Assembly: GCA_022897995.1 (NCBI GenBank)
Contig: GCA_022897995.1_4763.1
Reading direction: 5' to 3' (one strand)
Length of the DNA: 64,000 nucleotides
Origin: a phage
Shown here: piece after piece, positions 1 to 64,000 of the stretch
Layout of the letters: the number at the start of each line of letters is the position of its first letter
Numbering within the stretch: the stretch's first letter is position 1
Notes under the pieces: generated by a model
What the model saw: only the letters and a program-made list of their open reading frames with translations
Told to the model about the DNA's origin: nothing
Databases searched by the model: none
Made by a program: the position numbers and the translations under genes

Positions 1-83
1 GAATTATAGAAATTCAGAAGTTTCTCTGTCCTGAATTTGCTAGTAATGATTGAGCGATAGATCACACTATTTTCATTAGCCAT
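1..83 (-). CDS. 8: baseplate wedge protein gp8, N-terminal fragment (gene runs off window start)
   Basis: Reverse complement of 1-83 translates MANENSVIYRSIITSKFRTEKLLNFYN, matching the conserved gp8 N-terminus as I recall it; lies downstream of gp7 as in T4. Confidence 0.65.
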   Translation of the reverse strand, partial: MANENSVIYRSIITSKFRTEKLLNFYN

Positions 84-3000
84 TAATTTTCCTCTGTGTC
101 GGATTCTTCGGATCTCGTGGATTTCCTATATTATCCTTCAACCGTTTATCCACGAGTTCACGGAACATAGAGAACGTTACCGCTGATTGGTCAAACAATG
201 GACTCATATCAAACCGACGTTCGCTTGCTTTCAGACCGTGGAATAGTTCGCTATTTTCCTGATCGTAATCAGGCGGTACAGGGAACTCTTCGCCAATTGT
301 CGGTGACGTTAAGTATAATGGTTTCCCTGTTAGCGGGTCAATCTTAATATTTCCATCAACATCAAGGTCAGCAACACGATCAGGATACACTCTAGGTAAT
401 CCGCTGTCAAACTTATAGTTTTTAAGAGTTCTGATTATAGTTTCTACGTGTCTCATACTTAACCCGCTATTAATAAACATTGTAAGAAGAGTAACACCTA
501 TGAAACCAAAACCTACAGGATGAACAAATCTCATAACGTCATTTGCATATCTGGAAGTAGGTAAAGCACTCTTAATCTTCATGGTGTATTGGCTGCGTGA
601 GCGGTTGATATAGTCGATTGAACTACTTAACAACTCTTTACCACGTACACCAACAAGGATCATCCCCTCGAATGCAGTTTTCTCTGACTTGATCAATTGA
701 CCTTCTTCGAACCTTCCGATCAGGTTATGAATGGTTATTCGCCAGCGTAGGCGACCTCCTTCATATTCCCTTTCAAGATACGTCACGTTAGCCCGTCCGG
801 TTGGAGTATAGATCGTGCGTCCTACGATATCCTCATCAATATTCGTTGAACTAACTACAATATCATACTCTAGTCCGGCTTGTGATTCAACCTCAATTTC
901 TACATCTTCGTTATACAGTAACTTAAACAGGAACTTATAAGAAGCCTCCACACCCTTAGTGGAATAAAAATCTGATTTACGGGATTCAAAGAATCTTATT
1001 ACCGCATCTCGCTTGTTTTTGTCTGCATAGATATTTCGTTTGTTCATCTCTGACCAAAGATACTCATATGCATCTTGTTCTCGTGGATATTTGTTTTTAA
1101 TCAGATTTTTTAGTTTGTTATAGTATGTTCCTGAACCATCACTTAAGAATTGCAGATAATATTCAGAAAATTTTCTGAAATTTTCATTCTCCAGCAAGAA
1201 ACTGTCTGGTGTCATCTTATTCAATAAAGGCCGTAAATCTGGATCTTGTTCTCTGTCATAGTGAACTGGAACCCAGGGCACTTCACGAACCTGATTCTGT
1301 AATTCTGCAACAAGTGCTACATTTGTAGGCTTCCAATATACACCGACCTGATCGCGAACACGATAATTAAATTGATAAAATCCTATGATCTCCCCTGTGT
1401 TTTTATGGAACATCACACCAGATGCATATTGTTTGAATCCTTCAAATTTAACGTTGTTCAGATAACAGGTTACGGTCCCTTTATCATATACTTCACGGTT
1501 AATTCTGTTTTTATCAAGAATGCCGGAAGTATCAACTTCCTGAGTATAGACAACTTCTGGATAAACAACCAACGGGCGATTATCGTTTGTGATCCATACA
1601 CGAACACCGTTTCGACGCATCCATGTATAATCAGCCTCATTATAATACGCTTGCGATCCTAATTCCCAAATACGCAAATCATCATAACTTGCTCTGAAAG
1701 TAGTTTGATGTATTTTCTTATCAGTTAGATAAGTTGGCTCCTGAGAATATTTTACAGCTTCGCTTAATTCATATTTCGCGGCAGTTTCTGGATCAGGTAA
1801 AATGCTTTCGAAATGATGATTATAATGGCTTATGAATGCCTCATCACCATTGGTTGACATATTACTGAACCCATGCTGAATATATTCCCTTTCCTGCGGA
1901 GTGTTGCCAAATACTCGCTGAAAAGATAATCCATCGCTTTCAATCAAGTATACCCCCGCATCTTCTGACGGGACAACGTTTCCAGGTTTAGTCGGATCTT
2001 GATAACGCTGTTTAACTTCACCCGTAACAAATACAAGTAATTTTCCGTCAACAACATCCATTTTCTGAATAACAGCTTTGTCATTTCCTGTTACTCGGAT
2101 AATGTCAGGGTCAAATATCTTTTCCCCAAATGTAGGCGAACCCTGAACGGTATCAACCGGAGTATTCTTAAGGCGAATCCGGCGAATAACATCCTTAGCA
2201 CCAACCCACAAATAGTCATCACTACACGCCATAGCTTCGGCGTATTTTGTAGTGTCTCCTGTCAGTCTAGCAAGTACACCAAATACTTCAACATCAAACC
2301 CTAAATCGTTTTCGTCACCAACTTTTGCGAATGTGATAGTATCATCACTAAAGCGAACATCGTCCGCGCTCCATCGGGTATCGCTGGCTTGTCGTCCGTA
2401 AAAGATACGGTCATATCCTAAAACGTAAGTAGTAGTCTTAGACTGATAAACGCATGTACGGGAAACCGGATTGCCTACACGGTCGTTAAACGCTTTATAT
2501 GCTTTCCATGATTGACCTTTATCGTTAGACACCTTCACAATTGGCTGGAATCGCTCAAAAAGATATAGCACACCGTTCATTTCCGCTAACATGGTGCGGT
2601 TTATGTCAGTACAGACTTTTTCTATATGATCTTGGATCTCGTGAAAGTTTTCATCAACAATAATTTTGTTAGAAATATTTGTGATGTTTGCATATTCAGG
2701 ACTGAAAACAAAATCTTCCTGCATCAATGATGCTTGAATTAAATCAGTATTGAATTTAATATAATCACGATTATCATATGTAAACTTTTGCTTAACAAAT
2801 TCATTCGCCAGATTAAATTCTCGCATCGTTGAGAAGTTATAAGCATTGGTCTTGAATGTCTGAAACTCTTCGGTCTCAATCCATTTACTTTGTTCAAACC
2901 CTTCTGCGGCTACTGCTACACGAAATTTGTAATAATATTCTGGAAAAAGGTTTTTGTCCTCAAACCAGTTTTGGTCGGCAGTATATCCCAGGTTTACCCA

Positions 3001-3162
3001 GCTTAACTCATCGACGGGGATGATCTCCCCGTCTCGTGTTCTGGTTTCGGCTAACTCCACAAAATAAAAGAAGTTTTCGCCTACGTCATCCCATGTGATA
3101 TACGCCTGATTAGCAGACAATTTTTCTATTGTCAAGCTAGTTACACTAGGCGCTTTAATCAT
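76..3162 (-). CDS. 7: baseplate wedge protein gp7
   Basis: 1028-aa ORF (T4 gp7 is about 1032 aa) in the conserved 5-5.1-5.4-6-7-8 order. Confidence 0.85.
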   Translation of the reverse strand: MIKAPSVTSLTIEKLSANQAYITWDDVGENFFYFVELAETRTRDGEIIPVDELSWVNLGYTADQNWFEDKNLFPEYYYKFRVAVAAEGFEQSKWIETEEFQTFKTNAYNFSTMREFNLANEFVKQKFTYDNRDYIKFNTDLIQASLMQEDFVFSPEYANITNISNKIIVDENFHEIQDHIEKVCTDINRTMLAEMNGVLYLFERFQPIVKVSNDKGQSWKAYKAFNDRVGNPVSRTCVYQSKTTTYVLGYDRIFYGRQASDTRWSADDVRFSDDTITFAKVGDENDLGFDVEVFGVLARLTGDTTKYAEAMACSDDYLWVGAKDVIRRIRLKNTPVDTVQGSPTFGEKIFDPDIIRVTGNDKAVIQKMDVVDGKLLVFVTGEVKQRYQDPTKPGNVVPSEDAGVYLIESDGLSFQRVFGNTPQEREYIQHGFSNMSTNGDEAFISHYNHHFESILPDPETAAKYELSEAVKYSQEPTYLTDKKIHQTTFRASYDDLRIWELGSQAYYNEADYTWMRRNGVRVWITNDNRPLVVYPEVVYTQEVDTSGILDKNRINREVYDKGTVTCYLNNVKFEGFKQYASGVMFHKNTGEIIGFYQFNYRVRDQVGVYWKPTNVALVAELQNQVREVPWVPVHYDREQDPDLRPLLNKMTPDSFLLENENFRKFSEYYLQFLSDGSGTYYNKLKNLIKNKYPREQDAYEYLWSEMNKRNIYADKNKRDAVIRFFESRKSDFYSTKGVEASYKFLFKLLYNEDVEIEVESQAGLEYDIVVSSTNIDEDIVGRTIYTPTGRANVTYLEREYEGGRLRWRITIHNLIGRFEEGQLIKSEKTAFEGMILVGVRGKELLSSSIDYINRSRSQYTMKIKSALPTSRYANDVMRFVHPVGFGFIGVTLLTMFINSGLSMRHVETIIRTLKNYKFDSGLPRVYPDRVADLDVDGNIKIDPLTGKPLYLTSPTIGEEFPVPPDYDQENSELFHGLKASERRFDMSPLFDQSAVTFSMFRELVDKRLKDNIGNPRDPKNPTQRKING

Positions 3163-5063
3163 TGAGCAATTGCCTCCAGACTAATAGTTGTGTACTGAGG
3201 ACGGAGATCGTTTTCAAACACGATCAAAGAACCGTCTTTAGTAAAAATGTTATCAGCAATCGGTTTAGCTGTCAACTCAATATATGAACCAGTAAAGCGA
3301 TCGCTATTGATATTCAGTTTACCCAGATCCCATGAAATAAGGTCTTCATAATGCTGAACCTCTCCAACCTCAAAGTATAGGTCCGCACCGTCGATAACCT
3401 CTTTATCAAAATCAGTACCGGAATAATGCGGTAAAGCGATTGTAGAACCAACGGGGAAAGGTCCAACCAGCAATTTAGCTAAACCGGATTCTTTGTTCAT
3501 TTCTGTACTTACATAATGGATCGGGTATTGTTTACCGTCCTTTTCGAAGTTGAACGAACTAGACTTGATTCCGCTCTTATACTGGTTTAAAAACTTGATT
3601 CCAGCCATCGGTGCTTTATAGAAGTTGTCGATCTCTCGCACCATCTCGATTTCTGCACTAGAACCTATCACAGACACGTCAGCTTTGTCAATACGCGCAA
3701 GCATTTTAGACTTACTAAAGGTCTGGTTAAAAATTTCCACTTCGTCGGTATAATATGCATCAATCTGATCAATAACCGCACCGCGCAGCCACTGCTCTGA
3801 TTCTGATAAGTCATTGATTGAATAGGAAACTTTAATATTCTGTTTAATATACAGATAGTTAGGGTCAATGATGCTCGGTGTGATAGGGGCAAGATTATAT
3901 TTTGCCAGATAATCCCGCATATCTTCTTTTTGAACAGTTGTCAAGCGCAAGCCAGATTTAGGCTTAACAGCAACAAAAGCATAACCTGGTTTTTCTCGAT
4001 CGGTGAAACATTGTACCGCCTGAACAATACTACCAAATCGGCTGGAAACAAAAGCCTCATAGTCGGAAGCAGTTACACAACGACGCTGAGATTCACGCAT
4101 TACCGGAGCAAGTTCACGAATACGTTCGATTGATTCAGGATCACCGCCACCATCTGCGCCGACATAATCACGATCATTTGTCGGATTCTCAATAATTTTA
4201 ACAATAGAGATAGATGCAAGGGTATCCGCGTATGTGAAATTGACAGATCCGTTAGCTTCCGCGCCTTTAGTGCTGATATATTCGATAACAATATTTGCGC
4301 CCGTTGATGGTTTAAGACCACCAATATAATTTGCTTCCAGTGCACCGCCAGCAGCCGATAAAGTTGATTCACCTTCGCCAAAGAAAATTTCTGTATGTCC
4401 GTCTACGGTTTCGCGCATATAGAAAATATTACTAGCGCCAGTTGCATTAACAATACTTTCTCGTGTCCAGTCTTTCCATTCAGCACCATCTACCCACAAC
4501 TTAACCTGAGCGCGGTCAATATCTGGATCGCGGATCAGAATTTGTTTCTTCGGATCAAATAACATTTCTGTACGAACAATACGACCTTGTGCGACTTTAA
4601 GCATAGGCGTATATAAACCATTTGAACCTAAAACGCTCACAACGTCTTCTGTAGTGACAAATGGGTAAGAAGTCTGGCGATCCACACTTGCAATAAATTT
4701 AGTTCCTCGTGGGATTCGAATACTTGCCGGATTTCGTGGATGTGATACATGCAACATAATTGTAGTCGATGCACTAGTTTTACTTGCTGGCAAATATCCT
4801 AAATCTTGCGCGGCTTGAACAACTGAACTACGCTTAATTGCCGTTCTGATAAAAGATTCATATAGCGCGGCGTTAGCGAATTGCTGAATATAAAGGGTAT
4901 TATATGCGAGCAAGTCCATCAATACGTTAATACCAGCACCATTAAAATCAAAATCTTTAAATTCTTCCTGGTTTCTCATCCAGTCTGTTAATGCGCTTTT
5001 AATTTCATCGAATGTAGCAGCATTAAAAATATCAGGAATTTGTGTAATCTTTTGCTTTGTCAT
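3159..5063 (-). CDS. 6: baseplate wedge protein gp6
   Basis: 634-aa ORF between gp5.4 and gp7; start/stop overlaps typical of a late operon. Confidence 0.85.
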
Positions 5064-5353
5064 TTTATGAATACCTTCGGTGATGCCATAGCGACGGTAT
5101 CGCCACAGCTAATACGATCTGCCATTTGAATTGCTTTCTTTCCGGTAACAAATACTTTCGGGGTACTGGCGACCGTAGTTCCCCCGTGTGTATCATAAGG
5201 CTTTGTTGTTTTTGTGTGTGGTGTAATTGGGTCTCCTTCGACTAATACAGGGATACCCTCAACAAATACCTTAGATTGAGTTGCATTAATTACCGTAGGT
5301 GGGTAGTTTCCGTGCCCTGTAGTTTTAGCTTTATCGTAGGATAATCCAGCCAT
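5060..5353 (-). CDS. 5.4: PAAR-repeat spike tip protein gp5.4
   Basis: 97 aa, the same length as T4 gp5.4; PAAR-like repeats ([13 protein letters not shown]); directly downstream of gp5/gp5.1. Confidence 0.8.
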
Positions 5354-5919
5354 TAAACACCCCTATGTACATAATCTCTTAGTTGCTGCGCCCACACATC
5401 CCAATTTCCAAAAACGGTTTGAGTATAAACTTTCTCTATTGTGTGTTCGGTTACTACCGGAGGCGGATTAGTTTCACCAGCACCCTCTCGGCTATTGGAA
5501 CCACCACTATTTCCTTCACCGGAACCACCAGAAGACTCTGAAACAGATTGGATATAGGTTAGGGTTACTTTATAAGTATAAACCTCCTGTAGACGTGTAG
5601 GAGCGTTAAAATAATATAGATCTGCGGTAGTTGGATCTGGTAAATCATCAAAACTTCCGGCAGATTTTTTAATTCTATCTTTCGTTATATATTTAAGAGA
5701 ATCCGCGCCAAGCGAAAAACTATCCCGATACTCACCAGATATTTTAGTTTCTTCAACGGTAACGCCCTTATTAGGGCGATACTCGCTGATCTTAAACTCT
5801 TTAATCGTGTATGTGATGTTTGCATCAGGTGGCGTTGCTTTATAAGAGAACACCACCTCAAAGAGTTCTCGCTCGCTGATATCCTCCAATTTTGAACTCA
5901 TCGGAAGAATTTCAACCAT
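5353..5919 (-). CDS. 5.1: gp5.1-like conserved protein
   Basis: 188-aa ORF at the T4 gene 5.1 position; assignment by synteny only. Confidence 0.5.
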
Positions 5920-5927
5920 TAGTTACC

Positions 5928-7727
5928 TCACCCAAGATCAATACGGCTACCATCAATTTTAACTGTACCCGATGCGATATCTTTAACGCTTGCGCCACAA
6001 TTACGGGACCAGTCACCATTAACCTGATCTGATTTAGTGCCATTGACGGTCATATTAAAATTACCCTCAACGGTTAAATCATAGTTACCTTTAATTGTCT
6101 CGGTAGTGTTACCCTCGATCATTAATTCAGCATTACCCTTGACGTTAGCCGTCAAATTAGCGTCAAGCTGTGCGATAACATCACCGACAACATGCATATT
6201 TGCAGTACCCTCAACGGTCTGATTAACATTACCACGAACAAATTCAGTAACGTTTCCATCAACGGTTTGCATTACATTACCCATATAATAAACTTGCGCG
6301 TCACCTTCAACAACAACTTGCAGATTTCCTTTAACGTTGACTTTGCGGCCTTGCTTAACGATCAAATAGTCATCACCTTCAATCTTTTCTACCCTCGTTC
6401 CGTCCGGTCTGGTTTCTTCAAATGTACCAGAAGGATGTTTGCGGTGATAACGTTCGTGAGAAGGAGTATCATCAATCTCGATAATATGACCGCTCTCTGA
6501 CTCGTACACATGGTTATAAGGATACCTTGCAGAATACGAACTCTTAGGCTCTTTAAACATGATTCGTGTGTCTTGTGGGGTAAATGGTGCTTCTGGGTCT
6601 TCTTCTGCTCTCTGCGTCTTATAGGCAGCAATACGGGCATTTCTCAAACGTGCTCGCGGATCATCAGAAATTGATTCCTCTTTCTTTGGAGCAATTACGC
6701 CATATGATTCTAAGTTACCAGTTAAAATAATTTTAGATACACGGCTTGAACGTCCTGGAGTTTGGTTAGCCCATACCGATTGACGTAATCCATCATAGGC
6801 TTGTTTCCATTCTTCCGCTAACATCGCAGCAAGACTATTCTTAAATTTACCCAATCCACCAACACCCATTTGAAACGCCATATTTTCTAATGCCATACGA
6901 CGAGAAGCATTACACTTATTATAGACAGGTGCAATTCGTGGATGTTTGCGCATATCACGACGAGTCTTTTCTATATCGTCAGCAAATACTTTACTAACTT
7001 CTTCGGCTGTAAGTCTTCCGTTTGTAACTTCACGCCCTACCAGCTTAGAAAGTTCATTATTGATAATACCCAGATCACTGGTTTTCTTATAAATGATCAA
7101 ATGCCCGATGCCTATTGTCGGATATCCTTCTGAATCAAGATACCATTTCTCGCGATATCCCTCATCGCCCCGCAGCATTTTTTCTATTGTGTATTCTGGG
7201 TTATCGTCAACCGGAATTTGGTCTAATGGCTCGTCGTCTGGATTTACTGCAAATCCAGTGTTTTCATCTCGAATATAGACACTATCAGGTTTTGTTGTTT
7301 GTCCGGTTTCTGGGTTAATACCGCCACGAGCAAGAATATTAACATCATTACCAATATAACGAGGATATGCACCAGAAGGGTCGCAAAAACCTTCTGTAGT
7401 GAGTGGTTTCTCTGTATATTGTCCGGCAATAGTACCCAGAATAACGCAGTTTAAATAACGTTCATCTAAAGCCAAACCAAATACCATTGAACCTTCAACA
7501 ATACCAGTAGGACTTTGACCTATACCGGAGATCGCCGCGCTTGTAATATCTTGTACTGGCGTAATCCATAATAGATCTTCGGTTGGAAGACCTTGAATGT
7601 CACCGTGTGCGGATAGCGAAGGATGTATACCATGAATCCTAACCTGAACACGCCCCAGCATTAACGGGTCTTCCCTGTTTTCTACAATTCCGGTAAACCA
7701 TTTAACGGAGTTATTAAACATTAGCAT
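5928..7727 (-). CDS. 5: baseplate hub and tail lysozyme gp5
   Basis: 599 aa; T4-lysozyme-like segment (GYPTIGIGHLI); C-terminal VxGxxxxx beta-helix repeats (NVKGNLQVVVEGDAQV...). Confidence 0.9.
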   Translation of the reverse strand: MLMFNNSVKWFTGIVENREDPLMLGRVQVRIHGIHPSLSAHGDIQGLPTEDLLWITPVQDITSAAISGIGQSPTGIVEGSMVFGLALDERYLNCVILGTIAGQYTEKPLTTEGFCDPSGAYPRYIGNDVNILARGGINPETGQTTKPDSVYIRDENTGFAVNPDDEPLDQIPVDDNPEYTIEKMLRGDEGYREKWYLDSEGYPTIGIGHLIIYKKTSDLGIINNELSKLVGREVTNGRLTAEEVSKVFADDIEKTRRDMRKHPRIAPVYNKCNASRRMALENMAFQMGVGGLGKFKNSLAAMLAEEWKQAYDGLRQSVWANQTPGRSSRVSKIILTGNLESYGVIAPKKEESISDDPRARLRNARIAAYKTQRAEEDPEAPFTPQDTRIMFKEPKSSYSARYPYNHVYESESGHIIEIDDTPSHERYHRKHPSGTFEETRPDGTRVEKIEGDDYLIVKQGRKVNVKGNLQVVVEGDAQVYYMGNVMQTVDGNVTEFVRGNVNQTVEGTANMHVVGDVIAQLDANLTANVKGNAELMIEGNTTETIKGNYDLTVEGNFNMTVNGTKSDQVNGDWSRNCGASVKDIASGTVKIDGSRIDLG

Positions 7728-7738
7728 AATTAATCACC

Positions 7739-8293
7739 TTACACATCAGCCTTTTCCATTTCTCGAATGAATGCGTTAATAAATTGTTTAATTTGTGTAG
7801 GATCTATGATCTTGATCTTGCGTCGTTCCTCATTGCGGAGAATCGCATCTTCCAGTGTGTCTACTGCCGATAATGCACCATGAAACTGCAAATGACGATG
7901 ATGAATATCTCCTTTATCATACCAATTGCTTGATCCTTTCGGATATTCGGCAAGATTCCAATACTTGTTTCCGTCAATATCAACGTGGTATAATACTTGA
8001 TTTCCTCCTACATTTGCATATCGCTGTTCGGCTGATTCATATGCTGTCTCTTGATCGGTGATCCAGTCATGGAATGGATCGTATACGTCATTAAGCATCA
8101 GCAAGATCCAGTAAAGTTGTTGGTTTCCGTATACTTCATATGCAACTTGTTCCGGTCGTGGACTACCTTGAATATAATATGTTTGTATGTTATAATCAGA
8201 AATTATTGCGTTGAAATATGCGCGGTAATTGCGCACAATGTCAGTAATCATCTTGCCGTTGTATTCAATGGCAGGGAAGAAAGAAAAGAGCAT
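7739..8293 (-). CDS. 53: baseplate wedge protein gp53 (by position)
   Basis: 184-aa ORF immediately upstream of gene 5 on the same strand; T4 gp53 is about 196 aa. Confidence 0.55.
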   Translation of the reverse strand: MLFSFFPAIEYNGKMITDIVRNYRAYFNAIISDYNIQTYYIQGSPRPEQVAYEVYGNQQLYWILLMLNDVYDPFHDWITDQETAYESAEQRYANVGGNQVLYHVDIDGNKYWNLAEYPKGSSNWYDKGDIHHRHLQFHGALSAVDTLEDAILRNEERRKIKIIDPTQIKQFINAFIREMEKADV

Positions 8294-8325
8294 TTTAGCA
8301 TCCTCGATTGATAAATAGTATTATG

Positions 8326-8333
8326 TATTTATA
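8326..8333 (-). promoter_or_regulatory. T4-type late promoter motif TATAAATA for the 53-5 operon
   Basis: Plus-strand tatttata is TATAAATA on the minus strand, about 33 nt upstream of the gp53 start; divergent region between gp53 and gp4. Confidence 0.45.
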
Positions 8334-8348
8334 ATAAAGGGTGCTAAA

Positions 8349-8822
8349 ATGGGAGGATCTAACACTTATAAGGGCAAATATGTTCCTGAGAATAAGGAAA
8401 AGTATAAAGGGGATATACGGAAAATCACATACCGTTCAAGCTGGGAATTGCATGTTTTTAAATGGTGTGACCGTAATCCTCATGTGGTTAAATGGGGATC
8501 TGAGACCGTTGTAATTCCTTACAATTCATCAACAGACGGTAAGCGTCACAGATATTTTGTTGATGTTTATGTTAAGTTTGATGATGGAAAAGAGCATTTA
8601 TGGGAAATTAAGCCAGCCAAAGAGACTAGACCACCAGAAAAGCCAAAGCGATTAACGACTAAAACAAAGCAGCGTTATATGATGGAGGCTTGGACGTGGA
8701 CGAAAAATACCGAAAAGTGGGCAGCGGCAGTAGCATTGTGTAAAAAACATAATATGGAATTTAAAATCATAACCGAACACACATTAAAAAAGGTGTTCGG
8801 TTTTAAAGGTTTAAATAAGTGA
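8349..8822 (+). CDS. 4: head completion protein gp4
   Basis: 157 aa; divergent from gp53 as in T4; size and position fit gp4. Confidence 0.65.
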   Translation: MGGSNTYKGKYVPENKEKYKGDIRKITYRSSWELHVFKWCDRNPHVVKWGSETVVIPYNSSTDGKRHRYFVDVYVKFDDGKEHLWEIKPAKETRPPEKPKRLTTKTKQRYMMEAWTWTKNTEKWAAAVALCKKHNMEFKIITEHTLKKVFGFKGLNK

Positions 8823-9833
8823 GTTCTTAAAGTCTTTTACTATAGTTTGATAGCATTGGTCGGGATACCCATTCTCGACCGCTATTTTTCTTGTTTTTCT
8901 ATCGCTAGGCATACCATTTTCTTTCCACAGCTTATATATTTCGTCATAATATACCCAGACACCAGAATTTTTTCTGGGATTTAATTTTATTATGTCGTTT
9001 CCATTCTCCTTTATGTACTTATTTTTCATTTCTTTAACGATGTAATCATATGACCTATCTGGGTATCCACGTTTAATGGCCTCGCGCTTGAATACATATT
9101 GACCCGGCATATTCAGATCAATCCATAATGCATATAACTCATCAAATTTTCCCCATGTTTCTTTCGGTTTTTGTGAATCTGAAAGTAGTTTGGCGATTCT
9201 TTGTTTTTCTTCGTCTGACTTTGAGTTTATAGTTTGTAGAAGCCTTTCTCTTCGTAATTTAAGTTTTTCCTCTGATCTATTACTTAACGCCTTTGATATT
9301 TTCTTGCCACGTTCTTTATACTTTCTTTCTCGTTCTTCATCGCTCAAGTTTCTAAAATGTTCTTTAACGGAATCAGTTCTTTTCTTATGGCGACGTTTTA
9401 ATTCTTCTTCATCAAGAGAAGCCATGAAACGTTTTTGTGATTCCGACATTTTCAGTCTAGATTCTTCCGTGTATACATGTTTTCGCTTTGCCTCTTCTGA
9501 TATACCAGCAAGTTTCAACACAATATCTTCTGGCAATTCCTTCATAATATCAATTCGGGTATTAAACATCATAACAACAGACTTCCAAATGGAATTTGTT
9601 GCTTTACTGAAATAGTAGTGTGCCATCATATGACGAACGGTGTTCAAGTGAACAGCATTAAAATCATGAATTTTAAGGTCTTCATATTCCTTCCAAATTG
9701 ATTTTGGTAGAATATGATGCCTCTCTAATTCCCCATCCTTATCTGGGTTTGCACAAATTTCTAGATACTTTTCTAAATACTTGATATCTGCATTCGGAAA
9801 CTGCATCAAAATTTTGTTCTTAATATCTTGCAT
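8811..9833 (-). CDS. free-standing HNH homing endonuclease
   Basis: N-terminal HNH motif (ELERHHILPKS ... HLNTVRHMMAH); Lys/Arg-rich repeated C-terminal modules (WGKFDELYALW... and GVWVYYDEIYKLW...); inserted between genes 4 and 2 on the opposite strand. Confidence 0.8.
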   Translation of the reverse strand: MQDIKNKILMQFPNADIKYLEKYLEICANPDKDGELERHHILPKSIWKEYEDLKIHDFNAVHLNTVRHMMAHYYFSKATNSIWKSVVMMFNTRIDIMKELPEDIVLKLAGISEEAKRKHVYTEESRLKMSESQKRFMASLDEEELKRRHKKRTDSVKEHFRNLSDEERERKYKERGKKISKALSNRSEEKLKLRRERLLQTINSKSDEEKQRIAKLLSDSQKPKETWGKFDELYALWIDLNMPGQYVFKREAIKRGYPDRSYDYIVKEMKNKYIKENGNDIIKLNPRKNSGVWVYYDEIYKLWKENGMPSDRKTRKIAVENGYPDQCYQTIVKDFKNSLI

Positions 9834-9959
9834 CTAAGGTTCCTCCTATGTTATAATGATATTTATCAACAAGTATCGCTGTTTATTTTCGTCTGCATTT
9901 TAGCAATAGCAAAGAGGATTGTCAAGTGTGTAACATACATAAACATAGAGGATAATATT

Positions 9960-10781
9960 ATGAGCGTATTTGAAATAATCACAGAAGACGAAAAGCCGTC
10001 TCCCCAAAAACGAAAGTCTAAACAGTGGGTTGAATTGGGTGTAGAATTTGCAAAAGCAAAAGCCAAAGGCATGACAGCTAAAGCATTTGCAGATTCTAAG
10101 GGAATAGCCTATGCGACTTTCACTAAAAGTATGTCTCGTTATGCCAGCGAAATTAAAACAGCAATAGAAGTTGAAAAACTAAAAGGGAAAGGCGCAAAGG
10201 GTCTCAATAAGCAGCAACGCGCAATGATGATGATTAATGATTTTCGTGCGTCTATGCGTGCTGTATCAAAGAGTCGTCCTAAAGAAAAATCACAGGAGTG
10301 GTTTACTAAAACAATAAAAGCGGGAATAAAGGGACACCAGATCGTAAAACCGCAAGTAGGGCGAATCTATACCTTTATGTATGATGCGAAGTATAAAGAC
10401 ACTTTGCCATATTGGGATGTTTTCCCGCTGATCATTTGTCTGGGTGATTCTAAGACAAAGGCGGGTAATACTGTAATGCTTGGTCTTAACTTACACTATG
10501 TAACGCCTAAAGCCCGTCAGCAGTTTCTGGAAGCACTTTTAAAGCAATATGCATCTACTCCAACATTAAGCAATAAAACACGCTTGAAGATTAAATGGAG
10601 CGATGTAAAAGGTATGCGTGGTAGTGATCACATGATCAAAGCATACTTGCCGGGACACATTAAAACAAAACTTGTTGAGATTAGCCCGAAAGACTGGAGC
10701 AATATTATCTATATGCCTACATATCAGTTTATGTCAAAAGGCAAGAAATACGATGCAAGGAAAGTTTGGAAGGATGCATAA
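9960..10781 (+). CDS. 2: DNA end protector protein gp2
   Basis: ATG at 9960 preceded by GAGGATAATATT; product MSVFEIITEDE...; the track start at 9828 is an upstream alternative start inside the HNH region. Assignment by synteny and size. Confidence 0.7.
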   Translation: MSVFEIITEDEKPSPQKRKSKQWVELGVEFAKAKAKGMTAKAFADSKGIAYATFTKSMSRYASEIKTAIEVEKLKGKGAKGLNKQQRAMMMINDFRASMRAVSKSRPKEKSQEWFTKTIKAGIKGHQIVKPQVGRIYTFMYDAKYKDTLPYWDVFPLIICLGDSKTKAGNTVMLGLNLHYVTPKARQQFLEALLKQYASTPTLSNKTRLKIKWSDVKGMRGSDHMIKAYLPGHIKTKLVEISPKDWSNIIYMPTYQFMSKGKKYDARKVWKDA

Positions 10782-10786
10782 GATTA

Positions 10787-10812
10787 AGCCCGTCATTGAC
10801 GGGCTTTTTTAT
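10787..10812 (+). terminator. rho-independent terminator after gene 2
   Basis: Hairpin agcccgtcattgacgggct followed by a T-run. Confidence 0.6.
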
Positions 10813-11066
10813 TATAGATCGATAGCATGAGCATAACCATGTAAGAAGTCTTTTAATTCTTCCTTATTGGTAACACGCTGTAAAATCTCTAATGCCTTGT
10901 CGCGATCACGTAATGCACCTGAAAGGGATTTTATTTGGTCATCCCTTTCTGCAATCTGCTTAAGCAGATCTGTATTGCATTTAGACAAATAGAGAACTTC
11001 ACCCCGCAATGTTGCCAATTCGTTGTCCAAACGATCATAGAGTTTTAACAAAATGTCTTCTGTCAT
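10812..11066 (-). CDS. hypothetical coiled-coil protein
   Basis: 84-aa minus-strand ORF in the gap between genes 2 and 3; heptad-like sequence; GAGGA 6 nt upstream of the ATG. Confidence 0.3.
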   Translation of the reverse strand: MTEDILLKLYDRLDNELATLRGEVLYLSKCNTDLLKQIAERDDQIKSLSGALRDRDKALEILQRVTNKEELKDFLHGYAHAIDL

Positions 11067-11255
11067 AAGAAGTCCTCGTATAGTACCCGTTTTATTTATT
11101 ACTGTATAAAAATATAGTTATTGGTTAAAACATAACCAAAACGAAGAAAGATCTTTAGAATAATAAAAATTTGTTTCGGTTAAAAAGTAGTCAGTGCCTA
11201 CGGCACGTCGCGAAGCGACAATTGTTAATAAATATTTTCATTTGAGGAATCAGTA

Positions 11256-11846
11256 ATGTCTAATCTCTTTAACTATGCTAACCCTAGCAACTGGCAGATC
11301 AATATTCCAGATGGTCAACTAACAAAAGGCTTTACTTTAAATGCTCAAGGTGTTACACTTCCTGCTATAACCATTCCACCGACTAAGCAAGTTGCTGGTC
11401 AATATGGTTTGGCGGTCGCTGATTATCCGTCTAGTCATGTAGAGTTTGACCCGTTGGTAGTCCGGTTTATTGTCGATGAGCATTTGGAAAGCTATCTAAA
11501 CCTTTACACATGGATGCTTTCTATAGTAGACTACAATAACGGTAACTCCACTGCGTGGAAGGATTCAATGCCGGAAGCCGTTCAAGTTCACATGATGGAC
11601 AATGAACGCCGTAACATTGTATGCACCTTTAACTTTTATGGTTGTTGGTGTTCACAATTGGGGGAACTTGAGTTAACATACACCGATGATATGCATGAAT
11701 CTCTGGTATGTACTGCAATTCTTCCATTTAAAACAATGAGCATTGAACGTGATGGTCAACTGATCGTTCCTCGCCCTGCAATTCAGGCGGCGGAACGTCA
11801 GCGAGTGGAAGGTATTAAAGCTATGCACCCTGCTTTTAGAAAGTAA
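11256..11846 (+). CDS. 3: tail completion/sheath stabilizer gp3 (by position)
   Basis: 196-aa ORF between genes 2 and 1; upstream TAATAAATA is late-promoter-like. Confidence 0.55.
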   Translation: MSNLFNYANPSNWQINIPDGQLTKGFTLNAQGVTLPAITIPPTKQVAGQYGLAVADYPSSHVEFDPLVVRFIVDEHLESYLNLYTWMLSIVDYNNGNSTAWKDSMPEAVQVHMMDNERRNIVCTFNFYGCWCSQLGELELTYTDDMHESLVCTAILPFKTMSIERDGQLIVPRPAIQAAERQRVEGIKAMHPAFRK

Positions 11847-11861
11847 TAAGAGGCTTATATA

Positions 11862-12518
11862 ATGAAATTGATTGCACTTTGTGGTAAAAAGCGAGTAGGA
11901 AAAGACACTGCCGCGTTAATCATTGATGGACATAGTTATCAACTGGCAGCGCCTATCAAAGAAATCTTATGCGAATGTCAACCGGAATTAGGACTGACTT
12001 ATCTTGACTTTGACGGGTTAGGGCGTGACAGAGAAGCCGATCTAGGTATTGATACCTATACCGCGCATAAGTGGTTTATTCAGTGTCTGCTTATGTTAGA
12101 TTCGAAGTATGGCGGTAGTTCCTTTACTTGTGATCGTCTGGCTGAGATTTACAAGGTCGTTAATGAGATCGGCGAAAAACATAATAACGTCTGGTCTATT
12201 CGTCTCATGTTAACCACTCTCGGTACTGATATAATGGTTAACTTGATCAATCCGCTTTATTGGTGTAATCTCTTCGTGAATGAGTTTATGAAGCGCAAAA
12301 ATGAAGAAGGGTATTTTGTAGTGGTTGATGTGCGTCAGCCTATTGAAATTGCTCTCATGCGTTCTATGGGTGCTAAGGTGTTGCATATTCAGCGTGATAC
12401 TGGTATTGTATCGACTCACTCCACCGAAAAAGGAATTGTGCCTATTGACGGTGAAACAATTATCATAAATAATGGTACATTAGAAGAATTTGAAAGCGCG
12501 ATTCTCGCGAACATTTAA
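11862..12518 (+). CDS. 1: deoxynucleoside monophosphate kinase gp1
   Basis: N-terminal P-loop MKLIALCGKKRVGKDT resembles T4 gp1; position upstream of 57A. Confidence 0.85.
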   Translation: MKLIALCGKKRVGKDTAALIIDGHSYQLAAPIKEILCECQPELGLTYLDFDGLGRDREADLGIDTYTAHKWFIQCLLMLDSKYGGSSFTCDRLAEIYKVVNEIGEKHNNVWSIRLMLTTLGTDIMVNLINPLYWCNLFVNEFMKRKNEEGYFVVVDVRQPIEIALMRSMGAKVLHIQRDTGIVSTHSTEKGIVPIDGETIIINNGTLEEFESAILANI

Positions 12519-12550
12519 TAAAAAGTTATCAACAAGTAGGAGATGTGAAT

Positions 12551-12811
12551 ATGTCCAATCAGCATGAACAAATGATTAATGTCCTGAAAGTACGTCTGTT
12601 TGACACTCAAGAAAAGGCCGCATTCTTAGAAGGCCAACTGAAAGATCGTGAGCGTGTATTAATGGAACTGGTACGCATTCTTGGTATTCAGCCAGACGAA
12701 AACGGCACTGTTTCCCTTGATGCTATTGTCGAAGAAGTAAAAGCACTTCTCCCTAAAGACGAAGCAGCGGAAGACGCTAAAGAGGAAGTAGAACTGATCA
12801 CGGAGGCTTGA
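12551..12811 (+). CDS. 57A: tail fiber assembly chaperone gp57A
   Basis: Small coiled-coil protein (KVRLFDTQEKAAFLEGQL) at the T4 57A position. Confidence 0.7.
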   Translation: MSNQHEQMINVLKVRLFDTQEKAAFLEGQLKDRERVLMELVRILGIQPDENGTVSLDAIVEEVKALLPKDEAAEDAKEEVELITEA

Positions 12812-13278
12812 TTATGACCCCGTTTCGAGAATCCGTTAAAGGTACATATGCGGCGGTTAAATTCACTGAGGATACACTAGACCGCATTGAAAAATTGCAG
12901 GAGTTCTACGATCTGCCTAATGCCGTTCCTCGTGATAAACTGCATAGCACTATCTTATATTCTCGTGTTTATGTTCCGTTTATCCCAGAAGAAGGGGAGA
13001 AGTTCTTAGGCTCTCTATGCCATCTGAAAGTGTTTGAAACTCAATCCGGTACTAATGCGCTTGTGTTGGCATTTGAAAGCGACTACATGCAATTCAGACA
13101 CGATATCGGCACTGCTTTAGGTGCGACGTGGGATTATCCTGAATATGTACCGCATATCACGCTTTCTTATGATGTTGGTGCGCGTAAATTTGGCACTGAC
13201 CTAGAGTTCGATTTAGAGATTGTCCGATCTCATGAGTATGTCGAAGATCTAGACCTGGAGTGGACGACCAAACTGTAA
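12808..13278 (+). CDS. 57B: gp57B, 2H phosphoesterase (Acb1-like anti-CBASS nuclease candidate)
   Basis: 156 aa with two H-x-T/S motifs (KLHSTIL and VPHITLS) typical of the 2H phosphoesterase fold; T4 57B position. Confidence 0.7.
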   Translation: MIMTPFRESVKGTYAAVKFTEDTLDRIEKLQEFYDLPNAVPRDKLHSTILYSRVYVPFIPEEGEKFLGSLCHLKVFETQSGTNALVLAFESDYMQFRHDIGTALGATWDYPEYVPHITLSYDVGARKFGTDLEFDLEIVRSHEYVEDLDLEWTTKL

Positions 13279-13285
13279 TTTTATA

Positions 13286-13314
13286 CCCCGAAATTTTTTC
13301 GGGGTTTTTTGTTT
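13286..13314 (+). terminator. rho-independent terminator after 57B
   Basis: ccccgaaattttttcgggg hairpin plus T-run. Confidence 0.6.
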
Positions 13315-13321
13315 TTATGTG

Positions 13322-13350
13322 TTGACAACCATAAACGACTATAGCATAAT
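13322..13350 (+). promoter_or_regulatory. early sigma70-type promoter
   Basis: TTGACA, 17 bp spacer, CATAAT; followed by the conserved leader CATCGAAACGAAACAC and AGGAGAATCAAAATG. Confidence 0.6.
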
Positions 13351-13387
13351 GCACACATCGAAACGAAACACACTTAGGAGAATCAAA

Positions 13388-13765
13388 ATGATGATGATGT
13401 TTAAAGATAAATTCGAATGTCACTACACCCGTAACTTTGACTTAGTATCCCGCTACTACATTCATAAAGAAACTGGCACGCAAGTAGTTCTTGAATCTCA
13501 CAGCGAAGTAGGATTCGATTCAACAAAAGTAGCAATTAGTGCTCGCTTCTGGGATAACGGCAAATTTGCTTATGTTGCTTGGAACGACGACGAAAATGTA
13601 ATTACAGTAGCTTTCGGTGATGACTACTACACTAAAAAGACTTTCGATAGCAAGCCATCAAATGAATACCTGAAAGCGTATGTTCAGCACATGTTCCAAC
13701 GTGTTCTGACCGGAATGGAAATCAATGTCATGAAAGACATTGTAGACGAAGTAAAATATTCTTAA
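13388..13765 (+). CDS. hypothetical early protein
   Basis: ATG after the conserved Shine-Dalgarno; 125 aa. Confidence 0.6.
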   Translation: MMMMFKDKFECHYTRNFDLVSRYYIHKETGTQVVLESHSEVGFDSTKVAISARFWDNGKFAYVAWNDDENVITVAFGDDYYTKKTFDSKPSNEYLKAYVQHMFQRVLTGMEINVMKDIVDEVKYS

Positions 13766-13772
13766 AAAATAG

Positions 13773-13807
13773 TTGACAACATGAAACGGGGGTAGTAAGA
13801 TACCCCC
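13773..13807 (+). promoter_or_regulatory. early promoter with stem-loop (PeSL-type)
   Basis: TTGACA, 17 bp spacer, TAAGAT; inverted repeat gggggtagtaagataccccc encloses the -10. Confidence 0.6.
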
Positions 13808-13832
13808 ACAAACAGACGAAAGGAGAATCAAG

Positions 13833-13991
13833 ATGAAATTTATCGGTAAAACTTTTATGTTCGTAGCTGGTACTCTGTTTACTGCAACTCTGTTAGCTGG
13901 TGGCTTAGATATCTTTACTGCCTTTGAAACTTTCGGGTATACTGTAGCATCGGGTGCTCTCTTCGGATTGGGTTTAGCGATTAGCAAATAA
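13833..13991 (+). CDS. small hydrophobic membrane protein (52 aa)
   Basis: ATG after AGGAGAATCAAG; MKFIGKTFMFVAGTLFTATLLAGG...; below the ORF-track size cutoff. Confidence 0.5.
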   Translation: MKFIGKTFMFVAGTLFTATLLAGGLDIFTAFETFGYTVASGALFGLGLAISK

Positions 13992-14000
13992 GGTGATAAT

Positions 14001-14204
14001 ATGGAATTGGATATGGTTAAAGCAAAATTTATGGGTAAGGATAAGAAAGGTAAAACATTTGTTATTAATAGAACATTGTTTCGATCTGACCTTAAGTGGG
14101 TAACACAACAATTTGCGGAAGTCAACGAGGCGGTAGTGACCTGCTTTGTTGGTGATAAGAAAGTTTTTGAAATTGACCGTCGTGGGGTGTCTAATGATCG
14201 CTAA
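14001..14204 (+). CDS. hypothetical protein
   Basis: 67-aa ORF in the plus-strand early gene series. Confidence 0.45.
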   Translation: MELDMVKAKFMGKDKKGKTFVINRTLFRSDLKWVTQQFAEVNEAVVTCFVGDKKVFEIDRRGVSNDR

Positions 14205-14391
14205 ACTGTTTAGCAATACTTTGTTTCTGATTGCATTTGTTTTCTTTCTGTGTCTGATCATCGGTGTGATTGCAGTCGGTAGTTATTCCGGTATTACAAT
14301 AGATGATTTTTGTATGTTGGTTTTCTTTTCAAGTGTTCCTACACTCCTGATCGCTGTATGTGGTGCTTTTAGATGGATCTGTGATCTATGA
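14194..14391 (+). CDS. small membrane protein
   Basis: Hydrophobic ORF MIAKLFSNTLFLIAFVFFLCLIIGVIAV...; ATGA overlap with the next ORF. Confidence 0.45.
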   Translation: MIAKLFSNTLFLIAFVFFLCLIIGVIAVGSYSGITIDDFCMLVFFSSVPTLLIAVCGAFRWICDL

Positions 14392-14498
14392 CTGAACAGG
14401 AACGAATGATGTTGATAGGTGGACCGGAGTTCACTAAATTTGATGCAATTCTTATTGCGTTGGGGTTTCTTATGATCTGTTGTATGGTGGCGCTATGA
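14388..14498 (+). CDS. small membrane protein (36 aa)
   Basis: MTEQERMMLIGGPEFTKFDAILIALGFLMICCMVAL; translationally coupled. Confidence 0.35.
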   Translation: MTEQERMMLIGGPEFTKFDAILIALGFLMICCMVAL

Positions 14499-14719
14499 GT
14501 AGCATAAAATATTTTGCTTTCTTGTGTTTTATGATGTTCTTTACATTCCTTGCATGTGTTTTCTTTACATGGCTTGCTCATGTTGATAATGCAACCGGAC
14601 CGTTTTACTTCTTCTGTGTATTGTCTGTGTTGACTGGTGCTCTTGTTACGTGGATGATTCGAGATTGTTACGGAATGTATAAGTTTGAAAAGACTCGACC
14701 GAAATGGGGCAAACGATGA
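14495..14719 (+). CDS. small membrane protein
   Basis: Hydrophobic ORF; coupled start. Confidence 0.45.
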   Translation: MSSIKYFAFLCFMMFFTFLACVFFTWLAHVDNATGPFYFFCVLSVLTGALVTWMIRDCYGMYKFEKTRPKWGKR

Positions 14720-14898
14720 AATTATTTGCGTGGCTAATTATTTTAAATGTAATTATTAAGACTGTTCTCGCTGGTTTACTGATGATACATAGCACGGAAC
14801 CAGAAGAAGCATTAACGTATTGTGTTGCTTATGTGTTGGGATTCTTGCTTACTGCGTGGATGTGTGATGAATATCGAAGAATTGAGGTAAAACCATGA
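14716..14898 (+). CDS. small membrane protein
   Basis: Hydrophobic ORF MKLFAWLIILNVIIKTVLAGLLMI. Confidence 0.45.
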   Translation: MKLFAWLIILNVIIKTVLAGLLMIHSTEPEEALTYCVAYVLGFLLTAWMCDEYRRIEVKP

Positions 14899-15113
14899 AA
14901 ATGACCTTTTATATCTTAGCAAGTATCATGCTTGTGATCTCTTCTGCCTTATTTGCATTTCTTACCGTTTGGGGGATCTGCACTGACGCGAAACCGTGGG
15001 ATATAGTAGAAAATACGGTTATGTTTATTATCAGTGTCATGTGTCTTTTTGATGCATTTAACTCTATCAAGGAAGAAGATCAAAAACGTCGCGAGAGAAA
15101 GCGATATAAATAA
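14895..15113 (+). CDS. small membrane protein
   Basis: Hydrophobic N-terminus, basic C-terminus. Confidence 0.45.
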   Translation: MKMTFYILASIMLVISSALFAFLTVWGICTDAKPWDIVENTVMFIISVMCLFDAFNSIKEEDQKRRERKRYK

Positions 15114-15124
15114 TAGTGAACTAA

Positions 15125-15262
15125 AGACAGCGCGGTTAGAATGATTTGGACGTCACCTAGCCGCATTTATTACAGCGTATGGGGTGATCCGGTACGCTAA
15201 AGCATTCACTTGCTAGGCCGCTAGCAGGTTGGAGACAAGGAAGATTCGCTACCTTCCCTATA
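15125..15262 (+). ncRNA. candidate small structured RNA
   Basis: About 140 nt with no ORF, several local inverted repeats (gctaggccgctagc; ggaag...cttcc), ending at a terminator; no tRNA cloverleaf seen. Confidence 0.2.
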
Positions 15263-15292
15263 AGCCACTCTTCGGAGTGGCTTTTTTATTGC
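15263..15292 (+). terminator. rho-independent terminator
   Basis: gccactcttcggagtggc hairpin plus TTTTTTATT. Confidence 0.65.
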
Positions 15293-15313
15293 CTAAATTT
15301 TTTAAAAAAGTTG

Positions 15314-15342
15314 TTGACACCAGATCACGCCTATAGCATAAT
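15314..15342 (+). promoter_or_regulatory. early sigma70-type promoter
   Basis: TTGACA, 17 bp spacer, CATAAT; conserved leader CCATCGAAACGAAACAC. Confidence 0.6.
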
Positions 15343-15388
15343 ACACCCATCGAAACGAAACACACTTTCTAACTAGGAGAATCAAATT

Positions 15389-15574
15389 ATGGCACGTCGC
15401 ATCACTAAAGCACTGAAAGCAGTAAGCAAAGAAAACGTAGTAGCTATTCTGGTCATCTGGGGTTATAACGAAGAATCCGCTAAACAGAAAGTTGAAGCAG
15501 GGTTTGAACTGGCAGTAAAAGCAATGCCGAATGATGACTCTGTAGGACTGGCAAACTATATTGCATATTTCTGA
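15389..15574 (+). CDS. hypothetical early protein
   Basis: 61-aa ORF after AGGAGAATCAAATT. Confidence 0.5.
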   Translation: MARRITKALKAVSKENVVAILVIWGYNEESAKQKVEAGFELAVKAMPNDDSVGLANYIAYF

Positions 15575-15582
15575 TAAAAGTG

Positions 15583-15611
15583 TTGACAGGGGAGGATAAC
15601 TCCCCTACAAT
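15583..15611 (+). promoter_or_regulatory. early promoter with stem-loop (PeSL-type)
   Basis: TTGACA, spacer inverted repeat ggggaggataactcccc, TACAAT. Confidence 0.6.
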
Positions 15612-15640
15612 ATAACCATCAACGAAACGGGAGGACCAAA

Positions 15641-15862
15641 ATGATTAACTTTAAAGACGCAGCAAAAGAAATTATCGACTTTGAGCGTGAACTGTTTGAG
15701 ATGGAACCAAATATGAGTAAACTGGAATTGGCTAACCAGATCTGGTGCTCTAAGATGAATCCATCCGACCGCTTAGAAGTTATGAACATCGTCGGAGAAG
15801 TGAAAGGTAGTGCATTAATGAAACTCCGCGCTTGTCACGCTTACATCGCTGATCAACTATAA
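15641..15862 (+). CDS. hypothetical early protein
   Basis: 73-aa ORF after GGGAGGACCAAA. Confidence 0.5.
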   Translation: MINFKDAAKEIIDFERELFEMEPNMSKLELANQIWCSKMNPSDRLEVMNIVGEVKGSALMKLRACHAYIADQL

Positions 15863-15871
15863 GGGGGTAAT

Positions 15872-16066
15872 ATGGGGGATAAACCATTAGTACAACTAAG
15901 AGTACGCTATAACCAGATTTTAGCATTACTTAAAGCTGAGGGTGTAGATCCATCGGACCGCGAGGCTGTAAAAGCGTGTCTATCTGATACGGTACAACCA
16001 AAACAGAACTATGCTTGCTATATGTACTTTTACAATAGGTTTAATAGACCGTTTGAGTTTGAATAA
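15872..16066 (+). CDS. hypothetical protein
   Basis: 64-aa ORF with Shine-Dalgarno GGGGG upstream. Confidence 0.4.
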   Translation: MGDKPLVQLRVRYNQILALLKAEGVDPSDREAVKACLSDTVQPKQNYACYMYFYNRFNRPFEFE

Positions 16067-16088
16067 CGTTAAATGCTGAGGTGAGAAC

Positions 16089-16289
16089 ATGGATATTAAA
16101 GAGCAACTTGTATTAGTTCGAGAGTCTGCGAAAGAGCATGGCATGAGCGAAGAATTTGTTGAATGGTTTATCGATAACAAATTTAATCCAAGCCCAAATT
16201 CGACTTTTAACTATTTGGCTATGTCGATCATGTGGGAAGGTTGGAAAGGCGCGGTAGAAACTGTCCTAGAAATTATGAAAAAAGATTAA
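16089..16289 (+). CDS. hypothetical protein
   Basis: 66-aa ORF with Shine-Dalgarno GAGGTGAG upstream. Confidence 0.4.
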   Translation: MDIKEQLVLVRESAKEHGMSEEFVEWFIDNKFNPSPNSTFNYLAMSIMWEGWKGAVETVLEIMKKD

Positions 16290-16297
16290 AAAAGTTG

Positions 16298-16326
16298 TTG
16301 ACACACGAGAGGGTGTATAGCATAAT
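16298..16326 (+). promoter_or_regulatory. early sigma70-type promoter
   Basis: TTGACA, 17 bp spacer, CATAAT; leader CCATCGAAACGAG. Confidence 0.6.
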
Positions 16327-16360
16327 GCACCCATCGAAACGAGAAGATATGGGAGTCAAA

Positions 16361-16504
16361 ATGCCAATTTTTAAATTACAAGCAATGGGTTGTATTGTTG
16401 GTTTGTTCAAAACAAGAGAGAAGCTAAACAATGCCATTGATAAAATCCTTAAAGATAACCCAGATGCAAAGTCTTCTATACAGGTTTGGATTGTCTGGGA
16501 TTGA
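16361..16504 (+). CDS. small hypothetical protein (47 aa)
   Basis: ATG after GGGAGTCAAA; the track ORF 16232-16504 is an upstream extension through the promoter. Confidence 0.4.
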   Translation: MPIFKLQAMGCIVGLFKTREKLNNAIDKILKDNPDAKSSIQVWIVWD

Positions 16505-16606
16505 TACATTAAACTAGAAAATAGCACTTTTTGTTAAAACTTAATGAGGTGGCTAGAGTATAGTTACCTCATCGAAACGAAACACGAACTACTAAGGAGT
16601 ATCAAA

Positions 16607-16933
16607 ATGAAACCAGTATCTGTTAAAGTTATCTTCTCTGAATCTTCTGTATTCGCTAACGCAAACGAAGTATTCCACTTCGAAGACTTCGAGCGTAAAG
16701 CACAGGACGCGGCAGCAAAAGCCTATGAAAGCGAATATGACAAAACTCAAATCGAGGTTACTTTCGAAAACGGCACTACTTACGCTTGCCGCCTTGACTT
16801 GGGTGATCGTCTGTCTGGCTTCCGTCACCATGTAGAGAAGACAATCGCTTTCTCTAAAACCGAAAAAGGAAAACACTACTTTTCTGTATTCGGTACTGAA
16901 AATCTGGATTTCTTGAAAACGGTTTCTTTCTAA
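16607..16933 (+). CDS. hypothetical early protein
   Basis: ATG after AAGGAGTATCAAA; leader contains CATCGAAACGAAACAC. Confidence 0.5.
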   Translation: MKPVSVKVIFSESSVFANANEVFHFEDFERKAQDAAAKAYESEYDKTQIEVTFENGTTYACRLDLGDRLSGFRHHVEKTIAFSKTEKGKHYFSVFGTENLDFLKTVSF

Positions 16934-16941
16934 GGTATATT

Positions 16942-17124
16942 ATGAAAAAGATTAATTGGTTAGCGAACATAGGCGCGGTATGCGCCTTTAACATCCTCGG
17001 ATGGATAATGTTACATTTTGATGAGCGAGTTTCAAAATGTGACGGTGTATTGATTCTCGGATCGGCTAGCATATTCATTATGCTGTATGCAATTGCTGTT
17101 GACTTAAGCCGCGAGGATTGTTAA
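16942..17124 (+). CDS. small membrane protein
   Basis: Hydrophobic 60-aa ORF. Confidence 0.4.
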   Translation: MKKINWLANIGAVCAFNILGWIMLHFDERVSKCDGVLILGSASIFIMLYAIAVDLSREDC

Positions 17125-17125
17125 T

Positions 17126-17323
17126 ATGACGCTCAAGAGTATGTTTTTCAACTTCATAGGTGCTTCCATTCTTTCAATGCTATATCTTGTGACTGTATGG
17201 ATGGGCGACTATGAATTAACTAACGATGAAAATCTGACCGTGTTTACTGTCTTGACGATGATCATTTACACTGTCTTTCTTGTCTTGGATTTTATTGTGT
17301 TTCTTTACAAAACGGTGACTTGA
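17126..17323 (+). CDS. small membrane protein
   Basis: Hydrophobic 65-aa ORF. Confidence 0.4.
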   Translation: MTLKSMFFNFIGASILSMLYLVTVWMGDYELTNDENLTVFTVLTMIIYTVFLVLDFIVFLYKTVT

Positions 17324-17520
17324 TGACGATTAGGAAAAATGATATTGGTTTTGTTGCGGGTATCGCTAGCGTCTTTACTGTTGTTATTTTGCTAATGCTT
17401 TTACCCGGTGTATTCTCTGACCAGATTGAATTGTATGTAGCTTTTATCTGTTGCATTTATACTTGGCTTGCAATGTTTGTGATTAGTCTAATTATGCAAT
17501 TCGTCGTTAACAAATTTTAG
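17323..17520 (+). CDS. small membrane protein
   Basis: Hydrophobic ORF; coupled start. Confidence 0.4.
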   Translation: MTIRKNDIGFVAGIASVFTVVILLMLLPGVFSDQIELYVAFICCIYTWLAMFVISLIMQFVVNKF

Positions 17521-17541
17521 ATTTAATGTGAGGATTATATT

Positions 17542-17862
17542 ATGAGCAAACTGTTTGAAACTCCGCGTGAAATTCTGATTGATAAGCTGAAAGAACGTGG
17601 TTTTAAAATTAAAGATGCAACCAAATACAGCCGAATTGATGAAATTAAGTTGCATTCTCTTGATGAACTAGTAGAATATGTTGCGGCAGTGGCTGATCCG
17701 CAGTTTGATGTGATTGTAGGTGACGTTGAATATCTCGATAATGTATATTCATTCTTCACTTATGGTAAAATTGTGTCTGTGAAAATTTCATTCTGTGAAA
17801 ATGTGGAGGTGCTTGCTAGTGAACCAGAAAAACCAACTGACAACGGTCCTACGGCAGCGTAA
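17542..17862 (+). CDS. hypothetical protein
   Basis: 106-aa ORF after GAGGATTATATT. Confidence 0.5.
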   Translation: MSKLFETPREILIDKLKERGFKIKDATKYSRIDEIKLHSLDELVEYVAAVADPQFDVIVGDVEYLDNVYSFFTYGKIVSVKISFCENVEVLASEPEKPTDNGPTAA

Positions 17863-18133
17863 CAAGGAAGACCGTCTGATTTATGCGCTGGCGGTTATCC
17901 TTGAAAAAGAATTACCGGATCTTGAGGTAGTTTTTACTGACAGACCAGTAGGCCAACGTTACGGAGGATATGATAGCCTAGTTTATCCATCCTATAGCCT
18001 TGAAATGTGGGTAGAAGATTTTAAAAACTTGGCTGATGCATCTAAACCGCTTTATTTGTGGGATGTTGAGTATAATTGCGATCCCACTTGGCCTGGTATT
18101 AATGTTTATGCGTCTATGACTTTAAAGGTGTGA
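17795..18133 (+). CDS. hypothetical protein (start uncertain)
   Basis: ORF overlaps the preceding gene by about 68 nt; true start probably internal. Confidence 0.3.
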   Translation: MKMWRCLLVNQKNQLTTVLRQRNKEDRLIYALAVILEKELPDLEVVFTDRPVGQRYGGYDSLVYPSYSLEMWVEDFKNLADASKPLYLWDVEYNCDPTWPGINVYASMTLKV

Positions 18134-18135
18134 TA

Positions 18136-18294
18136 ATGGTTGAACAAATGTTAACTTCACTGGTAATGGCTTTCTGTATGGTTGTTGTTATGATTGCTGT
18201 GATCCCTAAAGAGAGAATGAATCTGCTTGTCGCTGTCTGTGTGGGCGTTGTTTGTGGATGGTTTGGGATCGCGCTAGAACAAGCTCTGCGTTGA
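18136..18294 (+). CDS. small membrane protein (52 aa)
   Basis: MVEQMLTSLVMAFCMVVVMIAVIPKE...; below the track cutoff. Confidence 0.35.
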   Translation: MVEQMLTSLVMAFCMVVVMIAVIPKERMNLLVAVCVGVVCGWFGIALEQALR

Positions 18295-18356
18295 TTAACA
18301 AAGCGGGTAGGGGTAATTTACTACCCGCATTAAATTAGCTCACTGGAGGGCTTTCT

Positions 18357-18545
18357 GTGGCGTTTTATCTATGGTTGCTTATAGTATGCTTTGTAATGGG
18401 GTTATGCTTCTATACTGGCGTATTCTGTTTGATCGACTGGATAAACGGTGGATTCTCTAATATCATTTTGCTAGCCGGATCAATCGCCTCGTTTCTGTTG
18501 ATATGGCTTTTTTCTTATTTGTTTGGTGAATGGGGTTTATTATGA
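18357..18545 (+). CDS. small membrane protein
   Basis: Hydrophobic ORF, first of four tandem small TM proteins upstream of the endolysin. Confidence 0.4.
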   Translation: MAFYLWLLIVCFVMGLCFYTGVFCLIDWINGGFSNIILLAGSIASFLLIWLFSYLFGEWGLL

Positions 18546-18721
18546 ACAAATATATGTTTTGGGCGACCCTTGCCTATGTTGTGATTGCGGTAGTCTGGGG
18601 ATTCTGTGTTATTGTCGCTTCCCTGATCTGGTGGGAATCGCTTGGCGCGGGTTGTCTGATTAGCGGTGCATCCTCTCTTATCATGGGTGTGATTGTTGGT
18701 TTTCTTATTTGGGAGGATTGA
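18542..18721 (+). CDS. small membrane protein
   Basis: Hydrophobic ORF; coupled start. Confidence 0.4.
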   Translation: MNKYMFWATLAYVVIAVVWGFCVIVASLIWWESLGAGCLISGASSLIMGVIVGFLIWED

Positions 18722-18723
18722 CA

Positions 18724-18939
18724 ATGGTTTTCTTCGGTCTTATTATAATGGTGCTTAATGTCATTTGTGGTGTTGCTATGTTAGCTATGGCCTTTACTGT
18801 TCCTATGTCTGTTGACAGCGCCGCATCCGTAGGTGTGTTGGGAATTGTAAACCTGTTTACTGCCATAGCATGTTGGATCACCGGACGCGATGAGGTAATG
18901 TATTACTTTTATAAACGTAAACAGAGAAAAGGAAAATAA
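18724..18939 (+). CDS. small membrane protein
   Basis: Hydrophobic ORF. Confidence 0.4.
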   Translation: MVFFGLIIMVLNVICGVAMLAMAFTVPMSVDSAASVGVLGIVNLFTAIACWITGRDEVMYYFYKRKQRKGK

Positions 18940-18940
18940 T

Positions 18941-19132
18941 ATGAGATTTGCATTTGGTTTTACCGTGATGTTGATTATTGCTCTGAGTATGTGTACCGGA
19001 ATGCTTGTATTTGGTCTTGCAAACGGGTTTAGCATTTATAATAATCAGTGGGTTGATTGGGGAATGGTTGCTGTTAATGCGATCCTGATTGGTGCTAATA
19101 CAAGAACTCTATGCAGGATCACAGGAATCTAA
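18941..19132 (+). CDS. small membrane protein
   Basis: Hydrophobic ORF. Confidence 0.4.
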   Translation: MRFAFGFTVMLIIALSMCTGMLVFGLANGFSIYNNQWVDWGMVAVNAILIGANTRTLCRITGI

Positions 19133-19160
19133 ATATTATCACTCACAAAGGGGGTGAATA

Positions 19161-19550
19161 ATGTTTAAATTATCTCAAAGAAGCAAAGATCGGCTTGTTG
19201 GTGTACATCCAGACCTGGTAAAAGTCGTTCATCGTGCATTAGAACTGACTCCGGTCGATTTTGGTATTACGGAAGGTGTGCGTAGTCTCGCAACGCAAAA
19301 GAAATATGTTGCGGAAGGTAAATCTAAGACTATGAAATCTCGTCATCTTCATGGTTTCGCGGTTGACGTTGTAGCGTATCCGAAAGATAAGGATACATGG
19401 AACATGAAATATTACCGCATGATCGCTGATGCATTTAAACAAGCTGGTCGAGAATTGGGTGTTCCTGTTGAATGGGGCGGGGATTGGACCAGTTTCAAAG
19501 ATGGTCCTCATCTACAATTGCCTCACAGCAAATACCCAGATCCACAATAA
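19161..19550 (+). CDS. endolysin, L-alanyl-D-glutamate peptidase (M15 / T5-endolysin-like)
   Basis: Motifs SRHLHGFAVDV and EWGGDW...GPHLQL match the zinc peptidase M15 signature; sits where T4 has gene e. Confidence 0.75.
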   Translation: MFKLSQRSKDRLVGVHPDLVKVVHRALELTPVDFGITEGVRSLATQKKYVAEGKSKTMKSRHLHGFAVDVVAYPKDKDTWNMKYYRMIADAFKQAGRELGVPVEWGGDWTSFKDGPHLQLPHSKYPDPQ

Positions 19551-19611
19551 TTATTAACCATCAACGGGGAGACAATCTAAGGATCTCTCCCCGTTCACTG
19601 GAGACTTGACA

Positions 19612-20097
19612 ATGAATATTGATGTAAAATTAGAAAGTAAAGATTTGATTTATGCTGCGTGTGTTTCTGCCGTAGATGGCATCATAGAACGCCGTAAGCG
19701 ACGCAATTTTGCTGATGACCTAGATTCCATCGTCTCAATCAATTTAGGCCGTCAGACAGGGCATACAGACGCTACAATCAAGTTATATGACCATTATACG
19801 CGAAAAGGCTATAGTGTCTTTATCGTCTCAACGACGCGGGAACATGTCAAAACGATCCGAGATCGCGGTCGCGGTGAAAATGTAAATATTTCAAATGTAG
19901 ATTGCACGTCGATCCGAACTTTCCTGAATCCGATCACATGGCGAGGTCGTAGTCTTGACAGAACAATTTTTATCCTAGATACTACCATGCGCGGATTTAC
20001 TGACAGCGTATTGCAGTTTTTAGAGTTAAATCGACGTAGTGTTGGGGTGGGTAATGTAGAAGACCAACCTATTTTCATTGGCTTAGGTATCAACTAA
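19612..20097 (+). CDS. hypothetical protein
   Basis: 163-aa ORF; no recognisable motif. Confidence 0.45.
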   Translation: MNIDVKLESKDLIYAACVSAVDGIIERRKRRNFADDLDSIVSINLGRQTGHTDATIKLYDHYTRKGYSVFIVSTTREHVKTIRDRGRGENVNISNVDCTSIRTFLNPITWRGRSLDRTIFILDTTMRGFTDSVLQFLELNRRSVGVGNVEDQPIFIGLGIN

Positions 20098-20222
20098 TGA
20101 AAAATAAAGATAGCGTAGCTCGTCGATTTCGTGCTACAATTAAAAAGAATCGTAAAGTCCAACCTGATAAACTCTATGGTGTTTTGGTTGGAAAAGTTAA
20201 TGACGAACGTCCTGATCTATAA
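20097..20222 (+). CDS. small basic hypothetical protein (41 aa)
   Basis: MKNKDSVARRFRATIKKNRK...; coupled ATGA start. Confidence 0.25.
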   Translation: MKNKDSVARRFRATIKKNRKVQPDKLYGVLVGKVNDERPDL

Positions 20223-20232
20223 GAGGTGAATT

Positions 20233-20649
20233 ATGGAATTTAAAGCAATTCAAATCATGAAAGGTGAGCATAAAGGTACTATTATCGGTGGATATTTCGC
20301 CCCTATGATTCTGGTATCCGAACCTAAAGCACTGATCGGCGCTAAAGTAATTGTTAGTAAAACTTTCGCAGAAGACCATGTGATCACCGCAGAAGACGTC
20401 GATTCGCTGGCACTGCACACAACTAGCTTCCGTCCTGTTATTGTAGATAATGGTGCTCCTGTTGTCGAGGGAGGCCAGCATTTGAATGTTAACGTATTGT
20501 TACGAGAAATGTTGCTGGACGCGGTTGAACATCCTGAGAAGTACCCGCAGCTTACAATTCGCGTTTCTGGTTACGCAGTGCGCTTCAATAGTCTGACTCC
20601 AGACCAGCAGCGTGACGTTATCGCGCGTACCTTTACCGAATCTCTCTAA
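20233..20649 (+). CDS. grcA: autonomous glycyl radical cofactor (GrcA/YfiD-like)
   Basis: C-terminal [25 protein letters not shown] is the glycyl-radical signature; size (138 aa) matches GrcA. Confidence 0.8.
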
Positions 20650-20657
20650 TTTTTCAT

Positions 20658-20692
20658 CAAGCCAATCCGAAAAGGGTTGGCTTTTTCGTTTT
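20658..20692 (+). terminator. rho-independent terminator
   Basis: agccaatccgaaaagggttggct hairpin plus T-run. Confidence 0.55.
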
Positions 20693-20735
20693 ATGATGAT
20701 ATGATGCAATCTCTTAATCAACTGAGGGTTTAATT

Positions 20736-21434
20736 ATGCATACAATGGTTAAAATGGTCTTCGGATCTCACTTATACGGCCTTGATACTGAAAATTCCGA
20801 TAAAGATTATCGAGGTATCTTTGTTCCGACTGCGAAAGAAATTATTTTAGGATCGATGAAAGAACACTATGACCAAAGCACTAGCGGTCAAGGTATCAAG
20901 AACACCAAAGACGATATTGATGTTAATATGTTCAGTCTAAAAAGGTTTATCAATCTGGCATGTAAAGGTGATATTGGCGCTATTGACATGGTGCACGCGC
21001 CTAGTAACATGTTGATTGAATCCTCCAGAGAATGGGAATACATCCGAACACATCGCGATAAATTCTATCATGTTGGTATGTGGGGTTGTTCTGGCTATCT
21101 CAAAAAGCAGGTAGCCAAATCTGAAAAGTATTTCAGTAACTGGAAAGATCTTTCTCATGCTCTGCGTGTTGGTTATCAGCTACTTGAAATCTATCAGACA
21201 GGTGATCTACAATTCCCGCTCGCGCGACGTTCTTCTATTTTAGCGTGTAAGTTAGGAGAAAGAACCTTTGATAATGTGCGGGAAGAATTGAAAGATCTCT
21301 ACGAGCGTGTTAAACTCGCGCGTGAAGAGGCAAAGAAAAACGGTATGCCGGAAGAACCAGATGTTGACTTTTGGAAAGATTTATTAGAATATATTCATCT
21401 GACCGTTGTTCTGGAACACTATACCCGTGGTTAG
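20736..21434 (+). CDS. Pol-beta superfamily nucleotidyltransferase-like protein
   Basis: N-terminal FGSHLYGLDTENSDKDYRGIFV fits the hG[GS]x9-13 D-x-D NTase motif; 232 aa with helical C-terminus. Confidence 0.55.
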   Translation: MHTMVKMVFGSHLYGLDTENSDKDYRGIFVPTAKEIILGSMKEHYDQSTSGQGIKNTKDDIDVNMFSLKRFINLACKGDIGAIDMVHAPSNMLIESSREWEYIRTHRDKFYHVGMWGCSGYLKKQVAKSEKYFSNWKDLSHALRVGYQLLEIYQTGDLQFPLARRSSILACKLGERTFDNVREELKDLYERVKLAREEAKKNGMPEEPDVDFWKDLLEYIHLTVVLEHYTRG

Positions 21435-21455
21435 TTAATATAGGAGATTAAGAAA

Positions 21456-21650
21456 ATGCAAGTTTATACCAATAGCAATAAAGGCAATGATATCACACCG
21501 GGAAAGATGTATGATTTTACCCCGGCACGAGACGACGAACATCCACCGACTATCGGGTATATTGAAGATGATGCGGGGTTTCGTATTACGATCCTTCTTG
21601 ATGGTGGATGTTCTCATCTTCGCGGTGATCGTTGGGAGTTAGTACCATGA
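21456..21650 (+). CDS. small paralog family member A
   Basis: 64 aa; shares the C[SA]HL[RD]G/Y-x-W-x-[LI]V C-terminal motif with the next two ORFs. Confidence 0.5.
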   Translation: MQVYTNSNKGNDITPGKMYDFTPARDDEHPPTIGYIEDDAGFRITILLDGGCSHLRGDRWELVP

Positions 21651-21892
21651 TGTATGTGATGACACCTTATAGTAACCGCAAGTATATTACACCAAATGCA
21701 CTGTATGAATATACACCACATGAAAGATTTGCGAATAGTGGTTATATCCGTGATGATAAGGGACACCAGATTTTTATTTGTCTTAAAAATTGTGCACACT
21801 TAGACGGTCGAACATGGACACTGGTCGAAGAACCAAAACAACCTGAGAATAAAGGTCTTTGGAATGTGCTAAAAAAATTCTTGAAAAAGTAG
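21647..21892 (+). CDS. small paralog family member B
   Basis: Paralog of 21456 and 21950 (NCAHLDGRTWTLV). Confidence 0.5.
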   Translation: MMYVMTPYSNRKYITPNALYEYTPHERFANSGYIRDDKGHQIFICLKNCAHLDGRTWTLVEEPKQPENKGLWNVLKKFLKK

Positions 21893-21921
21893 TTGACAGC
21901 ATGAAACGGGGGTAGTAATAT
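21893..21921 (+). promoter_or_regulatory. early promoter with stem-loop (PeSL-type)
   Basis: TTGACA, inverted repeat gggggtagtaatataccccc, TAATAT; near-identical to the element at 13773. Confidence 0.6.
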
Positions 21922-21949
21922 ACCCCCATCGAAACAAAGGAGTATTAAA

Positions 21950-22288
21950 ATGAGTGTTAAAGAAGTATTTGTTTATACTGACTATGACAGGTGCGCCTAT
22001 CTCACTGCTGGAAAACTTTACCGTTGTGAGATTATTCATGGTACGCTAGGTCGAATTATGTGCGATCCGATTACAAAATTGTGGAAAAACAATCCTAGTG
22101 AGCGAGAAACTATTATTAACCTAGATTCAGACGGTTGTTCACATTTGGACTATAGAAAATGGCATATCGTGACACATGATGCTTATGGTATTCATCTTGC
22201 TACTAAAGAATTGACTATTGACAAGTTCAAGTTTAAAGAAATCCCGTTTGTATACTGGCTTCGCAATTTGTTTAAGAAAGGAGAATAA
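21950..22288 (+). CDS. small paralog family member C
   Basis: Paralog (DGCSHLDYRKWHIV). Confidence 0.5.
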   Translation: MSVKEVFVYTDYDRCAYLTAGKLYRCEIIHGTLGRIMCDPITKLWKNNPSERETIINLDSDGCSHLDYRKWHIVTHDAYGIHLATKELTIDKFKFKEIPFVYWLRNLFKKGE

Positions 22289-22289
22289 A

Positions 22290-22712
22290 ATGGAAACAAT
22301 TAATGTACACGTTCGCCGTAGCAAGCTGCGCAGATTCTTCGAAGCTGAAATGCGTAAGACTAACGCACAAATCAAAGAAAAGTGCTTGAATAATGGTTAC
22401 GGTGAGTATATTTTCATTCGCTTTAGTCCGCATATGATCGACCGTCTAACCGACCGCCATATCGATGAACATAAGACAATGGAACTATTCAATAAGGTAG
22501 AAACTCGTTTGCCGGAGATATTCGACTTCCTGAAAATGGAAGACCGACCTAATCGATTAGAAATTACTGACGGTAACATGTGGATCGGGATGACAGTAGA
22601 TCTAATCGAAGACGGTAAACCGTATCACGGTCTATGCTGCCGAATGATTATAGAGAATCCAAAACGACTGGCGGGTAAAATGTCGGCTGTTGTTTTGAAA
22701 GTGGACCAATAA
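22290..22712 (+). CDS. regB: RegB sequence-specific endoribonuclease
   Basis: METINVHVRRSKLRRFFEAEM ... RPNRLEITDGNMWIGMTV ... CRMIIENPKRLAGK matches T4 RegB as I recall it; located between e and tk as in T4. Confidence 0.75.
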   Translation: METINVHVRRSKLRRFFEAEMRKTNAQIKEKCLNNGYGEYIFIRFSPHMIDRLTDRHIDEHKTMELFNKVETRLPEIFDFLKMEDRPNRLEITDGNMWIGMTVDLIEDGKPYHGLCCRMIIENPKRLAGKMSAVVLKVDQ

Positions 22713-22734
22713 TGGAGATTGGTTAAAATAATGC

Positions 22735-22763
22735 TTGACTTTCTGGTGATAGGGCTATATTAT
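22735..22763 (+). promoter_or_regulatory. candidate sigma70-type promoter
   Basis: TTGACT, 17 bp spacer, TATTAT upstream of 22798. Confidence 0.35.
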
Positions 22764-22797
22764 GGAATCAGAAAGTTAAGCCAAACAGGAGAAATTA

Positions 22798-23388
22798 ATG
22801 TTAAAAGTTCTAAAAGCGATAGTATTGAGTCTGTCACTAGCCGTTGGTGCTACACACGCATCGACTAGCGCACCGATCAAAAAAGCGCCGATAGACAACT
22901 TTACAGCACACCAACTAGATAATTTACATTTCGCCTATCAATACGGCGAGCAATTCGAGAAAAGCGGTAAGTTGAAAAAGGACCATCCGAATATTCGCTA
23001 TAACGGAAAGGGTTTAGGTCACATCCTGGCGGGTATCGCATGGCAAGAATCAAGCGCGGGTGCAAACTTAGCACCAAAGAAAAATCATCATGCTTATGGA
23101 TTATTTCAAAATTACCTTAAAACGGTGAAAGCGAAAAATGCAAAGCGCGGTGTTAAAATGAGTGATCGCCAGACTATCAACTTTATCATGAATCGCGAGG
23201 TTTCTGCATTCTACGCGATGGATGAGTTAGCATACTGGCTGGATGTTCGAAACGGTAATATCCGACTCGCGCTGGCTTCTTACAATGCTGGATGGAACTA
23301 TAAAGCCGGTTTAGGTTATGCTGATGACGTATTAAAAAAAGCTAACCATCTAAAGAGTAAAGGCATTCTTAAAACTAAACGCTATTGA
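22798..23388 (+). CDS. secreted soluble lytic transglycosylase (SLT domain) protein
   Basis: Signal peptide (MLKVLKAIVLSLSLAVGATHAS); SLT motifs WQESS, GLFQ, SYNAGW. Confidence 0.65.
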   Translation: MLKVLKAIVLSLSLAVGATHASTSAPIKKAPIDNFTAHQLDNLHFAYQYGEQFEKSGKLKKDHPNIRYNGKGLGHILAGIAWQESSAGANLAPKKNHHAYGLFQNYLKTVKAKNAKRGVKMSDRQTINFIMNREVSAFYAMDELAYWLDVRNGNIRLALASYNAGWNYKAGLGYADDVLKKANHLKSKGILKTKRY

Positions 23389-23395
23389 GGAATAT

Positions 23396-23755
23396 ATGAA
23401 AAAGTTGACAATAATTGCTATGATTGCTATGATGTTCTCTGCTGGTGCGCTTGCTAGTAATGAGCGCCCTTATCCAAAGTTCGAATACAAAGGATTTGAG
23501 ATCAACAAAAAGATCATTAAAACCTTCTGTGATGATGATAACATGTGTAGCGATTTTATCGCACTTGAACTCGACGAAGCCTATAAACAAGGCCGAGATG
23601 AAAAACGAAAAAATCGAGCATGGGATCTGAGTATTGCCAGCTTTGCTAAAACAAAACGCAACCTGTGTGATACTGCCCCTGATAAGCAATTATGCTTTGC
23701 TTATCGCGACACACTGTTAAGCCGTTTTATGGCTGGGTTGTCTTCCCGTGACTAA
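23396..23755 (+). CDS. secreted/periplasmic hypothetical protein
   Basis: Signal peptide MKKLTIIAMIAMMFSAGALAS; several Cys. Confidence 0.5.
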   Translation: MKKLTIIAMIAMMFSAGALASNERPYPKFEYKGFEINKKIIKTFCDDDNMCSDFIALELDEAYKQGRDEKRKNRAWDLSIASFAKTKRNLCDTAPDKQLCFAYRDTLLSRFMAGLSSRD

Positions 23756-23770
23756 TGAGAGGTTTATATT

Positions 23771-24226
23771 ATGATTATTGATACTGTAAAGGGCGATCTC
23801 ATCGCCCTGTTTAAACAAGGAAACGGTCATTTAATTCATGGTTGTAATTGTTTTCATACTATGGGCGCTGGTATTGCTGCGAAGATCGCGAAAGAGTTCC
23901 CGCAAGCATTGGCTACTGACAAAAAGACACCGAGAGGAACGGCTAGTAAGCTAGGCGAGTTCAATGTTTGGCATCATACCGTTAATGGTTATAACTGGAT
24001 GGGTATTAATCTTTATACGCAATTCCGCCCAGGACCAAATGCTGAATATTCCGCTATCATCCGTGGATTCGAACAACTTAACTTCGCATTTGAAGGTACT
24101 GTTAAGCCGTTCTATATTCCTAAAATTGGTTGTGGGATTGGTGGCCTAGAATGGGAATGCGTAGAAGAAATCATTAATGATTTTACGCCGGATATCAATA
24201 TTGTGGTGGTGGAATATGACAAATAA
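23771..24226 (+). CDS. macrodomain protein (TARG1/DarG-like ADP-ribose binding/hydrolase fold)
   Basis: VKGDLIALF..HGCNC..MGAGIA...PKIGCGIGGLEWECV aligns with human TARG1 (ITYVKGDLFA..HCISEDCRMGAGIA...PRIGCGLDRLQWENV) as I recall it. Confidence 0.75.
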   Translation: MIIDTVKGDLIALFKQGNGHLIHGCNCFHTMGAGIAAKIAKEFPQALATDKKTPRGTASKLGEFNVWHHTVNGYNWMGINLYTQFRPGPNAEYSAIIRGFEQLNFAFEGTVKPFYIPKIGCGIGGLEWECVEEIINDFTPDINIVVVEYDK

Positions 24227-24410
24227 AAATGATCTCTATTCCGGTGATTGGGTGAAACGTCAATCTGTAGAAAACGTAACTTGTTTTCGTTGTTTCACTG
24301 AATACAATATAAAAACCGCTCCTGTTAGTGTTCCAAAGACAGACGGGTATTATATTAAAGAACCGCATTGCCCTAAATGTAAATGTCGATTATATTGGAG
24401 TCATCTATGA
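24216..24410 (+). CDS. small Cys-rich protein (zinc-ribbon-like)
   Basis: CFRCF...CPKCKC pattern. Confidence 0.4.
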   Translation: MTNKNDLYSGDWVKRQSVENVTCFRCFTEYNIKTAPVSVPKTDGYYIKEPHCPKCKCRLYWSHL

Positions 24411-24625
24411 AGAAGCCTAATACCGCTCACATGAAAGAAAACTGCCGATGTGTTAGATGTGGTTGGCCTATTATCTTCACTTGCTGTAACGACGACATGC
24501 AGCGTTTACCGTGGGGAATGTGGGATTGGTGGATGTATTGTAGCAATAAAGGATGCATCCACCACGAAGGCGAAGGAGTATTTCAGGAAACGCCTGATTG
24601 GGTGGAGGTGATAGAAAATGCTTGA
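24407..24625 (+). CDS. small Cys/Trp-rich protein
   Basis: CRCVRCGW...CCND...YCSNKGCIHHEGEG. Confidence 0.4.
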   Translation: MKKPNTAHMKENCRCVRCGWPIIFTCCNDDMQRLPWGMWDWWMYCSNKGCIHHEGEGVFQETPDWVEVIENA

Positions 24626-24911
24626 GACTATCATTAACCTTGTTATGTGGACTTTTAATTTCGTTATTGTTATTGTGGCGGGTATTGAGATTGTCAAGCA
24701 ATATCTGATACAATCCAGAAATAAACATGTTGTAATTGATATGGACTCTCAAGGAAATAAGCTGATCCTGCTAGAAGACGGTCGGGAATATTGGGTAGGT
24801 TATCCAAAGACACTACGCGGATTTATCTTTGCTATGGGTGTTTGCTTCTTTTTCCTTTGTATCTGGGTTTATGTTGGTTTAGGTCTTGCTGGATTTTTGG
24901 AGATTAATTAA
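24618..24911 (+). CDS. small membrane protein
   Basis: Two hydrophobic segments; ATGA coupling into tk. Confidence 0.45.
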   Translation: MLETIINLVMWTFNFVIVIVAGIEIVKQYLIQSRNKHVVIDMDSQGNKLILLEDGREYWVGYPKTLRGFIFAMGVCFFFLCIWVYVGLGLAGFLEIN

Positions 24912-25507
24912 TGGCACAACTATACTTCTACTATGCATCTATGAACGCTGGTAAGTCTACTTCCTTATTACAAAGTGCTTATAACTATACAGAACGTGAT
25001 ATGCGAGTATTAATTCTTAAACCAGCGATTGACAATCGAGATTCAGAAAGTGAAGTTGTTTCCCGAATTGGTCTAAGTGCTCCAGCGATCACATTCACTA
25101 AATCGGATGATCTTTTCGATTTGGTTTATCGTGAATCACTAGGTAAGCGTAGACCGGATCGCTGGCGTCCAGATGCTGTATTTGTAGATGAAGCCCAATT
25201 TATGACTAAAGAGCATGTTTTAGGCTTGTGTGCGCTTGTTGATGATGCAAATATCCCTGTACTGTGCTATGGCCTTCGCACCGACTTTCAGGGCAATCTA
25301 TTTGAAGGATCTGCGGCATTAATGGCATTTGCTGATAAACTGGTCGAAATGAAGGGTATTTGTCATTGTGGCAAGAAAGCGACTATGGTCCTTCGCGTAG
25401 ATAAAGATGGTAATGTTATTCGCGATGGTGCTCAAATAGAAGTTGGTGCAGAGGATAAATATGTTTCTGTGTGCCGTAAACATTTTATTGACGGTACTAC
25501 CAACTAA
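24911..25507 (+). CDS. tk: thymidine kinase
   Basis: ASMNAGKSTSLL P-loop, FVDEAQF, YGLRTDF, CHCGKKA match T4 Tk. Confidence 0.9.
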   Translation: MAQLYFYYASMNAGKSTSLLQSAYNYTERDMRVLILKPAIDNRDSESEVVSRIGLSAPAITFTKSDDLFDLVYRESLGKRRPDRWRPDAVFVDEAQFMTKEHVLGLCALVDDANIPVLCYGLRTDFQGNLFEGSAALMAFADKLVEMKGICHCGKKATMVLRVDKDGNVIRDGAQIEVGAEDKYVSVCRKHFIDGTTN

Positions 25508-25525
25508 GAGTTAATCATAAATAAA

Positions 25526-25567
25526 GCCCCAGATTATAAATATAACTGAATATTTTCAATCTGGGGG
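25526..25567 (+). promoter_or_regulatory. hairpin enclosing a T4 late promoter motif (TATAAATA at 25535-25542)
   Basis: Inverted repeat gccccagatt / aatctggggg flanks TATAAATA about 35 nt upstream of the 25576 ATG. Confidence 0.45.
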
Positions 25568-25575
25568 AATGACTT

Positions 25576-25878
25576 ATGTCATTTATTCGTAAAACTCTAA
25601 CAGCGGCAATATGCTTGACTGCGGTCGGAAGCGTCAGTGCTGATCAATATGATCCAACTGGTGACTTTACTGATTATTTCGACGGTGCAATGATAGTATA
25701 TGTAAACAAAATATCTCCTTCCATTGAAACCAGCCAGAAATTTCATGCCCATATTATGAAGATGTATGCTCGTAGTAAATGTATGGATTCTAAGCAGTGT
25801 TTTATTATGGGGGAATATGCCGCACAACAATTTGTTATGTTGCATAATGTGGAGAATCGAGAACATGAAATTCAGTGA
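25576..25878 (+). CDS. secreted hypothetical protein
   Basis: Signal peptide MSFIRKTLTAAICLTAVGSVSA. Confidence 0.5.
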   Translation: MSFIRKTLTAAICLTAVGSVSADQYDPTGDFTDYFDGAMIVYVNKISPSIETSQKFHAHIMKMYARSKCMDSKQCFIMGEYAAQQFVMLHNVENREHEIQ

Positions 25879-26263
25879 TTTTCGAAAGACTTCCGAAGAG
25901 GGAAAAGCTAATAAAGTTGACCGCTTTATCGGTGAATGTCTGATGAGTGTTACTTATATGCATTCTGCGCATTTTGGGGTAACTGGTCCTGGATCTTATG
26001 CAAAACATAAGGCTCTAGAAGAGTTCTATCTTGAAATGCAAGAATTGGTTGATAATTTCACTGAAACCAATATTGGGATCACTGGTCGTTATCAGCCAAC
26101 GTTGGTCGTCCGCAAGGAGATTAGCGAAATTGCCTATTTGCAAGAGTTAACGCAAATGGCTAGTGAGATTTATAATGATGTTGATAGCTCGTTACAGAGC
26201 GTTTTAGACGATATCAAAGTTCTATGCTTTAAAACCATTTATAAACTCACTCGACTGGCTTAA
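25865..26263 (+). CDS. hypothetical protein
   Basis: ATG after GGAGAATCGAGAAC; 132 aa. Confidence 0.45.
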   Translation: MKFSDFRKTSEEGKANKVDRFIGECLMSVTYMHSAHFGVTGPGSYAKHKALEEFYLEMQELVDNFTETNIGITGRYQPTLVVRKEISEIAYLQELTQMASEIYNDVDSSLQSVLDDIKVLCFKTIYKLTRLA

Positions 26264-26284
26264 TGCCAGTCACAAGGGGGATAC

Positions 26285-28429
26285 ATGCCAGAAGTAAAAG
26301 AAACTAGCATTAACACAACCATTTGGCTTCCTCATACTTTCGCGTGTTCAATTACTGCCGAATCGGAAGACCCATCTAAGACGAGGAAGGGTTATCATTG
26401 GAAAAAGGATGGTAAATTGGTCACTATGACCGATGCTCCGTCTTTTCCATTGAAGACAGTAAAGGAAGAGGACAAAACAGGCTGGTCTGTTAATGTTCGT
26501 GGGTATGCTCAAGATGACAATGAGTTTACTGGTGATTCTGTTGATATCGGTACGGAAAATTTCACCTTTGAATTGTTTGATAATCCATATGTAGAACATG
26601 TATACCCGCCACGGTCATTTATTGTTGGTGATGAAATAAAGGCAAAGATTGTTTTTCGTAGTCATATCCAGAATAATATTTCTGTAGACCTTTATTACAA
26701 CGATGGTTTGGTTGATTCCATTGATGGTGATCTAGGTTTAGACCATCGTGAATTTAAAATTGCAAAATTTGCGTGGCCTGAATTTTCCGGCACATATCGA
26801 ATGGAATTGAGCGATGAACATGATGATGTAAAATTTGTATATCCTTTCTTTGCTAGTATTGTCGAAAGTAAGGAAGTGTTTAACGTTCAAAAATACGCAC
26901 CTGCTTATTTTACCGTAGAAGATGATGCGCCGAATCAGGCCGAATATACTATTGTCCGCTACCGATTAGAGCGTGGTGATGGTACTTTGGTATATGAATC
27001 TAAAGATAAGACCTTGTATGTAACAAAACATGCTCAAGAGTCTGACGCCGGAGAATATGTTGCTTTTGTGCGTGCATATAAAGTTGTTAATGGTCCTGGG
27101 TCTGGTGAGCAATTCATCGATGGCGATAAACATCGCTTTACGGTAAATGTTAAGGAAAATGAGTTTTTCAGCCATGATTTTAGTGCTGTTGATTTTCGTT
27201 ATCCTTCTGGATCTACTGTAAACCTTGATATGCCAGTGATGCAAGCCGATAGCTCGTGGAACCGCCATTACGGTATGCTTAGTAACAACGTTTACTTTAC
27301 GTGGATGCTTGGCGGTAAGAAACTTCAAAGTAAAAAATATGGTGATGAAGGATACGACCGAATCACCCTATCTGGATTGCAATATGATAACAGCGTTGCG
27401 CTTCAATTGTTGGTTGCTCCTGCCAATCCAGCGGGTGAGCAGGTGATTCCTAACGGTCGTCCACTGTTTTATGACCGTCGTATGCTTGAGATTTATGATA
27501 AAGAGTATGATTATCGTAATATTGAAGTGGGTGAACCGATTGTTCTCAAGATCGTAGATCCTGAACCGCCAGCTAGTGATGATCCTGAACAAACACGAAC
27601 TTTGGTTATCACCAAAAACGACGTTAAAGTAACGGAACTACCGCTAGGCACTAAGGAATATAAGATCACTGACTCCGCTGACCGAGACCATAACGGAATC
27701 TGGGCGCATGAGTATCGTGATAGTCCGAGTAAAGATCCATTTAGTGCACATACCGATTTTGATATTGCTGGTCGCGCAACTTATCATGTTGAAGTTGTGC
27801 CAAATATGGAATTTGATGGTCCTCATCCGGTACAGGTGACGGAAGGGGATACGTTGACTATTGAAGCAACCATGCTTAAACCGCCAGCCTCATATGTTCC
27901 GACTTATGAGTTTAGCAAGAGTGGAGTTAAATTGCCAATTGCTGATGCAAGGACGCCGATTTATCGTAAGGCAAATGTTACCTTAGATGATGCTGGTGTT
28001 TATCGATTTGTTGCATTTGCTGATAAAAACAACAACGAAACTCTAGACCCAGGTGAGATCATCGGCTATACAAAATATGTTCAAGTTGTGGTTAATAAAC
28101 GTCCTGTTCGACCAGATGAACCTAAACCGGAAGTTAAAATTGTTACTCTGTTTAATGATTTTAGTAAAGGCCGATTTAGTCCGTGTCCGTATTGGGTAAT
28201 TGATGAACTTGTCGAACTGATGGAAGATCCGCATGGCTGGATGGGTAAACTTGAAGATGCTGTCTACTATGACTGGCAGATCACTATCTTTAATGAGTTC
28301 TTAAAAGGTAAAGATCTGTATCTTCAAGACTCCTGTAATGGTTATTGGGCTATTGTTCGTCAGAAAGACATGACAATCGAAACTGGTTACGGTCGATTTA
28401 AACACTATCACACAAATGGATTAGAGTAA
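26285..28429 (+). CDS. large multi-Ig-like-domain protein
   Basis: 714 aa with repeated Ig/I-set-like signatures (YHWKKDGK...EEDKTGWSVNV; ESDAGEYVAFV; TLDDAGVYRFVAF); distinct C-terminal domain. Confidence 0.6.
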   Translation: MPEVKETSINTTIWLPHTFACSITAESEDPSKTRKGYHWKKDGKLVTMTDAPSFPLKTVKEEDKTGWSVNVRGYAQDDNEFTGDSVDIGTENFTFELFDNPYVEHVYPPRSFIVGDEIKAKIVFRSHIQNNISVDLYYNDGLVDSIDGDLGLDHREFKIAKFAWPEFSGTYRMELSDEHDDVKFVYPFFASIVESKEVFNVQKYAPAYFTVEDDAPNQAEYTIVRYRLERGDGTLVYESKDKTLYVTKHAQESDAGEYVAFVRAYKVVNGPGSGEQFIDGDKHRFTVNVKENEFFSHDFSAVDFRYPSGSTVNLDMPVMQADSSWNRHYGMLSNNVYFTWMLGGKKLQSKKYGDEGYDRITLSGLQYDNSVALQLLVAPANPAGEQVIPNGRPLFYDRRMLEIYDKEYDYRNIEVGEPIVLKIVDPEPPASDDPEQTRTLVITKNDVKVTELPLGTKEYKITDSADRDHNGIWAHEYRDSPSKDPFSAHTDFDIAGRATYHVEVVPNMEFDGPHPVQVTEGDTLTIEATMLKPPASYVPTYEFSKSGVKLPIADARTPIYRKANVTLDDAGVYRFVAFADKNNNETLDPGEIIGYTKYVQVVVNKRPVRPDEPKPEVKIVTLFNDFSKGRFSPCPYWVIDELVELMEDPHGWMGKLEDAVYYDWQITIFNEFLKGKDLYLQDSCNGYWAIVRQKDMTIETGYGRFKHYHTNGLE

Positions 28430-28440
28430 AATGTAGTCAA

Positions 28441-28471
28441 AGCCATCCGAAAGGGTGGCTTTTTTATTTTT
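28441..28471 (+). terminator. rho-independent terminator
   Basis: agccatccgaaagggtggct hairpin plus TTTTTTATTTTT. Confidence 0.65.
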
Positions 28472-28476
28472 AGGTG

Positions 28477-28505
28477 TTGACAACCGGACCGTGGTATAGC
28501 ATAAT
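28477..28505 (+). promoter_or_regulatory. early sigma70-type promoter
   Basis: TTGACA, 17 bp spacer, CATAAT; leader CACATCGACAAC. Confidence 0.6.
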
Positions 28506-28534
28506 GCACACATCGACAACAAAGGAGAACCAAA

Positions 28535-28744
28535 ATGATTAATCCAGTAGCCGCAGCACTTGCTTCCGAAGAAACTTTGAAGTATATGGTAGAACATGCA
28601 GCAAAGAAAGGAGAAATTGTTACTGCCGATGAGATCGTAGAAACCATGCTCCGCGATCCGAAGGGTAACACGGCAAAGTTTTTCGGTGATCATCTTAAGC
28701 TGGCTTACAAAACAATTATGGAGACTGTAAAGAATGCAAAATGA
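28535..28744 (+). CDS. hypothetical early protein
   Basis: 69-aa ORF after AGGAGAACCAAA. Confidence 0.5.
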   Translation: MINPVAAALASEETLKYMVEHAAKKGEIVTADEIVETMLRDPKGNTAKFFGDHLKLAYKTIMETVKNAK

Positions 28745-29072
28745 TGTGATTGAAGTTATTATGAATCAATACCGAAACCGGATTTGGTCTGGACGTATCA
28801 AAGAAGAAAAGGCAAAACGGATCATCGAAAAATATGCTGAAAAGACTAAGCAAGCGCCAACGGCTAACAGAGTTATGATTCTTAAATGTCTGGTGCTTTC
28901 CGGTGACGATATGCCGATTGATGCAGAGACAGCCACCGATTTTCATAAGACCTATCGCCAGTGTGATGTAATTTTTACTTCTGGCTTCGGTAGTTATGAC
29001 TCTATTATGTGGAATTTAATGCACCTTGACGAAACGATCTGGGATGTACTTTCAGAGGAGGGCTACAATTGA
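28734..29072 (+). CDS. hypothetical protein
   Basis: 112-aa ORF, coupled. Confidence 0.45.
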   Translation: MQNDVIEVIMNQYRNRIWSGRIKEEKAKRIIEKYAEKTKQAPTANRVMILKCLVLSGDDMPIDAETATDFHKTYRQCDVIFTSGFGSYDSIMWNLMHLDETIWDVLSEEGYN

Positions 29073-29419
29073 ACATTGATATTCAGCGATTAATTGATCA
29101 TCTTCACGCTGGAATACCTTATCATGGCGACGTTACCCGCGATATTCTTGATGTGTTGGAATATACCCAGCAAGTGATCAACGAAAAGCAAGCATTAGAA
29201 TCACGGATCGACGAGGCAATAGGAAACATTGCAACCGAGGATGAATTAGATAATCACTTTGGACCTGTTCTCGATGCTCTTATGGCTGCGCGTGATACTA
29301 AGCTAAAACAGGATAAACAAGAATTTATCCTTGATGGTTTAGCTCGTTATCACAATGCAATTGATATTATGAATAACCAGCATGATTATGCTATTAGTGT
29401 TTTAAGGGGTATGGCATGA
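29069..29419 (+). CDS. hypothetical protein
   Basis: 116-aa ORF, coupled. Confidence 0.45.
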   Translation: MNIDIQRLIDHLHAGIPYHGDVTRDILDVLEYTQQVINEKQALESRIDEAIGNIATEDELDNHFGPVLDALMAARDTKLKQDKQEFILDGLARYHNAIDIMNNQHDYAISVLRGMA

Positions 29420-29700
29420 AAGACACAAACGAATTTAACGGCATTCAAGTAAGCCCAAATTTTATTGTTCCATCACTGGTGACTAAATTGAATGGTCATA
29501 TGGTCGCTTTGTCTTCCACACCGCCAGAATCAGGAAAGTTTATTACTATCGTAGTTTATGCGGGGCAAATTTTCTCTCATGATTGCTGCATGAAAAACGG
29601 TGAACTGATGGTTGCAAATTATGACTACGGCGACCTTGAGTGGGAAGTTTTAGGACTGGCTAAAGGTGCTGAAATTCTGGGCTATATTCGATTAATTTAA
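29416..29700 (+). CDS. hypothetical protein
   Basis: 94-aa ORF, coupled. Confidence 0.45.
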   Translation: MKDTNEFNGIQVSPNFIVPSLVTKLNGHMVALSSTPPESGKFITIVVYAGQIFSHDCCMKNGELMVANYDYGDLEWEVLGLAKGAEILGYIRLI

Positions 29701-29718
29701 AATTTTTCTTAGAAAGTG

Positions 29719-29747
29719 TTGACAGCGATCCGGTGTTATTGCATAAT
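29719..29747 (+). promoter_or_regulatory. early sigma70-type promoter
   Basis: TTGACA, 17 bp spacer, CATAAT; leader CCATCGAAACGAG. Confidence 0.6.
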
Positions 29748-29787
29748 ACACCCATCGAAACGAGATGCACTTTCTAGGAGAATCAAA

Positions 29788-30009
29788 ATGGCAACTGTTA
29801 AAATTATCAAATCTTCCGCTGGCTTCGGTTTCATGCGTGGCGCTAAGTACCCGATGATTATTGAAAACGTTGCCATCGAAGATGGTATGGCTAAAGTGAC
29901 CAGCCGTCAATTGTTCGAAGCTGGTGTTAAAACTGCCGAATCATGGGCGCTTCGCTATCCTAACAAAACTTGGTCCTTCTTCCTGAATGGTGAGGCTGAG
30001 ATCATTTAA
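29788..30009 (+). CDS. hypothetical early protein
   Basis: ATG after AGGAGAATCAAA; 73 aa. Confidence 0.5.
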   Translation: MATVKIIKSSAGFGFMRGAKYPMIIENVAIEDGMAKVTSRQLFEAGVKTAESWALRYPNKTWSFFLNGEAEII

Positions 30010-30012
30010 TTG

Positions 30013-30040
30013 TTGACACGGGGAGAGATCCCCGTATAAT
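30013..30040 (+). promoter_or_regulatory. early promoter with stem-loop (PeSL-type)
   Basis: TTGACA, inverted repeat cggggagagatccccg, TATAAT. Confidence 0.6.
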
Positions 30041-30070
30041 GATAGCCATACCAACTAAGGAGAATCAAAG

Positions 30071-30361
30071 ATGATCACTGAACAATTAATCAAGCATATC
30101 AGAAACATCATCTGGGATCTGTCTGGCGATAAAGAGGAACAAGCTGAACGCATTTTAGCTAAACTCTATAAACGCCGTGACCGTGGAGTATCAGCAAAGA
30201 AAGTAGAAACTTTCAAAGAATTGTCTTTCATCGAAGCTAAAAAGGATGGATTAATTTATCAGTTGACAGATGGTTACTGGTGCTATGATAATACTCGCTA
30301 TGACACCGCGACTGATGCATTAAAAGCATGTAATGACCATCTTCGCAAAACTACCATTTGA
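30071..30361 (+). CDS. hypothetical early protein
   Basis: 96-aa ORF after AGGAGAATCAAAG. Confidence 0.5.
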   Translation: MITEQLIKHIRNIIWDLSGDKEEQAERILAKLYKRRDRGVSAKKVETFKELSFIEAKKDGLIYQLTDGYWCYDNTRYDTATDALKACNDHLRKTTI

Positions 30362-30371
30362 GGATTATATT

Positions 30372-30569
30372 ATGAAGGTTAAAACATTAGCTGATATGGA
30401 TGAGATTGAGACTCAAGTACATGCGGCGTTAGTCGGTTATGAGTTTGGTCGATTCCTTAATAAGTTCCATGACTATAAATGCTTAAATTGTGGTGCTCAT
30501 AACGTAATTGGTGCTTGTTGTCTTAATCCTGTTATAGTACCATATAAAAGAAATGAAACAGAAGAGTGA
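30372..30569 (+). CDS. small Cys-containing protein
   Basis: ATG after GAGGATTATATT; CLNCGAH...GACC. Confidence 0.4.
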   Translation: MKVKTLADMDEIETQVHAALVGYEFGRFLNKFHDYKCLNCGAHNVIGACCLNPVIVPYKRNETEE

Positions 30570-30579
30570 GGAATATAGA

Positions 30580-30798
30580 ATGAAGGCCAACGAATCAGTA
30601 ATACCGCCACCTTTCGGTCGCATTCCTATAGTTATCACAAAGTCAAATACTTCTTTCGTGAAAGTTGGAGAGAAAACGCATATTTCAACCATGCAAGACG
30701 GTACACAATACCTATGGTCTGATTTCTGCCAGCGTTATGAGCGTTTATCATGGGCTACCCGCTTATGGTGTGTTGAGTATAAGGAGATCACAAAATGA
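30580..30798 (+). CDS. hypothetical protein
   Basis: ORF after GAGGAATATAGA. Confidence 0.4.
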   Translation: MKANESVIPPPFGRIPIVITKSNTSFVKVGEKTHISTMQDGTQYLWSDFCQRYERLSWATRLWCVEYKEITK

Positions 30799-31049
30799 TC
30801 ATCGGATACATCCCATATTCAACAACAAAACATATTGTCGGATTCGAAGACATAGAAAAGTCTTGCTTTCCTCTCAAGGTTGAAGTAGACTTTATTACAG
30901 CGAACGGATGGGCTTACGTCACTGTTTCAGAAATGAAGCGCGTAGGCTGGGAAAATTGCATACACCTACCGCATCTTATCCTAGATGTTCGCGCTGGTGA
31001 AATTGATATTGATGGAAAGATCTATGGAGACAATGTAAATGAAAATTGA
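30795..31049 (+). CDS. hypothetical protein
   Basis: 84-aa ORF, coupled. Confidence 0.4.
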   Translation: MIIGYIPYSTTKHIVGFEDIEKSCFPLKVEVDFITANGWAYVTVSEMKRVGWENCIHLPHLILDVRAGEIDIDGKIYGDNVNEN

Positions 31050-31296
31050 AATTATTGACCGTGCTGGGTATACTTTCATGGAAAAAGTTAAACTTCCTAT
31101 CATTGTTGAAGGTCGCCCCTTATGTCAAGGATTCATGATAACGACCAGAGAACTACGAAATGCTGGTGTTCCCGTTGAACCATGTTTCGGTGATGATTAT
31201 GAATGGTGTTTCAGTGGTTTTCGTGCACATAAAGCAAAAGAAGCACGAAAAGCATCATGGTTTGCTCGCTTTAATAACTGGTTGAGGAAACTGTGA
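31039..31296 (+). CDS. hypothetical protein
   Basis: 85-aa ORF. Confidence 0.4.
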   Translation: MKIEIIDRAGYTFMEKVKLPIIVEGRPLCQGFMITTRELRNAGVPVEPCFGDDYEWCFSGFRAHKAKEARKASWFARFNNWLRKL

Positions 31297-31634
31297 TGTG
31301 TGAAATGAAAATGTATATGATTCTAAGTGATTCAGGATACACCTTCTTACAAGGTATTGATAGTGACTCGCGTCCTATTGTTTATGGCAAGGAACATCCG
31401 ACCATTCCTGGGATCATTCTTGTTACGACAACATCACTTCGTAGAGTGTCAGAAAGTCCATACCTACAAAACGTAAAGCAAGACCGAGAATGGGCTTTCG
31501 AGTTAGGTAAAGACCTTGTTGAGTGGGTAAACTGTGAAGACAAGAACCAACGAAATCATGAAAAGAAGATTGCACGACTTGAACATAGAAGAAAACTTGA
31601 TGAAATCAAAAACAGGATTCTACAATCAATGTAA
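31296..31634 (+). CDS. hypothetical protein
   Basis: 112-aa ORF. Confidence 0.4.
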   Translation: MCEMKMYMILSDSGYTFLQGIDSDSRPIVYGKEHPTIPGIILVTTTSLRRVSESPYLQNVKQDREWAFELGKDLVEWVNCEDKNQRNHEKKIARLEHRRKLDEIKNRILQSM

Positions 31635-31863
31635 CAGGGTATTCATTGTCCTGATGGATTCAGAAAACTATCCCGAACTCGCTAAAACGCGTTTTCCGTG
31701 CGTTGTTGAAGCATATAAGGCAAATGCACCGGATAAACGGTTTATCGTGTTAGCGAGCGAAATAGAGCGATTAGGGGCTATTCCTAAACATGATGAATAT
31801 GTGTTTCGTAAGGTGTACTCTGTACATAATTTTGATGTAGTAGTTAATTCACTAAAATCATAA
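31534..31863 (+). CDS. hypothetical protein (start uncertain)
   Basis: ORF overlaps the previous by about 100 nt; the real start may be the internal ATG near 31654. Confidence 0.3.
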   Translation: MKTRTNEIMKRRLHDLNIEENLMKSKTGFYNQCNRVFIVLMDSENYPELAKTRFPCVVEAYKANAPDKRFIVLASEIERLGAIPKHDEYVFRKVYSVHNFDVVVNSLKS

Positions 31864-31871
31864 AAAAGTTG

Positions 31872-31900
31872 TTGACAGGGGATCAGTGATCCCCTATACT
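31872..31900 (+). promoter_or_regulatory. early promoter with stem-loop (PeSL-type)
   Basis: TTGACA, inverted repeat ggggatcagtgatcccc, TATACT; leader CACATCAAAACGAAACAC. Confidence 0.6.
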
Positions 31901-31942
31901 ACACACATCAAAACGAAACACACTTTCTTAAGGAGAATCAAA

Positions 31943-32221
31943 ATGAGCAACCTGTCTTTCGCTAAAGTAGAAATTTCTAAAACTCGCGGTGGCTTTAAAA
32001 TCAAAACTTCCAATATCACTTCCTGCCGTGGTTGCGTCCGGTTTGCGTTCGACTTAGCAGCGAAGCTGGGTATTAAAACCTTTACCGTTGAGAGCGGATC
32101 TAACTGGACCACTCTGATTGTTACTGCCGCTTGGATCAATGGCGAGTATGTAGAAAAAGCATACTTTGACATTTTCTATGACTACGAAGAAAAATGCTTT
32201 TATGCACTGCAAGACATGTAA
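31943..32221 (+). CDS. hypothetical early protein
   Basis: 92-aa ORF after AGGAGAATCAAA. Confidence 0.5.
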   Translation: MSNLSFAKVEISKTRGGFKIKTSNITSCRGCVRFAFDLAAKLGIKTFTVESGSNWTTLIVTAAWINGEYVEKAYFDIFYDYEEKCFYALQDM

Positions 32222-32231
32222 GGAGGATAAC

Positions 32232-32540
32232 GTGACAACACAAGATATTGTTAATGTTCTTTATATCTGGCCTACTGGTGCAATGATCACCTATCTTATA
32301 ATTTGCTTGTATGCCAGATTCGATAAGGACACCAAAGAGGTCGATACTGGAGCATATACCATTTGTTCTATTGTATGGCCTTTAACGTGGGTAGTTGTGA
32401 TCATCGCTTACTCATACAAACTTCTTAAATGGCTTGGACTATCGATCTCGGGGAAACCGGAAGCTAAACCGCGCACACATACCGGATTCAGTCCAAAACA
32501 GGAAGACGACGGTCGATATAAACCGGAAGAAGATTTTTAA
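32232..32540 (+). CDS. membrane protein (GTG start)
   Basis: AAGGAGGATAAC then GTG; two hydrophobic segments. Confidence 0.4.
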   Translation: MTTQDIVNVLYIWPTGAMITYLIICLYARFDKDTKEVDTGAYTICSIVWPLTWVVVIIAYSYKLLKWLGLSISGKPEAKPRTHTGFSPKQEDDGRYKPEEDF

Positions 32541-32545
32541 AAACA

Positions 32546-32575
32546 GTTGACATGAAAATGCGGTTATCCTATAAT
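32546..32575 (+). promoter_or_regulatory. early promoter with stem-loop (PeSL-type)
   Basis: TTGACA, inverted repeat gcggttatcctataataaccgc containing TATAAT. Confidence 0.55.
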
Positions 32576-32609
32576 AACCGCATCAAATGAACGATGTGAG
32601 GATTATATT

Positions 32610-32918
32610 ATGTTTATCTCTTCTGCTACTCCAGTTAAAGTTTACGGCGAAACTGTGTATCTTCCGGCTGGCTATTGCTATGTTATCGTTGACCGTCACG
32701 GTGTAGTGTATGCTTTTAAAGGACGTCCGGTTGAGATTGATTCTGAATATGGTACATGGGGATATAAAGCCGCATACATGGATATTCCTGATTTTGGAGT
32801 ACGTTTAGGAAGATTTGATAACTATGTTAAACCATGCTTGATTAAGTATGCATCCTATGGTAAAACTGTTAAACCAAATAGCGTCGGCTGGATTGATGAC
32901 GGCGTTAACGTGAAATAA
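32610..32918 (+). CDS. hypothetical protein
   Basis: 102-aa ORF after GAGGATTATATT. Confidence 0.5.
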   Translation: MFISSATPVKVYGETVYLPAGYCYVIVDRHGVVYAFKGRPVEIDSEYGTWGYKAAYMDIPDFGVRLGRFDNYVKPCLIKYASYGKTVKPNSVGWIDDGVNVK

Positions 32919-32932
32919 TGTGAGGTGAATTT

Positions 32933-33226
32933 ATGCTGTCTACTCGTAAAATGGTTGTTGGTGTCGCTGAAAATGCTTTAGAAATTGCTGATGAGGCTTT
33001 GACCGTCGCTTATGTTCGACGTGAAGAACTGCTACTGAAATACGCGGATCTATTGGTTGAACTGAAAGAGATTGCGAAAGCTGGTAAAAGCACGCTAGCA
33101 ACTGCCATTAAACTTTCTGATATTGGAGATGAGATCGTGGAGATCCACACTAAGATTAAAGAAGTAGAAAAATACTCTGAAATGCTGCGACATAATCTTG
33201 ATGAATTTGGGGTAAATCATGGCTAA
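32933..33226 (+). CDS. hypothetical protein
   Basis: 97-aa ORF. Confidence 0.45.
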   Translation: MLSTRKMVVGVAENALEIADEALTVAYVRREELLLKYADLLVELKEIAKAGKSTLATAIKLSDIGDEIVEIHTKIKEVEKYSEMLRHNLDEFGVNHG

Positions 33227-33440
33227 GGGACGATCTGGACGAGTTTTAACGCTGGCTGAACTGAGAGAAAAAGGATTAGATCCCGATTCTGTCGGTATCA
33301 GACCTGTTAATTACATTCTGTTTCTAGAGTGTACACTCTTTACTAATGCTCATCCAGCATTAAATGCACCACACTTTTATAAGTGCAATGACTTTAGCGG
33401 GTATATCGTTCCAGAATATTTCTTAGAATTTGATGATTAG
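33219..33440 (+). CDS. hypothetical protein
   Basis: 73-aa ORF. Confidence 0.4.
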   Translation: MAKGRSGRVLTLAELREKGLDPDSVGIRPVNYILFLECTLFTNAHPALNAPHFYKCNDFSGYIVPEYFLEFDD

Positions 33441-33726
33441 TATAAAACACTCACCGACCGGAAAGGGGTCGGTGATCTTTAATGATGATAAACCGTTAAT
33501 CTTGATTCGTAATGGTGACTGGACATTACACGATACCCGTGTTACTATCCATTCACCGCCTAAAGAGATTCAACGGGAATTGGTTAGGATTGCCCTAACC
33601 GACAAGCATAAAGAGGCGGTAGGCTATTCTCTTCTGAAATTGGGTGTTGACTTTCCTTTCGAGTATACGCTAACATTCAGAGAGCAGTCGGTGAAGCTAA
33701 CAGAGATTCTATTCTCTGAGATATGA
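33430..33726 (+). CDS. hypothetical protein
   Basis: 98-aa ORF. Confidence 0.4.
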   Translation: MMISIKHSPTGKGSVIFNDDKPLILIRNGDWTLHDTRVTIHSPPKEIQRELVRIALTDKHKEAVGYSLLKLGVDFPFEYTLTFREQSVKLTEILFSEI

Positions 33727-33736
33727 GGATTATATA

Positions 33737-34168
33737 ATGGTTTATCCAACTCCTAGTAAGATTTACATTGATGATACCCATTTTATGGTTGATATGATGG
33801 GTATAAAGTTTAGTGGTAATGTTAAAATTGTAGAATGGGAATTACACGGTCAACCTGTAACCGATTATGACCATTATATCCCTTTCGGTGGTGATGATAA
33901 CTTTGTTTCGTTTGACCATGAAGGTTACATGAACTTTGAGCAAGACGATGTACCTTTATATCTGGCAATGATGGATATTCCGACTAAAACAGAATATACA
34001 GAGGGTGATTGCGATTGTTGCGGATACTACAGCGTAACAGATATTAAGCTGCCATCCGGTAAAGAACTTTACAAAGAGGACCATTTCGGAAACTGCAATT
34101 TTCCTTGCGGTTGGCAAGAATTTTTCGAACTGGTAGAGATTGAGCGAACTTATTTGAGGAAGGGATAA
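33737..34168 (+). CDS. hypothetical Cys-rich protein
   Basis: 143 aa; CDCCGYY...CNFPCGW. Confidence 0.45.
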   Translation: MVYPTPSKIYIDDTHFMVDMMGIKFSGNVKIVEWELHGQPVTDYDHYIPFGGDDNFVSFDHEGYMNFEQDDVPLYLAMMDIPTKTEYTEGDCDCCGYYSVTDIKLPSGKELYKEDHFGNCNFPCGWQEFFELVEIERTYLRKG

Positions 34169-34980
34169 TGAAGAAAGCATTAGGTTTAATTCCCTATACG
34201 GGCAATAAGGAAAAGTTATTGCCTGGTGTTAGTAAGTATTTCCCTAAGCAATATAACCGCTTTGTCGATGCCTTTTGTGGTGGCTTGAGCGTGTCTCTGT
34301 ACGTAGAAGGGGATGTGCTGGCTAATGACTATGATCACCGCTTAATTGATGCTTACAAAGCGATTGACGAGTGTCCTGATCCGGTTTCTACGATCAAGCG
34401 TATTATTGCCGAGAATGGTTTGTCTCGCGAAGATAAAGACGCTTACATGACATTCCGTAAGAAGTATAACGAGAATCCAGATCCGCTATCGCTGTTTGTG
34501 TTGATTCAGCATAGTTTTAGCAACATTAACCGACATAACCGGAAGGGCGAATTTAATGCTAATTTTGGTCGCCGGACTTTTAACGAAAACGCGGTAGAGC
34601 GTGTCCTGAATTTTAAAGAAGAAAACAAAGACGGTCGAATCAATTTTACGTCTGGTCGTTATGACGAGATCGAGATCTTGCCTGGTGATTTCGTTTATTT
34701 GGACCCGCCGTACCTTATCACTTCTGCTGAATATAATAAGTTCTGGAGTGACGAGGAAGAGATTAAATTCTACCAGTGGGTAGAATCTATTATGGCGCGT
34801 GGTTTTCAGTTTGGTATCAGTAATGTCACACATCATAAGGGAAAGGTAAATGATCATCTTCTTGACTTTATCAAGCGGAATGATTTAAACTGCGTCCTGT
34901 TGAATAAGACCTATTGTCTAGATCGTTCAGGTGGCAAGTCTTCTGATACGCAAGAAGTTTATGTAACTAACGTAGATTGA
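34168..34980 (+). CDS. dam: DNA adenine methyltransferase (Dam)
   Basis: FVDAFCGGLSV (SAM-binding F-x-G-x-G) and DPPY catalytic motif; 270 aa. Confidence 0.85.
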   Translation: MKKALGLIPYTGNKEKLLPGVSKYFPKQYNRFVDAFCGGLSVSLYVEGDVLANDYDHRLIDAYKAIDECPDPVSTIKRIIAENGLSREDKDAYMTFRKKYNENPDPLSLFVLIQHSFSNINRHNRKGEFNANFGRRTFNENAVERVLNFKEENKDGRINFTSGRYDEIEILPGDFVYLDPPYLITSAEYNKFWSDEEEIKFYQWVESIMARGFQFGISNVTHHKGKVNDHLLDFIKRNDLNCVLLNKTYCLDRSGGKSSDTQEVYVTNVD

Positions 34981-34988
34981 GGTATAAC

Positions 34989-35270
34989 ATGGTAGAAATT
35001 TTTGGTTTTGAAGGTTACAACTGTAAGTATTGCCAGAATGCAAAGCGCCTTTGTGAATCGCGTAAGATCCCTTACATCTACATTCCGGTTAATGATGGTG
35101 TTGACGAAAACGGTCGCCCTGTAAAGATTGATTCTATCATTGCCGATATTCAGGATCGCGCAGGGGTAGAAGTTATTGCCACCATGCCGCAGATTTTCTA
35201 TAATGGTGATTATATTGGTGGCTTTGATGAGTTCCGATCCTTTGTAGTCAAAAACAAGATTAATGGTTAA
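34989..35270 (+). CDS. nrdC: glutaredoxin/thioredoxin (NrdC-like)
   Basis: CKYC active site; about 94 aa; adjacent to gene 49 as in T4. Confidence 0.7.
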   Translation: MVEIFGFEGYNCKYCQNAKRLCESRKIPYIYIPVNDGVDENGRPVKIDSIIADIQDRAGVEVIATMPQIFYNGDYIGGFDEFRSFVVKNKING

Positions 35271-35294
35271 ATACCTTCTTTGGAGGGTGAATTT

Positions 35295-35768
35295 ATGTTA
35301 CTGACTGCTAAGAGTGCTAAAGAGTACAAACAAGAACTATTCGAAAAACAGGGGGGCATTTGCCCCCTTTGTCAATTGCCACTTTTTGAGGATATGAGCA
35401 AAAACCATCTTGACCACGACCACGATCTAGATGGGAAAGGGCAAGGCCGCGTAAGGGGATTGCTTCATTCGTGTTGCAACCGCCTAGAAGGATCGTTGAC
35501 CGGAGACTTTAAGCGGTTTGGTGTTGGTGCTTTAGGTGCTGATTTCGTTGTTTGGGCTACAAACTATGTTAATTACATCAAAGGAGACTACACCAACAAT
35601 CATTTACACCCTCAATATGCTGTTGATAAAATAAAACGATTTTCACGCTTGACACGCGCGGAAATGGTCGCTATTATGGACGCAGAAGGTTTCGATTACT
35701 GCGACGCTGATACAAGAGAAGAGATCACGAAGAAGTATAAGAAACAATTTATACAAAGATTAAGATAG
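35295..35768 (+). CDS. 49: recombination endonuclease VII (gp49)
   Basis: MLLTAKSAKEYKQ...CPLCQ...HLDHDHDL...RGLLHSCCN...YTNNHLHP matches T4 endo VII. Confidence 0.85.
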   Translation: MLLTAKSAKEYKQELFEKQGGICPLCQLPLFEDMSKNHLDHDHDLDGKGQGRVRGLLHSCCNRLEGSLTGDFKRFGVGALGADFVVWATNYVNYIKGDYTNNHLHPQYAVDKIKRFSRLTRAEMVAIMDAEGFDYCDADTREEITKKYKKQFIQRLR

Positions 35769-35771
35769 TAA

Positions 35772-35800
35772 TTGACAATAAGAAATGGGAGTAGTAAAAT
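35772..35800 (+). promoter_or_regulatory. early promoter with stem-loop (PeSL-type)
   Basis: TTGACA, inverted repeat gggagtagtaaaatactccc, TAAAAT. Confidence 0.6.
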
Positions 35801-35831
35801 ACTCCCATCTAATCAAGAAGGAGAATCAACA

Positions 35832-36104
35832 ATGCGTAAGATGTTTAAAGCTGGTGTTGCCTATGTTTTTAACTCTGAGCAAGCACGTAAAGACTTCTTA
35901 GAGGATGACTACGAAGGATTGAAAGATACCTACGAAGTCATCAAGAATGGATTTACTGTTCTTAAAGTGTCACCTATTGGTTATGTAAGTGAAATCTCGG
36001 TTGATGGGAAAACATATACCGCTAAAGACTTTGATCCGCGTTGGGAATTTATGCTGCTTCCGTGTGACCGCATTCTGTTTCGTGCTGTTCAATTAGTGAA
36101 ATGA
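35832..36104 (+). CDS. paralog family protein (single N-domain)
   Basis: Shares the NGF[KT]VL...[IV]DG..Y motif with 36119, 36743 and the 42291-44332 genes. Confidence 0.5.
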   Translation: MRKMFKAGVAYVFNSEQARKDFLEDDYEGLKDTYEVIKNGFTVLKVSPIGYVSEISVDGKTYTAKDFDPRWEFMLLPCDRILFRAVQLVK

Positions 36105-36118
36105 TAGAGGATTATATT

Positions 36119-36679
36119 ATGGTACAGAAAACGTATAAATTGTATCCGGCTAAGTCTTCAAATGATGCTGTTTTTGAACGAGGTCGTTATTACACTTTCC
36201 GTAATGCTGAGTCCGCAGAGGAATTTGTTAAACGCTATCCACAACATAACAAGTTCCTGTATGGTGTGCTTCACAAGGGCTTTAAAGTTCTGACGGTTAA
36301 TGTTATGGGTAAAGTGTATTTGGTAGAAACTCATGATTATGAGGGCGCGTCAATCATGATTGATGCAAGCGAGCGCAAATACTTTAAACGCATCACTAAA
36401 AAGCAGTTTGAAGAAATGAAACCAGTTAAGAAAGAAGAATCTCTGGAAGATCTGATTAACTTGTTTGGTAAAGTTCGCTCTATCTCCTTTGCGATTGAAG
36501 ATGACATTACCGACAATAAAATCTTTATCAAGAACGCGGAAGACCTGAAAGAGTTCCTTATTGAAAATAGATCTCGGCTGGAAACCTTTCTTGAAAGTGA
36601 AATTATTCGACATGATACCTACGCTAAATTCAGCGCCGAGAAAGTGGAAGAACTGAAAGAGATTAAAAAGTCACTTTAA
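36119..36679 (+). CDS. paralog family protein (two-domain)
   Basis: KGFKVLTV...ERKYFKRI followed by helical C-domain; GAGGATTATATT translation start. Confidence 0.55.
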   Translation: MVQKTYKLYPAKSSNDAVFERGRYYTFRNAESAEEFVKRYPQHNKFLYGVLHKGFKVLTVNVMGKVYLVETHDYEGASIMIDASERKYFKRITKKQFEEMKPVKKEESLEDLINLFGKVRSISFAIEDDITDNKIFIKNAEDLKEFLIENRSRLETFLESEIIRHDTYAKFSAEKVEELKEIKKSL

Positions 36680-36682
36680 CGC

Positions 36683-36711
36683 TTGACATGATGAAACGGG
36701 AGTAGTAAGAT
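36683..36711 (+). promoter_or_regulatory. early promoter with stem-loop (PeSL-type)
   Basis: TTGACA, inverted repeat gggagtagtaagatactccc, TAAGAT. Confidence 0.6.
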
Positions 36712-36742
36712 ACTCCCATCTAAACAACGAGAGGATTATATT

Positions 36743-37921
36743 ATGGCTAAATTCTTTGAAGGGCATTACTATGCATTCCGTGAAGGCGGTAAAGATGAGT
36801 TTCTAGACTTTTCTCGCTATTCAATTATTCTGACCGATGCTTCGCGCCGTGGTCATATTCGGGTTGCAGAAATTGTCAAAAACGGTTTTAAAGTATTAGA
36901 AAAAGATGACCACGGTCATGTTATTACTATTGAAGCTGGAGATGTAGTTTATTCCGCTAATGATATTGTGGATTATTGGGCTACTATGATTATGCACAAT
37001 GAGCGCAAATACTTTAAACGTATCTCAAAAGAGGCATACGAAGCGATGAACAAGAAAGAGGATGCAATGCCGACTTACTTTGAAAAAGGTAAATGTTATT
37101 CGTTTACCCCGGAAGGTTTGCAAGAATTTAAGCGATTCTGGGGAGATCATGATCCAGAGCACAAAGAAGCCATGAAACTTGTTGATTTTGTCGAATATGG
37201 CTTTTTAGTTGAAGAAGAATTTCACGGATCGGCTACCATGATCACCGCGAAAGGTGAAACTGTTAAGGCGGATCGTTTTTGTGAACAGTGGAATTGCTTG
37301 TTTGACGGTAGCGAATTTGAATACTTCGCAGAAATCACGAATCATCAATTTCGTTCTATGCAAGCAGATGGTCAGCGATTTAAAGTAGGCGAACGCTACA
37401 AGCCAAATCAGCATAATTTGCCTTATTGGTTTAACACTGAAACCGTATCCAGTCATGTTATTGAAATTGTTCAAAAGCTGGAACAGGGATTTAAGGTAAC
37501 TAAAGTAGATTCTTTCGGAAGTGTTGACGCGGTTGAAATTGATGGTGTAGAATATACACCGAAATCTTTCGGGCTTTGCTGGTATCACTTGATCAGCAAT
37601 GATGAACGTTATAACTTTGTTGAACTGCCATCTGAACCGGAAGAAGCACTAGAAGATCATGATCATCTGTCTGAACTGGTTAAACTGTTTGGCGATCTGC
37701 CGGATGGTGTAGGGGTGGCGGTAATGGGTGAAGGTGCTGTTATCCGAAACCTGAAAGACTTTAAAAAGTTCTTGATCGACATGCTGCCTAAACTCGATGA
37801 GAATCTAGATACAGATATTCAGAATCGCAAAGAAATTGTTAAAGAGACTGAAAAAGAGATCGAAGAGATTCGAGCAATTCGCCAGAAGGTGAAAGCAGTA
37901 AAGAAAAAAGTTAGTGCTTGA
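36743..37921 (+). CDS. paralog family protein (triplicated N-domain plus C-domain)
   Basis: 392 aa with three internal repeats (NGFKVLEK...ERKYFKRI; GFLVEE...; QGFKVTKV...IDGVEY...ERYNFV). Confidence 0.55.
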   Translation: MAKFFEGHYYAFREGGKDEFLDFSRYSIILTDASRRGHIRVAEIVKNGFKVLEKDDHGHVITIEAGDVVYSANDIVDYWATMIMHNERKYFKRISKEAYEAMNKKEDAMPTYFEKGKCYSFTPEGLQEFKRFWGDHDPEHKEAMKLVDFVEYGFLVEEEFHGSATMITAKGETVKADRFCEQWNCLFDGSEFEYFAEITNHQFRSMQADGQRFKVGERYKPNQHNLPYWFNTETVSSHVIEIVQKLEQGFKVTKVDSFGSVDAVEIDGVEYTPKSFGLCWYHLISNDERYNFVELPSEPEEALEDHDHLSELVKLFGDLPDGVGVAVMGEGAVIRNLKDFKKFLIDMLPKLDENLDTDIQNRKEIVKETEKEIEEIRAIRQKVKAVKKKVSA

Positions 37922-37945
37922 CATGCGAAGGGAGTATGCTATAAT
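37918..37945 (+). promoter_or_regulatory. early promoter with stem-loop (PeSL-type)
   Basis: TTGACA, inverted repeat gggagtatgctataatactccc containing TATAAT; -35 overlaps the stop of 36743. Confidence 0.6.
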
Positions 37946-37975
37946 ACTCCCACTTAACAACGAGAGGATTATATT

Positions 37976-38470
37976 ATGTGGGTACAAGATGTTTGGTATA
38001 CTGTAACTAAAGAAAACCTTGACGCATTCAGCGACCAATCTTGCGCTAATAGCTCAATTGCTGATATTCTTGAAGATGTTTTTGGCGGTGTAGATAAAAT
38101 TCGTTTTAAAGTTGTTGTTAATTCTATGGGGTGTGTAAAAGACCTATATACCGATGATAAAGACCTTGATCTTAAACTTCATCTTCGTATTGAGAATGCA
38201 AGTCTAGGTTATTGGTTTGAAGATAACGAATATGAATACTTCACCCCAGCAATTAAAGTTTTTGCAACTAAACTGGAAGCTGTACTGAATCTACGACCAA
38301 TTAATGTTGACGGTTACATTATCAAAAATATTCAGGAGTGGGATTCATATCTAGATCAGATTATCCGAAATAGTAAGCAGGAAGCCGCTAATAAGAAGCG
38401 ACAAGAGATCAAACAACTGAAAGCTGAACTGGAAGCGGCGGAAAAAGAATTAGCAGAACTGGTAAAATAA
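37976..38470 (+). CDS. hypothetical protein with C-terminal coiled coil
   Basis: 164 aa; C-terminus KKRQEIKQLKAELEAAEKELAEL. Confidence 0.5.
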   Translation: MWVQDVWYTVTKENLDAFSDQSCANSSIADILEDVFGGVDKIRFKVVVNSMGCVKDLYTDDKDLDLKLHLRIENASLGYWFEDNEYEYFTPAIKVFATKLEAVLNLRPINVDGYIIKNIQEWDSYLDQIIRNSKQEAANKKRQEIKQLKAELEAAEKELAELVK

Positions 38471-38475
38471 CTATC

Positions 38476-38507
38476 AACGAGCGGGAGAAATCCCGCTTTT
38501 TCATAGG
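38476..38507 (+). terminator. rho-independent terminator
   Basis: agcgggagaaatcccgct hairpin plus TTTTTC. Confidence 0.5.
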
Positions 38508-38514
38508 TGATACA

Positions 38515-40377
38515 ATGGAAAAACTAATCAAAGACATTACAGAGATCGCAACGGGTAAAGAAAACGAAGTAAGCAAAGAGAACGCGAACAAAGACGCGCG
38601 AACATTCCCGACACGTCGAGATCTGATTGCTGGTGCTGTGTCTAAACAGATTGCTAAAACCGTGTTACCTGAGCACATCTATAAAGCGCATGTAGACGGT
38701 GACATTCATTATCATGATATGGATTATGCACCCGCTATGCCGTTTACTAACTGCTGTCTTGTTAATCTCAAAGACATGTTAGAGAATGGTTTTAAATTGG
38801 GTAGTGCACAAATCGAAAGTCCGAAATCAATCGGCGTTGCTTGTGCTGTAACCGCTCAAATTATCGCACAGGTGGCAAGTCATCAATATGGCGGGACCAC
38901 AATTGCAAACATCGATCAGGTGTTAGCACCGTATGTTGAGAAAACATATCATAAACACCTTGCCGATGCCGAAACCTACGGAATCAAAGCTGATACTCTC
39001 TATGCACAAGAGAAGACAGAAAAAGAAACGCTAGACGGATATCAGGCGTTGGAATATGAGATCAACACTTTGTTCTCTACCAATGGTCAAACGCCTTTTG
39101 TGACTTTAACATTTGGTATGGGTACTAGCTGGGAAGAAAAACTGATTCAGAAAGCGATCCTGAACGTTCGAACTAAAGGTTTAGGTAAAGATGGTATCAC
39201 TCCGGTGTTTCCTAAGCTGGTGATGTTCTTAGAAGAAGGATTAAACCTTAAACCGGAAGATCCGAACTACGACATTAAGCAACTTGCATTGGAATGTTCT
39301 AGTAAGCGTCTTTACCCTGATTATATCTCTGCGAAGAATAACCGTAGTATCACTGGATCTAGTGTTCCGGTTAGCCCGATGGGTTGTCGTAGCTTCCTGG
39401 GTGTGTGGCATAATGAGAAAGGCGAAGAAGTATTAGACGGACGTAATAACTTGGGTGTTGTGACTCTGAATCTTCCGCGTATTGCTCTTATTGCCGCGCG
39501 TCGTGCTGGTAAAGCGTCTGTAATGCGCAGAATTGAGCTATTCGAACAAGAGCTAGCTAATCGTATGCCTATTTGTTTTGATGCTCTCATGAGTCGCGTA
39601 GACGCTTTAAAAGGAGCTAAAGCCAATGTTGCTCCTGTACTGTATACCGAAGGTGCATTTTTCCGTATTCATCAAAACGATGAAATTTTGGAAGTGCTGA
39701 AAGATGGTCGCGCTAGTATCTCTCTTGGTTATATTGGTTTACATGAGGTATTGAGCGTCCTGTTTGGTGTTCATCCGTTTGATTCGGAAGATGCGCAGCG
39801 ATACGGTAAACATATTCTTAAGATCTTGCGTCATTATACTGAAAAATGGAAGGACGAAACCGGACTTGGGTTTAGTCTTTACGGTACGCCAGCCGAGAGC
39901 CTTTGCTATCGATTTAATCGACTGGACCGAGAGCAATTTGGTATTGTTAAGGGTGCTACCGATAAAGACTGGTACACCAACTCATTTCACCTTGACGTAG
40001 ACCGGAAGGTTACACCGTTTGAGAAAATCGACTTTGAGAAAGATTATCACTGGCTGGCGTCCGGTGGCATGATCTCTTATGTTGAGTTCCCGGACATGAA
40101 AAACAACCTGAAAGGTCTTGAAACTGTAGTAGACTATGCAATGGATAAATTGCACTACTTCGGTGTTAATACCCCTTCTGATGTGTGTCATGTATGCGGA
40201 TCTACTAAGGAAATGAGAGCGACCGAGTTTGGTTTTGTTTGTCCTGATTGCGGCAATGATAATCTGGAAAAAATGAATGTTATCCGTCGCGTTAGTGGAT
40301 ATCTTGGATCTGTTGATCTGCGTCCATTCAACCACGGGAAACATTCCGAGATGGTAAACCGCGTTAAGCACATGTAA
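38515..40377 (+). CDS. nrdD: anaerobic ribonucleoside-triphosphate reductase NrdD
   Basis: 620 aa; C-terminal glycyl radical motif RRVSGYLGS; Cys pairs CHVCG...CPDCG. Confidence 0.9.
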   Translation: MEKLIKDITEIATGKENEVSKENANKDARTFPTRRDLIAGAVSKQIAKTVLPEHIYKAHVDGDIHYHDMDYAPAMPFTNCCLVNLKDMLENGFKLGSAQIESPKSIGVACAVTAQIIAQVASHQYGGTTIANIDQVLAPYVEKTYHKHLADAETYGIKADTLYAQEKTEKETLDGYQALEYEINTLFSTNGQTPFVTLTFGMGTSWEEKLIQKAILNVRTKGLGKDGITPVFPKLVMFLEEGLNLKPEDPNYDIKQLALECSSKRLYPDYISAKNNRSITGSSVPVSPMGCRSFLGVWHNEKGEEVLDGRNNLGVVTLNLPRIALIAARRAGKASVMRRIELFEQELANRMPICFDALMSRVDALKGAKANVAPVLYTEGAFFRIHQNDEILEVLKDGRASISLGYIGLHEVLSVLFGVHPFDSEDAQRYGKHILKILRHYTEKWKDETGLGFSLYGTPAESLCYRFNRLDREQFGIVKGATDKDWYTNSFHLDVDRKVTPFEKIDFEKDYHWLASGGMISYVEFPDMKNNLKGLETVVDYAMDKLHYFGVNTPSDVCHVCGSTKEMRATEFGFVCPDCGNDNLEKMNVIRRVSGYLGSVDLRPFNHGKHSEMVNRVKHM

Positions 40378-40381
40378 TTTT

Positions 40382-40415
40382 CAGCCGATCCGAAAGGGTC
40401 GGCTTTTTCGTTTTT
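40382..40415 (+). terminator. rho-independent terminator
   Basis: cagccgatccgaaagggtcggctg-type hairpin plus TTTTTCGTTTTT. Confidence 0.65.
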
Positions 40416-40420
40416 AGGTG

Positions 40421-40448
40421 TTGACAACCTGATTAGCTCATGTATAAT
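40421..40448 (+). promoter_or_regulatory. early sigma70-type promoter
   Basis: TTGACA, 16 bp spacer, TATAAT. Confidence 0.6.
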
Positions 40449-40479
40449 GCTCACATTGAAACAACGAGAGGATAACATT

Positions 40480-41016
40480 ATGTTTTGTGTATTGAATAAA
40501 GAAATTAAAATTCGTAAACTGGAAATTGGTGATGGTGTCGTTGTTAAAATGCACGCCAGCACACTGGCTAGCTTTGGTACAAAAGAAAGTTTCTTTATTA
40601 TGGGAACGGTTGTTAATATCTGCTGGAGTAAAGGCGAAGGCACACAAATCCGTAGCTTTTGTGTCGTTGACGAAGATAATAACCTGTATGTGATTCGCTA
40701 TCAGAATCAATCTGTGTTGGTTTATACCGACAATTCACGAGAACTGTATACGCTGGACTTTGCTAAACTGTGTGATTGTGATAAAAAGATTCAGGCGTAC
40801 CACACAGAAGGCTGTTTTGGTGTTGGCGTCGAAGAGGAAGAGTACATCCCATTGGAAGTTGGGACAGAAATTAAACATAGTGCCACGGATCGTATTTTTA
40901 CGGTTGTCGCTGTTAATGCAACTCAATTTGTAGCACAAGCGCATAATACGGGATTCGTTATCTATGACATTGGTAATGCAAGTTCTCATTTTGATGGCGT
41001 ACAATTTCGTTTATAA
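40480..41016 (+). CDS. hypothetical protein
   Basis: ATG after GAGAGGATAACATT; 178 aa. Confidence 0.5.
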   Translation: MFCVLNKEIKIRKLEIGDGVVVKMHASTLASFGTKESFFIMGTVVNICWSKGEGTQIRSFCVVDEDNNLYVIRYQNQSVLVYTDNSRELYTLDFAKLCDCDKKIQAYHTEGCFGVGVEEEEYIPLEVGTEIKHSATDRIFTVVAVNATQFVAQAHNTGFVIYDIGNASSHFDGVQFRL

Positions 41017-41028
41017 TGTGAGGTGATT

Positions 41029-41559
41029 ATGTCTAAGTTATTGAATCGTAAGCGTAAAGCACAACGACACAAAGAACGATCTAAAAAGATTGCTATTGAA
41101 CTGGTTGAGCGTGAGGATAGCTATTTGTCTACTGGTCGTTTGTATACATTCCATGCATTAATTGATGACAAGCCAGTATTGCATAATCATGATTGCTTGG
41201 CACTGTTTCACGAGATCGAACCAATCCATCGTGAATGGGATGACAACAAAGCAAAAGGCCAATATTTCCTTACTTGTTCGTGTGGCCATGCTGGATGTGC
41301 TGGATATTGGGAACCTGTTACTATCCGTGAGAAAAATGATACTATTCAATGGGTCGCCCGTGCCCGCGATGGTTATGATAAAGGGGTTGATGGTACTGGT
41401 GATAACGTAGTTTACTTTAATCGTGATTGGTATTATATGGCGCGATGTATGATCCTGTTTTATCTTGACTCGATGCCGTATGAATATTTCAGTTTCCAGA
41501 ATGGGACCGAACTTACTGGCAGAGAATGGTCTGAATACATTCGAAAAAATTTAAAATAA
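41029..41559 (+). CDS. hypothetical protein
   Basis: 176 aa; basic N-terminus; CSCGHAGCAGY. Confidence 0.5.
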   Translation: MSKLLNRKRKAQRHKERSKKIAIELVEREDSYLSTGRLYTFHALIDDKPVLHNHDCLALFHEIEPIHREWDDNKAKGQYFLTCSCGHAGCAGYWEPVTIREKNDTIQWVARARDGYDKGVDGTGDNVVYFNRDWYYMARCMILFYLDSMPYEYFSFQNGTELTGREWSEYIRKNLK

Positions 41560-41563
41560 ACGC

Positions 41564-41592
41564 TTGACGGGGATCGCGAGATCCCCTATACT
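41564..41592 (+). promoter_or_regulatory. early promoter with stem-loop (PeSL-type)
   Basis: TTGACG, inverted repeat ggggatcgcgagatcccc, TATACT. Confidence 0.55.
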
Positions 41593-41634
41593 ATATTCAT
41601 CAAGACGAGATACAACTTTACAGGAGAATCAAAT

Positions 41635-41787
41635 ATGTGGACTTTACTGATTTGGGAAACTGAAAACGCACAAGTAGAAATCCGTGAATACGAATACCTA
41701 AGCCCAGCTTATCTATTGGCATCTCGCGGTGGTTACTATAAAGCGCAGATTGTAAACGAGTTTGGGGTAATTGAATATGAGTTCTGA
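41635..41787 (+). CDS. small hypothetical protein (50 aa)
   Basis: ATG after AGGAGAATCAAAT; overlaps the nrdG start. Confidence 0.35.
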   Translation: MWTLLIWETENAQVEIREYEYLSPAYLLASRGGYYKAQIVNEFGVIEYEF

Positions 41788-42280
41788 TACATACGGCAAA
41801 CTACGCTATGCCGATATTAAAGATTGTGATATGGTTAACGGTGAGGGAGTGAGAGTCTCCCTTTACGTCACCGGATGTTCACACGCATGTGATGGTTGCT
41901 TTAATTCCAGTCTACTCAATCCTAAGAACGGGGAAACATTCACCGATGATACAATGGGATTGATTCTGGATCTGCTTAGACCTGATTTTATTCAGGGGCT
42001 AACATTCTTAGGTGGCGATCCACTGTATAAACGCAATTTAAAGGGTGTACAACGGATCATCGATGAAGTAAAATCATGGATGCCAAATAAAGATATTTGG
42101 CTATGGTCTGGTTATACCCTTGACCAATTGAATGATGAGCAAAGAAAAATTGTAGAATCAGTTGACATGTTCATCGATGGGCGTTATATTAAAGATATGC
42201 CAACGAAGAAGCCGTGGCGGGGGTCTGACAATCAAGTACAATACAAGATTGTTAATAGTATTCCAGTGAAAATTATTTGA
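41777..42280 (+). CDS. nrdG: anaerobic ribonucleotide reductase activating protein NrdG (radical SAM)
   Basis: GCSHACDGCFN Cys cluster near the N-terminus; about 167 aa. Confidence 0.8.
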   Translation: MSSDTYGKLRYADIKDCDMVNGEGVRVSLYVTGCSHACDGCFNSSLLNPKNGETFTDDTMGLILDLLRPDFIQGLTFLGGDPLYKRNLKGVQRIIDEVKSWMPNKDIWLWSGYTLDQLNDEQRKIVESVDMFIDGRYIKDMPTKKPWRGSDNQVQYKIVNSIPVKII

Positions 42281-42290
42281 GGTGATTATT

Positions 42291-42818
42291 ATGGAATGGG
42301 AAGTAGGTAAAATCTACAATATTAAATGCGAAGTGTCGAAAGCTGAACTGACTAAGTTTTCACCATCCATTAACAATGCGATTCTTGATTTGATTGGTGA
42401 TCGTTCGTTTAAGGTAGAAGCACTTGATGCTGATGGTGATGTTAGTAAAATTACCATTATTGGCGAAGAGACCGAGCCGATGACGTTACGAGAATCCCCT
42501 ATTAATTTTCATGGTGTTTGGTTTTGGTCGGGTGAGCGTCGTTTCTTTACCGAAGTTACTATTGAACCTAAGATTCCAGAATCGGAAGAAAAAGAAGAAG
42601 ACCTAACTTTAGAGCGTCTGGGTCTGCTTATGGAAGCCTACGACATTCAGTTGATCGATAAGATGGGGTTACATAATAGCATTGCCAAAATTACTACCCT
42701 AGAAGGTATTAAGAGCGTACTGGATGGTATGCCTAGCCGGATCGGTGCTATCCGCGAATACAAGCAAACTCGCGACCGTATGATCCAATTAGAATCACGT
42801 ATCAAAAATGAGAGATAA
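42291..42818 (+). CDS. paralog family protein (two-domain)
   Basis: MEWEVGKIYNIK...GDRSFKVEALD...; first of four tandem paralogs. Confidence 0.55.
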   Translation: MEWEVGKIYNIKCEVSKAELTKFSPSINNAILDLIGDRSFKVEALDADGDVSKITIIGEETEPMTLRESPINFHGVWFWSGERRFFTEVTIEPKIPESEEKEEDLTLERLGLLMEAYDIQLIDKMGLHNSIAKITTLEGIKSVLDGMPSRIGAIREYKQTRDRMIQLESRIKNER

Positions 42819-42822
42819 TATT

Positions 42823-43287
42823 ATGAAATGGGAAGCTGGTAAGACCTATGCGTGGAAAGATGTAAAAGATGCAAACCAATTTTTTAAATGGTATGATGTT
42901 GATTATTTGAAATATCTGAGATTACCGTTTAAAGTTGCGTCGGTTGATGCGAAAAAAGGATACGTGCGGTCTGTATATCTTCATGATGGAACTTATATGA
43001 GTTCAACCGATGTAGGTCTATCTTGTTGGTTTCTGGATCATGACCGTAGCAGATTTGAAGAAATTATTATTCCAGAAGAATCTAAACTGATGGACCTTCT
43101 CAAGTTGGCGATGGATAATTATAAAATTCGCTTTGAATGCAAATCACATGCGGCTATCGGTGCTAACGCCTTGCGTCATATCTCCAGTTTTGAAGAGTTG
43201 AAAGATTTTCTTGACAAAATGCCGGAAAGGGTGCAAGCTATACAGGAAGCAGAGAAAGCATTAAACGAACTTGATAAAATCGGTTAA
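42823..43287 (+). CDS. paralog family protein (two-domain)
   Basis: MKWEAGKTYAWKD... Confidence 0.55.
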   Translation: MKWEAGKTYAWKDVKDANQFFKWYDVDYLKYLRLPFKVASVDAKKGYVRSVYLHDGTYMSSTDVGLSCWFLDHDRSRFEEIIIPEESKLMDLLKLAMDNYKIRFECKSHAAIGANALRHISSFEELKDFLDKMPERVQAIQEAEKALNELDKIG

Positions 43288-43299
43288 GGGGAATATATT

Positions 43300-43848
43300 A
43301 TGAAATGGGAAATTGGTAAAACTTACACTTGGAAAGATGAAAACGCTAAAACTGAGTTTATTACTAACGTAGCAGGTGATCTTTCTCCACTTAACAGCGA
43401 TATTAGTGCAGCTATTGGTGACAAGCCATTTACCATCATCGAGATCGAGGGTAATGGTTGGATTGATGCAATAGAGCTAGACGGTGTTTATCATACGGCG
43501 AAAACGGCTACAGGAAAAGACATTTGGACGTCAACATATTTGTTTAGTCCATTTGATAGAAAATATTTTCGTGAAGTTGAAACAGTGAAAGAACCAGAAG
43601 AAAAGGTGAACGATGATTCTAAGATCGTTGGACAGTTGAAACGTCTGTTTAGTAGTCGTTATGGCCTGACGATGGTTAAATTTGGCGAAGCAAATGAAGG
43701 TAAAACCTTTGAACGTTTCGATGATTTTATTGCAGCACTTGACAAGATGGACGAAATCATGCAAGATCGCCAGAAGATTAAAGATCTTCAAAAAGACATT
43801 AAACGTCGTGAAGTTGAATTTTTGATCGGTAAAGAGCGAGGTTGGTAA
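43300..43848 (+). CDS. paralog family protein (two-domain)
   Basis: MKWEIGKTYTWKD...IGDKPFTIIEIEG...IELDGVYH...DRKYFREV. Confidence 0.55.
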   Translation: MKWEIGKTYTWKDENAKTEFITNVAGDLSPLNSDISAAIGDKPFTIIEIEGNGWIDAIELDGVYHTAKTATGKDIWTSTYLFSPFDRKYFREVETVKEPEEKVNDDSKIVGQLKRLFSSRYGLTMVKFGEANEGKTFERFDDFIAALDKMDEIMQDRQKIKDLQKDIKRREVEFLIGKERGW

Positions 43849-43849
43849 T

Positions 43850-44332
43850 ATGTTTGTTGTTGGTATGACCTATCAGTGGAAAGATTATAAAACAAGAGAA
43901 GATTTTGCAAACTCTAGCGTTGCAAATGATGCAATAGCAGAGTTTATCGGCGACCGTCCATTTAAAGTTATTGCGTTTGATCACCATGAACCAGATATCG
44001 ATTATGTTTCTGTGATTGAAATTGATGGCACGGTATACCCCTGTCGCAATGTTGATGATGTACGGGAATACGCGCACAACTGGTTTTTGCAATCAGAAGA
44101 ACGTTATTTTAAAGTGGTATCGGCAGAACTGACTACTGATGCAATGTTGGAACAATTTTTCAACAACTACGAAGTTTCTGTACGTCGATATGGTGAAGAG
44201 GAAGTATTTAAAATTGATGACTATAATCAGTTTAAACGAGTATTCGCCACTAAGATCCAACGTGATATTGAACGCGAGAAGCGCATCAAGGAACTGGAAG
44301 AAGAACTTGAAAGATTAAAGGCCGAGAAATGA
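43850..44332 (+). CDS. paralog family protein (two-domain)
   Basis: MFVVGMTYQWKD...IGDRPFKVIAFD...IEIDGTVY...ERYFKVV; C-terminal coiled coil. Confidence 0.55.
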   Translation: MFVVGMTYQWKDYKTREDFANSSVANDAIAEFIGDRPFKVIAFDHHEPDIDYVSVIEIDGTVYPCRNVDDVREYAHNWFLQSEERYFKVVSAELTTDAMLEQFFNNYEVSVRRYGEEEVFKIDDYNQFKRVFATKIQRDIEREKRIKELEEELERLKAEK

Positions 44333-44598
44333 TCGAGATATACGGCATACCGAAAGAGGCGTATCATTGTTATGGTTGTATTGGTGCAATGAAGCTACTG
44401 GATGATCTGGGTATTCCGTATACACTTAAACCAGTATTCAAGCAGGTCGGGGTTGACATTATTCCCGACCGTGATATGATTGAAGAACTGGCGGGGAGGC
44501 TGAACTCAAAGAGCCTCCGATTTGTATACCCCCAGATATTCATTGACAACGAGCACATTGGAGGCTATAAAGAACTGAGGGCTATTTATGATTATTGA
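44329..44598 (+). CDS. nrdH: glutaredoxin-like protein (NrdH-like)
   Basis: CYGC motif, about 89 aa, downstream of nrdG. Confidence 0.65.
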   Translation: MIEIYGIPKEAYHCYGCIGAMKLLDDLGIPYTLKPVFKQVGVDIIPDRDMIEELAGRLNSKSLRFVYPQIFIDNEHIGGYKELRAIYDY

Positions 44599-44745
44599 GA
44601 ATTTAGTTTCGGTGTTCATTATTGCTTTATTTGCTATAATGGCTTTACCGTTGAAGACGTGTAAACACTGTAACGGAACAGGATTGCGCGGTGATGGGTG
44701 TTGCGCTCATTGTCACGGATCTGGTAAAGTAAGTATCATTAAGTA
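44587..44745 (+). CDS. small membrane-anchored protein with two DnaJ-type CxxCxGxG zinc-finger repeats
   Basis: MIIENLVSVFIIALFAIMALP then CKHCNGTG and CAHCHGSG; 52 aa, below the track cutoff. Confidence 0.4.
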
Positions 44746-44767
44746 ATTCTTGAGTGAGGAATATATT

Positions 44768-45055
44768 ATGTTAGTACACAATGCAATCGCACACATGGTT
44801 TACTCTCGATTTGGGTGCATGGAAGAAATCAATATTACCGACGCGGATTTAGATCTGATGCAAGTCGAAGGCCAGACATATCTGAAAAATAACGGCGTGA
44901 ATATCGGTAAAGCGCGTGTGCGTGAATTGTTGGTTGAATATATTCTCTCTGAATTTGGCATTAGTGCTTTCGGTGTGAAAGAGATTGCACCGAAGCGCGA
45001 AATTTCTGATAAAATGATCAAGAAATGCCAGAAAGCACGACGTAAGGGTTTCTAA
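44768..45055 (+). CDS. hypothetical protein
   Basis: ATG after GAGGAATATATT; 95 aa. Confidence 0.45.
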   Translation: MLVHNAIAHMVYSRFGCMEEINITDADLDLMQVEGQTYLKNNGVNIGKARVRELLVEYILSEFGISAFGVKEIAPKREISDKMIKKCQKARRKGF

Positions 45056-46524
45056 TGAAGATTGAAACATTAATCGCATTGCCAGCGGCGGGGAAAACTG
45101 ATGCTATACTTTCCCACGTCCTAGAGACAAAAGAAAAAGCGGTTATTGCTTCGCCATCTCGTGTTTTAAGTGAACAATCTTACAATAAGTTTAAAAGAAT
45201 GGGCGGTCGTGCTGTCTTGATTGATAGTACCAGACTAAGAAGCCTTAAGACAGTGCAAGCGTCGATAATGCAATCAGTTAAAGATGGTGCTGATGTGATA
45301 TTCATTACACATACAGCGTTATCTAATATGGAACGTTCAAAAATGTTTGGTGAATATGCTCTTTACATTGATGAAGTTCCTCAACTGGTTGAATTTAATG
45401 AGTATCCGTTTAAGTCTAATCTTGAACTTATCACGAAGCATTGCGAACCAATCGCCGACGAATCGGAATGCCTACAGAACCTAGTTCTAAAAGACTCTGA
45501 GAAGGCCGCTATCAAAGAAAAGATAGAAAGTGCAAAGGATGGTACTGATATGATCGATTCTTCTCTTAGAGGGCTTTATGAGGCGTTATTAGAGAAGAAA
45601 ATCAACGTTATGGTAAAACATAACGAAGGACACCGGAAGAATGGGTCTAAAATTGTTTTCTTGAACGATAACAAACACGGTACGTGGGGAGACTTTAAAA
45701 AGGTTACGATAGCATGTGCAAATCTCTTTGATACATATAGCGGGAAGTATCTACGATACTATGCAAATTGCGATTTTGTTCCGAGTGCGCTAGAATCCAG
45801 ACTATATTTCAAAGAGTATAAAAATACAGATAGAGTTAATATCATCCTTATGACGGACTCTGAACGATGGTCGCGTCACCAGTCAGAAACAAACAATACC
45901 TTTGAACGTCTTGTTGATATGGTTAAAAATGAATGTGGTGATGATTTCATTTATACCGTGAATCGGGACCGTGAAGCGTGCACAAATGGTATTGGTGAGC
46001 GGATACCTTACGGATCTTATGGTCTTAACTCTTACATTCATCATAAAAATGTTGCTGTGATGTTCAGCTTTAACCCTCAACGATGGGAGATTGATATTTT
46101 AAAAGGTCTTGCTAATAGTTGCGATCTCCCAACAAACGAGTTTTTGAAAGCGCGTCATGTGTCTGATTATCTGGAACCAGCATTTCAATTATGTTTGCGT
46201 TGTAACCTGAGAGACAACGAGAGCAAGGAGAATGTTAATCTATATGTTCCTGATTGGGCGTTGGTGGATTATCTAAAAAAGTTTCTGCCTAATGCCAATG
46301 TAATAACAGACCGAATGATTCCGCTAGAATGTGGTGAGCGTAAAGGGCGAAAATCATTTAAAAAGATGTTCGACTTTAACGAGCAAGAGAATGCAAGATT
46401 TAACGGATTTAAGTACCGCATGAAGAAAAAAGGAAAAACTCTTGATCCGTCTGACGGTGAATCTGTAGAGATGGTTAGAGTGTGGATAACTAAGCAAAGA
46501 AAGTATAATGGCAATGGGGAATAG
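45055..46524 (+). CDS. P-loop NTPase, SF2-helicase-like N-terminal domain
   Basis: ALPAAGKT (Walker A), ASPSRVLSEQ (motif Ia-like), YIDEVP (DExx Walker B); 489 aa. Confidence 0.55.
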   Translation: MKIETLIALPAAGKTDAILSHVLETKEKAVIASPSRVLSEQSYNKFKRMGGRAVLIDSTRLRSLKTVQASIMQSVKDGADVIFITHTALSNMERSKMFGEYALYIDEVPQLVEFNEYPFKSNLELITKHCEPIADESECLQNLVLKDSEKAAIKEKIESAKDGTDMIDSSLRGLYEALLEKKINVMVKHNEGHRKNGSKIVFLNDNKHGTWGDFKKVTIACANLFDTYSGKYLRYYANCDFVPSALESRLYFKEYKNTDRVNIILMTDSERWSRHQSETNNTFERLVDMVKNECGDDFIYTVNRDREACTNGIGERIPYGSYGLNSYIHHKNVAVMFSFNPQRWEIDILKGLANSCDLPTNEFLKARHVSDYLEPAFQLCLRCNLRDNESKENVNLYVPDWALVDYLKKFLPNANVITDRMIPLECGERKGRKSFKKMFDFNEQENARFNGFKYRMKKKGKTLDPSDGESVEMVRVWITKQRKYNGNGE

Positions 46525-46564
46525 CCCGAAAGGGTTATTTCCTAAATAATAGCGAGGGTGCGAA

Positions 46565-47098
46565 GTGTCTGATTATGTAAACAATAAAGAGCTTTACGAA
46601 GAAATTTGCCGTTGGAAACAACGAATTGCAGCCGAAGGTCGACAAGTGCCAATGAGCAACCAAATCGGCCTAGCAATTATGCAAATCTCTAAAAATCTAT
46701 CACGGCGTTTTAACTTTTCTGGCTATAGTCAAACATGGCGCGAAGAAATGATCGACGATGGAATCGAAGCGGCGGTCAAGGGTTTGATTAATTTTGACGA
46801 GACAAAGTATAAAAATCCTCATGCTTACATCACGCAAGCGTGCTTTAATGCTTTTGTGCAGCGCATTAAAAAAGAAAGAACAGCGACAGCCGCAAAATAC
46901 AAATATTTTGTGCATCATGTATATGACGAACGCGACGCTGATATGTGCCAGATTGCGGATGAGGCATTCATACAGGACATTTACGATAAAATCAACAACT
47001 ACGAGGAATCGGTCAATAAACCGAAAGCGCCAAAGGTTGAAGATGTATTGACCGAGGAATTGCCTAGCCTGGACCAATTTTATGAGATTGAAAATTAA
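46565..47098 (+). CDS. 55: late transcription sigma factor gp55
   Basis: YVNNKEL...FNFSGY...[33 protein letters not shown] closely matches T4 gp55; GTG start. Confidence 0.9.
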
Positions 47099-47315
47099 CA
47101 TTTCCCGTTTGCTGGAAGAAGCAGAGTTTGAAACTGACCTTGTGCCGTATTTCGCCAAATTATTTTTGAGAGATTGCGGCGTTCCGGTGATTATCGATCC
47201 GTGCAATATCAAATCACCGGATCTTGAGGTCTTGACGGGTACAATCTCACATAGCTATAATGTTTCGGAAGATGAATTTTCTTTAATCATCGACTATATC
47301 CCAGAAGGAAAATAA
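47082..47315 (+). CDS. hypothetical protein
   Basis: 77-aa ORF. Confidence 0.4.
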
Positions 47316-47316
47316 T

Positions 47317-47604
47317 ATGACTTACGATGAACAACATGACCAGATTGCAGTGAATGAAGTAGACAAAGTACAAGCAGAACTAGAGGCGAAAGCCGCTAAG
47401 AAAGCGGAAAAGATCTTGCGTAAGAACTCGCGAGAGATTGCACGCCTTAAGCGGTGGGCTGAACAAGCTATCATCGATGATAACCGTGATGCGTATATCT
47501 ACGCTATCGGAAAGTTACGTGATATCTACAAACAGCCACACACGCCAGAACTGCTTTCTGCTATGTGGATTAGTACACGGCAAACGGTATTAAGTATGCT
47601 GTAA
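47317..47604 (+). CDS. hypothetical protein
   Basis: 95-aa ORF. Confidence 0.45.
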   Translation: MTYDEQHDQIAVNEVDKVQAELEAKAAKKAEKILRKNSREIARLKRWAEQAIIDDNRDAYIYAIGKLRDIYKQPHTPELLSAMWISTRQTVLSML

Positions 47605-47616
47605 TGGCTTTATAAG

Positions 47617-47650
47617 GGAGACTCCGAAAGGGGTTTCCCTTTTTATTTTT
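47617..47650 (+). terminator. rho-independent terminator
   Basis: gggagactccgaaaggggtttccc hairpin (GAAA loop) plus TTTTTATTTTT. Confidence 0.55.
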
Positions 47651-47694
47651 CTATGATATAGTGAGAACATCTAAAACGAAGAGAGGAAGAGACT

Positions 47695-48720
47695 ATGAAA
47701 ATTTTGCTTTTGGGTGATCTGCATACTGGTATCGGTGGCGATGATCCGTGGGTGCATGAGTATATTCTTGATACCATCAAGAAAGCGGTTGAATACTCCA
47801 AAGAGCATAATATTAAGACATGGATTCAAACAGGGGATTGGTTTGATTGCCGCAAGGCGATAACTCATGAAACCATGAAATTTAACCGTACTAAGGTCAT
47901 CCCATTACTGGAAGAGGCTGGTATTACTTGTTATATCACGGTCGGGAATCATGATATGTTTAAACGAAACAAGATCCAGCCTAACGCGCCGCGTGAAGTG
48001 TTAAGCCAGTATGATTGCATTAAGGTTATTGATAAACCGGAAACAGTTACCTTTGATGGTGTATCATTTGATCTGTTCCCGTGGTTTTGTGATGACAATA
48101 AATCAGAGATTTTAGAGTTTATTCAAAACTCATTCAGCGAATATTGTGTAGGCCATTGGGAATTGTCCGGTTACTATTTCTATAAAGGGCTAAAATCCGA
48201 AGGTTATAGCGCGGACTTCCTCAAGAAATACCGTGAAGTGATTTCCGGTCACTTTCATACTATTAGTGATGGGGGTAACGTAACGTATATTGGCACACCA
48301 TACACACTAACGGCGGGTGACGAAAACGACCCGCGTGGGTTTTGGGTATTCGATACCGACACACACAAAAAAGAGTTTATCCAGAATGATAAAACTTATC
48401 ATGTGCGTATCACTTACCCGTCAGATGATAAAATCGACGTAGAACGCTATAAGGGGCTGAGTGTGCGTCTTATTGCAACGGTCGCTGATAATGGGTTGAC
48501 TAAGTTAGAAAGCGCGTTAGAGACCGTTGTACACAAGCTAAAAGTGGTCCATAAGCTGGAGAGTAGCGCATCACAGGAAACAGGTGTTATTGAAGTTAAA
48601 AGCACTATTCAGATGGTCTATGAATATCTGGAAGAACAAAACCTAGAACCGGAAGAACTTGCGGCGGTCAAGCGTATTTCTGATGAACTTTTAGCCGAAG
48701 TAAATAGCGCAAAAAGTTAG
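47695..48720 (+). CDS. 47: recombination endonuclease subunit gp47 (Mre11-like)
   Basis: MKILLLGDLH...TWIQTGDWFD...VGNHD...GHWEL...SGHFH...GTPYTLTAGDENDPRGFW matches T4 gp47. Confidence 0.9.
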   Translation: MKILLLGDLHTGIGGDDPWVHEYILDTIKKAVEYSKEHNIKTWIQTGDWFDCRKAITHETMKFNRTKVIPLLEEAGITCYITVGNHDMFKRNKIQPNAPREVLSQYDCIKVIDKPETVTFDGVSFDLFPWFCDDNKSEILEFIQNSFSEYCVGHWELSGYYFYKGLKSEGYSADFLKKYREVISGHFHTISDGGNVTYIGTPYTLTAGDENDPRGFWVFDTDTHKKEFIQNDKTYHVRITYPSDDKIDVERYKGLSVRLIATVADNGLTKLESALETVVHKLKVVHKLESSASQETGVIEVKSTIQMVYEYLEEQNLEPEELAAVKRISDELLAEVNSAKS

Positions 48721-48749
48721 TTGACGCGGGGAGAAATCCCCGTTATACT
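48721..48749 (+). promoter_or_regulatory. early promoter with stem-loop (PeSL-type)
   Basis: TTGACG, inverted repeat cggggagaaatccccg, TATACT. Confidence 0.55.
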
Positions 48750-48774
48750 CTCTAAAAATTGATTGGAGGTTGTT

Positions 48775-49026
48775 ATGATTGCTAATGCACTGAAAGAAAT
48801 CAACGAAGGTTTATCGAAATTCACTAAGATCCATGTATTTGAGGTTGTGCGAGATGGTCAGTATATGCTATCATTTCGGTCTAACTATGGTTTATGGACT
48901 CATGACGAAATACCATTTGATCGTGAACATATCACCAAAGAGGAGCTAACAAACATCGTATCCCGTAAGGTTGCTGATATTACCCAGAATGTAATTGCCC
49001 GTGGATCTATGGAGTCTGTACGATGA
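48775..49026 (+). CDS. hypothetical protein
   Basis: ATG after GGAGGTTGTT. Confidence 0.45.
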   Translation: MIANALKEINEGLSKFTKIHVFEVVRDGQYMLSFRSNYGLWTHDEIPFDREHITKEELTNIVSRKVADITQNVIARGSMESVR

Positions 49027-49340
49027 AAACACTTGCACAAAAAGTAATGGAATTTAATGCAGCGTTGCCTATGTTCGCTCGCCGTAAGGGAATCTCCGTT
49101 GATGTATGGTATTCCAAAGAGCATGAAGAAGTTCGGATGATGGTCGAAAAGCGACTCACCGATACTACTGTTAAGTGTAAGTTTCGCTCTATTCCTCGCG
49201 CGGAAATAGAATTTGATGAAAGCTATTACTTTACGCTGCGGCATGTGCTGAAACAAGCAGTGGATGAACTTTTAGAAGACCTGAAACAATATGAAATTGA
49301 ACGAGGAACATATTATGAATACGACTATGGTCGCGGCTGA
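49023..49340 (+). CDS. hypothetical protein
   Basis: 105-aa ORF. Confidence 0.45.
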   Translation: MKTLAQKVMEFNAALPMFARRKGISVDVWYSKEHEEVRMMVEKRLTDTTVKCKFRSIPRAEIEFDESYYFTLRHVLKQAVDELLEDLKQYEIERGTYYEYDYGRG

Positions 49341-49887
49341 TCCTGATTCGATAGCAATGGAATATTTTATTGAATTGGTGCACGCATACACACTAAAACA
49401 ATCATATTACAAGAATCCGATCTATGGTTATCTGAAAGCGCGTATTGCTAAAATGTGGGGTCAGCCAGTGGTTAAGTTGTGGTATGATGACGGCTACCGT
49501 CGTTACCTTAAAGTGATTCACCCACAAGAATTGATGGTGACTATGGGTATTGGCGACTTTGTAAAAGACAAAGTAGAATCCATTATTAAGAGTGTGGTTG
49601 GTGAATATAATCCGATTGTATATGGTGCTTTCGTCCAGTGGAAACAATCCAGCAAATATTATTTTCCGAATACTCCATTGACGCTAACAGGTTGGATCTC
49701 TGTCATGCATAGTGGGGTATTCCTGGAAGCGTCAGAGACAATGTATAAAGGGTATATTCTCCCACATCGACTGGTGAAGTGTGATTACCGCTTGACTGTA
49801 GGTGAATTTCGTGATATTCTGGAACAACAAGCGGAAGACCTGCAAGGTGAAATTGAAGAATTTTTAGAGGAACATAAACTAAAATGA
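49315..49887 (+). CDS. hypothetical protein
   Basis: ATG after GAGGAACATATT; about 190 aa. Confidence 0.45.
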   Translation: MNTTMVAADPDSIAMEYFIELVHAYTLKQSYYKNPIYGYLKARIAKMWGQPVVKLWYDDGYRRYLKVIHPQELMVTMGIGDFVKDKVESIIKSVVGEYNPIVYGAFVQWKQSSKYYFPNTPLTLTGWISVMHSGVFLEASETMYKGYILPHRLVKCDYRLTVGEFRDILEQQAEDLQGEIEEFLEEHKLK

Positions 49888-50147
49888 TTCTATCGATGAC
49901 CTACCTTAGACACAGGGTTATAGAAGGTCTTCGCGAATATCTGGCATTGAATAAAGGGATTTATGTTGATCCCTTTATGACATATGATCCTGCGACACTG
50001 GATTATGTGATCATGTTGCCAGATCGCAGAGACACACTAGTTAAAGTGAAGGCGGCAAGTGTTTACAACATTGATGAAGATGTGTTAGCATTTAATATTA
50101 TGGAATGTGTGATTGCGGAGTGGATTAATGGCAAAGTTAAATTTTAA
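49884..50147 (+). CDS. hypothetical protein
   Basis: 87-aa ORF. Confidence 0.4.
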   Translation: MILSMTYLRHRVIEGLREYLALNKGIYVDPFMTYDPATLDYVIMLPDRRDTLVKVKAASVYNIDEDVLAFNIMECVIAEWINGKVKF

Positions 50148-51810
50148 AACCTTGCGCTATCAAAATATAATGAGCGTGGGTGCTGAACCTGTTGAGATTC
50201 AGCTAGACGGATTCAAAAAGACACTAATCACTGGTGTTAACGGTGCTGGTAAATCGACCATGATCGAGGCGCTTTGCTTTGTGTTGTTCGGTAAACCGTT
50301 TCGTAGTATCAAGAAAGGCCAATTGATTAACAGCGTCAACAAAAAGAAACTGTTAGTCGAAGTCTGGTTTGAACTGGACGGGAAAGAGTTTTATATCAAA
50401 CGTGGTCAAAAACCGGAAGTATTCGAAGTGCATCGCGACGGTCAAAAGATCGACGAGAGCGCAAGCACCAAAGACTTTCAGGAATATTTTGAAGGTATCA
50501 TAGGCATGAACCTAGCCAGCTTTAAACAGATCGTTGTTTTAGGCACTGCTGGTTATGTTCCGTTTATGAGTCTTCCGGCAGCGGGTCGCCGTAAACTGGT
50601 TGAGGATTTGCTTGATATTGCTACGCTGGGCGAAATGGATAAACTGAATAAAGCGTATGTGCGCGAGATTACCCAGAATATCCAAATGCAGGAAATGAAA
50701 GCTAATCACGTTCAGCAACAAATCAACACTCATAAAAAGTATATAGAAGACGCTAGCAAGGCGAGTGCCGAGAATCTCCAGCGTTTACAGAATATGTATG
50801 ATAAAGAGGTAGAATCGGCTAAAGCATTTAAAGCCGAAGAAACGCGCTTGACCGATGAGCTATTGGCTGTTGTTATGCCGGAAGATCCTAGTGCGGCATT
50901 GGCTAAAATTAATACGGCTATCGCACAGATTGGTGCGCAGATCCAGAACTTTGACCGTGTTATTCATATGCATGAGAAAGGCGGGGTCTGTCCTACGTGC
51001 ACACAACCGATCATTCAAGGTAATGATCAAGCTGTACGCGAACAAAAAGCACAAGCAGAACATAAACTGTCTCTTATTGACGAGAAACGCGTAGAATACG
51101 CAGAGAAAGCCAATTCTTTCCAGACAGCACAAACTAAGGTCTTGGAAATTAAACGCGCTATAGAGTCACAGAGAGCGAATTTAACGGCATCTGTAGGTCG
51201 TGCTAAACAGATCCAGAAAGCAATTCAGGAATTGCAAAAAGAAAGGGTTGACAATTCCGAAGAACTTGCTAAACTGGAACACGAACTGGTAGAGATTACT
51301 AATGAAAAATCAAAGCTAGTTCTTGAAAAATATCATCGTGGATTTGTAACAGAAATGTTGAAGGATTCCGGTGTTAAGGCGTCTATCGTCAAGAAATATA
51401 TTCCATATTTCAATGATCGGATTGCGTATTATCTTGATATCATGGAAGCGGATTATATCTTTACGCTAGATGAAGAGTTTAACGAAACAATCAAATCACG
51501 GGGGCGTGAATCGTTTTCGTATACATCATTCAGTCAAGGCGAAAAGGCACGTATTGACCTTGCGATGCTCTTTACATGGCGTGATGTTGCTGGTAAAGTA
51601 TCTGGTACTAATATTTCTTTGTTGGTACTCGACGAAATTTATGATGGGGCTACGGACGTTCAAGGCGTCAAAGCACTTGATTCCATCATTGACAAGTTAG
51701 ATGATAACGTGTATATTATCAGCCATCGTGACCATAACCCTGATGATTTTAGCCGTCATCTCAAGATGGTTAAACGTGGGCGATTCACTGAAATGAATGT
51801 TAACATTTGA
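50128..51810 (+). CDS. 46: recombination endonuclease subunit gp46 (Rad50/SbcC-like ATPase)
   Basis: LITGVNGAGKSTMIEALCFVLFGKPFR Walker A; CPTC zinc hook; LVLDEIYDG Walker B. Confidence 0.9.
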   Translation: MAKLNFKTLRYQNIMSVGAEPVEIQLDGFKKTLITGVNGAGKSTMIEALCFVLFGKPFRSIKKGQLINSVNKKKLLVEVWFELDGKEFYIKRGQKPEVFEVHRDGQKIDESASTKDFQEYFEGIIGMNLASFKQIVVLGTAGYVPFMSLPAAGRRKLVEDLLDIATLGEMDKLNKAYVREITQNIQMQEMKANHVQQQINTHKKYIEDASKASAENLQRLQNMYDKEVESAKAFKAEETRLTDELLAVVMPEDPSAALAKINTAIAQIGAQIQNFDRVIHMHEKGGVCPTCTQPIIQGNDQAVREQKAQAEHKLSLIDEKRVEYAEKANSFQTAQTKVLEIKRAIESQRANLTASVGRAKQIQKAIQELQKERVDNSEELAKLEHELVEITNEKSKLVLEKYHRGFVTEMLKDSGVKASIVKKYIPYFNDRIAYYLDIMEADYIFTLDEEFNETIKSRGRESFSYTSFSQGEKARIDLAMLFTWRDVAGKVSGTNISLLVLDEIYDGATDVQGVKALDSIIDKLDDNVYIISHRDHNPDDFSRHLKMVKRGRFTEMNVNI

Positions 51811-52027
51811 CAGAGTAACACAGCCGGAGTTAGAATTGTATACCTTAATCAATCTATATTCCGGTGAAGAATATGTAGTTAGTATGGGGGATATGAAAAA
51901 CAGCATATACAGCGATGCAGACATAACAAAAATGTTGTCTTGTCGTCATCATGAGTTTATGCTGGTCCCCAACTTTGATAAACTTGATTACCCTGATGCT
52001 GGGGTTGCAACAAACTTTAGAACGTGA
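51797..52027 (+). CDS. hypothetical protein
   Basis: 76-aa ORF between genes 46 and 45. Confidence 0.35.
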   Translation: MLTFDRVTQPELELYTLINLYSGEEYVVSMGDMKNSIYSDADITKMLSCRHHEFMLVPNFDKLDYPDAGVATNFRT

Positions 52028-52057
52028 TATACTGATTTTATTTTGGAGATTAATATT

Positions 52058-52435
52058 ATGACTACTTCCGCAAACCTGGCTAAAATTACTGTAGCAGACA
52101 TTCAGAACAAGAAAACCAGCCTCGAATTTGACCGAGCAATGAACAAGATCCGTAAAGCGTGGGTACTGCAAATGCCGGAAAGCGAGAAAGCTAAAATGAA
52201 GGTTATCCCGCAGCAAGCACGCTTTGAACTGTACGCGCATATTGATGATATGGTGCAAAAAGAATGGATCGCTGCAATGCGCAAGTATTACGATGATTCA
52301 ATTGCTAAAGGCGCTAAAACTATTCGAGGTAAAGATATTCTCGAAAAGGGTTATCAGATTGACACTGATGAACTGCTGATTGAAGCCGCTAGCGTAGTAG
52401 TAACTCGTCTGATCGCAATTGCTGATGGGAAGTGA
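52058..52435 (+). CDS. hypothetical protein (positional equivalent of T4 rpbA/45.2)
   Basis: 125-aa ORF after GGAGATTAATATT; position only. Confidence 0.45.
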   Translation: MTTSANLAKITVADIQNKKTSLEFDRAMNKIRKAWVLQMPESEKAKMKVIPQQARFELYAHIDDMVQKEWIAAMRKYYDDSIAKGAKTIRGKDILEKGYQIDTDELLIEAASVVVTRLIAIADGK

Positions 52436-52439
52436 TAGA

Positions 52440-52817
52440 ATGAAACGTATGAGCTTAAAAGAACAAATGCTATTCATCCTACAAAATAGTAAATTATGTC
52501 ATATTCCGTTTGACTATATCAAAGATAATGATGTAATGAACTACCGTCACGGGATAGAGTGTATTGAGTGGTATTTTGTCCTAGATAAATTTGTTGATGA
52601 TGTGATTCGTCGTAAACTTGCGTTTGATGTTCGTGGTGATCTGGTGTATCTAGACGGCAAGAAGACCGCAAAGAATCCTGTGACTGTCTATGCTCTGCAA
52701 CAATACTTGACAGCTTACATTGGATTGAAGTATACTCACTCATCCGACAAGGAAGCCGAGAAAAAATTTATCGAAAGAATGCTAAAGATTCAAAATGAGC
52801 ACGAAGTAAACCCGTAA
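52440..52817 (+). CDS. hypothetical protein (positional equivalent of T4 rpbA/45.2)
   Basis: About 125-aa ORF; position only. Confidence 0.4.
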   Translation: MKRMSLKEQMLFILQNSKLCHIPFDYIKDNDVMNYRHGIECIEWYFVLDKFVDDVIRRKLAFDVRGDLVYLDGKKTAKNPVTVYALQQYLTAYIGLKYTHSSDKEAEKKFIERMLKIQNEHEVNP

Positions 52818-52847
52818 TTAATTGATTAACATGATAAAGGTGATTTG

Positions 52848-53534
52848 ATGAAACTGACTAAAGAAACCATTGCTACCCTGAAAAACTTTTCCGCTATTAA
52901 CCCAGGTATCATCCTGAAAAAAGGAAACGTCCTGATCACCAAAAACATGACAAACGTTGTATATGGTGAAGCGACTCTGAATCAAGAACTGGAACACGAA
53001 ATCGGGATCTATGATCTTAACTCTTTCCTGGGCATTCTGAATCTGGTAGGCGATGAAGCAGATATTACGGTTGATGACCGCACTGGTAACATTCGTGTGT
53101 CTAACGACCGTCTGAAAATTAATTATCCTGGTGCTAGTGCTGCTGCTATCGTATCACCGAAAGGCCGAGTTACTCCACCTGCAAGCGATGTAGATTACGA
53201 ACTGAGCAACGACGATCTGAAACAGCTTATGAAAATGAGCAATCAGCTTAAAGTGGATCGCCTTGAATTTCTTCCGATTGATGGTCGTCTGATGATCAAA
53301 GGTTGGGAAGAGATTGACAAAAATAATCCTAATGAGATGTTTTGTCTTGATATGGGCGAATATACCGGAACCGCAGACTTCCATTTCTTTATTCGTAAAG
53401 ATAACATGAAACTGGTTGCTACTGACTTCGGCGATTACAAACTTAGCTTCACTCGCCGTAAGGCTGTATGGCTGGCAAGTGAAACCGTATCTTATATGAT
53501 CGCGTGTGACCTTGACTCCAGCTACACCGACTAA
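52848..53534 (+). CDS. 45: sliding clamp gp45
   Basis: MKLTKETIATLKNFSAINPGI...IGIYDLNSFLGILNLV matches T4 gp45. Confidence 0.9.
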   Translation: MKLTKETIATLKNFSAINPGIILKKGNVLITKNMTNVVYGEATLNQELEHEIGIYDLNSFLGILNLVGDEADITVDDRTGNIRVSNDRLKINYPGASAAAIVSPKGRVTPPASDVDYELSNDDLKQLMKMSNQLKVDRLEFLPIDGRLMIKGWEEIDKNNPNEMFCLDMGEYTGTADFHFFIRKDNMKLVATDFGDYKLSFTRRKAVWLASETVSYMIACDLDSSYTD

Positions 53535-53536
53535 TA

Positions 53537-53570
53537 TAATGTTTGTGGGGAGTGTAAATACTCCCCGTTT
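53537..53570 (+). terminator. stem-loop/terminator after gene 45
   Basis: ggggagtgtaaatactcccc hairpin then GTTTTA. Confidence 0.4.
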
Positions 53571-53599
53571 TAATGATGTAATTTGTGAGAGGTGATTAT

Positions 53600-54574
53600 A
53601 TGCTGAGTGTTAATGAAAATGAGTTTCAGTGGGAACAGAAATACCGTCCGAAATCAATTTCTGAATGTATTCTGCCGGAAGCAGATAAAAAGATCTTCGC
53701 GCAGATTGTTAAACAAGGCCGAATCCCTTCTATGATCCTGCATAGCCCATCGCCTGGTACTGGTAAAACAACCGTTGCTAAGGCGCTTTGCGAAGATGTG
53801 GGTGTTGATTATCTGTTTGTTAACGGCGCAGATTGTAAGATTGATTTTATCCGCGATGAGATTACACGCTTTGCGCAGAGTGTATCACTCGATGAAGAAA
53901 AACGAGAAAAAGGCAAAGTTGTTATTATCGATGAGTATGACCGAGCGGGGCTAGCTGATGCTCAAAGACACTTGCGTAGTTTCTCTGAGGCATACTCAAA
54001 CAACGTGACATTCATTATCACAGCAAACGATCTAGAAGGTATTATCCCAGCGTTACGATCTCGATTTGATCCCATCACGTTTGGATCTCCGACCAAAGAT
54101 GATCAGCTTCGCATGATGAAAGAAATGATCGTCCGGTGTAAAGCAATTCTTGATAAAGAAGGTGTGCCAGTAGAAGAAATGCGCGTATTAGCGGAATTGG
54201 TTAAGCAGAACTTCCCAGACTTCCGGCGCGTAATGAAACTTTTGGACCGCTACGCTAAACATGGTAAAATTGATGCTGGCGTATTGAGCATGGTTATCGA
54301 AAGTAGCAATACCGAAGTAACCGATGTGGTGGAAGCACTTAAAACTAAACAGTTTGCTAATGTGCGTAAACTTGCACCGCGATATACCAATACATACGCT
54401 CAATTTGTCAAGAAACTTTATAATGAGTTGTATACTCAAGTTAAGCCAGCTTCTATTATTCGTCTCACTGAGATTATCGGTGAAAATAATCAGATGTTTG
54501 CGCACGCGGCTGATAAAGAGATTCACATTGTCTTTTTGTTAATGCAATTAATGGTTGAATTGGAGTTCGTATAA
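53600..54574 (+). CDS. 44: clamp loader large subunit gp44
   Basis: EQKYRP...ILHSPSPGTGKTTVAKALC...VVIIDEYDR...NFPDFRR matches T4 gp44. Confidence 0.9.
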   Translation: MLSVNENEFQWEQKYRPKSISECILPEADKKIFAQIVKQGRIPSMILHSPSPGTGKTTVAKALCEDVGVDYLFVNGADCKIDFIRDEITRFAQSVSLDEEKREKGKVVIIDEYDRAGLADAQRHLRSFSEAYSNNVTFIITANDLEGIIPALRSRFDPITFGSPTKDDQLRMMKEMIVRCKAILDKEGVPVEEMRVLAELVKQNFPDFRRVMKLLDRYAKHGKIDAGVLSMVIESSNTEVTDVVEALKTKQFANVRKLAPRYTNTYAQFVKKLYNELYTQVKPASIIRLTEIIGENNQMFAHAADKEIHIVFLLMQLMVELEFV

Positions 54575-55152
54575 TGTTAGGTCAATTTTTCGGTGAAGAT
54601 GATACACAATTAAACGAGCATGAAATTGCATGGCGCTCTCGTGATTGGGAAAAGGTGTCTGAATTAGCTGACACATTCACCGAGAAAACCGACAATGCAT
54701 TATTTGCTCTGATGGATCATATCACCTTAGATAAACAGCGCGTTAATGTGGGAAACAATTCTGCATATAACCAGAGATGGATTAACACCGCTCTTTCCCA
54801 GCACGCAGATTGCCTATATAGCGCGTATGTGATGAATTTAATCGGTCATGGCCTCCCAGATCAAATGCATTTTGATTATCTCTTACAGAGTATTTCTAAG
54901 GGGAAACGATACGGTAAATGGGCTAAACTAACAGAAGAATTGGACCAAAAATTGGTTTTAATGGCAGTGGCGAAAGCATATTGTGTAAATATGGATGACG
55001 CCCGGTTTTATCTCGATTTGGCTAATGAAAAGGGATATATGGACAAGTTATTGAAGCACATTAAACCGTATGCGACCGATGAACTTTTGGCGGGTGTTAC
55101 TAAGAATCAGACAGAAAGGAAACGACTTAAAAAGATTATAGAAAGGTGGTAA
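54574..55152 (+). CDS. 62: clamp loader small subunit gp62
   Basis: TQLNEHEIAW...MNLIGHGL...KGKRYGKWAKL matches T4 gp62. Confidence 0.85.
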   Translation: MLGQFFGEDDTQLNEHEIAWRSRDWEKVSELADTFTEKTDNALFALMDHITLDKQRVNVGNNSAYNQRWINTALSQHADCLYSAYVMNLIGHGLPDQMHFDYLLQSISKGKRYGKWAKLTEELDQKLVLMAVAKAYCVNMDDARFYLDLANEKGYMDKLLKHIKPYATDELLAGVTKNQTERKRLKKIIERW

Positions 55153-55153
55153 A

Positions 55154-55516
55154 ATGATTGAAATTAATTTGATTAGTCCTGAAAACTTCCTTAAAATTAA
55201 GGAGACTTTAACCCGCTGCGGCATTGCCAACAATCGAGACAAGACACTGTATCAGTCTTGTCATATTCTCCAGAAGAAGGGGCGCTATTACATCGTTCAT
55301 TTCAAGGAGTTGTTGAAATTAGATGGTCGTAGTGTTAAAATGACGTGGGAAGATGAATTACGCCGTAATAACATTGCAAAACTTCTTGCGCAGTGGAATC
55401 TGTGTACCCTGATTGATAGTGATTTTGAAACTACCGAAGTTAATAATTTCCGTGTACTGTCTTTCAAACAGAAAGAAGAGTGGACGCTGATCGAGAAATA
55501 TCAGATCGGACGCTAA
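55154..55516 (+). CDS. regA: translational repressor RegA
   Basis: MIEINL...KETLTRCGIANN.DKTLYQSCHILQKKG.YYIVHFKE...NNFRVLSFKQKEEW matches T4 RegA. Confidence 0.9.
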   Translation: MIEINLISPENFLKIKETLTRCGIANNRDKTLYQSCHILQKKGRYYIVHFKELLKLDGRSVKMTWEDELRRNNIAKLLAQWNLCTLIDSDFETTEVNNFRVLSFKQKEEWTLIEKYQIGR

Positions 55517-55537
55517 GATACTGATGGGATAGGGGTA

Positions 55538-55566
55538 TTGACAAACTAGGTCGATTCCCCTATAAT
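55538..55566 (+). promoter_or_regulatory. sigma70-type promoter upstream of gene 43
   Basis: TTGACA, 17 bp spacer, TATAAT. Confidence 0.55.
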
Positions 55567-55598
55567 GAGTGTCTTTCGTAAATGAAGGAGTTTATATT

Positions 55599-56800
55599 AT
55601 GTATTTTCTGTCATGTGAGCGAGTGGGTGATAAGATCTACGAGCGTTATATTGATGATGCTGGACAAGAACAAGAGCGTTACGTTGAATATACGCCAACT
55701 TTATTTCATCATGCCGCGCCTGGTATGGTTACGAATTATAAAGATATCTATGGCAAGCCTTGCATTGCTAAAAAATTCCCATCTATGAACGAGGCCAACA
55801 AATGGCGTAAAAAGATGGGAGAAATGGGGCAAGAGGCGCTAGGGATGGATGATTTTATCATCTCCTATCTGTCTGATACGTATAAAGGCGAGATTCGATA
55901 TGACCGAAATAAAATCCGTGTAGCATGGGTTGATATCGAGGTCACTGCCCCAGAATTTCCTAAACCAGAAGAAGCGAAATATCCTATCGATGCAATTACG
56001 CATTATGATTCCGTACATGATCGTTTCTTTGTATTTGACTTGAAAGGAAAAAACGGTGAAATCTGGGAAGTAAGCAAGTCTATTCTTCGACCTGATATTG
56101 TAGAGCGTGTTGTTTATAACGTCTATGACACAGAAGATGAATTGCTGTTAGAATACATCCGATTCTTTGAGGAAAACCGACCCGTTGGTTTCACTGGCTG
56201 GAACACAGAAACATTCGATATTCCATATATCATTAAACGTATCAGTAATAAGTTCGGAAGTAGAACCGCTAACCGTCTAAGCCCGTGCGGTAAGATTAAA
56301 TCCCGAATCTCGCAGGATGATTTTGGCAACGAGCGTGAAGCATTTACGATCATGGGGATCGAAAGCCTTGATTATATTGACCTGTACAAGAAATTTAGCT
56401 TTACGACTCAACCAACATATGCATTAGATTATGTTGCTGAATATGAGACAGGAATCGGTAAGGTTGATTATGATGGTCCGTTAAAGAAATTGCGTGATGA
56501 CAACCATCAACTTTACATCGATTATAACATCGGCGACGTTGATCGTGTGCTGGCGATTGATAAAAAGCGTGGATTTATCGATCTTGTGTATAGTCTATGT
56601 TTCTATGCAAAGATTAAATTTAACCATGTTTATAACCCGATGAAAGTATGGGATGCTATTATCTTCGGATCTCTGAAAGCTGAGGGTAAAGTAGTACCGG
56701 AAAATAAGATACAGCCTAAGCAGACTTATCCGGGCGCATTCGTAAAAGAACCTGTGCCGAATGCTTACCGTTGGATGATGAGCTTTGACCTTACTTCCCT
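55599..56800 (+). CDS. 43: DNA polymerase gp43, exon 1
   Basis: MYFLSCERVGDKIYERYIDD... through ...MMSFDLTSL; reading frame terminates 2 codons after the motif-A DLTSL; exon inferred to end at the T at 56800. Confidence 0.85.
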
Positions 56801-57914
56801 AAACTGATATGGGGCTTTCACTGGTGACAGTGATCGAATAACCTGCTTAATTGCTGGGAAATCTCTAAGGAGACAATCAGCAGCAGTTGCATTTTGAGCT
56901 AACGTGTCTTATAATGTATATAGATATTGATATACATTGGAGGCGCGAGATGAAAGACATTTTAAGAAAGTACGAAATACATAACGAGGAAGCATTAAAC
57001 GACTACATTAAACTGGTGTCTAATCCGTATCAGGGTGAAGAATATTCCGAGGTGCATCATATATGCCCGAAGTCAATGTTCCCGGAATATCGGTTAGATA
57101 AATGGAATCTTGTTAGGCTTAAGTTTGAAGACCACGTCGAGGCACATCGGTTATTGTGCTTAATATTCAATAACGGTGAATGCAAGAGAGCATATGCTTT
57201 CATCTCTAGAGGATCTTATGACGATAAAGTGAAGGCGTTAACCAAAGATGCATTCGCTGGAGACAATAACCCAGCCAAGCGAGAGGAAGTTAGACTGAAA
57301 ATATCCGAAAACAAGACCGGAAAAGCCAGAACCGATATGAGCGGAAAGAAATATTTCGGGGCTGATGAGGACACTATACGAAAAGGTCTTGATTCTATGG
57401 CAGAAAAGCTAAAGAATACTGTTATCGTTAAGGATAAGGAAGGAAATCGGTTTAGAGTTAGTTGTGATGATCCTAGATATGTTTCCGGTGAGTTGGTATC
57501 ATTTAATACTGGCGAGAAACGCGAAAATTCAGCGTCTAAACGACCGGAAGTTATGAGTAAAATAATGTCAAAACGTAATGAAACTTATGCTAAATTTGCA
57601 AGTTTCACATTTGATGAAATGGTGAATTTTCTTGTTGAAGCACACAATTCAGGAAAAGAGATTTTTGGTAAGAAGAAACCTTTTGCTAAGAATTATAGCG
57701 GATACTGTAAGAGAACACCGTTTGATCAAAATGAGCTTAAAGATGCAGTTGTTCAACGACTATCGAAAGGGTAACGAACCGAGTAGAGTAGAATCAAGCG
57801 ATTCGAAATGGCAGGATTCTCTATGAGAATGTGATATAGTCTGATCTACATGGTGACATGTAGCAGTTCGCAAGAGAACGGGCGCGGGAGTAGCGAACCG
57901 CGCTGAACATAATG
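56801..57914 (+). other. group I self-splicing intron (td-like) interrupting gene 43
   Basis: Intervening 1114 nt; 5' exon ends in T and intron starts aaactgatatgggg (G-run can pair with exon CCCT as P1); 3' segment gatatagtctgatctacatggtgacatgtagcag...ctgaacataatg| resembles the T4 td intron 3' end; exons join in frame to give SLYPSIIRQVNISPETI. Confidence 0.75.
56950..57774 (+). CDS. intron-encoded HNH homing endonuclease
   Basis: ATG after GGAGGCGCGAG; HNH motif EVHHICPKS...HVEAH; Lys-rich repeated modules; lies wholly inside the intron. Confidence 0.75.
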   Translation: MKDILRKYEIHNEEALNDYIKLVSNPYQGEEYSEVHHICPKSMFPEYRLDKWNLVRLKFEDHVEAHRLLCLIFNNGECKRAYAFISRGSYDDKVKALTKDAFAGDNNPAKREEVRLKISENKTGKARTDMSGKKYFGADEDTIRKGLDSMAEKLKNTVIVKDKEGNRFRVSCDDPRYVSGELVSFNTGEKRENSASKRPEVMSKIMSKRNETYAKFASFTFDEMVNFLVEAHNSGKEIFGKKKPFAKNYSGYCKRTPFDQNELKDAVVQRLSKG

Positions 57915-59391
57915 GTATCCATCAATCATCCGTCAGGTTAACATTTCGCCGGAAACAATCGCCGGATCTTTTGATGCTGCACCGATGCACGAGTATATCA
58001 ATAAAACTGCACCACGTCCGAGTGATGAGTATTCTTGCTCGCCTAACGGATGGATGTATCGAAAAGATATTCATGGTATCGTACCGATTGAGATTAAAAA
58101 GGTATTCGATCAGCGTAAGCAGTACAAAAACATGATGTTGGCGTGTGATCGCAATGCTGAACTCTGTAAAGCGATTCTACACGATGAAAATCATGTTTAC
58201 GGGGGAACCATTAGCTATAGCGTTGAAGTTCGTCACGACTTCGATGAAGCGTTTAAATCTATGCTTTCGGAATTAAGCAAAGATGCCTTAGAGAAATTGC
58301 TGGAAGAATGTAAAGACGAGTCGATCTTGTGCAATACAAACCAGCTTTCTCGAAAAGTTTTGATCAACTCCCTTTATGGTGCGTTGGGGAATCCTAAATT
58401 CCGTTTTTATGATCTCCGTAACGCTAGTGCGATCACCTTGTTTGGTCAGCTTGCAATTCAGTGGATTGAGCGTAAGATTAACGAATACTTAAACGAGCTT
58501 TGCGGAACAACCGATTTTGCATATGTTCGTTATTGTGATACTGACTCCGTTTATGTGCTGGTTAACAATGTTGTTGATAAGGTTGGCGGGGAAGACCGTT
58601 TCGACGATACCGAAAAACTTGTTGACTTCCTTGATAATTTCGGTAAACATCGAATGGAACCTATTATCGACAAGGGATATCGCGAGTTATGCGAGTACAT
58701 GAACAACTATGAGCACTTGATGTTTATGGACCGCGAGGCAATTGCTGGTCCTCCGTTGAAATCTGCGGGTATCGGTGGATTCTGGACGGGTAAAAAACGC
58801 TATGCTCTTAATGTTTGGGATATGGAAGGAACGCGCTTTGCTGAGCCTAAGCTAAAAATCATGGGCTTGGAAACGCAACGTAGCTCCACCCCTAAAGCAT
58901 GTCAGAAATCACTGAAAGAATGTATTCGCCGTATGTTGCAGGAAGGTGAAGAGTCATTGCAGGAATATTACGGTATTTTTGAGCAAGAGTTTAGAAAACT
59001 TGACTATCTTGAGGTTGCTGCGGTATCATCTGCAAACAACCTACAGAAATACAGCGATTCAAACGGGTATCCGATTAAGGGTTGTCCGTATGCGGTTAAG
59101 AGTGTATTGTGCTATAATCGTAATGCTCGAAAATTCGGACTAGATCCGATTCGTGAGGGCGAGAAGGTTATGATTGTACCGCTTAAAGACCGAAATCCGT
59201 TTGGAGAAATCTGTTTTGGTTGGTTGTCCGGTACTCGTATTCCGCCAGAAATTGAATCAGAGGTGTTAAAGTGGTTGGACTGGCCTTTGTTGTTTAATAA
59301 GACTTTCGTCAAACCACTGGAGAACATTACCACGGCTGCAAAGCTGCAATATGAAAAGGTGGCATCGCTTACGGACCTGTTTGACATTTAA
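57915..59391 (+). CDS. 43: DNA polymerase gp43, exon 2
   Basis: Open frame upstream of the track ATG (57985) encodes YPSIIRQVNISPETIAGSFDAAP then MHEYINKTAPRPSDEYSCSPNGWMY..., continuous with T4 gp43; contains NSLYGALGN and YCDTDS polymerase motifs. Confidence 0.85.
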
Positions 59392-59452
59392 GATAAAGTG
59401 TGTATAATGGCGGGTGTTGGGTGACGATACCCGCCAACGTGAGAAATATACT

Positions 59453-59641
59453 ATGAGAGACATTGAAAAGATTAAACGTGAACGTGAAGAAGGCATAGAG
59501 CATTTCAAGAAAGTTCACGGAAATCACAGCAACGAAGTATTTGTGACGATCGATGTTGGTGCGATGAAAAAGTTAATTCAAGAGCACTACAAAGATCGAA
59601 TAACAATGAAGCAATTAAAGTATTACGGATTAACTGAATAG
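59453..59641 (+). CDS. hypothetical protein
   Basis: 62-aa ORF between gene 43 and uvsX. Confidence 0.4.
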   Translation: MRDIEKIKREREEGIEHFKKVHGNHSNEVFVTIDVGAMKKLIQEHYKDRITMKQLKYYGLTE

Positions 59642-59652
59642 AGGTATTAATA

Positions 59653-60723
59653 ATGTCTGTACTTGAAAAACTGAAAAAGAACTCTACCCTGAAAACTACT
59701 TCGGTACTGTCTAAATCCAGCTTCTTTAACGAAAAAACAAATACTCGCACTAAGATCCCGATGCTGAATATTGCGTTTTCAGGTGATCTTAAAAAAGGAT
59801 TTCAATCTGGTCTGATTTTCTTTGCTGGTCCGTCTAAGCACTTTAAATCAAACATGGGATTAACTTGTGTTAGTGCATACATGAAACAGAATCCTGATGC
59901 GGCGTGTTTGTTCTTTGATTCTGAGTTCGGTATTACACCCGCTTATCTTGAATCTATGGGTGTAGATCCTGATCGCGTGGTGCATGTTCCAATCAAGAAC
60001 ATCGAAGAACTTAAATTTGAAATCATGAACCAGCTTGAGCAAATTACCCGTGAAGATAAAGTGATCATCTTTATTGACTCAATCGGTAACTTAGCAAGTA
60101 AAAAAGAAGTTGAAGACGCGATTAATGAGAAATCCGCACAGGATATGACGCGAGCGAAAGCACTTAAAGGCTTGTTCCGTATGGTTACGCCGTATCTGAC
60201 TATGAATGATATCCCGTGCATCGCTATTAACCACACTTACGAAACGCAAGAAATGTTTAGTAAGACCGTTATGTCCGGCGGTACGGGCGCGATGTATTCA
60301 GCCAATGAAGTTTTCATTATTGGTCGTCGTCAGCAGAAAGAAGGAACCGAAATTACTGGTTATGATTTTATCCTGAATGCGGAAAAATCACGAACCGTTA
60401 AAGAAAAATCGAAGTTCCCGATTAGCGTAACATTTAGCGGTGGCATCGATCCTTATTCCGGCTTGCTGGAATTGGCTGTAGAGTTAGGTTGGGTAGTGAA
60501 ACCGTCAAACGGCTGGTATTCTCGTTCCATCCTGAATACTGAGACCGGAGAGATGGAAACCGAAGAACGCAAGTTCCGTGCTAAAGAAACCAATAGCATT
60601 GAGTTCTGGAAACCACTTCTGACAAACGATAAGTTTAACGAAGCAATCAACGATCATTATAAGCTGGGGCAAGTGATCAGCGACGAAGCAGTTGACAAAG
60701 AAATCGAAGATATGTTAGCATAA
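59653..60723 (+). CDS. uvsX: RecA-like recombinase UvsX
   Basis: FFNEK...RTKIPMLNIAFSG...GLIFFAGPSKHFKSN...FFDSEFGITPAYLESMGVDPDRV...INHTYETQEMFSKTVM matches T4 UvsX. Confidence 0.9.
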   Translation: MSVLEKLKKNSTLKTTSVLSKSSFFNEKTNTRTKIPMLNIAFSGDLKKGFQSGLIFFAGPSKHFKSNMGLTCVSAYMKQNPDAACLFFDSEFGITPAYLESMGVDPDRVVHVPIKNIEELKFEIMNQLEQITREDKVIIFIDSIGNLASKKEVEDAINEKSAQDMTRAKALKGLFRMVTPYLTMNDIPCIAINHTYETQEMFSKTVMSGGTGAMYSANEVFIIGRRQQKEGTEITGYDFILNAEKSRTVKEKSKFPISVTFSGGIDPYSGLLELAVELGWVVKPSNGWYSRSILNTETGEMETEERKFRAKETNSIEFWKPLLTNDKFNEAINDHYKLGQVISDEAVDKEIEDMLA

Positions 60724-60735
60724 CTATGGTAGTAA

Positions 60736-60760
60736 AGGGGCTACGTGCCCCTTTTTCATA
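60736..60760 (+). terminator. rho-independent terminator
   Basis: aggggctacgtgcccct hairpin plus TTTTTC. Confidence 0.5.
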
Positions 60761-60778
60761 TCTAGAGAGGATTATATT

Positions 60779-61096
60779 ATGGATAAGAAACCAACAAGTT
60801 TAGAAGAAGCACACAGCTTGATTCAAGAAGCAATGAAGACAGTTATTCAGGAATTGATAATTGTTGATGAAGAGGGAGAACATCATATTGTCTATATTCA
60901 TAATGTTGAATACGATCCAGACACTAAAGGTATTGTGGTCGACTACTCCACGCCGTCAGATCGTGATGTGGTATATCCACACGTCATTAAGGCGTTAACA
61001 GCGCAGATCAAAGAAGCAGAAGAAAAGTTGAAAAAAGAAACTTTCTGGTATAAACTCAAGACCTTTGTTATGCGTGTAGTTGGGGGCTATGTATGA
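60779..61096 (+). CDS. hypothetical protein (positional equivalent of T4 gene 40)
   Basis: 105-aa ORF between uvsX and gene 41; position only. Confidence 0.4.
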   Translation: MDKKPTSLEEAHSLIQEAMKTVIQELIIVDEEGEHHIVYIHNVEYDPDTKGIVVDYSTPSDRDVVYPHVIKALTAQIKEAEEKLKKETFWYKLKTFVMRVVGGYV

Positions 61097-62505
61097 TTAA
61101 AACTATCTTTTCACAGTTGATTTACAATGGCGCATTCTTTACGAATGTATGGCCTCACCTTAAAGCGGACTACTTCACCGAAGACGAAGAAAAACTGATT
61201 TATAAGCTGATTAAAAAGCACGTAGACGAATATTCCAATATTCCTACGCCAACTGCATTACAGATTGCTTTAGACAAGGAGAGAGGCAATCAGACAACAT
61301 ATGAAGGGGCTAAAACTCTTCTTGATTCGCTTGAGAATACACCGGAAGACCTTGATTGGTTAATGAAGGAAACAGAAAAATTTATCCGTGACCGAGCTAT
61401 GTATAATGCAATGTCACGGGCACTAGAGATTCAGGCGAACGCACAACTACCAAAAGAGAAACAGAATAAGAAATTGCCGAGTGAGGGTGCTATTCCTGAG
61501 ATCATGCAGGAAGCACTATCCATTACGTTTGATTCTGATGTAGGTCATGACTGGTTTAATGACTTTGAAAAACGATTCTTGCTATATCAGACTAAGGCGA
61601 ATAAGATCCCGTTTAAGCTGCCGATGTTGAATAAAATCACGAAAGGAGGGGCGGAAAGAAAAACGCTAAATGTGTTGCTTGCTGGTGTAAACGTTGGTAA
61701 ATCGCTTGGACTGTGTTCTCTTGCTGCGGATTATATGGAATGTGGTTATGATGTATTGTATATCTCAATGGAGATGGCAGAGCATGTAGTAGCAAAACGT
61801 ATCGACGCAAACTTGCTTGACATTACATTAGATGAATTGGATAATGGTAATGTTTCTTTTGCGGAATATTCCGCACGCATGAAGCGTGTTAAGAATAAGA
61901 AGATCGGAGATCGTCCGGTTGGAAAATTGATGATCAAGCAGTATCCGACTGGTGGCGCGAACTCCAATCACTTTGAGGCGTTAATGAATGAATTGCGACT
62001 CAAGAAACAGTTTAAACCTGATGTTGTGATTGTTGACTATCTGGGGATTTGCGCATCGTCTCGCTTGCGTGTATACTCTGAAAATAGTTACACACTAGTT
62101 AAGGCGATTGCGGAAGAACTGCGAGGATTTTTTGTTAAGTGGGATGTTGTTGGTTGGACTGCGGCACAGACTACCCGCGCGGGTTGGGATGCTTCCGACC
62201 TTAACATGAGTGATACCGCTGAATCAGCAGGTCTTCCGGCTACTGCCGACTTTATGTTGGGTGTTATCGAAACCGAAGACCTGGCTAAAATGGGCGTCCA
62301 ACTCATGAAGCAGATCAAGTCTCGTTACGGTGATAAGAACTATTATTCACGGTTTAACGTTGGTGTGAAGAAAGGCAATCAGCGTTGGTATGAAGTACCA
62401 AACCAGATCGCAGATCAGGAGAATGCACAAGTTAAACCACAAAGCGCACAGCAAGCCGAGAAACGAGAAAAACTCGACGAGCTAGCAAATAACATGACTT
62501 TCTAA
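61093..62505 (+). CDS. 41: replicative DNA helicase gp41 (DnaB-like)
   Basis: 470 aa; Walker A LLAGVNVGKSLGL; Walker B VVIVDYLG; position after uvsX. Confidence 0.85.
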   Translation: MIKTIFSQLIYNGAFFTNVWPHLKADYFTEDEEKLIYKLIKKHVDEYSNIPTPTALQIALDKERGNQTTYEGAKTLLDSLENTPEDLDWLMKETEKFIRDRAMYNAMSRALEIQANAQLPKEKQNKKLPSEGAIPEIMQEALSITFDSDVGHDWFNDFEKRFLLYQTKANKIPFKLPMLNKITKGGAERKTLNVLLAGVNVGKSLGLCSLAADYMECGYDVLYISMEMAEHVVAKRIDANLLDITLDELDNGNVSFAEYSARMKRVKNKKIGDRPVGKLMIKQYPTGGANSNHFEALMNELRLKKQFKPDVVIVDYLGICASSRLRVYSENSYTLVKAIAEELRGFFVKWDVVGWTAAQTTRAGWDASDLNMSDTAESAGLPATADFMLGVIETEDLAKMGVQLMKQIKSRYGDKNYYSRFNVGVKKGNQRWYEVPNQIADQENAQVKPQSAQQAEKREKLDELANNMTF

Positions 62506-62555
62506 TAAAATGCGCCCTGCGGGGCGCTGGTGAATGATTTGATAGGAGATATAAC

Positions 62556-63191
62556 ATGATCGCTAATGCTTTACCGCCAAAATGGATCGTAAGTCGCTTT
62601 TATACTCTCAAGGAAGGTAACGCACCTGATGGTCGTCCGATCCGAGATCTGTTTCTGGAGATGACTACAGCCGAAGCACAGTTTTATAATGATCTGACAG
62701 ACGATAAGCCATTTCTCGTAAATTCGGTGGACCTCGATGGCAATGTCACATCAATCATCACACATGGTGGGGGAGTGAAAAATATTACTTCTCTGCGTGA
62801 TCACGGTTGGGAAATTGCTTGTGTATTTCCTGCGGATGTACGCGGATTCTTTGATGAGGTATCTGATATTAAAGTAAATGCACTAGAACCATATAACGAG
62901 AACCCACCCCTGAAAGAAGAAAAAGAGTTGACACCGGAAGATGTAGGTAGTACACTACACCCAGACCTATTTAAGAAGATTAGCGGTTTATGGACTGTTA
63001 CCCTGTATCCAACCGCATTAGGTCTAGAATTGGGTATGCCAACTTATTCTGATATTGATAACTGGAATAAGAGCATTGATAAAGATGTTGAAAAACAGCG
63101 AAATAATGCTAAAATGCAACTTAAAGAGAAACGCAAAGATCTTGAACGACAACTGAAAGAAACAAAACATTTGCTTTCTACATTCGCTTGA
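62556..63191 (+). CDS. hypothetical protein
   Basis: 211-aa ORF downstream of gene 41. Confidence 0.45.
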   Translation: MIANALPPKWIVSRFYTLKEGNAPDGRPIRDLFLEMTTAEAQFYNDLTDDKPFLVNSVDLDGNVTSIITHGGGVKNITSLRDHGWEIACVFPADVRGFFDEVSDIKVNALEPYNENPPLKEEKELTPEDVGSTLHPDLFKKISGLWTVTLYPTALGLELGMPTYSDIDNWNKSIDKDVEKQRNNAKMQLKEKRKDLERQLKETKHLLSTFA

Positions 63192-63221
63192 TCTATAATG
63201 AAACTCTAAGGAGACTATATT

Positions 63222-63599
63222 ATGAAAAATATGATTACGCCGGAAGATGTAGCATTCAAAACCGCATTCAACGGAGATATTCTTATTTTTATCGACGGTA
63301 AACACGCCGGAATGATTGAACCGGAAGGTCGCTGGGGTGTTGCTGAACTATATAACGTGGCGGGTGTAGAAGGTCATAAAACAGCACTTGTTTTCTTGTC
63401 GGATAAAGATCAAATGCGTCGAAAAATTGCTGCGCTCTATAATGAAGCAGTATATTTCTACGAACCGTTTCATCGTATTAAAACGATCTCCCGCGTGACT
63501 CGAAAAGATGTTAATGCTTGTGTTATCAAGATTGTAGAGAATCAGGATAAACTGACGAAAGACCAGATTGTTGACTTACTGAAAGAGATTATTCTATGA
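63222..63599 (+). CDS. hypothetical protein
   Basis: 125-aa ORF after GGAGACTATATT. Confidence 0.45.
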   Translation: MKNMITPEDVAFKTAFNGDILIFIDGKHAGMIEPEGRWGVAELYNVAGVEGHKTALVFLSDKDQMRRKIAALYNEAVYFYEPFHRIKTISRVTRKDVNACVIKIVENQDKLTKDQIVDLLKEIIL

Positions 63600-63772
63600 T
63601 TGGCTTTAAACAGTTTGTTGAAGAAAATAAACTCAAAGAAGATATGACCGCTGGCGATGCTGGCGGCAATCCTGAGAAGATCGCAGCAGGGGAAACGAGC
63701 GGATCTATTACCAATCGTGGACCTAGTGTAGCGGGTAAAGAAAAACGCAAAAAGGAGAAAGACGGTGCTTAG
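63596..63772 (+). CDS. small hypothetical protein (58 aa)
   Basis: Coupled ATG; Gly/Lys-rich; below the track cutoff. Confidence 0.3.
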   Translation: MIGFKQFVEENKLKEDMTAGDAGGNPEKIAAGETSGSITNRGPSVAGKEKRKKEKDGA

Positions 63773-63923
63773 TATCATCATGTTTATCGTTGGCTTGCTG
63801 TCCGCTATTATCGGTGTTGTTGTTTTCGGATTATCTGGACACAAAACAAAAACAGAAAAGTTATCCGAGATCACAATGTATGTTGGTGTAGTTCTCATTC
63901 TGTTGTCGGTGGCGCTTAAATGA
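63765..63923 (+). CDS. small membrane protein (GTG start)
   Basis: AAGGAGAAAGAC then GTG; two hydrophobic stretches. Confidence 0.3.
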   Translation: MLSIIMFIVGLLSAIIGVVVFGLSGHKTKTEKLSEITMYVGVVLILLSVALK

Positions 63924-64000
63924 TTACGATGAAATGTCTTAAAAGCACATATGCACTTTTTGAAGCCGGAAAAGAATATGAATTTACAGAAATTGATTCG
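63920..64000 (+). CDS. hypothetical protein, N-terminal fragment (continues past window end)
   Basis: ATG overlapping the previous stop (ATGA); open to the window end. Confidence 0.3.
   Translation, partial: MITMKCLKSTYALFEAGKEYEFTEIDS

Follow-up and report, generated by a model that had tools for sequence, protein, structure and literature searches.

Conserved promoter-early stem-loops of the RB49 type in the early region of a Krischvirus genome

Promoter-early stem-loops (PeSLs), composite regulatory units of RB49-type phages, were described in RB49 and phi1 by Arbiol, Comeau, Kutateladze, Adamia and Krisch (2010, Genome Biol Evol 2:140; PMC2839356). Their parts are a near-consensus TTGACA-N17-TATAAT promoter preceded by A/T-rich DNA, a stem-loop of the form G(n)-loop-C(n), for which five placements relative to the promoter occur, and the Shine-Dalgarno sequence and ATG of a mostly small ORFan. 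In the same work, promoter activity was demonstrated by lacZ fusion for one wild-type paralogue clone of the class with the hairpin in the spacer (class B below), and one class-B stem-loop showed termination in a reporter assay, where, alone and without its promoter, it lowered downstream lacZ expression as much as the rrnB T1 terminator. The authors speculated on a GGGG...CCCC-binding protein and compared the units with lambdoid 'morons' and integron gene cassettes, which are likewise small accessory ORFs with their own promoter and terminator, gained and lost as units. In contrast to these, PeSLs have no integrase or attC-type site, their ORFs are co-oriented with the flanking genes, and exchange, where seen, proceeds via short common tracts and the general recombination system. 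The PeSL and PmSL elements of T4/PST and KVP40/nt-1 (Comeau, Arbiol and Krisch 2014; PMC4122927) also combine an early (or middle) promoter with a stem-loop in hyperplastic regions and were proposed as linkers for modular shuffling. They differ in having the stem-loop directly upstream of the promoter, as in class A below, in their promoter consensus (TTTACW or TTGYVH) and in stems richer in A/T; stem-loops embedded in the promoter, as in classes B and C, typify the RB49 group.

The window analyzed here, a stretch of 64,000 nucleotides, comes from a Krischvirus, an RB49-like T4-type coliphage with 94–97% identity to RB49, phi1, JSE and GEC-3S. The original prediction had recognized its promoter–stem-loop units as PeSLs of RB49-like phages, and correctly so, as they conform to the definition of Arbiol et al. 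(2010, PMC2839356) in every feature of sequence and the positions of most are conserved in RB49 and phi1. Each unit comprises an A/T-rich upstream stretch, near-consensus sigma-70 -35 and -10 hexamers and a GC-rich stem-loop; a leader that is short and semi-conserved (often ATCGAAACGAAACAC) follows, and then a strong Shine-Dalgarno sequence, in most cases with GGAG, ahead of a mostly small ORF. With the same genus, genomic positions, parts and range of stem-loop placements as in RB49 and phi1, there is no categorical difference, and the window represents another strain. The PeSLs of the window are thus real and conserved, but already known, since they were described in RB49 and phi1 themselves. 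What is added here is quantitative: class frequencies, purifying selection on the stems, the confinement of published assays to class B, and an association with breakpoints no stronger than that of other gene junctions. It is highly probable that the units are PeSLs working by the mechanism proposed below.

The curated catalogue contains 26 sigma-70-type promoters on the plus strand between 13322 and 59408, including 25 within 13322-55566, and of the 19 promoters in the depositors' annotation of GEC-3S, 18 map onto it. The strict motif TTGACA-N15-19-TATAAT has six matches (0.15 expected), and with up to two mismatches there are 57 on the plus and 8 on the minus strand (expected 10.7 +/- 3.3 per strand), an approximately 5-fold excess restricted to the coding strand; 29 of the 57 fall in the 14% of positions immediately 5' of gene starts. 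The early-promoter motif lies where it had been predicted, and all three example sequences were located: ggggatcagtgatcccc (31878-31894), cggggagagatccccg (30019-30034) and gggagtagtaagatactccc (36698-36717). The first two are indeed inverted repeats in the spacer, but the third is not, having the -10 hexamer TAAGAT in its loop. The description of the units as near-identical was overstated, with a median ungapped identity of 35% over 120 nt (maximum 60%) and a longest exact common tract of 23 nt. The small novel ORF expected downstream is broadly borne out, as about 18 of the 26 units precede hypothetical ORFs of up to 178 aa; the remainder precede nrdC.11, vs.1, frd.2, gp47, gp44, gp43 or (doubtfully) gp45.2.

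As predicted, GC-rich stem-loops overlap the promoters. Between the -35 and +30, 16 of the 26 units have a hairpin with a stem of 6 bp or more that includes three or more GC pairs, against 1.8 in composition-preserving shuffles (16% of random 60-mers hold one; p=2e-7), and folding z-scores are -2.9 or lower for 15 of 17 embedded hairpins. Class A, a canonical terminator upstream of the promoter, has six members. At 13285..13350, the terminator hairpin 13285-13305 (ACCCCGAAA/TTTCGGGGT plus T-tract) precedes TTGACA-17-CATAAT (13322-13350), both being annotated in GEC-3S; the same promoter form follows terminators at 15264..15342 (terminator 15264-15281, promoter 15314-15342) and 28439..28505 (28439-28462 and 28477-28505), and at 40383..40448 a terminator after nrdD (40383-40404) is followed by TTGACA-16-TATAAT (40421-40448). 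Two units are class A-like: at 20659..20705 the terminator (20659-20683) overlaps a weak -35 (TTGGCT) followed by TATGAT, and at 47614..47662, upstream of gp47, a strong terminator (47614-47641) overlaps a poor -35 followed by TATAGT. Class A hairpins resemble rho-independent terminators of E. coli and T4 in their GC-rich stem, GNRA-like loop (GAAA, TTCG), 6-7 U among the 8 nt that follow, and better folding of the sense strand (six of six units). A canonical stem and U-tract thus lies upstream in only 6 of 26 units, fewer than the claim that a terminator usually precedes them would imply.

In the five class B units, the hairpin fills the spacer: 15583..15611 (TTGACA ggggaggataactcccc TACAAT, hairpin 15588-15606, z -4.1), 30013..30040 (TTGACA cggggagagatccccg TATAAT), 31872..31900 (TTGACA ggggatcagtgatcccc TATACT, z -2.9), 41564..41592 (TTGACG gggatcgcgagatcccc TATACT, z -3.2) and 48721..48749 (TTGACG cggggagaaatccccgt TATACT, z -3.1). 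The unit at 31872 has a near-identical paralogue 5' of ORF210 in phi1, the stem-loop of which was used in a terminator assay. All three PeSLs assayed by Arbiol et al. (5' of phi1 ORF191/193, ORF205 and ORF210; PMC2839356) belong to class B; no published assay of a class-C hairpin was found in the literature.

Class C, with the -10 in the hairpin loop and the 3' arm typically ending at about TSS−1, is the commonest (10 units, or 11 with a wide-loop variant). TTGACA-17 promoters of this class are found at 13773..13807 (TAAGAT, hairpin 13788-13807, GGGGGTA/TACCCCC, z -3.8), 16298..16332 (CATAAT, hairpin 16311-16332, z -4.6), 21893..21927 (TAATAT, hairpin 21908-21927, z -3.2), 29719..29752 (CATAAT, weak 5-bp stem GGTGT/ACACC, z -1.65), 32547..32583 (TATAAT, 10-bp hairpin 32558-32583, ATGCGGTTAT/ATAACCGCAT, z -4.9), 35772..35808 (TAAAAT, hairpin 35785-35808, ATGGGAGTA/TACTCCCAT, z -4.8) and, upstream of frd.2, 36683..36717 (TAAGAT, hairpin 36698-36717, GGGAGTA/TACTCCC, z -3.5). 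TTGACA-16-TATAAT occurs at 37918..37951 (hairpin 37930-37951, GGGAGTAT/ATACTCCC, z -4.4). A degenerate member lies at 16531..16572 (TTGTTA-17-TAGAGT, 12-bp hairpin 16544-16572, z -3.9) and a weak one at 18295..18328 (TTAACA-16-TTTACT, hairpin 18303-18328, GCGGGTAG/CTACCCGC, z -4.6), with a loop hypervariable among relatives; the variant at 22735..22777 (TTGACT-17-TATTAT, z -2.8) has a wide-loop stem (CTTTCTG...CAGAAAG) around the -10. Two class D units carry the hairpin downstream of the -10: 53512..53568, upstream of gp44 (TTGACT-17-TATAAT, hairpin 53545-53568, a terminator in the GEC-3S annotation), and 59381..59436, outside 13322-55566 (TTGACA-16-TATAAT, 12-bp hairpin 59408-59436, z -5.3). 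The consensus promoter upstream of gene 43 (55538..55566, TTGACA-17-TATAAT) has no significant hairpin (z +0.2), and a doubtful unit within the start of the gp45.2 gene (51807..51836, TTGACA-18-TAGAAT) has none (z +1.5).

The embedded hairpins keep a strict register: class B stems extend from -23 to -5/-6, counted from the end of the -10, and in 7 of 10 class C units the 3' arm stops at +6 after the -10. Such a register is not required of a mere terminator and counts against a terminator-only reading. Unlike rho-independent terminators, the hairpins of classes B and C do not run into a proper U-tract. What follows them is the -10 hexamer alone in class B (2-4 U in 8 nt) and AUCGAAAC-type sequence in class C (mostly 0-2 U). 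Canonical intrinsic termination is therefore not expected for the commonest class, C.

Among 12 genomes, variable sites make up 0.8% of the -35, 4% of the -10 and 6.2% of the stems, compared with 29% of loops, 17% of flanks and 12% region-wide (stems versus loops and flanks, p=1e-7), a pattern that indicates purifying selection on the stems. The stem letters differ between units (GGGGATC, GGGAGTA, GCGGTTAT, GCGGGTAG and others) and pairing is retained. The embedded stems are perfect Watson-Crick palindromes without strand asymmetry in folding energy (7 vs 10, p=0.41), and support for an RNA-level reading comes from a small number of wobble pairs, with G.T to A.C at 9:2 (p=0.03, favouring the sense strand) and at 8:2 for orthologous substitutions. 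The suggestion that the hairpins may act on the opposite strand finds no support in this ratio or in the region, which has no minus-strand genes.

In the proposed mechanism, unmodified host RNA polymerase holoenzyme would fire from the PeSL promoters directly after infection, starting, by sigma-70 rules, about 7 nt past the -10; transcript maps of any Krischvirus were not found in the searchable literature. In class C this start would be the first base after the 3' arm, so that the unit's own transcript would lack the hairpin. Read-through RNA from the upstream unit would contain it, and there the hairpin may terminate or attenuate the RNA or stabilize its 3' end; tandem promoter-ORF units would therefore be insulated and their expression not additive. 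Termination by a class A stem and U-tract is textbook, whereas for class C, with no U-tract, we only infer the effect on read-through RNA. As PeSLs have tracts of 11-23 nt in common, the very active phage recombination system may occasionally cross over between two of them, deleting or inserting a promoter-ORF cassette.

Other readings account for parts of these data. Promoter-like hexamers and short hairpins might be common by chance in A/T-rich intergenic DNA, and a loose consensus scan does yield many weak matches anywhere (87 vs 55 expected). This artefact is refuted, with virtually no probability left to it, by the 5- to 40-fold excess of the strict and two-mismatch motifs on one strand only, by hairpins 9-fold above shuffles, by -35, -10 and stems more constrained than coding sequence, and by independent annotation of the same sites in other laboratories. 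It is also very improbable that a dimeric repressor, encoded by phage or host, binds the inverted repeats as operators and shuts off the early promoters. The palindromes do overlap the spacer or -10, the classic operator position, and several have the GGGG...CCCC core in common, but half-sites vary widely between units (GGGGATC, ACGGGGA, GGGAGTA, ATGCGGTTAT, GCGGGTAG), loops measure 3-12 nt and are the most variable sites, and the register to the -10 differs by class, leaving complementarity alone common to all. An unlikely but less remote alternative is that the stem-loops of classes B and C modulate their own promoter and do not function as RNA: where the spacer is GC-rich and paired, or where a GC-rich discriminator goes with a -10 in a potential cruciform loop, opening would depend on template supercoiling or polymerase state, timing or limiting early transcription. 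The strict register, with class C arms ending just before the expected start, and palindromes of equal folding on both strands suit this reading, as does a T-even-type phage group (-35 TTTACA) with the same -10-in-loop layout and unrelated stems. However, an effect of GC content or discriminator needs no complementarity, yet pairing is kept across differing stems; the tolerance of G.T far above A.C points to a single sense strand and not to duplex or cruciform DNA; and the isolated class-B stem-loop lowered lacZ to terminator level (PMC2839356).

That the stem-loops are DNA-level signals, hairpins or cruciforms that endonuclease VII, another structure-specific nuclease or some other protein would recognize, making PeSLs active hotspots of modular shuffling and mini-circle formation, appears quite doubtful. 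Their palindromic stems and the circular products joined at PeSLs, one with its crossover in the loop (Arbiol et al. 2010, PMC2839356), speak for it, as do two structural variants here that end in PeSLs on both sides. Against it, comparison with relatives (11 across the whole ~50 kb, 15 across 13-38 kb; 16 genomes overall) detected no recombination hotspot at PeSLs. A breakpoint is adjacent to 5 of 26 PeSLs; for other gene junctions the count is 12 of 77 (odds ratio 1.3, p=0.44). In the hyperplastic part with 15 relatives, the respective counts are 4 of 18 and 10 of 51 (p=0.53). The switch of phylogenetic signal at PeSLs is no sharper than that at random sites (p=0.15) or at other junctions (p=0.26); the hyperplastic part shows no more than a trend (p=0.07), and mosaicism is pervasive everywhere (median left/right correlation ~0.17). 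The original prediction had also cast PeSLs as cassette boundaries, to be checked against flanking gene content; 21 of the 26 elements are unaltered in every relative compared and have no adjoining gene-content breakpoint there, the outcome it had named as contradicting this role. The boundary role is only weakly supported in this region, holding for just 2 (16342..16570 and 30009..30047) of about 22 distinct structural variants that separate the window from its relatives.

The clearest PeSL-bounded cassette (16343..16570, plus strand, 228 bp) lies between the units at 16298 and 16531 and contains a 47-aa ORFan (16361-16504) and the degenerate second PeSL. It is present in Skers and missing from 14 of 15 relatives, which hold one chimeric PeSL, and is flanked by an 11-nt direct repeat, CATCGAAACGA; the one clean crossover lies in this leader repeat, outside the hairpin. 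In place of the PeSL at 30013..30040, 9 of 15 relatives have a ~910-bp terminator-gp38-terminator-promoter cassette. Nine of the structural variants are tied to homing endonucleases, and the remainder are intragenic indels or paralogue recombination; next to homing-endonuclease traffic and intragenic indels, PeSL crossovers contribute little to gene-content change here. Two different homing-endonuclease genes are inserted directly 3' of the 20659..20705 unit (20696-20723) in six relatives, and an HNH gene is inserted 15 bp from the 47614..47662 unit in RB49, JK32 and MIZ4.

Megablast searches of GenBank phage records with three large pieces of the window matched at least 59 records from a single genus, Krischvirus, including RB49, phi1, JSE, GEC-3S and ECD7. 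The matches are syntenic at 92–97% identity (94–97% at the nucleotide level for RB49, phi1, JSE and GEC-3S, which places the phage in the group known to carry promoter-early stem-loops, PeSLs), and none of the GenBank phage records is identical to the window. Its + strand corresponds to the minus strand of most Krischvirus records. The GC content is ~40%, and the GC skew is positive from ~10 kb on, in line with a long block of + strand genes. Beyond 9.9 kb the gene model was restricted to the + strand on the basis of synteny, since an initial model contained spurious minus-strand ORFs; it mis-starts two ORFs, at 16325 (true start 16361) and 51836. Comparison genomes were obtained from GenBank, and IMG/VR scans anchored on tk and nrdD gave two Krischvirus contigs, one of which is ECD7. 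More distant loci entered only the survey of stem-loop classes.

PeSLs, composites of an early promoter and a GC-rich stem-loop, were published in 2010 from RB49 and phi1, both closely related to this phage; in this sense the finding is already known. These genomes carry 51–52 PeSLs each, which favour hyperplastic regions and sit ahead of ORFans (Arbiol et al. 2010, PMC2839356). Their stable stem-loops, often of the polyG...polyC type, lie upstream of the −35/−10 boxes, overlap them, or are placed between or downstream of them, giving five subclasses (PMC2839356). One wild-type clone (PeSL206/205) showed high lacZ expression (~13,000 Miller units), other clones picked up −35/−10 mutations, and one stem-loop placed ahead of lacZ caused a drop comparable to that of rrnB T1 (PMC2839356). 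Recombination between PeSLs was proposed to shuffle promoter–ORF cassettes via mini-circles (PMC2839356), an idea later extended to T4/PST and KVP40/nt-1, whose stem-loops precede the promoter (Comeau et al. 2014, PMC4122927). The elements in the window match the sequence-level features of Arbiol et al. 2010, and their identification as PeSLs in the original prediction was right. With dozens of Krischvirus genomes available now versus two then, the value of the present analysis lies in a check on the 2010 model.

The strict motif TTGACA-N15-19-TATAAT has six matches in the window versus 0.15 expected. With up to two mismatches, 57 matches are found on the + strand and eight on the minus strand, against 10.7 ± 3.3 expected per strand, and 29 of the 57 fall within the 14% of positions directly upstream of gene starts. 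A catalogue built by reading each intergenic gap contains 26 units between 13322 and 59408, of which 25 lie within the predicted range of 13322–55566; the three example sequences of the prediction are all present. In 23 units the hexamers deviate from consensus at no more than two of 12 positions, with spacers of 16–18 nt, as in published PeSLs. Independent support comes from GEC-3S, where 18 of the 19 promoters annotated by the depositors in the syntenic stretch map exactly onto the catalogue, and the 19th sits in a cassette missing from the window. At the sequence level the case for the predicted promoter identity of the units is strong, and one assay exists, on a paralogue. Promoter-like sites with up to two mismatches were also observed inside + strand genes (28 at 13000–63000 versus ~9 expected); these are without hairpins, and the minus strand shows no excess.

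The units share a common layout. A stretch of 30 nt ahead of the −35 is A+T-rich (67.7% versus a window average of 59.9%; consensus aAAAtattTTaAaAAAgTtG), another PeSL feature, and many units have the sequence ACaC.CATCgAAAC after the −10. All but one are intergenic, with a Shine-Dalgarno sequence and start codon 25–59 nt past the −10. Small hypothetical ORFs follow about 18 of them, and 18 of the 26 are located in the ORFan-rich hyperplastic half (13–38 kb). In the leaders of 25 units (for example at 13351–13390 and 36712–36745), the Shine-Dalgarno–start region occurs in two flavours, AGGAGAATCAAAATG (with GGAG in 17 of 25 units) and GAGAGGATTATATTATG, the latter accounting for most of the others. 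In T4, the phage endoribonuclease RegB cuts at GGAG. The two leader families may correspond to early mRNAs that differ in kinetics or stability. Overall similarity is limited: over 120 nt, ungapped identity between units has a median of 35% and a maximum of 60%, and the shared homology is short, at no point exceeding the longest exact common tract of 23 nt. The expectation of near-identical units was therefore not borne out.

Hairpins were called using a simple stem finder and a folding tool, and 23–24 of the 26 units have a stable stem-loop, as described for PeSLs, at one of four positions. Class A (6 units) comprises canonical terminators upstream of the promoter, in which a GC stem capped by a GAAA or TTCG loop is followed by 8 nt containing 6–7 T; they end ~16 nt ahead of the −35 or overlap it. 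The five class B units have a stem of 7–8 bp that fills the spacer exactly, starting in the last bases of the −35 and reaching the first base of the −10. Class C, the commonest in the region, has the −10 hexamer in the loop (10 units, with a further wide-loop variant at 22735), and in seven of the ten units its 3′ arm ends 6 nt past the −10, one base short of the expected start. In class D (2 units), the hairpin starts past the −10. Hairpins are absent at two promoters, 55538 and 51807, a doubtful unit inside gp45.2. Embedding in GC-rich stem-loops, predicted for most promoters, is found in 15–17 of the 26, whereas a preceding terminator, said to be usual, is present in only six. An Rfam scan of the whole window gave no hits, and the hairpins overlap no known RNA family.

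Hairpins of at least 6 bp with at least three GC pairs between −35 and +30 occur in 16 of the 26 units, versus 1.8 in shuffles that retained the hexamers and base composition. Such hairpins are found in 16% of random 60-mers, giving an enrichment with p = 2e-7, and 15 of 17 embedded hairpins have folding z-scores of −2.9 or below against dinucleotide shuffles. We therefore reject chance as the source of these units, its probability being negligible. Conservation was analyzed in a window-anchored alignment with 11 relatives (~50 kb each). Variable sites make up 0.8% of −35 positions, 4% of −10 positions and 6.2% of stem positions, compared to 29% in loops, 17% in other spacer and flanking positions and 12% region-wide (stems versus loops plus flanks, p = 1e-7). 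The promoters and their stems are more strongly conserved than coding sequence, which argues clearly for their function.

The stems differ in sequence from unit to unit, yet all of them pair, which favours selection on nucleic-acid structure and speaks against the palindromes being protein operators. Half-sites, loop lengths (3–12 nt) and register also differ among units, with complementarity alone conserved, and no conserved half-site at fixed spacing was found. The operator reading was rejected as very improbable. As for the strand on which the structure may act, an initial comparison in which the + strand was more stable in 17 of 23 cases (p = 0.003) was discarded as an artefact, since the + strand had served to define the stems, with G·T pairs allowed. 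Asymmetry was re-analyzed with fixed windows and with a mismatch count symmetric between strands. In 6/6 class A units the hairpin folds better on the + strand, as terminators should, and the embedded stems, which are perfect Watson-Crick palindromes, show no asymmetry in folding energy (7 versus 10, p = 0.41). Orthologous substitutions in stems gave G·U over A·C in a ratio of 8:2, and when 46 distinct embedded hairpins, drawn from all loci, were counted strand-symmetrically, G·T exceeded A·C by 9:2 (p = 0.03). These ratios are suggestive, but not decisive, of selection acting on sense-strand RNA.

The published PeSL reading remains the best supported: the units would be sigma-70 early promoters fused to stem-loops acting on read-through RNA, with occasional recombination between them. 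Its support differs by class. Termination at class A is textbook, and attenuation by class B has one published assay behind it. For class C, action on read-through RNA is inferred. Class A hairpins are followed by 6–7 U in 8 nt, class B by 2–4 and nine of ten class C units by 0–2, so that classes B and C fall short of the approximately five or more U in eight of an intrinsic terminator. Reading of the phi1 genome identified the assayed PeSLs, and all three (ahead of ORF191/193, ORF205 and ORF210) belong to class B, the class of the PeSL206/205 clone; the terminator-tested phi1 unit is a near-copy of the window unit at 31872. The published functional assays thus concern the spacer-hairpin class only, and our literature search found neither an assay of any class C unit nor maps of transcription starts or termination for Krischvirus.

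Class C hairpins might instead not be terminators and represent a distinct device coupling promoter use to nucleic-acid structure, such as promoter opening dependent on supercoiling or single strands, or a U-tract-independent 3′-end or stability element for the upstream message; we regard this as possible at rather long odds. A similarly low probability is given to tuning of the promoter by class B and C hairpins, for which the strict registration of both classes with the promoter speaks, as does the same −10-in-loop design, with unrelated stems, in a T-even-type phage group. In that group (loci L007–L009; tk 56–58% identical, −35 TTTACA), early promoters at L007:1400, L007:7620 and L007:12704, and also in L008 and L009, have the −10 in a loop closed by a 9-bp stem, for example GGTGTAGGA..TATAGT..TCCTACACC. 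The class C layout combined with another −35 and unrelated stems hints that the design itself is selected, beyond inherited sequence.

The role of the units as cassette boundaries was analyzed by chaining BLAST alignments of the window with 11 relatives for the full region and with 15 for 13–38 kb, and listing all indel and replacement junctions. Junction types saturate at ~22; the four genomes added for the hyperplastic half gave almost no new events, indicating that the event set is saturated. Two types are bounded by PeSLs. The 228-bp cassette at 16343–16570, present only in the window and Skers, encodes a 47-aa ORFan (16361–16504) and carries a degenerate second PeSL. It is flanked by the direct repeat CATCGAAACGA directly 3′ of each hairpin, and relatives have a single chimeric PeSL at this site. 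This fits the published shuffling model well, but via an 11-nt microhomology. At 30009–30047, nine relatives carry ~910 bp of terminator–gp38–terminator–promoter in place of a 37-bp class B core in the window; both ends of the replacement coincide with PeSL edges, with no shared crossover tract. The gp38 tail-fibre adhesin cassette is present in RB49, phi1, JSE, GEC-3S and five others and missing from the window and six relatives (G2248, Skers, KMB43, MIZ4, G37-3 and kvi), which points to a different receptor-recognition module in these phages.

Beyond these two variants, no enrichment of breakpoints at PeSLs was seen. Breakpoints fall within 5 of 26 PeSLs versus 12 of 77 other gene junctions (odds ratio 1.3, p = 0.44), and in the hyperplastic half, with 15 relatives, at 4 of 18 versus 10 of 51 (p = 0.53). 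Mosaicism was assessed by correlating pairwise-distance matrices of the 400 bp left and right of each site. The correlation was low everywhere (median ~0.17), indicating pervasive mosaicism. PeSLs did not stand out with lower values, whether compared with other junctions (p = 0.26) or with random sites (p = 0.15), apart from a trend in the hyperplastic half (p = 0.07). This null result makes it doubtful that the stem-loops are DNA-level recombination hotspots, a reading we consider less likely than promoter tuning. Moreover, 21 of the 26 PeSLs are kept in all 11 full-length relatives with at most four differences in 29 nt. PeSL shuffling does take place here, but only occasionally; it does not dominate the variation in gene content and is not detectably above the intergenic background, within the power limits of one region and 16 genomes. 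The published examples of shuffling come from the second hyperplastic region. In this 47-kb region PeSLs are stable landmarks rather than frequent breakpoints.

Most gene-content change here comes from homing endonucleases and intragenic indels. Nine junction types are related to homing endonucleases, namely those at 19511, 20696–20723 (two different genes), 34973, 39384, 47694 and 60761 and the gene 43 insert with its JSE remnant; the remainder are intragenic indels or recombination between paralogues. The HNH insertion site at 19511–19535, occupied in five relatives, adjoins a promoter-less GC-rich stem-loop at 19564–19594 (ACGGGGAGA...TCTCCCCGT, 13-nt loop, no U-tract), 3′ of the endolysin gene. 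At 20696–20723, one intergenic site received two different homing-endonuclease genes (525- and 598-bp inserts) in different relatives, adjoining the 3′ side of a terminator/weak-promoter unit (20659–20705).

Gene 43 (DNA polymerase; 55599–59391) is split in the window into an exonuclease-domain ORF (55599–56807) and a polymerase-domain ORF (58054–59391) by a 1.1-kb insert with a 286-aa ORF (56914–57774). This ORF has no Pfam match and is annotated in relatives as an HNH/NUMOD3 endonuclease, and the Rfam scan found no group I intron to explain the split. The gene is uninterrupted in 8 of 11 full-length relatives, and JSE retains a remnant of the insert with 644 bp deleted. Of a 714-aa ORFan without Pfam domains (26285–28429), only the window, G2248, JK32 and Brandy have an intact copy. 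A single internal deletion of 1.96 kb (26428..28391) is common to eleven other relatives, and a different one is found in phi1 (26373..28222); this gene decays through internal deletion, not cassette excision. At 17126–17520 and 31039–31296, the relatives differ in the number of tandem paralogous small ORFs, owing to recombination between the copies, with junctions at 17129..17526 and 31039..31211.

Follow-up and report, generated by a model that had tools for sequence, protein, structure and literature searches.

The window analyzed here is a stretch of 64,000 nucleotides of phage DNA, on the plus strand of which positions 20233..20649 hold an open reading frame that encodes 138 amino acids and runs from ATG to TAA, exactly where an earlier note on this DNA had placed it. 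The frame is given by the ORF list and the sequence, and its designation as a phage GrcA-like autonomous glycyl-radical protein follows from matches to Pfam, TIGR04365, PHROG 1209 and the structure 6OWR, together with its orthology to the gene vs.6. A Shine-Dalgarno sequence, GAGGTG (20223..20228, +), can be read 4 nt 5' of the ATG, and the record of Ec_Makalu_003 carries an annotated ribosome-binding site at the equivalent position. The neighboring ORF on the 5' side, which is 41 residues long, stops at 20222, and no sequence corresponding to the barrel of pyruvate formate-lyase (PFL) was found upstream of the 138-aa ORF. With a ribosome-binding site of its own and a stop codon closing the ORF before it, the gene encodes a small free-standing protein. 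Directly 3' of the stop codon, a terminator scan detected an intrinsic terminator-like hairpin with a 10-bp stem, including 5 G-C pairs, followed by a T-run (20659..20692, +). Both GEC-3S and Ec_Makalu_003 have an annotated terminator at the corresponding position, and the transcription unit of the GrcA-like gene ends there. The G+C content of the gene is 45.9%, rising to 50.0% in its last 186 nt, as against 40.1% for the whole window, which fits a host-derived domain with a tightly constrained amino-acid sequence.

The protein can be divided into two parts. The N-terminal part (residues 1–71; 20233..20445, +) was delimited by an alignment of the window protein with its counterparts from RB49 and T4 and with GrcA of E. 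coli (also known as YfiD), by the start of the TIGR04365 match at residue 37, and by the role described for the YfiD N-terminus (PMC8683613). The C-terminal glycyl-radical domain (residues 72–138; 20446..20646, +) corresponds to YfiD 61–127 and PflB 693–759, as judged from a gap-free alignment with PflB and the domain limits given in PMC8683613, and is predicted to consist of a beta strand, the Gly loop RVSGYAV and a C-terminal helix. By its position in the sequence and in the alignments, the predicted radical site is Gly113, encoded by the GGT codon at 20569..20571 (+) and equivalent to Gly734 of PflB and Gly102 of GrcA. The earlier note had presented the glycyl-radical motif as the very end of the protein; the motif is indeed present, but four more residues (TESL) come after it.

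Several other features of the surrounding region deserve mention in their own right. Just past the terminator lies a nrdC.11-type nucleotidyltransferase gene (20736..21434, +), whose product matches the Pfam family RlaP (RNA-repair-pathway DNA polymerase beta family) with E=4.7e-14, and a sigma-70-like promoter with an extended -10 element precedes it at 20677..20705. In T4, nrdC.11 is located elsewhere, adjoining mobD. Between nrdC.11 and regB are three small tandem ORFs of 64, 86 and 112 aa (21456..21650, 21632..21892 and 21950..22288, all +), paralogues with 33–43% identity and an invariant motif C-x-H-L-x4-W-x2-V, which are labeled 'hypothetical' in all sister genomes. On the other side, about 10 consecutive small ORFs of 54–76 aa (16942..19132, +) encode mostly very hydrophobic, membrane-protein-like products, and directly 3' of this run is an M15-peptidase-type endolysin (19161..19550; Pfam Peptidase_M15_4).

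The sequence places the window within Krischvirus, as an RB49/GEC-3S-like, T4-type (Straboviridae) coliphage: bases 19000–22500 are 96–97% identical at the nucleotide level to Krischvirus genomes, including RB49, Phi1, GEC-3S, JEP8, the Makalu phages and others, in 59 records, and all of these records that match the region have an intact ORF with ribosome-binding site and terminator. The gene order of RB49 (vs.8, a small ORF, vs.6, nrdC.11, three small ORFs, regB, vs.1, vs and tk.4) is matched by the window. The T4 order (vs.8, vs.7, vs.6, vs.5, vs.4, vs.3, regB, vs.1, vs and tk.4) is collinear with it, the difference being that nrdC.11 and the three small ORFs of the window and RB49 replace T4 vs.5–vs.3. 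The ORF orthologous to the window gene is annotated 'vs.6' in RB49, where the protein is 99% identical, while T4 vs.6 (NP_049730.1, 120 aa) is 59% identical at the amino-acid level (BLASTP E=6e-48). On this alignment and synteny evidence, we regard the window gene as the syntenic orthologue of RB49 vs.6 and T4 vs.6. The RefSeq name of T4 vs.6 is 'autonomous glycyl radical cofactor GrcA', and the proteins of Ec_Makalu_003 and vB_EcoM_Skers, which share 98.6–99.3% amino-acid identity with the window protein, have likewise been named 'autonomous glycyl radical cofactor'. In line with T4 nomenclature, we take the T4 protein called Y06I to be the product of vs.6, an equation that we infer and that agrees with the RefSeq name, with the size of 120 aa and with the presence of a single homologue per T4-like genome. 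Homologues were found by tblastn in 1581 phage records, among them T4-like phages of Escherichia, Shigella, Klebsiella, Enterobacter, Citrobacter, Yersinia and Aeromonas, T5-like Demerecviridae, and jumbo phages of Serratia and Vibrio.

The assignment of the 138-aa protein to the GrcA/YfiD family draws on several comparisons. It matches Pfam PF01228 (Gly_radical) with E=1.5e-16 and 61.3 bits against a cut-off of 22.2, and its best match in NCBIfam is TIGR04365 (GrcA; E=3.7e-39, 133.9 bits), covering profile positions 28–126 of 126. PHROG 1209 is matched over its full length (E=1.6e-50; residues 3–138 of the protein against profile positions 1–121 of 121), and the sequence of the E. coli GrcA NMR structure 6OWR is matched with E=5.3e-33. 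The C-terminus of PflB gives E=5e-27, with residues 77–138 aligning without gaps to PflB 698–759 and also to GrcA 66–127. Over these last 62 residues, the window protein is identical to E. coli GrcA at 56 positions (90%), to T4 vs.6 at 54 and to PflB at 50 (81%), and two C-terminal stretches, of 24–25 and 14 residues, show no differences among the proteins of the window, RB49, T4 and E. coli. As sequence matches, these similarities to the GrcA/PFL glycyl-radical domain go far beyond chance; the identification made in the earlier note is correct.

The N-terminal half is less well conserved. Only from residue 37 on (position 28 of the profile) is it matched by TIGR04365, it has insertions, and its overall identity is low, with eleven columns (Q7, I8, F22, A37, I40, V41, K43, F45, E47, D48 and R67) invariant among the window protein, RB49, T4 and E. 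coli GrcA. The total of 133.9 bits falls short of the TIGR04365 equivalog cut-off of 170 bits, and we considered whether this speaks against membership of the family. Calibration with known proteins gave 234 bits for E. coli GrcA, 151.1 for T4 vs.6 and 118.7 for the protein of the T5-like Salmonella phage LVR16A. Since T4 vs.6, taken as Y06I with its reported function, also scores below 170, the cut-off is tuned to bacterial proteins and uninformative for phage members, and we rejected the low score as evidence against a GrcA. Aside from a score above that cut-off, and with an N-terminal half that is GrcA-like only in part, the window protein displays the defining sequence features of a GrcA. 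We also considered whether the heptapeptide REMLLDA of the window protein, which matches PflB where E. coli GrcA has RETLEDA, betrays a chimera derived from PflB. Variants such as LRRETLLDAVEH are already present among bacterial GrcAs, and the idea was rejected in favor of ordinary family variation.

Much of what can be said about function comes from E. coli YfiD and T4 Y06I. Both are 'spare part' proteins of ~14 kDa on which the PFL-activating enzyme (PFL-AE) installs a glycyl radical, and both restore activity in complex with O2-cleaved PFL, as summarized in PMC8683613 with reference to Wagner, Knappe and colleagues (Wagner et al. 2001, pmid 11444864). No spare part other than these two has been validated (PMC8683613, Andorfer et al. 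2021). YfiD 61–127 duplicates the fold of PflB 693–759, with its beta strand, Gly loop and C-terminal helix, and residues 1–60 of YfiD, although disordered in solution, are required for measurable binding to cleaved PFL; when they are removed, radical installation is about four-fold lower (PMC8683613).

We therefore consider it very likely, by analogy with these two proteins, that the window protein is a phage GrcA, a spare part that rescues O2-cleaved host PFL after host PflA has installed a radical on Gly113. According to this model, oxygen would cleave active host PFL at Gly734, so that the C-terminal 26 residues and the radical site are lost. The phage protein would bind the cleaved enzyme, with its N-terminal half serving for recognition, and its C-terminal domain, a near-copy of PflB 693–759, would bring a new Gly loop into the PFL active site. 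Host PflA (PFL-AE) would then put a radical on Gly113, and the conversion of pyruvate to acetyl-CoA and formate would be regained. Made during infection, the protein could in this way keep up the supply of fermentative acetyl-CoA and ATP in the microaerobic gut. The target is available, given that grcA-type and PFL-type matches occur in all 5426 of the 5426 E. coli genomes searched. As for a possible rationale, T4 shuts off host gene expression, and a phage that does so presumably cannot count on induction of the host grcA. The homology, the domain structure, the orthology and synteny with T4 vs.6 and the purifying selection described below are properties of the window gene itself, from which we infer the role in PFL rescue and the benefit to the phage. 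Since the N-terminal half is only loosely YfiD-like and is longer than that of T4 vs.6 by three insertions (3, 9 and 5 residues), the way in which it binds cleaved PFL could be different.

The earlier note had mentioned host PFL repair as one of three options, the others being repair of the phage's own NrdD and a role as substrate or decoy for NrdG, and had set the gene alongside both NrdD and NrdG. Both of these genes do occur in the window and serve here as context only: the class III ribonucleotide reductase NrdD (620 aa; 38515..40377, +; Pfam NRDD E=2e-175), with the Gly loop IRRVSGYLGS, and the activase NrdG (169 aa; 41771..42280, +; Pfam Fer4_12 E=5e-43, and Radical_SAM). However, they are hardly neighbors, as NrdD lies ~18 kb and NrdG ~21 kb downstream of the GrcA-like gene, separated from it by dozens of genes and at least one terminator. 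In GEC-3S, NrdD and NrdG have their own annotated promoters and terminators, and the GrcA-like gene belongs to a transcription unit separate from theirs. The NrdD Gly loop has a peculiarity that may be noted independently, namely a Ser directly before the radical Gly (residues 592–601, 40288..40317); RRVSGYLGS is found also in GEC-3S, whereas the corresponding loop reads RRTCGYLG in T4 and RRVCGYLG in the T5-like phage LVR16A.

The alternative that survives best is that phage NrdG, instead of or besides host PflA, radicalizes the GrcA-like protein, which would make the latter either a second NrdG substrate, so that PFL could be rescued without the host activase, or a protein that buffers NrdG or acts as its decoy. 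The Krischvirus NrdD loop has the RVSGY core in common with PFL and GrcA, which the NrdD loops of T4 and LVR16A do not, and NrdG is the sole radical-SAM ORF of the window: when every ORF of 60 aa or more was scanned, it was the single one with CX3CX2C, and no second, PflA-like activase was found within the window. Against this, the activase reported for T4 Y06I in the work summarized by PMC8683613 is PFL-AE, the two genes lie 21 kb from each other and belong to different transcription units, and the residues around the Gly have been kept identical to those of host PflA substrates, not of NrdD. The five-residue match itself is weak (BLASTP E=1.7). Comparative data point the same way, in that a GrcA-like gene and NrdD are both encoded by LVR16A, but no NrdG was found in the 111.6 kb deposited for it, a record labeled partial (tblastn best E=2). 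Possession of the gene would accordingly be independent of phage NrdG. The two genes also differ in the host genera of the phages that carry them: the counts of phage records are 1581 for GrcA-like genes and 2262 for NrdG overall, and 286 and 126, respectively, for Salmonella, while Vibrio, with 293 records for NrdG, is outside the ten commonest names for GrcA-like genes. All in all, we find activation by NrdG, in either form, quite improbable. The more specific proposal that, with the NrdD loop changed from the usual R(T/V)CGYLG to RVSGYLG, Krischvirus NrdG may have broadened its specificity to activate both NrdD and the GrcA-like protein, giving the phage a self-contained PFL-repair kit that needs no host PflA, strikes us as very improbable; the likeness between the NrdD loop and the PFL/GrcA loop is a weak lead toward such cross-activation and not evidence for it. 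If true, it would make both radical installation and PFL repair by the phage independent of host PflA.

NrdD is likewise a glycyl-radical enzyme that oxygen cleaves at its Gly, and the GrcA-like protein might in principle be a spare part for the phage's own O2-cleaved NrdD. NrdD and a GrcA-like gene are present together in the window phage, T4 and LVR16A, and spare parts for glycyl-radical enzymes other than PFL have been speculated to be possible (PMC8683613). The pentapeptide RVSGY is the sole sequence shared by the window protein and phage NrdD, phmmer gave no match between the two at E<=1, and the paired-cysteine segment (CHVCG...CPDCG) that precedes the Gly loop in the NrdD C-terminus has no counterpart in the GrcA-like protein. 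The identities of 50/62 with PflB and 56/62 with GrcA are, on the other hand, what docking into the PFL barrel would need. Repair of NrdD is thus extremely unlikely. Among the three options of the earlier note, host PFL repair is the supported one, as it agrees with the activity that PMC8683613 relates for T4 Y06I, taken as the orthologue; NrdD repair and the NrdG substrate or decoy role are both without support.

The history of the gene also bears on its function. Over the last 186 nt, it is 72% identical to grcA of E. coli K-12, with a pN of 0.10 and a pS of 0.84, meaning that synonymous sites are saturated. This combination of identity and saturation suggests that the Krischvirus gene is an old phage-resident lineage, in which strong purifying selection appears to preserve identity with the host PFL-type Gly domain. 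Relative to RB49, dN/dS is ~0.05, a value that rests on just seven differences. Purifying selection on the Gly domain fits a protein that must be recognized by the host activase and dock into a host enzyme, in line with host PFL rescue. T4 vs.6 has a different history. The gene (6558–6920 of the T4 sequence, compared with 203–586 of the E. coli K-12 grcA sequence) is a mosaic, with ~98% identity to E. coli K-12 grcA over its last ~175 nt and about 50% over its first ~200 nt, and the similarity to grcA stops at the stop codon. This pattern points to recent recombination with the host grcA, whereas the Krischvirus copy in the window has no such grcA-like tract of high identity (72%). We also looked for a recent bacterial donor of the window gene and rejected one, as a scan of 185,579 species genomes (one per species) gave ordinary grcA at 50–72% identity, along with one 89% match over the last 61 residues only, and nothing closer than the phage homologues. 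That the phage carries the gene passively, as a fragment of host origin that has no function for it, as its accessory and host-derived character and its position amid many small genes of unknown function might suggest, is scarcely credible, because 56 of 62 residues have been kept although synonymous sites are saturated relative to host grcA, because dN/dS to RB49 is low, because ORF, ribosome-binding site and terminator are intact in all 59 matching Krischvirus records, and because 1581 records, from T4-like, T5-like, Aeromonas, Vibrio and jumbo phages, retain a homologue.

A phage-encoded GrcA is not in itself new. The biochemistry was carried out for T4 in 2001, as PMC8683613 recounts, and any novelty that the earlier note may have seen in it is forestalled by T4 RefSeq and by near-identical Krischvirus genomes, whose annotations already use the same name. 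Database labels for phage members are inconsistent, ranging from 'hypothetical' through 'pyruvate formate-lyase' and 'ribonucleotide reductase subunit' to 'acetyltransferase-like', and the NCBIfam GrcA cut-off misses phage members of the family. Given host PFL rescue as the probable role, an enteric lytic phage would here provide a clear-cut case of an auxiliary metabolic gene, one that presumably maintains a fermentative enzyme of the host under oxygen fluctuation.

Comparison with known systems places the window protein among the free-standing GrcA-like proteins, as an orthologue of T4 vs.6. The C-termini of PflB (698–759; PDB 1H16, 2PFL) and TdcE resemble it, that of PflB aligning free of gaps with identities that include RVSGYAV, but the window protein stands alone at 138 aa and does not have the ~700-residue catalytic barrel that bears Cys418/Cys419. 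With E. coli GrcA/YfiD (P68066; PDB 6OWR; TIGR04365), it shares the two-part build, with a presumed recognition half at the N-terminus and a C-terminal PFL-type domain. It differs in its N-terminal ~36 residues, which the TIGR04365 profile leaves unmatched, and in being encoded by a lytic phage and therefore outside host regulation. The T5-like protein LVR16A gp075 (122 aa; 39895–40263 in LVR16A) belongs to the same size class and is identical at 48/62 positions of the C-terminal domain, while its N-terminal half is unrelated in sequence to the T4 type, such that tblastn matches residues 51–138 only; for the GrcA-like genes of T5-like phages, the labels in use include 'ribonucleotide reductase subunit', '2-ketobutyrate formate-lyase', 'pyruvate formate-lyase' and 'acetyltransferase-like'. 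Compared to T4 vs.6, the window protein is 18 residues longer, owing its greater length to the N-terminal half with its three insertions. The likeness to T4 vs.6 extends from the locus, just downstream of vs.8 in the shared regB/vs/tk.4 neighborhood, through 59% identity overall and 54/62 in the C-terminal domain, to the phage-type N-terminal motifs KA.QI..G.HKGTI and A+.IVSKTF.ED, which are common to both, and to a Gly loop and C-terminal helix that are nearly identical, with D124/E as their sole difference.

Follow-up and report, generated by a model that had tools for sequence, protein, structure and literature searches.

What does a T4-like phage gain from the gene at positions 20736 to 21434 of the window, as we call the whole stretch of 64,000 nucleotides of phage DNA analysed here? 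The original prediction had described it as a "cargo" gene for a Pol-beta-fold nucleotidyltransferase (NTase), with an unknown substrate. The surrounding DNA provides the first clues. Over the 4.5 kb around the gene 59 phage records match the window at 94.5-97% identity; all are Krischvirus (Straboviridae), comprising RB49-like coliphages and Shigella phages. In RefSeq the RB49 orthologue, RB49p098, is entered as gene nrdC.11, product "nucleotidyltransferase", with the note "similar to T4 tk.-11", and proteins more than 99% identical to that of the window carry the label "nucleotidyltransferase" in Krischvirus records. The same protein is elsewhere labelled thioredoxin, glutaredoxin or hypothetical; the redox labels look like a carry-over from the name "nrdC", and the protein itself lends them no support. 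The gene occupies a single place in each Krischvirus record, and the window contains no second copy. The features of the gene and its upstream region are as follows.

20736..21434, + strand: nrdC.11, short-form gene of the RlaP-family nucleotidyltransferases; ORF of 232 amino acids with an ATG start, stop codon included
20724-20728, + strand: Shine-Dalgarno GAGGG, 7 nt 5' of the nrdC.11 ATG, seen in the sequence
20659-20683, + strand: terminator-like hairpin downstream of vs.6, by consensus scan only
20677-20705, + strand: sigma-70-like promoter site, TTGGCT-17-TATGAT with TG, overlapping the hairpin, by consensus scan only

A terminator is annotated at the homologous position of the hairpin in the G37-3 record, and the promoter-like site could, going by consensus matches only, power early transcription of nrdC.11. 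The GC content of the gene (40.2%) is that of the window (40.1%), and pairwise dN/dS between the window gene and four Krischvirus orthologues (five sequences in all) lies between 0.015 and 0.047. The open reading frame, the Shine-Dalgarno sequence, an invariant motif described below, the native GC content and the low dN/dS together argue that nrdC.11 is a real gene under strong constraint. As far as sequence can tell, it is a genuine, expressed-looking protein-coding gene and not a recent acquisition: the term "cargo" sits poorly with its base composition and with a position kept in 59 of the 59 Krischvirus records that match the region. nrdC.11 belongs to the native and conserved accessory complement of T4-like phages.

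Profile and similarity searches place the protein in a family that has been described. Pfam PF10127 (RlaP, RNA repair pathway DNA polymerase beta family) matches at 53.1 bits, where 23 is the cut-off (E=4.7e-14), with residues 7-191 collinear on model positions 24-198 of 249, and PHROG 388, "nucleotidyltransferase", matches at E=5e-80. Queried by tblastn, the protein finds matches in 1584 of 50,697 phage records, among them nrdC.11 of T2, RB14, RB27 and JS98 as well as a gene from a Bacillus phage that bears the annotation "RlaP RNA repair protein". A HMMER scan of 1.84 billion cluster representatives yielded 3564 relatives at E<=1e-3; PF10127 is carried by all 120 homologues listed, and the top matches are all NrdC.11-type proteins from Straboviridae and related phages. 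Identity to T4-type NrdC.11 amounts to 41-50% in both conserved halves, and all 29 columns that are invariant in 57 homologues are kept in the window protein. On this sequence evidence we assign the gene as the Krischvirus counterpart of T4 NrdC.11 and a member of the RlaP family. NCBIfam gave no match, and searches of PDB sequences, whether with the single sequence or with a profile, returned no NTase, the matches obtained (haemoglobin, SAMTOR) being noise.

Conserved residues within the two halves of the protein point to the probable active site.

20763..20807, + strand: G10-S11...D22-x-D24, Pol-beta NTase nucleotide/metal-binding motif, invariant in two alignments
20901..20921, + strand: N56-T57-K58-D59-D60-I61-D62, (nearly) invariant, with the presumed third catalytic carboxylate (D62 or D60)
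20985..20996, + strand: D84-M85-V86-H87, conserved segment of the NTase domain; D84 invariant, M85 and H87 at least 90% conserved
21141..21167, + strand: W136-K137...H141...R144, on the first long helix of the C-terminal helical domain, invariant in 57 sequences

Residues 9-30, FGSHLYGLDTENSDKDYRGIFV, contain G10-S11, ten further residues and D22-x-D24, which fits the Pol-beta NTase signature. No homologue in either alignment, of 17 and of 57 sequences, departs from these four residues, and the motif aligns with GS...SDYDVR of canonical RlaP. The G[SG]-x9-13-D-x-D signature, by which the gene had first been recognised, is thus upheld, and together with the Pfam and PHROG matches and the 1584 phage records this invariance takes it far beyond chance. 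The catalytic assignment of D22 and D24 stands firm. As third carboxylate, D62 (or D60) is the likeliest, since N56, D60 and D62 show no variation among 57 sequences, the motif aligns with D-F-D of canonical RlaP and D62 stands at the start of a predicted beta-strand. D24 and D62 are 38 residues apart, as are D49 and E87 in AadA. D84 was considered for the same function and demoted: it sits in a helix, and the aligned position of canonical RlaP is occupied by Asn (the neighbouring H87 aligns with a His there). As to the helical domain, its W136-R144 motif resembles by eye the "K..Y.LR" segment of canonical RlaP, and its invariant residues may serve in RNA or NTP binding.

The predicted structure is in agreement with this layout. 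An AlphaFold2 model built from the 57-sequence alignment (pLDDT 91.5, pTM 0.87) has an alpha/beta NTase core at residues 1-95, in which strand 2-9 leads into the GS turn-helix at 11-14, with D22/D24 at the start of strand 24-30 and D62 at that of strand 62-67. Residues ~98-230 are nearly all helical, with five long helices that include 136-155 and the terminal helix 210-230; the "about 150 aa of helical domain" of the original prediction was roughly right. Within the limits of a model, we are confident of a two-domain fold in which the Pol-beta NTase core precedes a helical domain. The order of elements matches the crystal structure of PfRlaP from P. fluorescens, as compared by description only, in which an N-terminal NTase domain precedes a C-terminal helical domain whose last helix packs onto the NTase domain (PMC12776372). 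Motif, PF10127 match and predicted fold are at one in supporting a Pol-beta-fold NTase, and a Foldseek search, which had been proposed as the check on that call, likewise puts the protein inside the superfamily, with remote nearest solved folds. The best PDB matches are the kanamycin NTase ANT(4') (E 3.5e-5, TM ~0.4) and HalB of the Hailong system (E 1e-4, TM 0.41-0.50), followed by LinB, 3c18, Tam41 and AadA. In a viral structure library many "nucleotidyltransferases" of phages and giant viruses, and baculovirus HE65, match at TM 0.6-0.84.

These fold neighbours bear on two other readings of the gene. The protein could be an MNT-type antitoxin or a protein AMPylase directed at a HEPN-type host toxin, or else an NTase for small molecules such as aminoglycosides or lincosamides. 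ANT(4'), LinB, AadA and AAD(9) do share its two-domain build, in which a helical (KNTase_C/HEPN-like) domain for substrate binding comes after the Pol-beta NTase core; however, they act on small molecules, fall outside PF10127 and resemble the window protein at TM ~0.3-0.45 and 9-13% identity (9-14% for this reading as a whole). Neither Pfam nor NCBIfam matches it to the ANT/KNTase sequence families, and modifying an antibiotic would be of no obvious use to a lytic phage. MNT-HEPN and AbiEii NTases are minimal NTases beside a HEPN or AbiEi partner, whereas the window gene has no such partner detected and its product is twice the minimal MNT size. A Pfam scan of nine products encoded nearby (ORFs within 19161-24226) showed no ligase, kinase, HEPN, AbiE or transmembrane-effector family, and PADLOC returned only a noise match at E=0.028. 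The search for a HEPN partner that had been advised therefore found no separate one; if anything, the helical domain of the model itself resembles a KNTase_C/HEPN bundle, fused in cis. An AMPylase activity would also be at odds with the bacterial RlaP proteins, which do not act on proteins (PMC12776372). We consider all these activities highly improbable, and the kinship originally suggested with aminoglycoside NTases (TM ~0.4, identity 9-11%), MNT/AbiEii components and AMPylases comes down to remote fold neighbours or lacks support.

The similarity to HalB raises the second of these readings. HalB (PDB 9dbh/9dbi/9dbj) is a protein-primed, processive and dATP-specific enzyme that bacteria encode beside the HalA channel. 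A HalB-like phage enzyme would make an oligonucleotide, for example oligo-dA, de novo or from a protein primer, as a signal or an anti-defence decoy and not for repair. Such oligo-dA might be replenished so that Hailong-type, DNA-gated channels stay shut while phage nucleases are active, or might soak up a host sensor, and the compact window protein would then be a variant specialised for oligonucleotide synthesis. The fold similarity is the sole point in favour, HalB being among the best PDB matches. Nevertheless, Foldseek ranks the kanamycin NTase just as high, and the HalB match thus reflects shared architecture and not close kinship; sequence similarity to HalB is undetectable, also at the profile level, and no HalA-like neighbour is present by nrdC.11 in the window. 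Pfam assigns the protein to RlaP, whose characterised members need an RNA primer and add only 1-2 nucleotides (PMC12776372), and the clade to which it belongs is linked to RNA ligases. The chance that the gene works in a HalB-like manner, in any of these versions, seems to us very slight.

The window protein lacks a region found in its T4 counterpart.

21117..21140, + strand: K128-N135, short linker where T4-type NrdC.11 has an insert of ~100-110 amino acids, from alignments

T4-type NrdC.11 proteins are 300-345 amino acids long, against 232 in the window. In alignments with them, window residues 1-128 and ~136-232 are paired and the extra T4-type residues fall between; likewise, in a tblastn search of the T4-type protein P0017 against the window, only its residues 1-151 and 241-328 match, and the window protein is not collinear with the T4 type over the full length, insert included. 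A model of P0017 (pLDDT 86) shows the insert as a helix, 5-6 beta-strands and a long helix. In the long clade it is flanked by KYG[VI]KGSR and YGERAR.AE.N, both nearly invariant and both absent from the short form. Canonical RlaP has a linker of only ~15 residues at this site, and the Pfam RlaP model reaches position 198 in the window protein and 229 in its 57%-identical relative P0002, but halts at 142 in NrdC.11 of RB27. The collinear Pfam match and the short canonical linker therefore indicate that the short form has the canonical RlaP layout.

Short forms number about five among the best 150 representatives of the 3564 relatives. In a neighbour-joining tree of the shared columns the window protein with P0002, P0153, and P0146/P0230 each nest within long forms, and the deletion boundaries differ among the three. 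Separate nesting and differing boundaries lead us to conclude that members of the NrdC.11-like clade have shed the insert on at least three independent occasions. P0121, the closest long relative of the window protein, has a divergent insert without KYG[VI]KGSR and YGERAR.AE.N. Given that the short form is without these two motifs of the long clade, substrate recognition may differ between short and long forms.

Loss of ~100 residues might also have inactivated the enzyme and left a decaying ORF that is on its way out of the genome. Such decay would account for the absence of the alpha/beta insert and of the two near-invariant motifs, and the gene family is dispensable in laboratory T4. However, a dN/dS of 0.015-0.047 is hardly that of a remnant; the gene persists in 59 of 59 matching Krischvirus records and in a 57%-identical relative (P0002) of equal length and shared synteny, the invariant catalytic and helical-domain residues are all kept, the model is compact and confident, and canonical RlaP itself has the short architecture. 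We give decay little credence. The repeated loss of the insert and the canonical layout, combined with the low dN/dS, argue for a functional minimised enzyme.

What this enzyme might do is suggested by its bacterial relatives. The name RlaP and the prediction of RNA repair come, as later work cites them, from Burroughs and Aravind (2016), and the first biochemistry for the family is reported in a December 2025 preprint by Carruthers, Fatma and Huang (PMC12776372). There, PfRlaP and its P. aeruginosa homolog PaRlaP add 1-2 NMPs to an RNA 3'-OH, dAMP being accepted too, while DNA and protein are not substrates. Mn2+ is preferred, and in a mimic of cleaved tRNA so is the end at the broken anticodon loop, which PfRlaP favours over the acceptor 3' end. 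Label also goes onto full-length tRNA and rRNA-sized species, with little NTP specificity. When a tRNA has lost one anticodon-loop nucleotide, RlaP repair before ligation partly restores aminoacylation, although the untemplated addition puts back the correct nucleotide only part of the time. In the similarity network (SSN) of PF10127 from the same study, T4 NrdC.11 falls in cluster 5 and PfRlaP and PaRlaP in cluster 1a (PMC12776372). The substrate, "unknown" in the original prediction, can thus be narrowed down: the gene belongs to PF10127, is annotated nrdC.11 in RB49, and has bacterial relatives acting on RNA 3'-OH ends. Of the targets initially put forward, the evidence favours "nucleic acid ends". 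We consider it quite probable that the window protein adds NMPs to the 3'-OH of RNA. Experimental work on a phage NrdC.11 protein was not found in the literature.

The genomic company kept by the clade points in the direction of repair. At 80 NrdC.11-like loci from bacteria and MAGs, RtcB lies within 6 kb in 11; at one locus a kinase-Metallophos-Rnl1 (kinase-phosphatase-Rnl1) fusion is encoded directly 5' of the NrdC.11-like gene, and at another a Pnk-phosphatase-like ORF takes that place. Altogether an RNA-repair neighbour is present in at least 14 of the 80, a lower bound, few query proteins having been used for such neighbours. On one phage contig (L088) an RlaP gene comes after genes for an AAA_33 kinase, an HD+AAA_33 protein and an Rnl1-type ligase, in that order, with two small genes between ligase and RlaP. 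In jumbo phages, according to published work, the distribution of RlaP mirrors that of RNA ligases. The RNA-repair linkage of the NrdC.11-like clade as a whole is clear. Furthermore, the long form sits directly 5' of a canonical RlaP paralogue in 14 of the 80 bacterial and MAG loci; this tandem arrangement suggests that the two types are not functionally equivalent and divide the labour between them.

The window locus itself is less telling. nrdC.11 is flanked by vs.6, for a GrcA-like glycyl-radical protein, on one side and by three small paralogous ORFs and then regB on the other; the small ORFs match only PHROGs families of unknown function. It counts against a repair role that in the window nrdC.11 adjoins neither an RNA ligase nor Pnk. 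A gene at 12808-13278, labelled "RNA ligase", came into question as a repair partner close by, but it is Acb1, an anti-CBASS 2H phosphoesterase, and was set aside. No tRNA genes were found within the window. In a near-identical Krischvirus, phage SSG23 (99.6% identity), the genes for an RnlA-type RNA ligase and for Pnk lie some 90 kb from nrdC.11, a position beyond the window. In addition, the similarity of the window protein to canonical RlaP (Methyloligella, L064) is distant and, outside the N-terminal 120 residues, weak, with a BLASTP E of 0.002 and an hhalign probability of 31% for an alignment confined to the N-terminal ~110 residues. T4 survives laboratory loss of the nrdC.11-mobD.3 fragment. 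Dispensability on laboratory hosts is as expected of a counter-defence function; by the same token, no phenotype anchors the role.

Bringing these lines together, we infer the same chemistry for the phage enzyme, with tRNA halves as its natural substrate and RloC-like nucleases as the selective pressure. The NTase core (G10-S11, D22, D24 and D62 or D60) would bind an NTP and two divalent metals, probably Mn2+, and the cleft between core and helical domain, lined by W136, K137, H141 and R144, would hold the RNA 3' end, so that one or two untemplated NMPs could be added onto the 3'-OH. In an infected cell, a host RloC-type anticodon nuclease would cut a tRNA and excise a nucleotide. Phage Pnk would heal the cut ends to 3'-OH and 5'-P, RlaP would replace the lost nucleotide and RNA ligase 1 would then seal the loop, the 3'-OH product of RlaP being directly suited to a 5'-P ligase such as Rnl1. 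Some functional tRNA might thereby be recovered and phage translation continue. A short-form RlaP that adds nucleotides to nuclease-damaged tRNA ends before ligation is, chemistry and role combined, the reading we favour, and we hold it to be somewhat likelier true than false; the specific tRNA-repair role of the window protein, taken as such, we regard as tentative, at just about an even chance or slightly below.

The same untemplated addition to RNA 3' ends might nevertheless serve another job, independent of a ligase, such as the rebuilding of tRNA 3'-CCA or an RNA tailing that affects stability. The setting of the gene would suit this, given that nrdC.11 is unlinked to pnk and rnlA in this phage and sits amid RNA-metabolism genes, regB being ~0.9 kb downstream; so would the labelling of full-length tRNA and rRNA-sized species with little NTP choice, and the absence of the insert and its conserved motifs. 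Conversely, genes of the clade occur across genomes in linkage with RtcB, Rnl1 and Pnkp, PfRlaP prefers a broken anticodon loop to the acceptor end (PMC12776372), and the window protein has no Pfam match to CCA-adding or poly(A) polymerase families. We therefore rate a non-repair job as unlikely, although as a reading that deserves more weight than the HalB-like, antibiotic-type or decay scenarios.

The annotation of nrdC.11, the family name, the family biochemistry and the phage RNA-repair hypothesis are all already known, the idea of such a phage role being in print in Carruthers et al. 2025 (PMC12776372) and, as cited by later work, in Burroughs and Aravind (2016). What is new here is minor: a minimised enzyme under strong selection, the repeated loss of the insert and the bacterial pairs of long form and canonical RlaP. 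If the repair role is right, T4-like phages would have, in addition to Pnk and Rnl1, a third component for RNA repair, and with it an answer to RloC-type anticodon nucleases, whose removal of a nucleotide defeats simple re-ligation. The central insert of T4 NrdC.11 is a dispensable element that has gone repeatedly, and the long form is often paired with canonical RlaP in bacteria. The Krischvirus short form, as a naturally minimised enzyme under strong selection, might also be a handy small construct for biochemistry or crystallography.

Of the known systems, T4 NrdC.11 (tk.-11) is the obvious point of comparison. The GS, DxD, NTKDDxD, D84 and WK..H..R residues are invariant in both, and in either case the gene is an accessory one in the early region of a Straboviridae phage that has Pnk and Rnl1 as well. 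They differ in size, the T4 protein having ~336 amino acids against 232 in the window and containing the ~100-110-amino-acid helix/beta-sheet/helix insert with KYGVKGSR and YGERAR.AE.N, and in place, the T4 gene lying between nrdC.10 and the mobD/tk block and the window gene between vs.6 and regB. PfRlaP and PaRlaP, in turn, are only distant relatives. Their genes lie within rtcB-rtcA operons, whereas the window gene is unlinked to a ligase and the partner of its product would be the 5'-P ligase Rnl1 and not RtcB. Nevertheless, they share with the window protein the Pfam family, the length class, the conserved Asp residues and the domain order of NTase core, short linker, helical domain and C-terminal helix, and it is from this shared family, order and Asp set that the addition of 1-2 NMPs to an RNA 3'-OH is predicted for the phage enzyme.

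The NTase gene nrdC.11 belongs to the RlaP family and occurs in long and short forms. In P0017, a long T4-type NrdC.11, the type-specific insert (residues ~131-240) is predicted to form a separate helix/beta-sheet/helix subdomain (model m1ee4faf206ac), and is bordered in T4-type proteins by the motifs KYGVKGSR and YGERAR.AE.N. At least three lineages have each lost this insert independently. Among the 80 bacterial and MAG loci, 14 carry a canonical RlaP paralogue, a distant type lacking the insert, directly 3' of the long NrdC.11-like RlaP (L064, 4510-7778; L015, L017, L026, L028, L030, L041, L059, L063, L071 and L079, plus others). RtcB is often found near the long form (11 of 80), and in Methyloligella the order is RtcB, NrdC.11-like gene, canonical RlaP. 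This arrangement suggests a single repair operon with two non-redundant RlaP types.

Many phage records in GenBank call the nrdC.11 protein hypothetical, a thioredoxin, a glutaredoxin or a "putative HNH homing endonuclease"; such labels appear to be errors propagated from the gene name. Further genes of the window are as follows:

12808-13278 (+), Acb1, 156 aa, with two HxT motifs (Pfam PF23474, E=1.5e-51)
14001-14204 (+), Dmd, antitoxin against RnlA/LsoA
21456-21650, 21632-21892 and 21950-22288 (+), a tandem trio of small ORFs separating the NTase gene from regB
23771-24226 (+), macro-domain protein (Pfam Macro; PHROG "phosphatase")

The first product, Acb1, is the anti-CBASS 2H phosphoesterase, and the "RNA ligase" label given in GenBank to its orthologue in SSG23, a closely related Krischvirus, is misleading. 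The three small ORFs are mutual paralogues (PHROG 6261 and 15978, cross-matching), for which no Pfam match was found. Additionally, regB, the RlaP gene, the macro-domain gene and Dmd share one early region, a loose positional clustering of RNA- and nucleotide-conflict genes.

Upstream of nrdC.11 lie:

20233-20649 (+), vs.6, with a C-terminal glycyl-radical domain (GrcA/PFL-type, RVSGYAV; residues 78-119)
20650-20735, vs.6/nrdC.11 intergenic gap, an empty site holding just a terminator-like segment and a promoter-like one

The preceding ~75 N-terminal residues of vs.6 are unrelated to the glycyl-radical domain, and database labels vary: some records give an autonomous glycyl radical cofactor, some a pyruvate formate-lyase and some a hypothetical protein. 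In several Krischviruses, namely G37-3, JSE and a metagenomic contig bearing the short relative P0002, this gap is filled by an HNH/NUMOD4 homing endonuclease gene (loci compared: window 20650-20735; L093, 1706-2299; L007, 3951-4547), whereas the window lacks it.

Follow-up and report, generated by a model that had tools for sequence, protein, structure and literature searches.

A Krischvirus ortholog of T4 tk.4 and its predicted Gln-type macrodomain, a candidate eraser of DarT2-installed DNA ADP-ribosylation

DarT, which ADP-ribosylates DNA, is a widespread defence against phages. Host range, which matters for phage therapy with T4-like phages, is easier to predict once it is known which phages have an eraser of the mark. 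In T4, HIDEN-SEQ identified tk.4 as the single gene conditionally essential on a DarTG2 host (bioRxiv 10.1101/2025.11.20.689424, 2025). A clean tk.4 knockout was DarTG2-sensitive, and the gene was named adfM, for anti-DarT factor macrodomain; the case is a genetic one, with removal of ADP-ribose from DNA given as likely by the authors (bioRxiv 10.1101/2025.11.20.689424). A further factor had been predicted from the observation that T4 without adfA and adfN is still DarTG2-resistant (Johannesman et al., PMC11825919). The name 'AdfM' was independently given to PhiKZ gp104 (Morgan et al., Cell Rep 2026, PMC13309987), which in vitro strips from DNA the ADP-ribose that DarT2 has attached, and which also rescues DarT2 toxicity (PMC13309987). 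The in vitro activity of gp104 indicates that a phage macrodomain strategy against DarT2 works.

Biochemical references are the macrodomains SCO6735, M. tuberculosis (Mtb) DarG and PhiKZ gp104, all of which are active ADPr-thymidine hydrolases (PMC9411070, PMC13309987). On ADPr-thymidine DNA, SCO6735 was the most efficient of three enzymes, the others being DarG and TARG1 (PMC9411070). In the structure, its Gln85 takes the place of TARG1 Lys84 and DarG Lys80; DarG does not have the Lys/Asp dyad, and SCO6735 has neither residue (PMC9411070). Mutation of SCO6735 abolished (Q85A/E), nearly abolished (N27S) or reduced (G128E) its activity on this substrate (PMC9411070). Loss of catalysis does not stop SCO6735, DarG or TARG1 from inhibiting DarT in vitro, and inactive SCO6735 binds DarT2 (PMC9411070).

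The tk.4 locus and its divergent allele

We analysed a 64,000-nucleotide stretch of phage DNA (the window). Megablast revealed that the region is 94-95% identical to 59 RB49-like coliphages of the genus Krischvirus (family Straboviridae), and the window is assigned on this basis to a Krischvirus, an RB49-like relative of T4. The 151-aa open reading frame (ORF) that a sequence-only reading had described was found at exactly the same position, and the motifs quoted for it (VKGDL, HGCNC..MGAGIA and PKIGCGIGGLEWECV) are all present in its translation. The locus comprises the following features:

23757..23762, + strand: Shine-Dalgarno sequence GAGAGG, 8 nt 5' of the ATG, read directly from the sequence
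23771..24226, + strand: coding sequence of the tk.4/adfM ortholog, a stand-alone macrodomain of 151 aa (ATG...TAA ORF, stop codon included)
24216..24410, + strand: zinc-binding ORF of 64 aa 3' of tk.4 (PF23903, 83 bits), which is context and lies outside the enzyme

The stop codon of vs, the gene 5' of tk.4, lies at 23753-23755. At the other end, the ATG (24216) of the next ORF overlaps the 3' end of tk.4, which suggests that tk.4 and the downstream 64-aa ORF are translationally coupled. No ORF longer than 41 aa was found on the opposite strand of 23771-24226, and an Rfam search of the entire window returned zero matches. A promoter and terminator scan gave consensus-level matches only (26 versus 16.4 +/- 4.1 expected), with nothing decisive for tk.4. 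The matches to Pfam Macro and PHROG 335 and the homolog counts given below, together with a dN/dS of 0.15 relative to the RB49 copy, indicate that the ORF is clearly coding and not due to chance. The gene sits in the early region of the phage, where its neighbours in the window are Vs, two zinc-binding ORFs, a membrane ORF and Tk. The upstream neighbour that had been termed 'secreted' is Vs.

T4, RB49, W115 and the window share the gene order regB-vs.1-vs-tk.4-(3 small ORFs)-tk-rI; vs.1 encodes an SLT domain and, as in T4, rI is followed by rI.-1. The syntenic gene is annotated as tk.4 in RB49 and as 'macro domain protein' in W115. Full-length comparison of the window protein with T4 Tk.4 gives 42% identity (E 4e-45), and the window and the complete RB49 genome each contain one macrodomain match, reciprocal with T4 Tk.4. 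Taken together, the full-length identity, the reciprocal single match and the synteny identify the gene, at the level of sequence, as the Krischvirus ortholog of T4 tk.4. Its genomic position (vs - tk.4 - small ORFs - tk) is the conserved one of the T4 orthologous group. The regB-tk interval had been described as 'plastic', a description that does not hold for this gene, which is kept between vs and tk in phages from T4 to RB49.

The allele itself is unusual within the genus. One segment of the gene accounts for its divergence from RB49:

23906..24206, + strand: divergent allele patch, approximately codons 46-146, with near-identical flanks; the mismatches to RB49 are confined to it

The nucleotide identity of tk.4 to the RB49 copy is 80.7%, compared with 93.6-98.8% for 21 flanking genes. 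At the protein level, residues 1-45 are 100% identical to RB49 and residues 46-146 are 76% identical. The dS of 0.80, combined with the low dN/dS of 0.15, points to an imported allele segment under purifying selection rather than to decay, and the same two values rule out positive selection behind the divergence of tk.4 from RB49. Among the 59 Krischvirus records, only one (LF73P4, 98.7%) carries the window allele; the exact window protein was also found on five metagenomic contigs with the same neighbours. Comparison with Vequintavirus homologs revealed that neither allele, that of the window or that of RB49, is closer to them. Krischvirus Tk.4 is 67% identical to these Vequintavirus homologs and only 42-50% identical to other Straboviridae. 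A family member from the bacterium Pelagimonas is encoded on its own, without darT in the vicinity, and this would fit an origin among stand-alone bacterial macrodomains and not in DarG.

Macrodomain fold and a Gln-type active site

The protein matches Pfam Macro (PF01661) with 27.4 bits against a gathering cutoff of 22, residues 22-135 covering model positions 1-118 of 118, and it matches PHROG 335, which is labelled 'phosphatase' (1e-61). A word-indexed search gave 371 homologs at E<=1e-5, and a profile search of 50% cluster representatives gave 1,334 clusters at E<=1e-30. The family is present in 2,737 of 50,697 phage records, including those of Felixounavirus, Pakpunavirus and Kuttervirus. 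An AlphaFold2 model built on a 76-sequence alignment (pLDDT 95.6, pTM 0.90) predicts the three-layer alpha/beta/alpha macro fold. In a Foldseek search against the PDB, the best match of this model was TARG1/OARD1 (4j5s; E 2e-10, TM 0.76-0.84), with further matches to Poa1p, Thermus and M. tuberculosis DarG, BT1257 and SCO6735. Both sequence and structure are nearer to the TARG1/DarG/SCO6735/Poa1p ('ALC1-like') class than to the MacroD, viral X-domain, PARG and macroH2A classes. Membership in this class is firm. The family profile scored BT1257 at 3e-15, SCO6735 and TARG1 at 3e-14, DarG at 2e-13 and Poa1p at 7e-13 among PDB sequences, scores that by themselves do not decide the placement within the class. 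The earlier proposal of a TARG1/DarG-type macrodomain is borne out by the Pfam score, the family profile, the AlphaFold2 model and the Foldseek matches.

Alignment to characterised macrodomains located the residues that line the predicted active site:

23789..23797, + strand: K7-G8-D9, in which D9 is the conserved Asp of the (V/I)KGD motif common to TARG1, SCO6735 and BT1257 (alignment)
23837..23848, + strand: H23-G24-C25-N26, in which N26 corresponds to SCO6735 Asn27 and to the Asn of the PhiKZ gp104 N23A construct (HMMER alignment to 5e3b)
23861..23878, + strand: M31-G-A-G-I-A36, the first glycine-rich, ADP-ribose-binding loop, identical to TARG1 MGAGIA
24008..24022, + strand: N80-L-Y-T-Q84, in which Q84 occupies the position of TARG1 catalytic Lys84, DarG Lys80 and SCO6735 Gln85 (HMMER, MAFFT)
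24119..24145, + strand: P117-K-I-G-C-G-I-G-G125, the second glycine-rich (phosphate-binding) loop (alignments)

These positions are strongly conserved in the 76-sequence family alignment. The D9 position is Asp in 62 and Asn in 11 of the 76 sequences; by analogy with TARG1 structures, its Asp presumably contacts adenine. N26 and G24 are found in all 76 (G24 also in 242 of 253 in a wider set) and H23 in 74. In the first glycine-rich loop G34 is invariant and G32 is kept in 71 of 76, and in the second P117, I119, G120 and G122 are invariant, G122 (76/76) being the counterpart of SCO6735 Gly128. Position 84 is Gln in 75 of the 76 sequences and in ~248 of 253 of the wider family, and Gln is also found there in distant phage homologs (Felixounavirus, Pakpunavirus, Kuttervirus) and in one bacterial member.

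In the HMMER alignments, NLYTQ lies opposite NMIGQ of SCO6735 and BT1257 and opposite LITK of TARG1; by MAFFT, Q84 falls opposite the Lys of TARG1, Mtb DarG and PhiKZ gp104. MAFFT of these distant references put the NMIGQ of SCO6735 and BT1257 in a gap block, and the Gln equivalence is taken from the two HMMER alignments, which agree with each other, and from the structural equivalence given in PMC9411070; the TARG1 alignment behind these conclusions is PDB-derived.

It had been noted from the sequence that the catalytic Asp of TARG1 is replaced, and it had been proposed that the protein may therefore bind rather than hydrolyse ADP-ribose. The replacement is real, in that Gly124 occupies the position of TARG1 Asp125. 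However, Mtb DarG and PhiKZ gp104 likewise have a Gly at this position and SCO6735 has an Ala; all three are active without the Asp, so that its loss is not diagnostic of a mere binder. The informative substitution is instead that of the catalytic Lys by Gln84. On the alignments, the active site is best described as Gln type like that of SCO6735, with Gln84 presumably held by Asn26, and not as Lys or Lys/Asp type, and its chemistry probably differs from the lysine chemistry of DarG. N26, Q84 and G122 match residues on which the activity of SCO6735 depends and are near-invariant, which favours a hydrolytic active site over binding alone.

Candidate function and competing explanations

Motifs of the TNTC type recognised by DarT2 are abundant in the window (2525 versus 2442 +/- 41 in shuffles). 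They are not depleted, which rules out evasion through TNTC depletion in the window and suggests that an eraser would be useful to the phage. Searches of the window with T4 ModA, ModB, Alt, 61.2/AdfA and 30.3/AdfN revealed no ADP-ribosyltransferase (ART) or other anti-DarT gene. Outside the range of the window, the RB49 genome encodes Alt, an Alt-C-terminal paralog, a ModB-like gene and 30.3/AdfN; no homolog of AdfA/61.2 was found in RB49. A literature search yielded no paper joining DarTG and Krischvirus and no further work on Tk.4.

We consider it quite probable that the gene encodes a stand-alone ADP-ribosyl glycohydrolase with a Gln-type site that removes DarT2-installed ADP-ribose from thymidines of phage single-stranded DNA (ssDNA). 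The host toxin DarT2 would ADP-ribosylate thymidines of single-stranded phage DNA at TNTC-type motifs and thereby block replication. Most likely, the ADP-ribose is bound by the two glycine-rich loops of the enzyme, which then cuts the N-glycosidic bond between ribose and thymine. The ADP-ribose would be set free and the template repaired, so that the phage would in effect carry an 'orphan antitoxin'. The Gln type suggests that catalysis relies on a well-positioned substrate and on water, and not on a lysine nucleophile. We infer the same role as that of T4 Tk.4 by analogy with this 42%-identical ortholog, hydrolysis being the presumed means. The earlier suggestion of a counter-defence against DarT is strengthened by the finding that the T4 ortholog is needed on a DarTG2 host (bioRxiv 10.1101/2025.11.20.689424).

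Several observations count against this explanation. The identity to Tk.4 is just 42%, and the catalytic Lys of DarG and TARG1 is absent. Relative to SCO6735, Val25 is replaced by Gly, the loop is shorter and without Lys89 and Lys94, Lys34 is replaced by Ala33, and the pI is 5.9. In addition, the IHGCNC...T30 segment resembles Poa1p, an enzyme of small ADP-ribose derivatives.

This last resemblance leads to one of three other explanations, that the protein acts on small ADP-ribose derivatives, as an ADP-ribose-1''-phosphate phosphatase or O-acetyl-ADP-ribose deacetylase that clears or recycles NAD-derived metabolites, with the DarTG2 effect being secondary. Besides the similarity to Poa1p, the database label 'phosphatase' would fit, and a homolog adjoins NAMPT in PAK_P1 and in an Acinetobacter phage, hinting at NAD metabolism. 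However, the label is a homology transfer without an assay behind it, no NAD-salvage gene adjoins tk.4 in the window, and in a pairwise search the central part of the protein, Gln84 and its surroundings included, does not align to Poa1p. The sole experimental phenotype of the T4 member is moreover DarTG2 sensitivity (bioRxiv 10.1101/2025.11.20.689424), and we regard the small-molecule explanation as unlikely. A role on protein or RNA, in tuning the phage's own Alt/ModB marks or erasing the marks of further host defences based on ADP-ribosyltransferases (toxins that target mRNA or proteins, for example), is in our judgement quite unlikely. In this genus, other parts of the genome do encode Alt, its C-terminal paralog and a ModB-like protein, but no ART gene lies within the window, and the family is frequent among phages that are not T4 relatives (2,737 of 50,697 records). 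T4 Alt, ModA and ModB modify arginine, and it is ARH-type enzymes that take ADP-ribose off arginine, which also counts against this role; macrodomains are not known to cleave that linkage. The close relatives TARG1 and SCO6735 de-ADP-ribosylate proteins as well as DNA (PMC9411070), but the T4 screen picked tk.4 specifically with DarTG2 (bioRxiv 10.1101/2025.11.20.689424). The earlier idea that the gene regulates the phage's own Alt/Mod system is likewise disfavoured by the absence of an ART in the window and by the presence of the family in Felixounavirus, Pakpunavirus and Kuttervirus.

It is very unlikely, in our estimate, that the protein has no catalytic activity and acts only as an ADP-ribose reader or as a stoichiometric inhibitor of DarT2, shielding modified sites or binding the toxin. 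The Lys of DarG and TARG1 and the Asp of TARG1 are both missing, and the catalytically dead enzymes mentioned above inhibit DarT in vitro (PMC9411070). However, DarG itself is without the Asp, the Asn/Gln/Gly pattern is catalytically competent in SCO6735 (PMC9411070), and N26, Q84 and G122 are near-invariant over hundreds of clusters, as an active site would be; the window protein also has no counterpart of the C-terminal DarT-binding domain of DarG. Nevertheless, inhibition of DarT2 by interaction may contribute, and by analogy with inactive SCO6735 in vitro, protection could be conferred partly or wholly through binding of DarT2.

A bolder view, which we hold to be rather doubtful, is that the Tk.4 lineage forms a family of its own in phages and bacteria, made up of Gln-type ADP-ribosyl hydrolases with a different mechanism (HGCN...NxYTQ; at 50% identity, at least 1,300 clusters). 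This family would derive from stand-alone bacterial macrodomains and not from DarG, have dual specificity for DNA and protein (or RNA) like SCO6735 and counter more than DarT2, for instance further defences of the ADP-ribosyltransferase kind, and the allele patch would reflect specificity surfaces exchanged in an arms race. The glycohydrolase explanation itself is of low novelty: the anti-DarT role is already published for the T4 ortholog, and the gene is annotated in public records. The remaining novelty is mechanistic and lies in the Gln that the T4-type AdfM and ~2,700 phage homologs have at the position of the DarG/TARG1 Lys.

Comparison with known macrodomain systems

Yeast Poa1p (6lfq, 180 aa in the PDB chain), an ADP-ribose-1''-phosphate phosphatase, aligns pairwise with the window protein only in its N- and C-terminal thirds. 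Its N-terminal motif is IHSCNC...S, compared with IHGCNC...T30 in the window protein. Of the Poa1p residues mutated in 6lfs and 6lft, His23 is kept (74/76), whereas Thr30 (54/76) takes the place of the Ser; the pairwise comparison leaves the central region unaligned. Poa1p acts on small molecules and has no experimental link to phage biology.

Human TARG1/OARD1 (4j5s) is 27-30% identical and shares the VKGDL, MGAGIA and P(K/R)IGCG...W motifs. Its Lys84/Asp125 dyad is replaced by Gln84/Gly124, which rules out TARG1-type catalysis, and its Ser26 is Asn26 in the window protein.

The DarG/DarG2 macrodomains (M. tuberculosis 5m3i, T. aquaticus 5m31/5m3e) differ in the catalytic Lys (Taq Lys80), which is Gln84 here. 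The DarG part of the earlier assignment holds for the macrodomain class and not for DarG itself: the DarG equivalog model (NCBIfam NF048014) scored 51.7 bits against a cutoff of 250, with positions 2-141 of 338 matched, and the PADLOC DarG model was matched at positions 3-141 of 329. Within its macrodomain part, the PADLOC model scored 53 bits for the window protein and 36 bits for T4 Tk.4. The 151-aa protein has no C-terminal DarT-binding domain, no adjoining darT gene and no catalytic Lys, and identity with DarG was thus rejected.

PhiKZ gp104, the other 'AdfM', is likewise a phage stand-alone macrodomain directed against DarTG2, with the conserved Asn (N26 here). In contrast to the window protein, gp104, whose sequence was translated from that given in PMC13309987, is DarG-like: it has a Lys in FPTKDNW and is 36.6% identical to Mtb DarG (E 4e-28), compared with 27% identity to the window protein (E 2e-7) and an E value of 0.005 against T4 Tk.4. 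Import takes gp104 into the phage nucleus, and, in contrast to the Tk.4 lineage, gp104 has been characterised as an enzyme; biochemical hydrolysis of DarT2-modified DNA has been demonstrated only for this Lys-type phage lineage (PMC13309987). By sequence, the name 'AdfM' therefore spans two non-orthologous phage lineages, Gln-type Tk.4 and Lys-type PhiKZ gp104.

Streptomyces coelicolor SCO6735 (5e3b) and Bacteroides BT1257 (2fg1/2afc) are stand-alone Gln-type macrodomains and the best sequence-profile matches in the PDB. The equivalents of SCO6735 Gln85, Asn27 and Gly128 (Q84, N26 and G122) are all present in the window protein, and neither of the two is encoded with DarT, as is also the case for the bacterial family member (P0079). 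However, identity to the window protein is only 23-27%, and the first loop of the window protein reads MGAGIA, as in TARG1, and not WGKGF. SCO6735 also has a longer mobile loop with the DNA-binding Lys89 and Lys94, whereas the window protein is 5 residues shorter after the Gln and has neither Lys; in addition, SCO6735 Lys34 is Ala33 and the Val25 position is Gly24. The window protein is mildly acidic (pI 5.9), whereas SCO6735 is described with an electropositive DNA groove (PMC9411070). Val25 is stated to be specific to SCO6735 (PMC9411070), and on our own reading of PMC9411070 the extended mobile loop with Lys89 and Lys94 is likewise SCO6735-specific.

T4 Tk.4/AdfM is of the same length class (155 aa, compared with 151 aa in the window). 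The two proteins share the HGCNC, MG(A/S)G and NLYTQF motifs, and both genes have vs upstream and tk downstream. They differ at 58% of residues, and the second glycine-rich loop reads GAGIGKGNW in T4 and GCGIGGLEW in the window copy. The genus-level background of the two phages also differs, the RB49 record having no annotated gene 42 or glucosyltransferase genes. The window gene thus adds a Krischvirus member to the Tk.4/AdfM group.

Divergence and possible exchange and loss of tk.4

Comparison with the Krischvirus phage RB49 revealed that the product of the stand-alone macrodomain gene tk.4 is 100% identical to its RB49 counterpart at residues 1-45 and 76% identical at residues 46-146, and that the genes flanking tk.4 have 94-99% nucleotide identity to RB49. 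The divergence forms a patch with sharp edges:

23906-24206, inside tk.4: divergent allele patch

Given its dS of 0.80 and dN/dS of 0.15 against RB49, this patch looks like a segment imported by recombination. The window-type allele was found in 1 of 59 Krischvirus records.

Krischvirus Tk.4 shares 66-68% identity with homologs of Shigella phage CM1 and Escherichia phage EduardKellenberger/Bas59, which have genomes of about 136-140 kb and which we take to be members of Vequintavirus, whereas its identity to orthologs in other Straboviridae is only 42-50%. This difference suggests that tk.4 has been swapped horizontally between unrelated coliphage families. The Krischvirus-like variants P0017 and P0061 carry a truncated or internally deleted gene, suggesting that tk.4 is dispensable and is lost at times. 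In P0017, divergence starts directly after INLY, so that neither Gln84 (at the position of the catalytic Lys of TARG1/DarG) nor the second Gly loop is retained. The P0061 protein has a length of 92 aa.

Genes around tk.4

Genes close to tk.4 include:

23396-23755, +: Vs, 'valyl-tRNA synthetase modifier' (PF26829, from precomputed hits)
24216-24410, +: small Cys-rich ORF immediately 3' of tk.4 (Pfam Phage_zn_bind_2, 83 bits)
24407-24625, +: second small Cys-rich ORF, downstream of tk.4 (Pfam Phage_zn_bind, 116 bits)

Vs begins with a signal-peptide-like N-terminus, MKKLTIIAMIAMMFSAGALA, which is an odd fit for a supposed modifier of a cytoplasmic synthetase. The HIDEN-SEQ screen of T4 reports that, among genes with a conditional requirement in minimal medium, vs is the strongest (bioRxiv 10.1101/2025.11.20.689424). 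Successive genes from tk.4 through the two Cys-rich ORFs and a membrane ORF to tk have overlapping start and stop codons, which suggests that they are translationally coupled.

Further ORFs were located on either side of this region:

26285-28429, +: 714-aa ORF between rI.-1 and the homolog of RB49 ORF084
21456-21650, +: first of three small tandem ORFs upstream of regB
21632-21892, +: second tandem ORF
21950-22288, +: third tandem ORF

The 714-aa ORF is missing in RB49 and W115, where the corresponding interval spans only about 330 nt, and its only Pfam match was a weak, sub-threshold one to Ig_3. It is present together with the window-type tk.4 allele in the metagenomic contigs L013-L015. 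The tandem ORFs have a common C-terminal motif (GGCSHLRGDRWELV, KNCAHLDGRTWTLV and DGCSHLDYRKWHIV) and look like paralogs.

Tk.4-family macrodomains and other ADP-ribosylation genes

The RB49 genome encodes Alt, a second Alt-C-terminal-like ORF, a ModB-like protein and an ortholog of 30.3/AdfN (NADAR), all at positions beyond the present window; homologs of T4 61.2/AdfA and ModA were not found in that genome by tblastn at 1e-3.

Some phage homologs of Tk.4 extend past the macrodomain:

L017 (Felixounavirus BPS17L1), 1495-2274: homolog with a C-terminal extension of about 100 aa
L019 (Vi01), 1426-2031: homolog with a C-terminal extension of about 50 aa

In Pseudomonas phage PAK_P1 (L018, 1-1980), the Tk.4-family macrodomain gene adjoins a nicotinamide phosphoribosyltransferase gene, as it likewise does in Acinetobacter phage B09_Aci01-1. 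This adjacency hints that, in some lineages, the macrodomain is tied to the recycling of ADP-ribose or to NAD+ salvage.

The name AdfM was coined independently for PhiKZ gp104 (PMC13309987) and T4 Tk.4 (bioRxiv 10.1101/2025.11.20.689424), which are non-orthologous phage macrodomains; of the two, only PhiKZ gp104 has demonstrated hydrolysis in vitro (PMC13309987). PhiKZ gp104 is DarG-like and of the Lys type, with 36.6% identity to Mtb DarG, whereas T4 Tk.4 is of the Gln type and matches PhiKZ gp104 with an E value of only 0.005.
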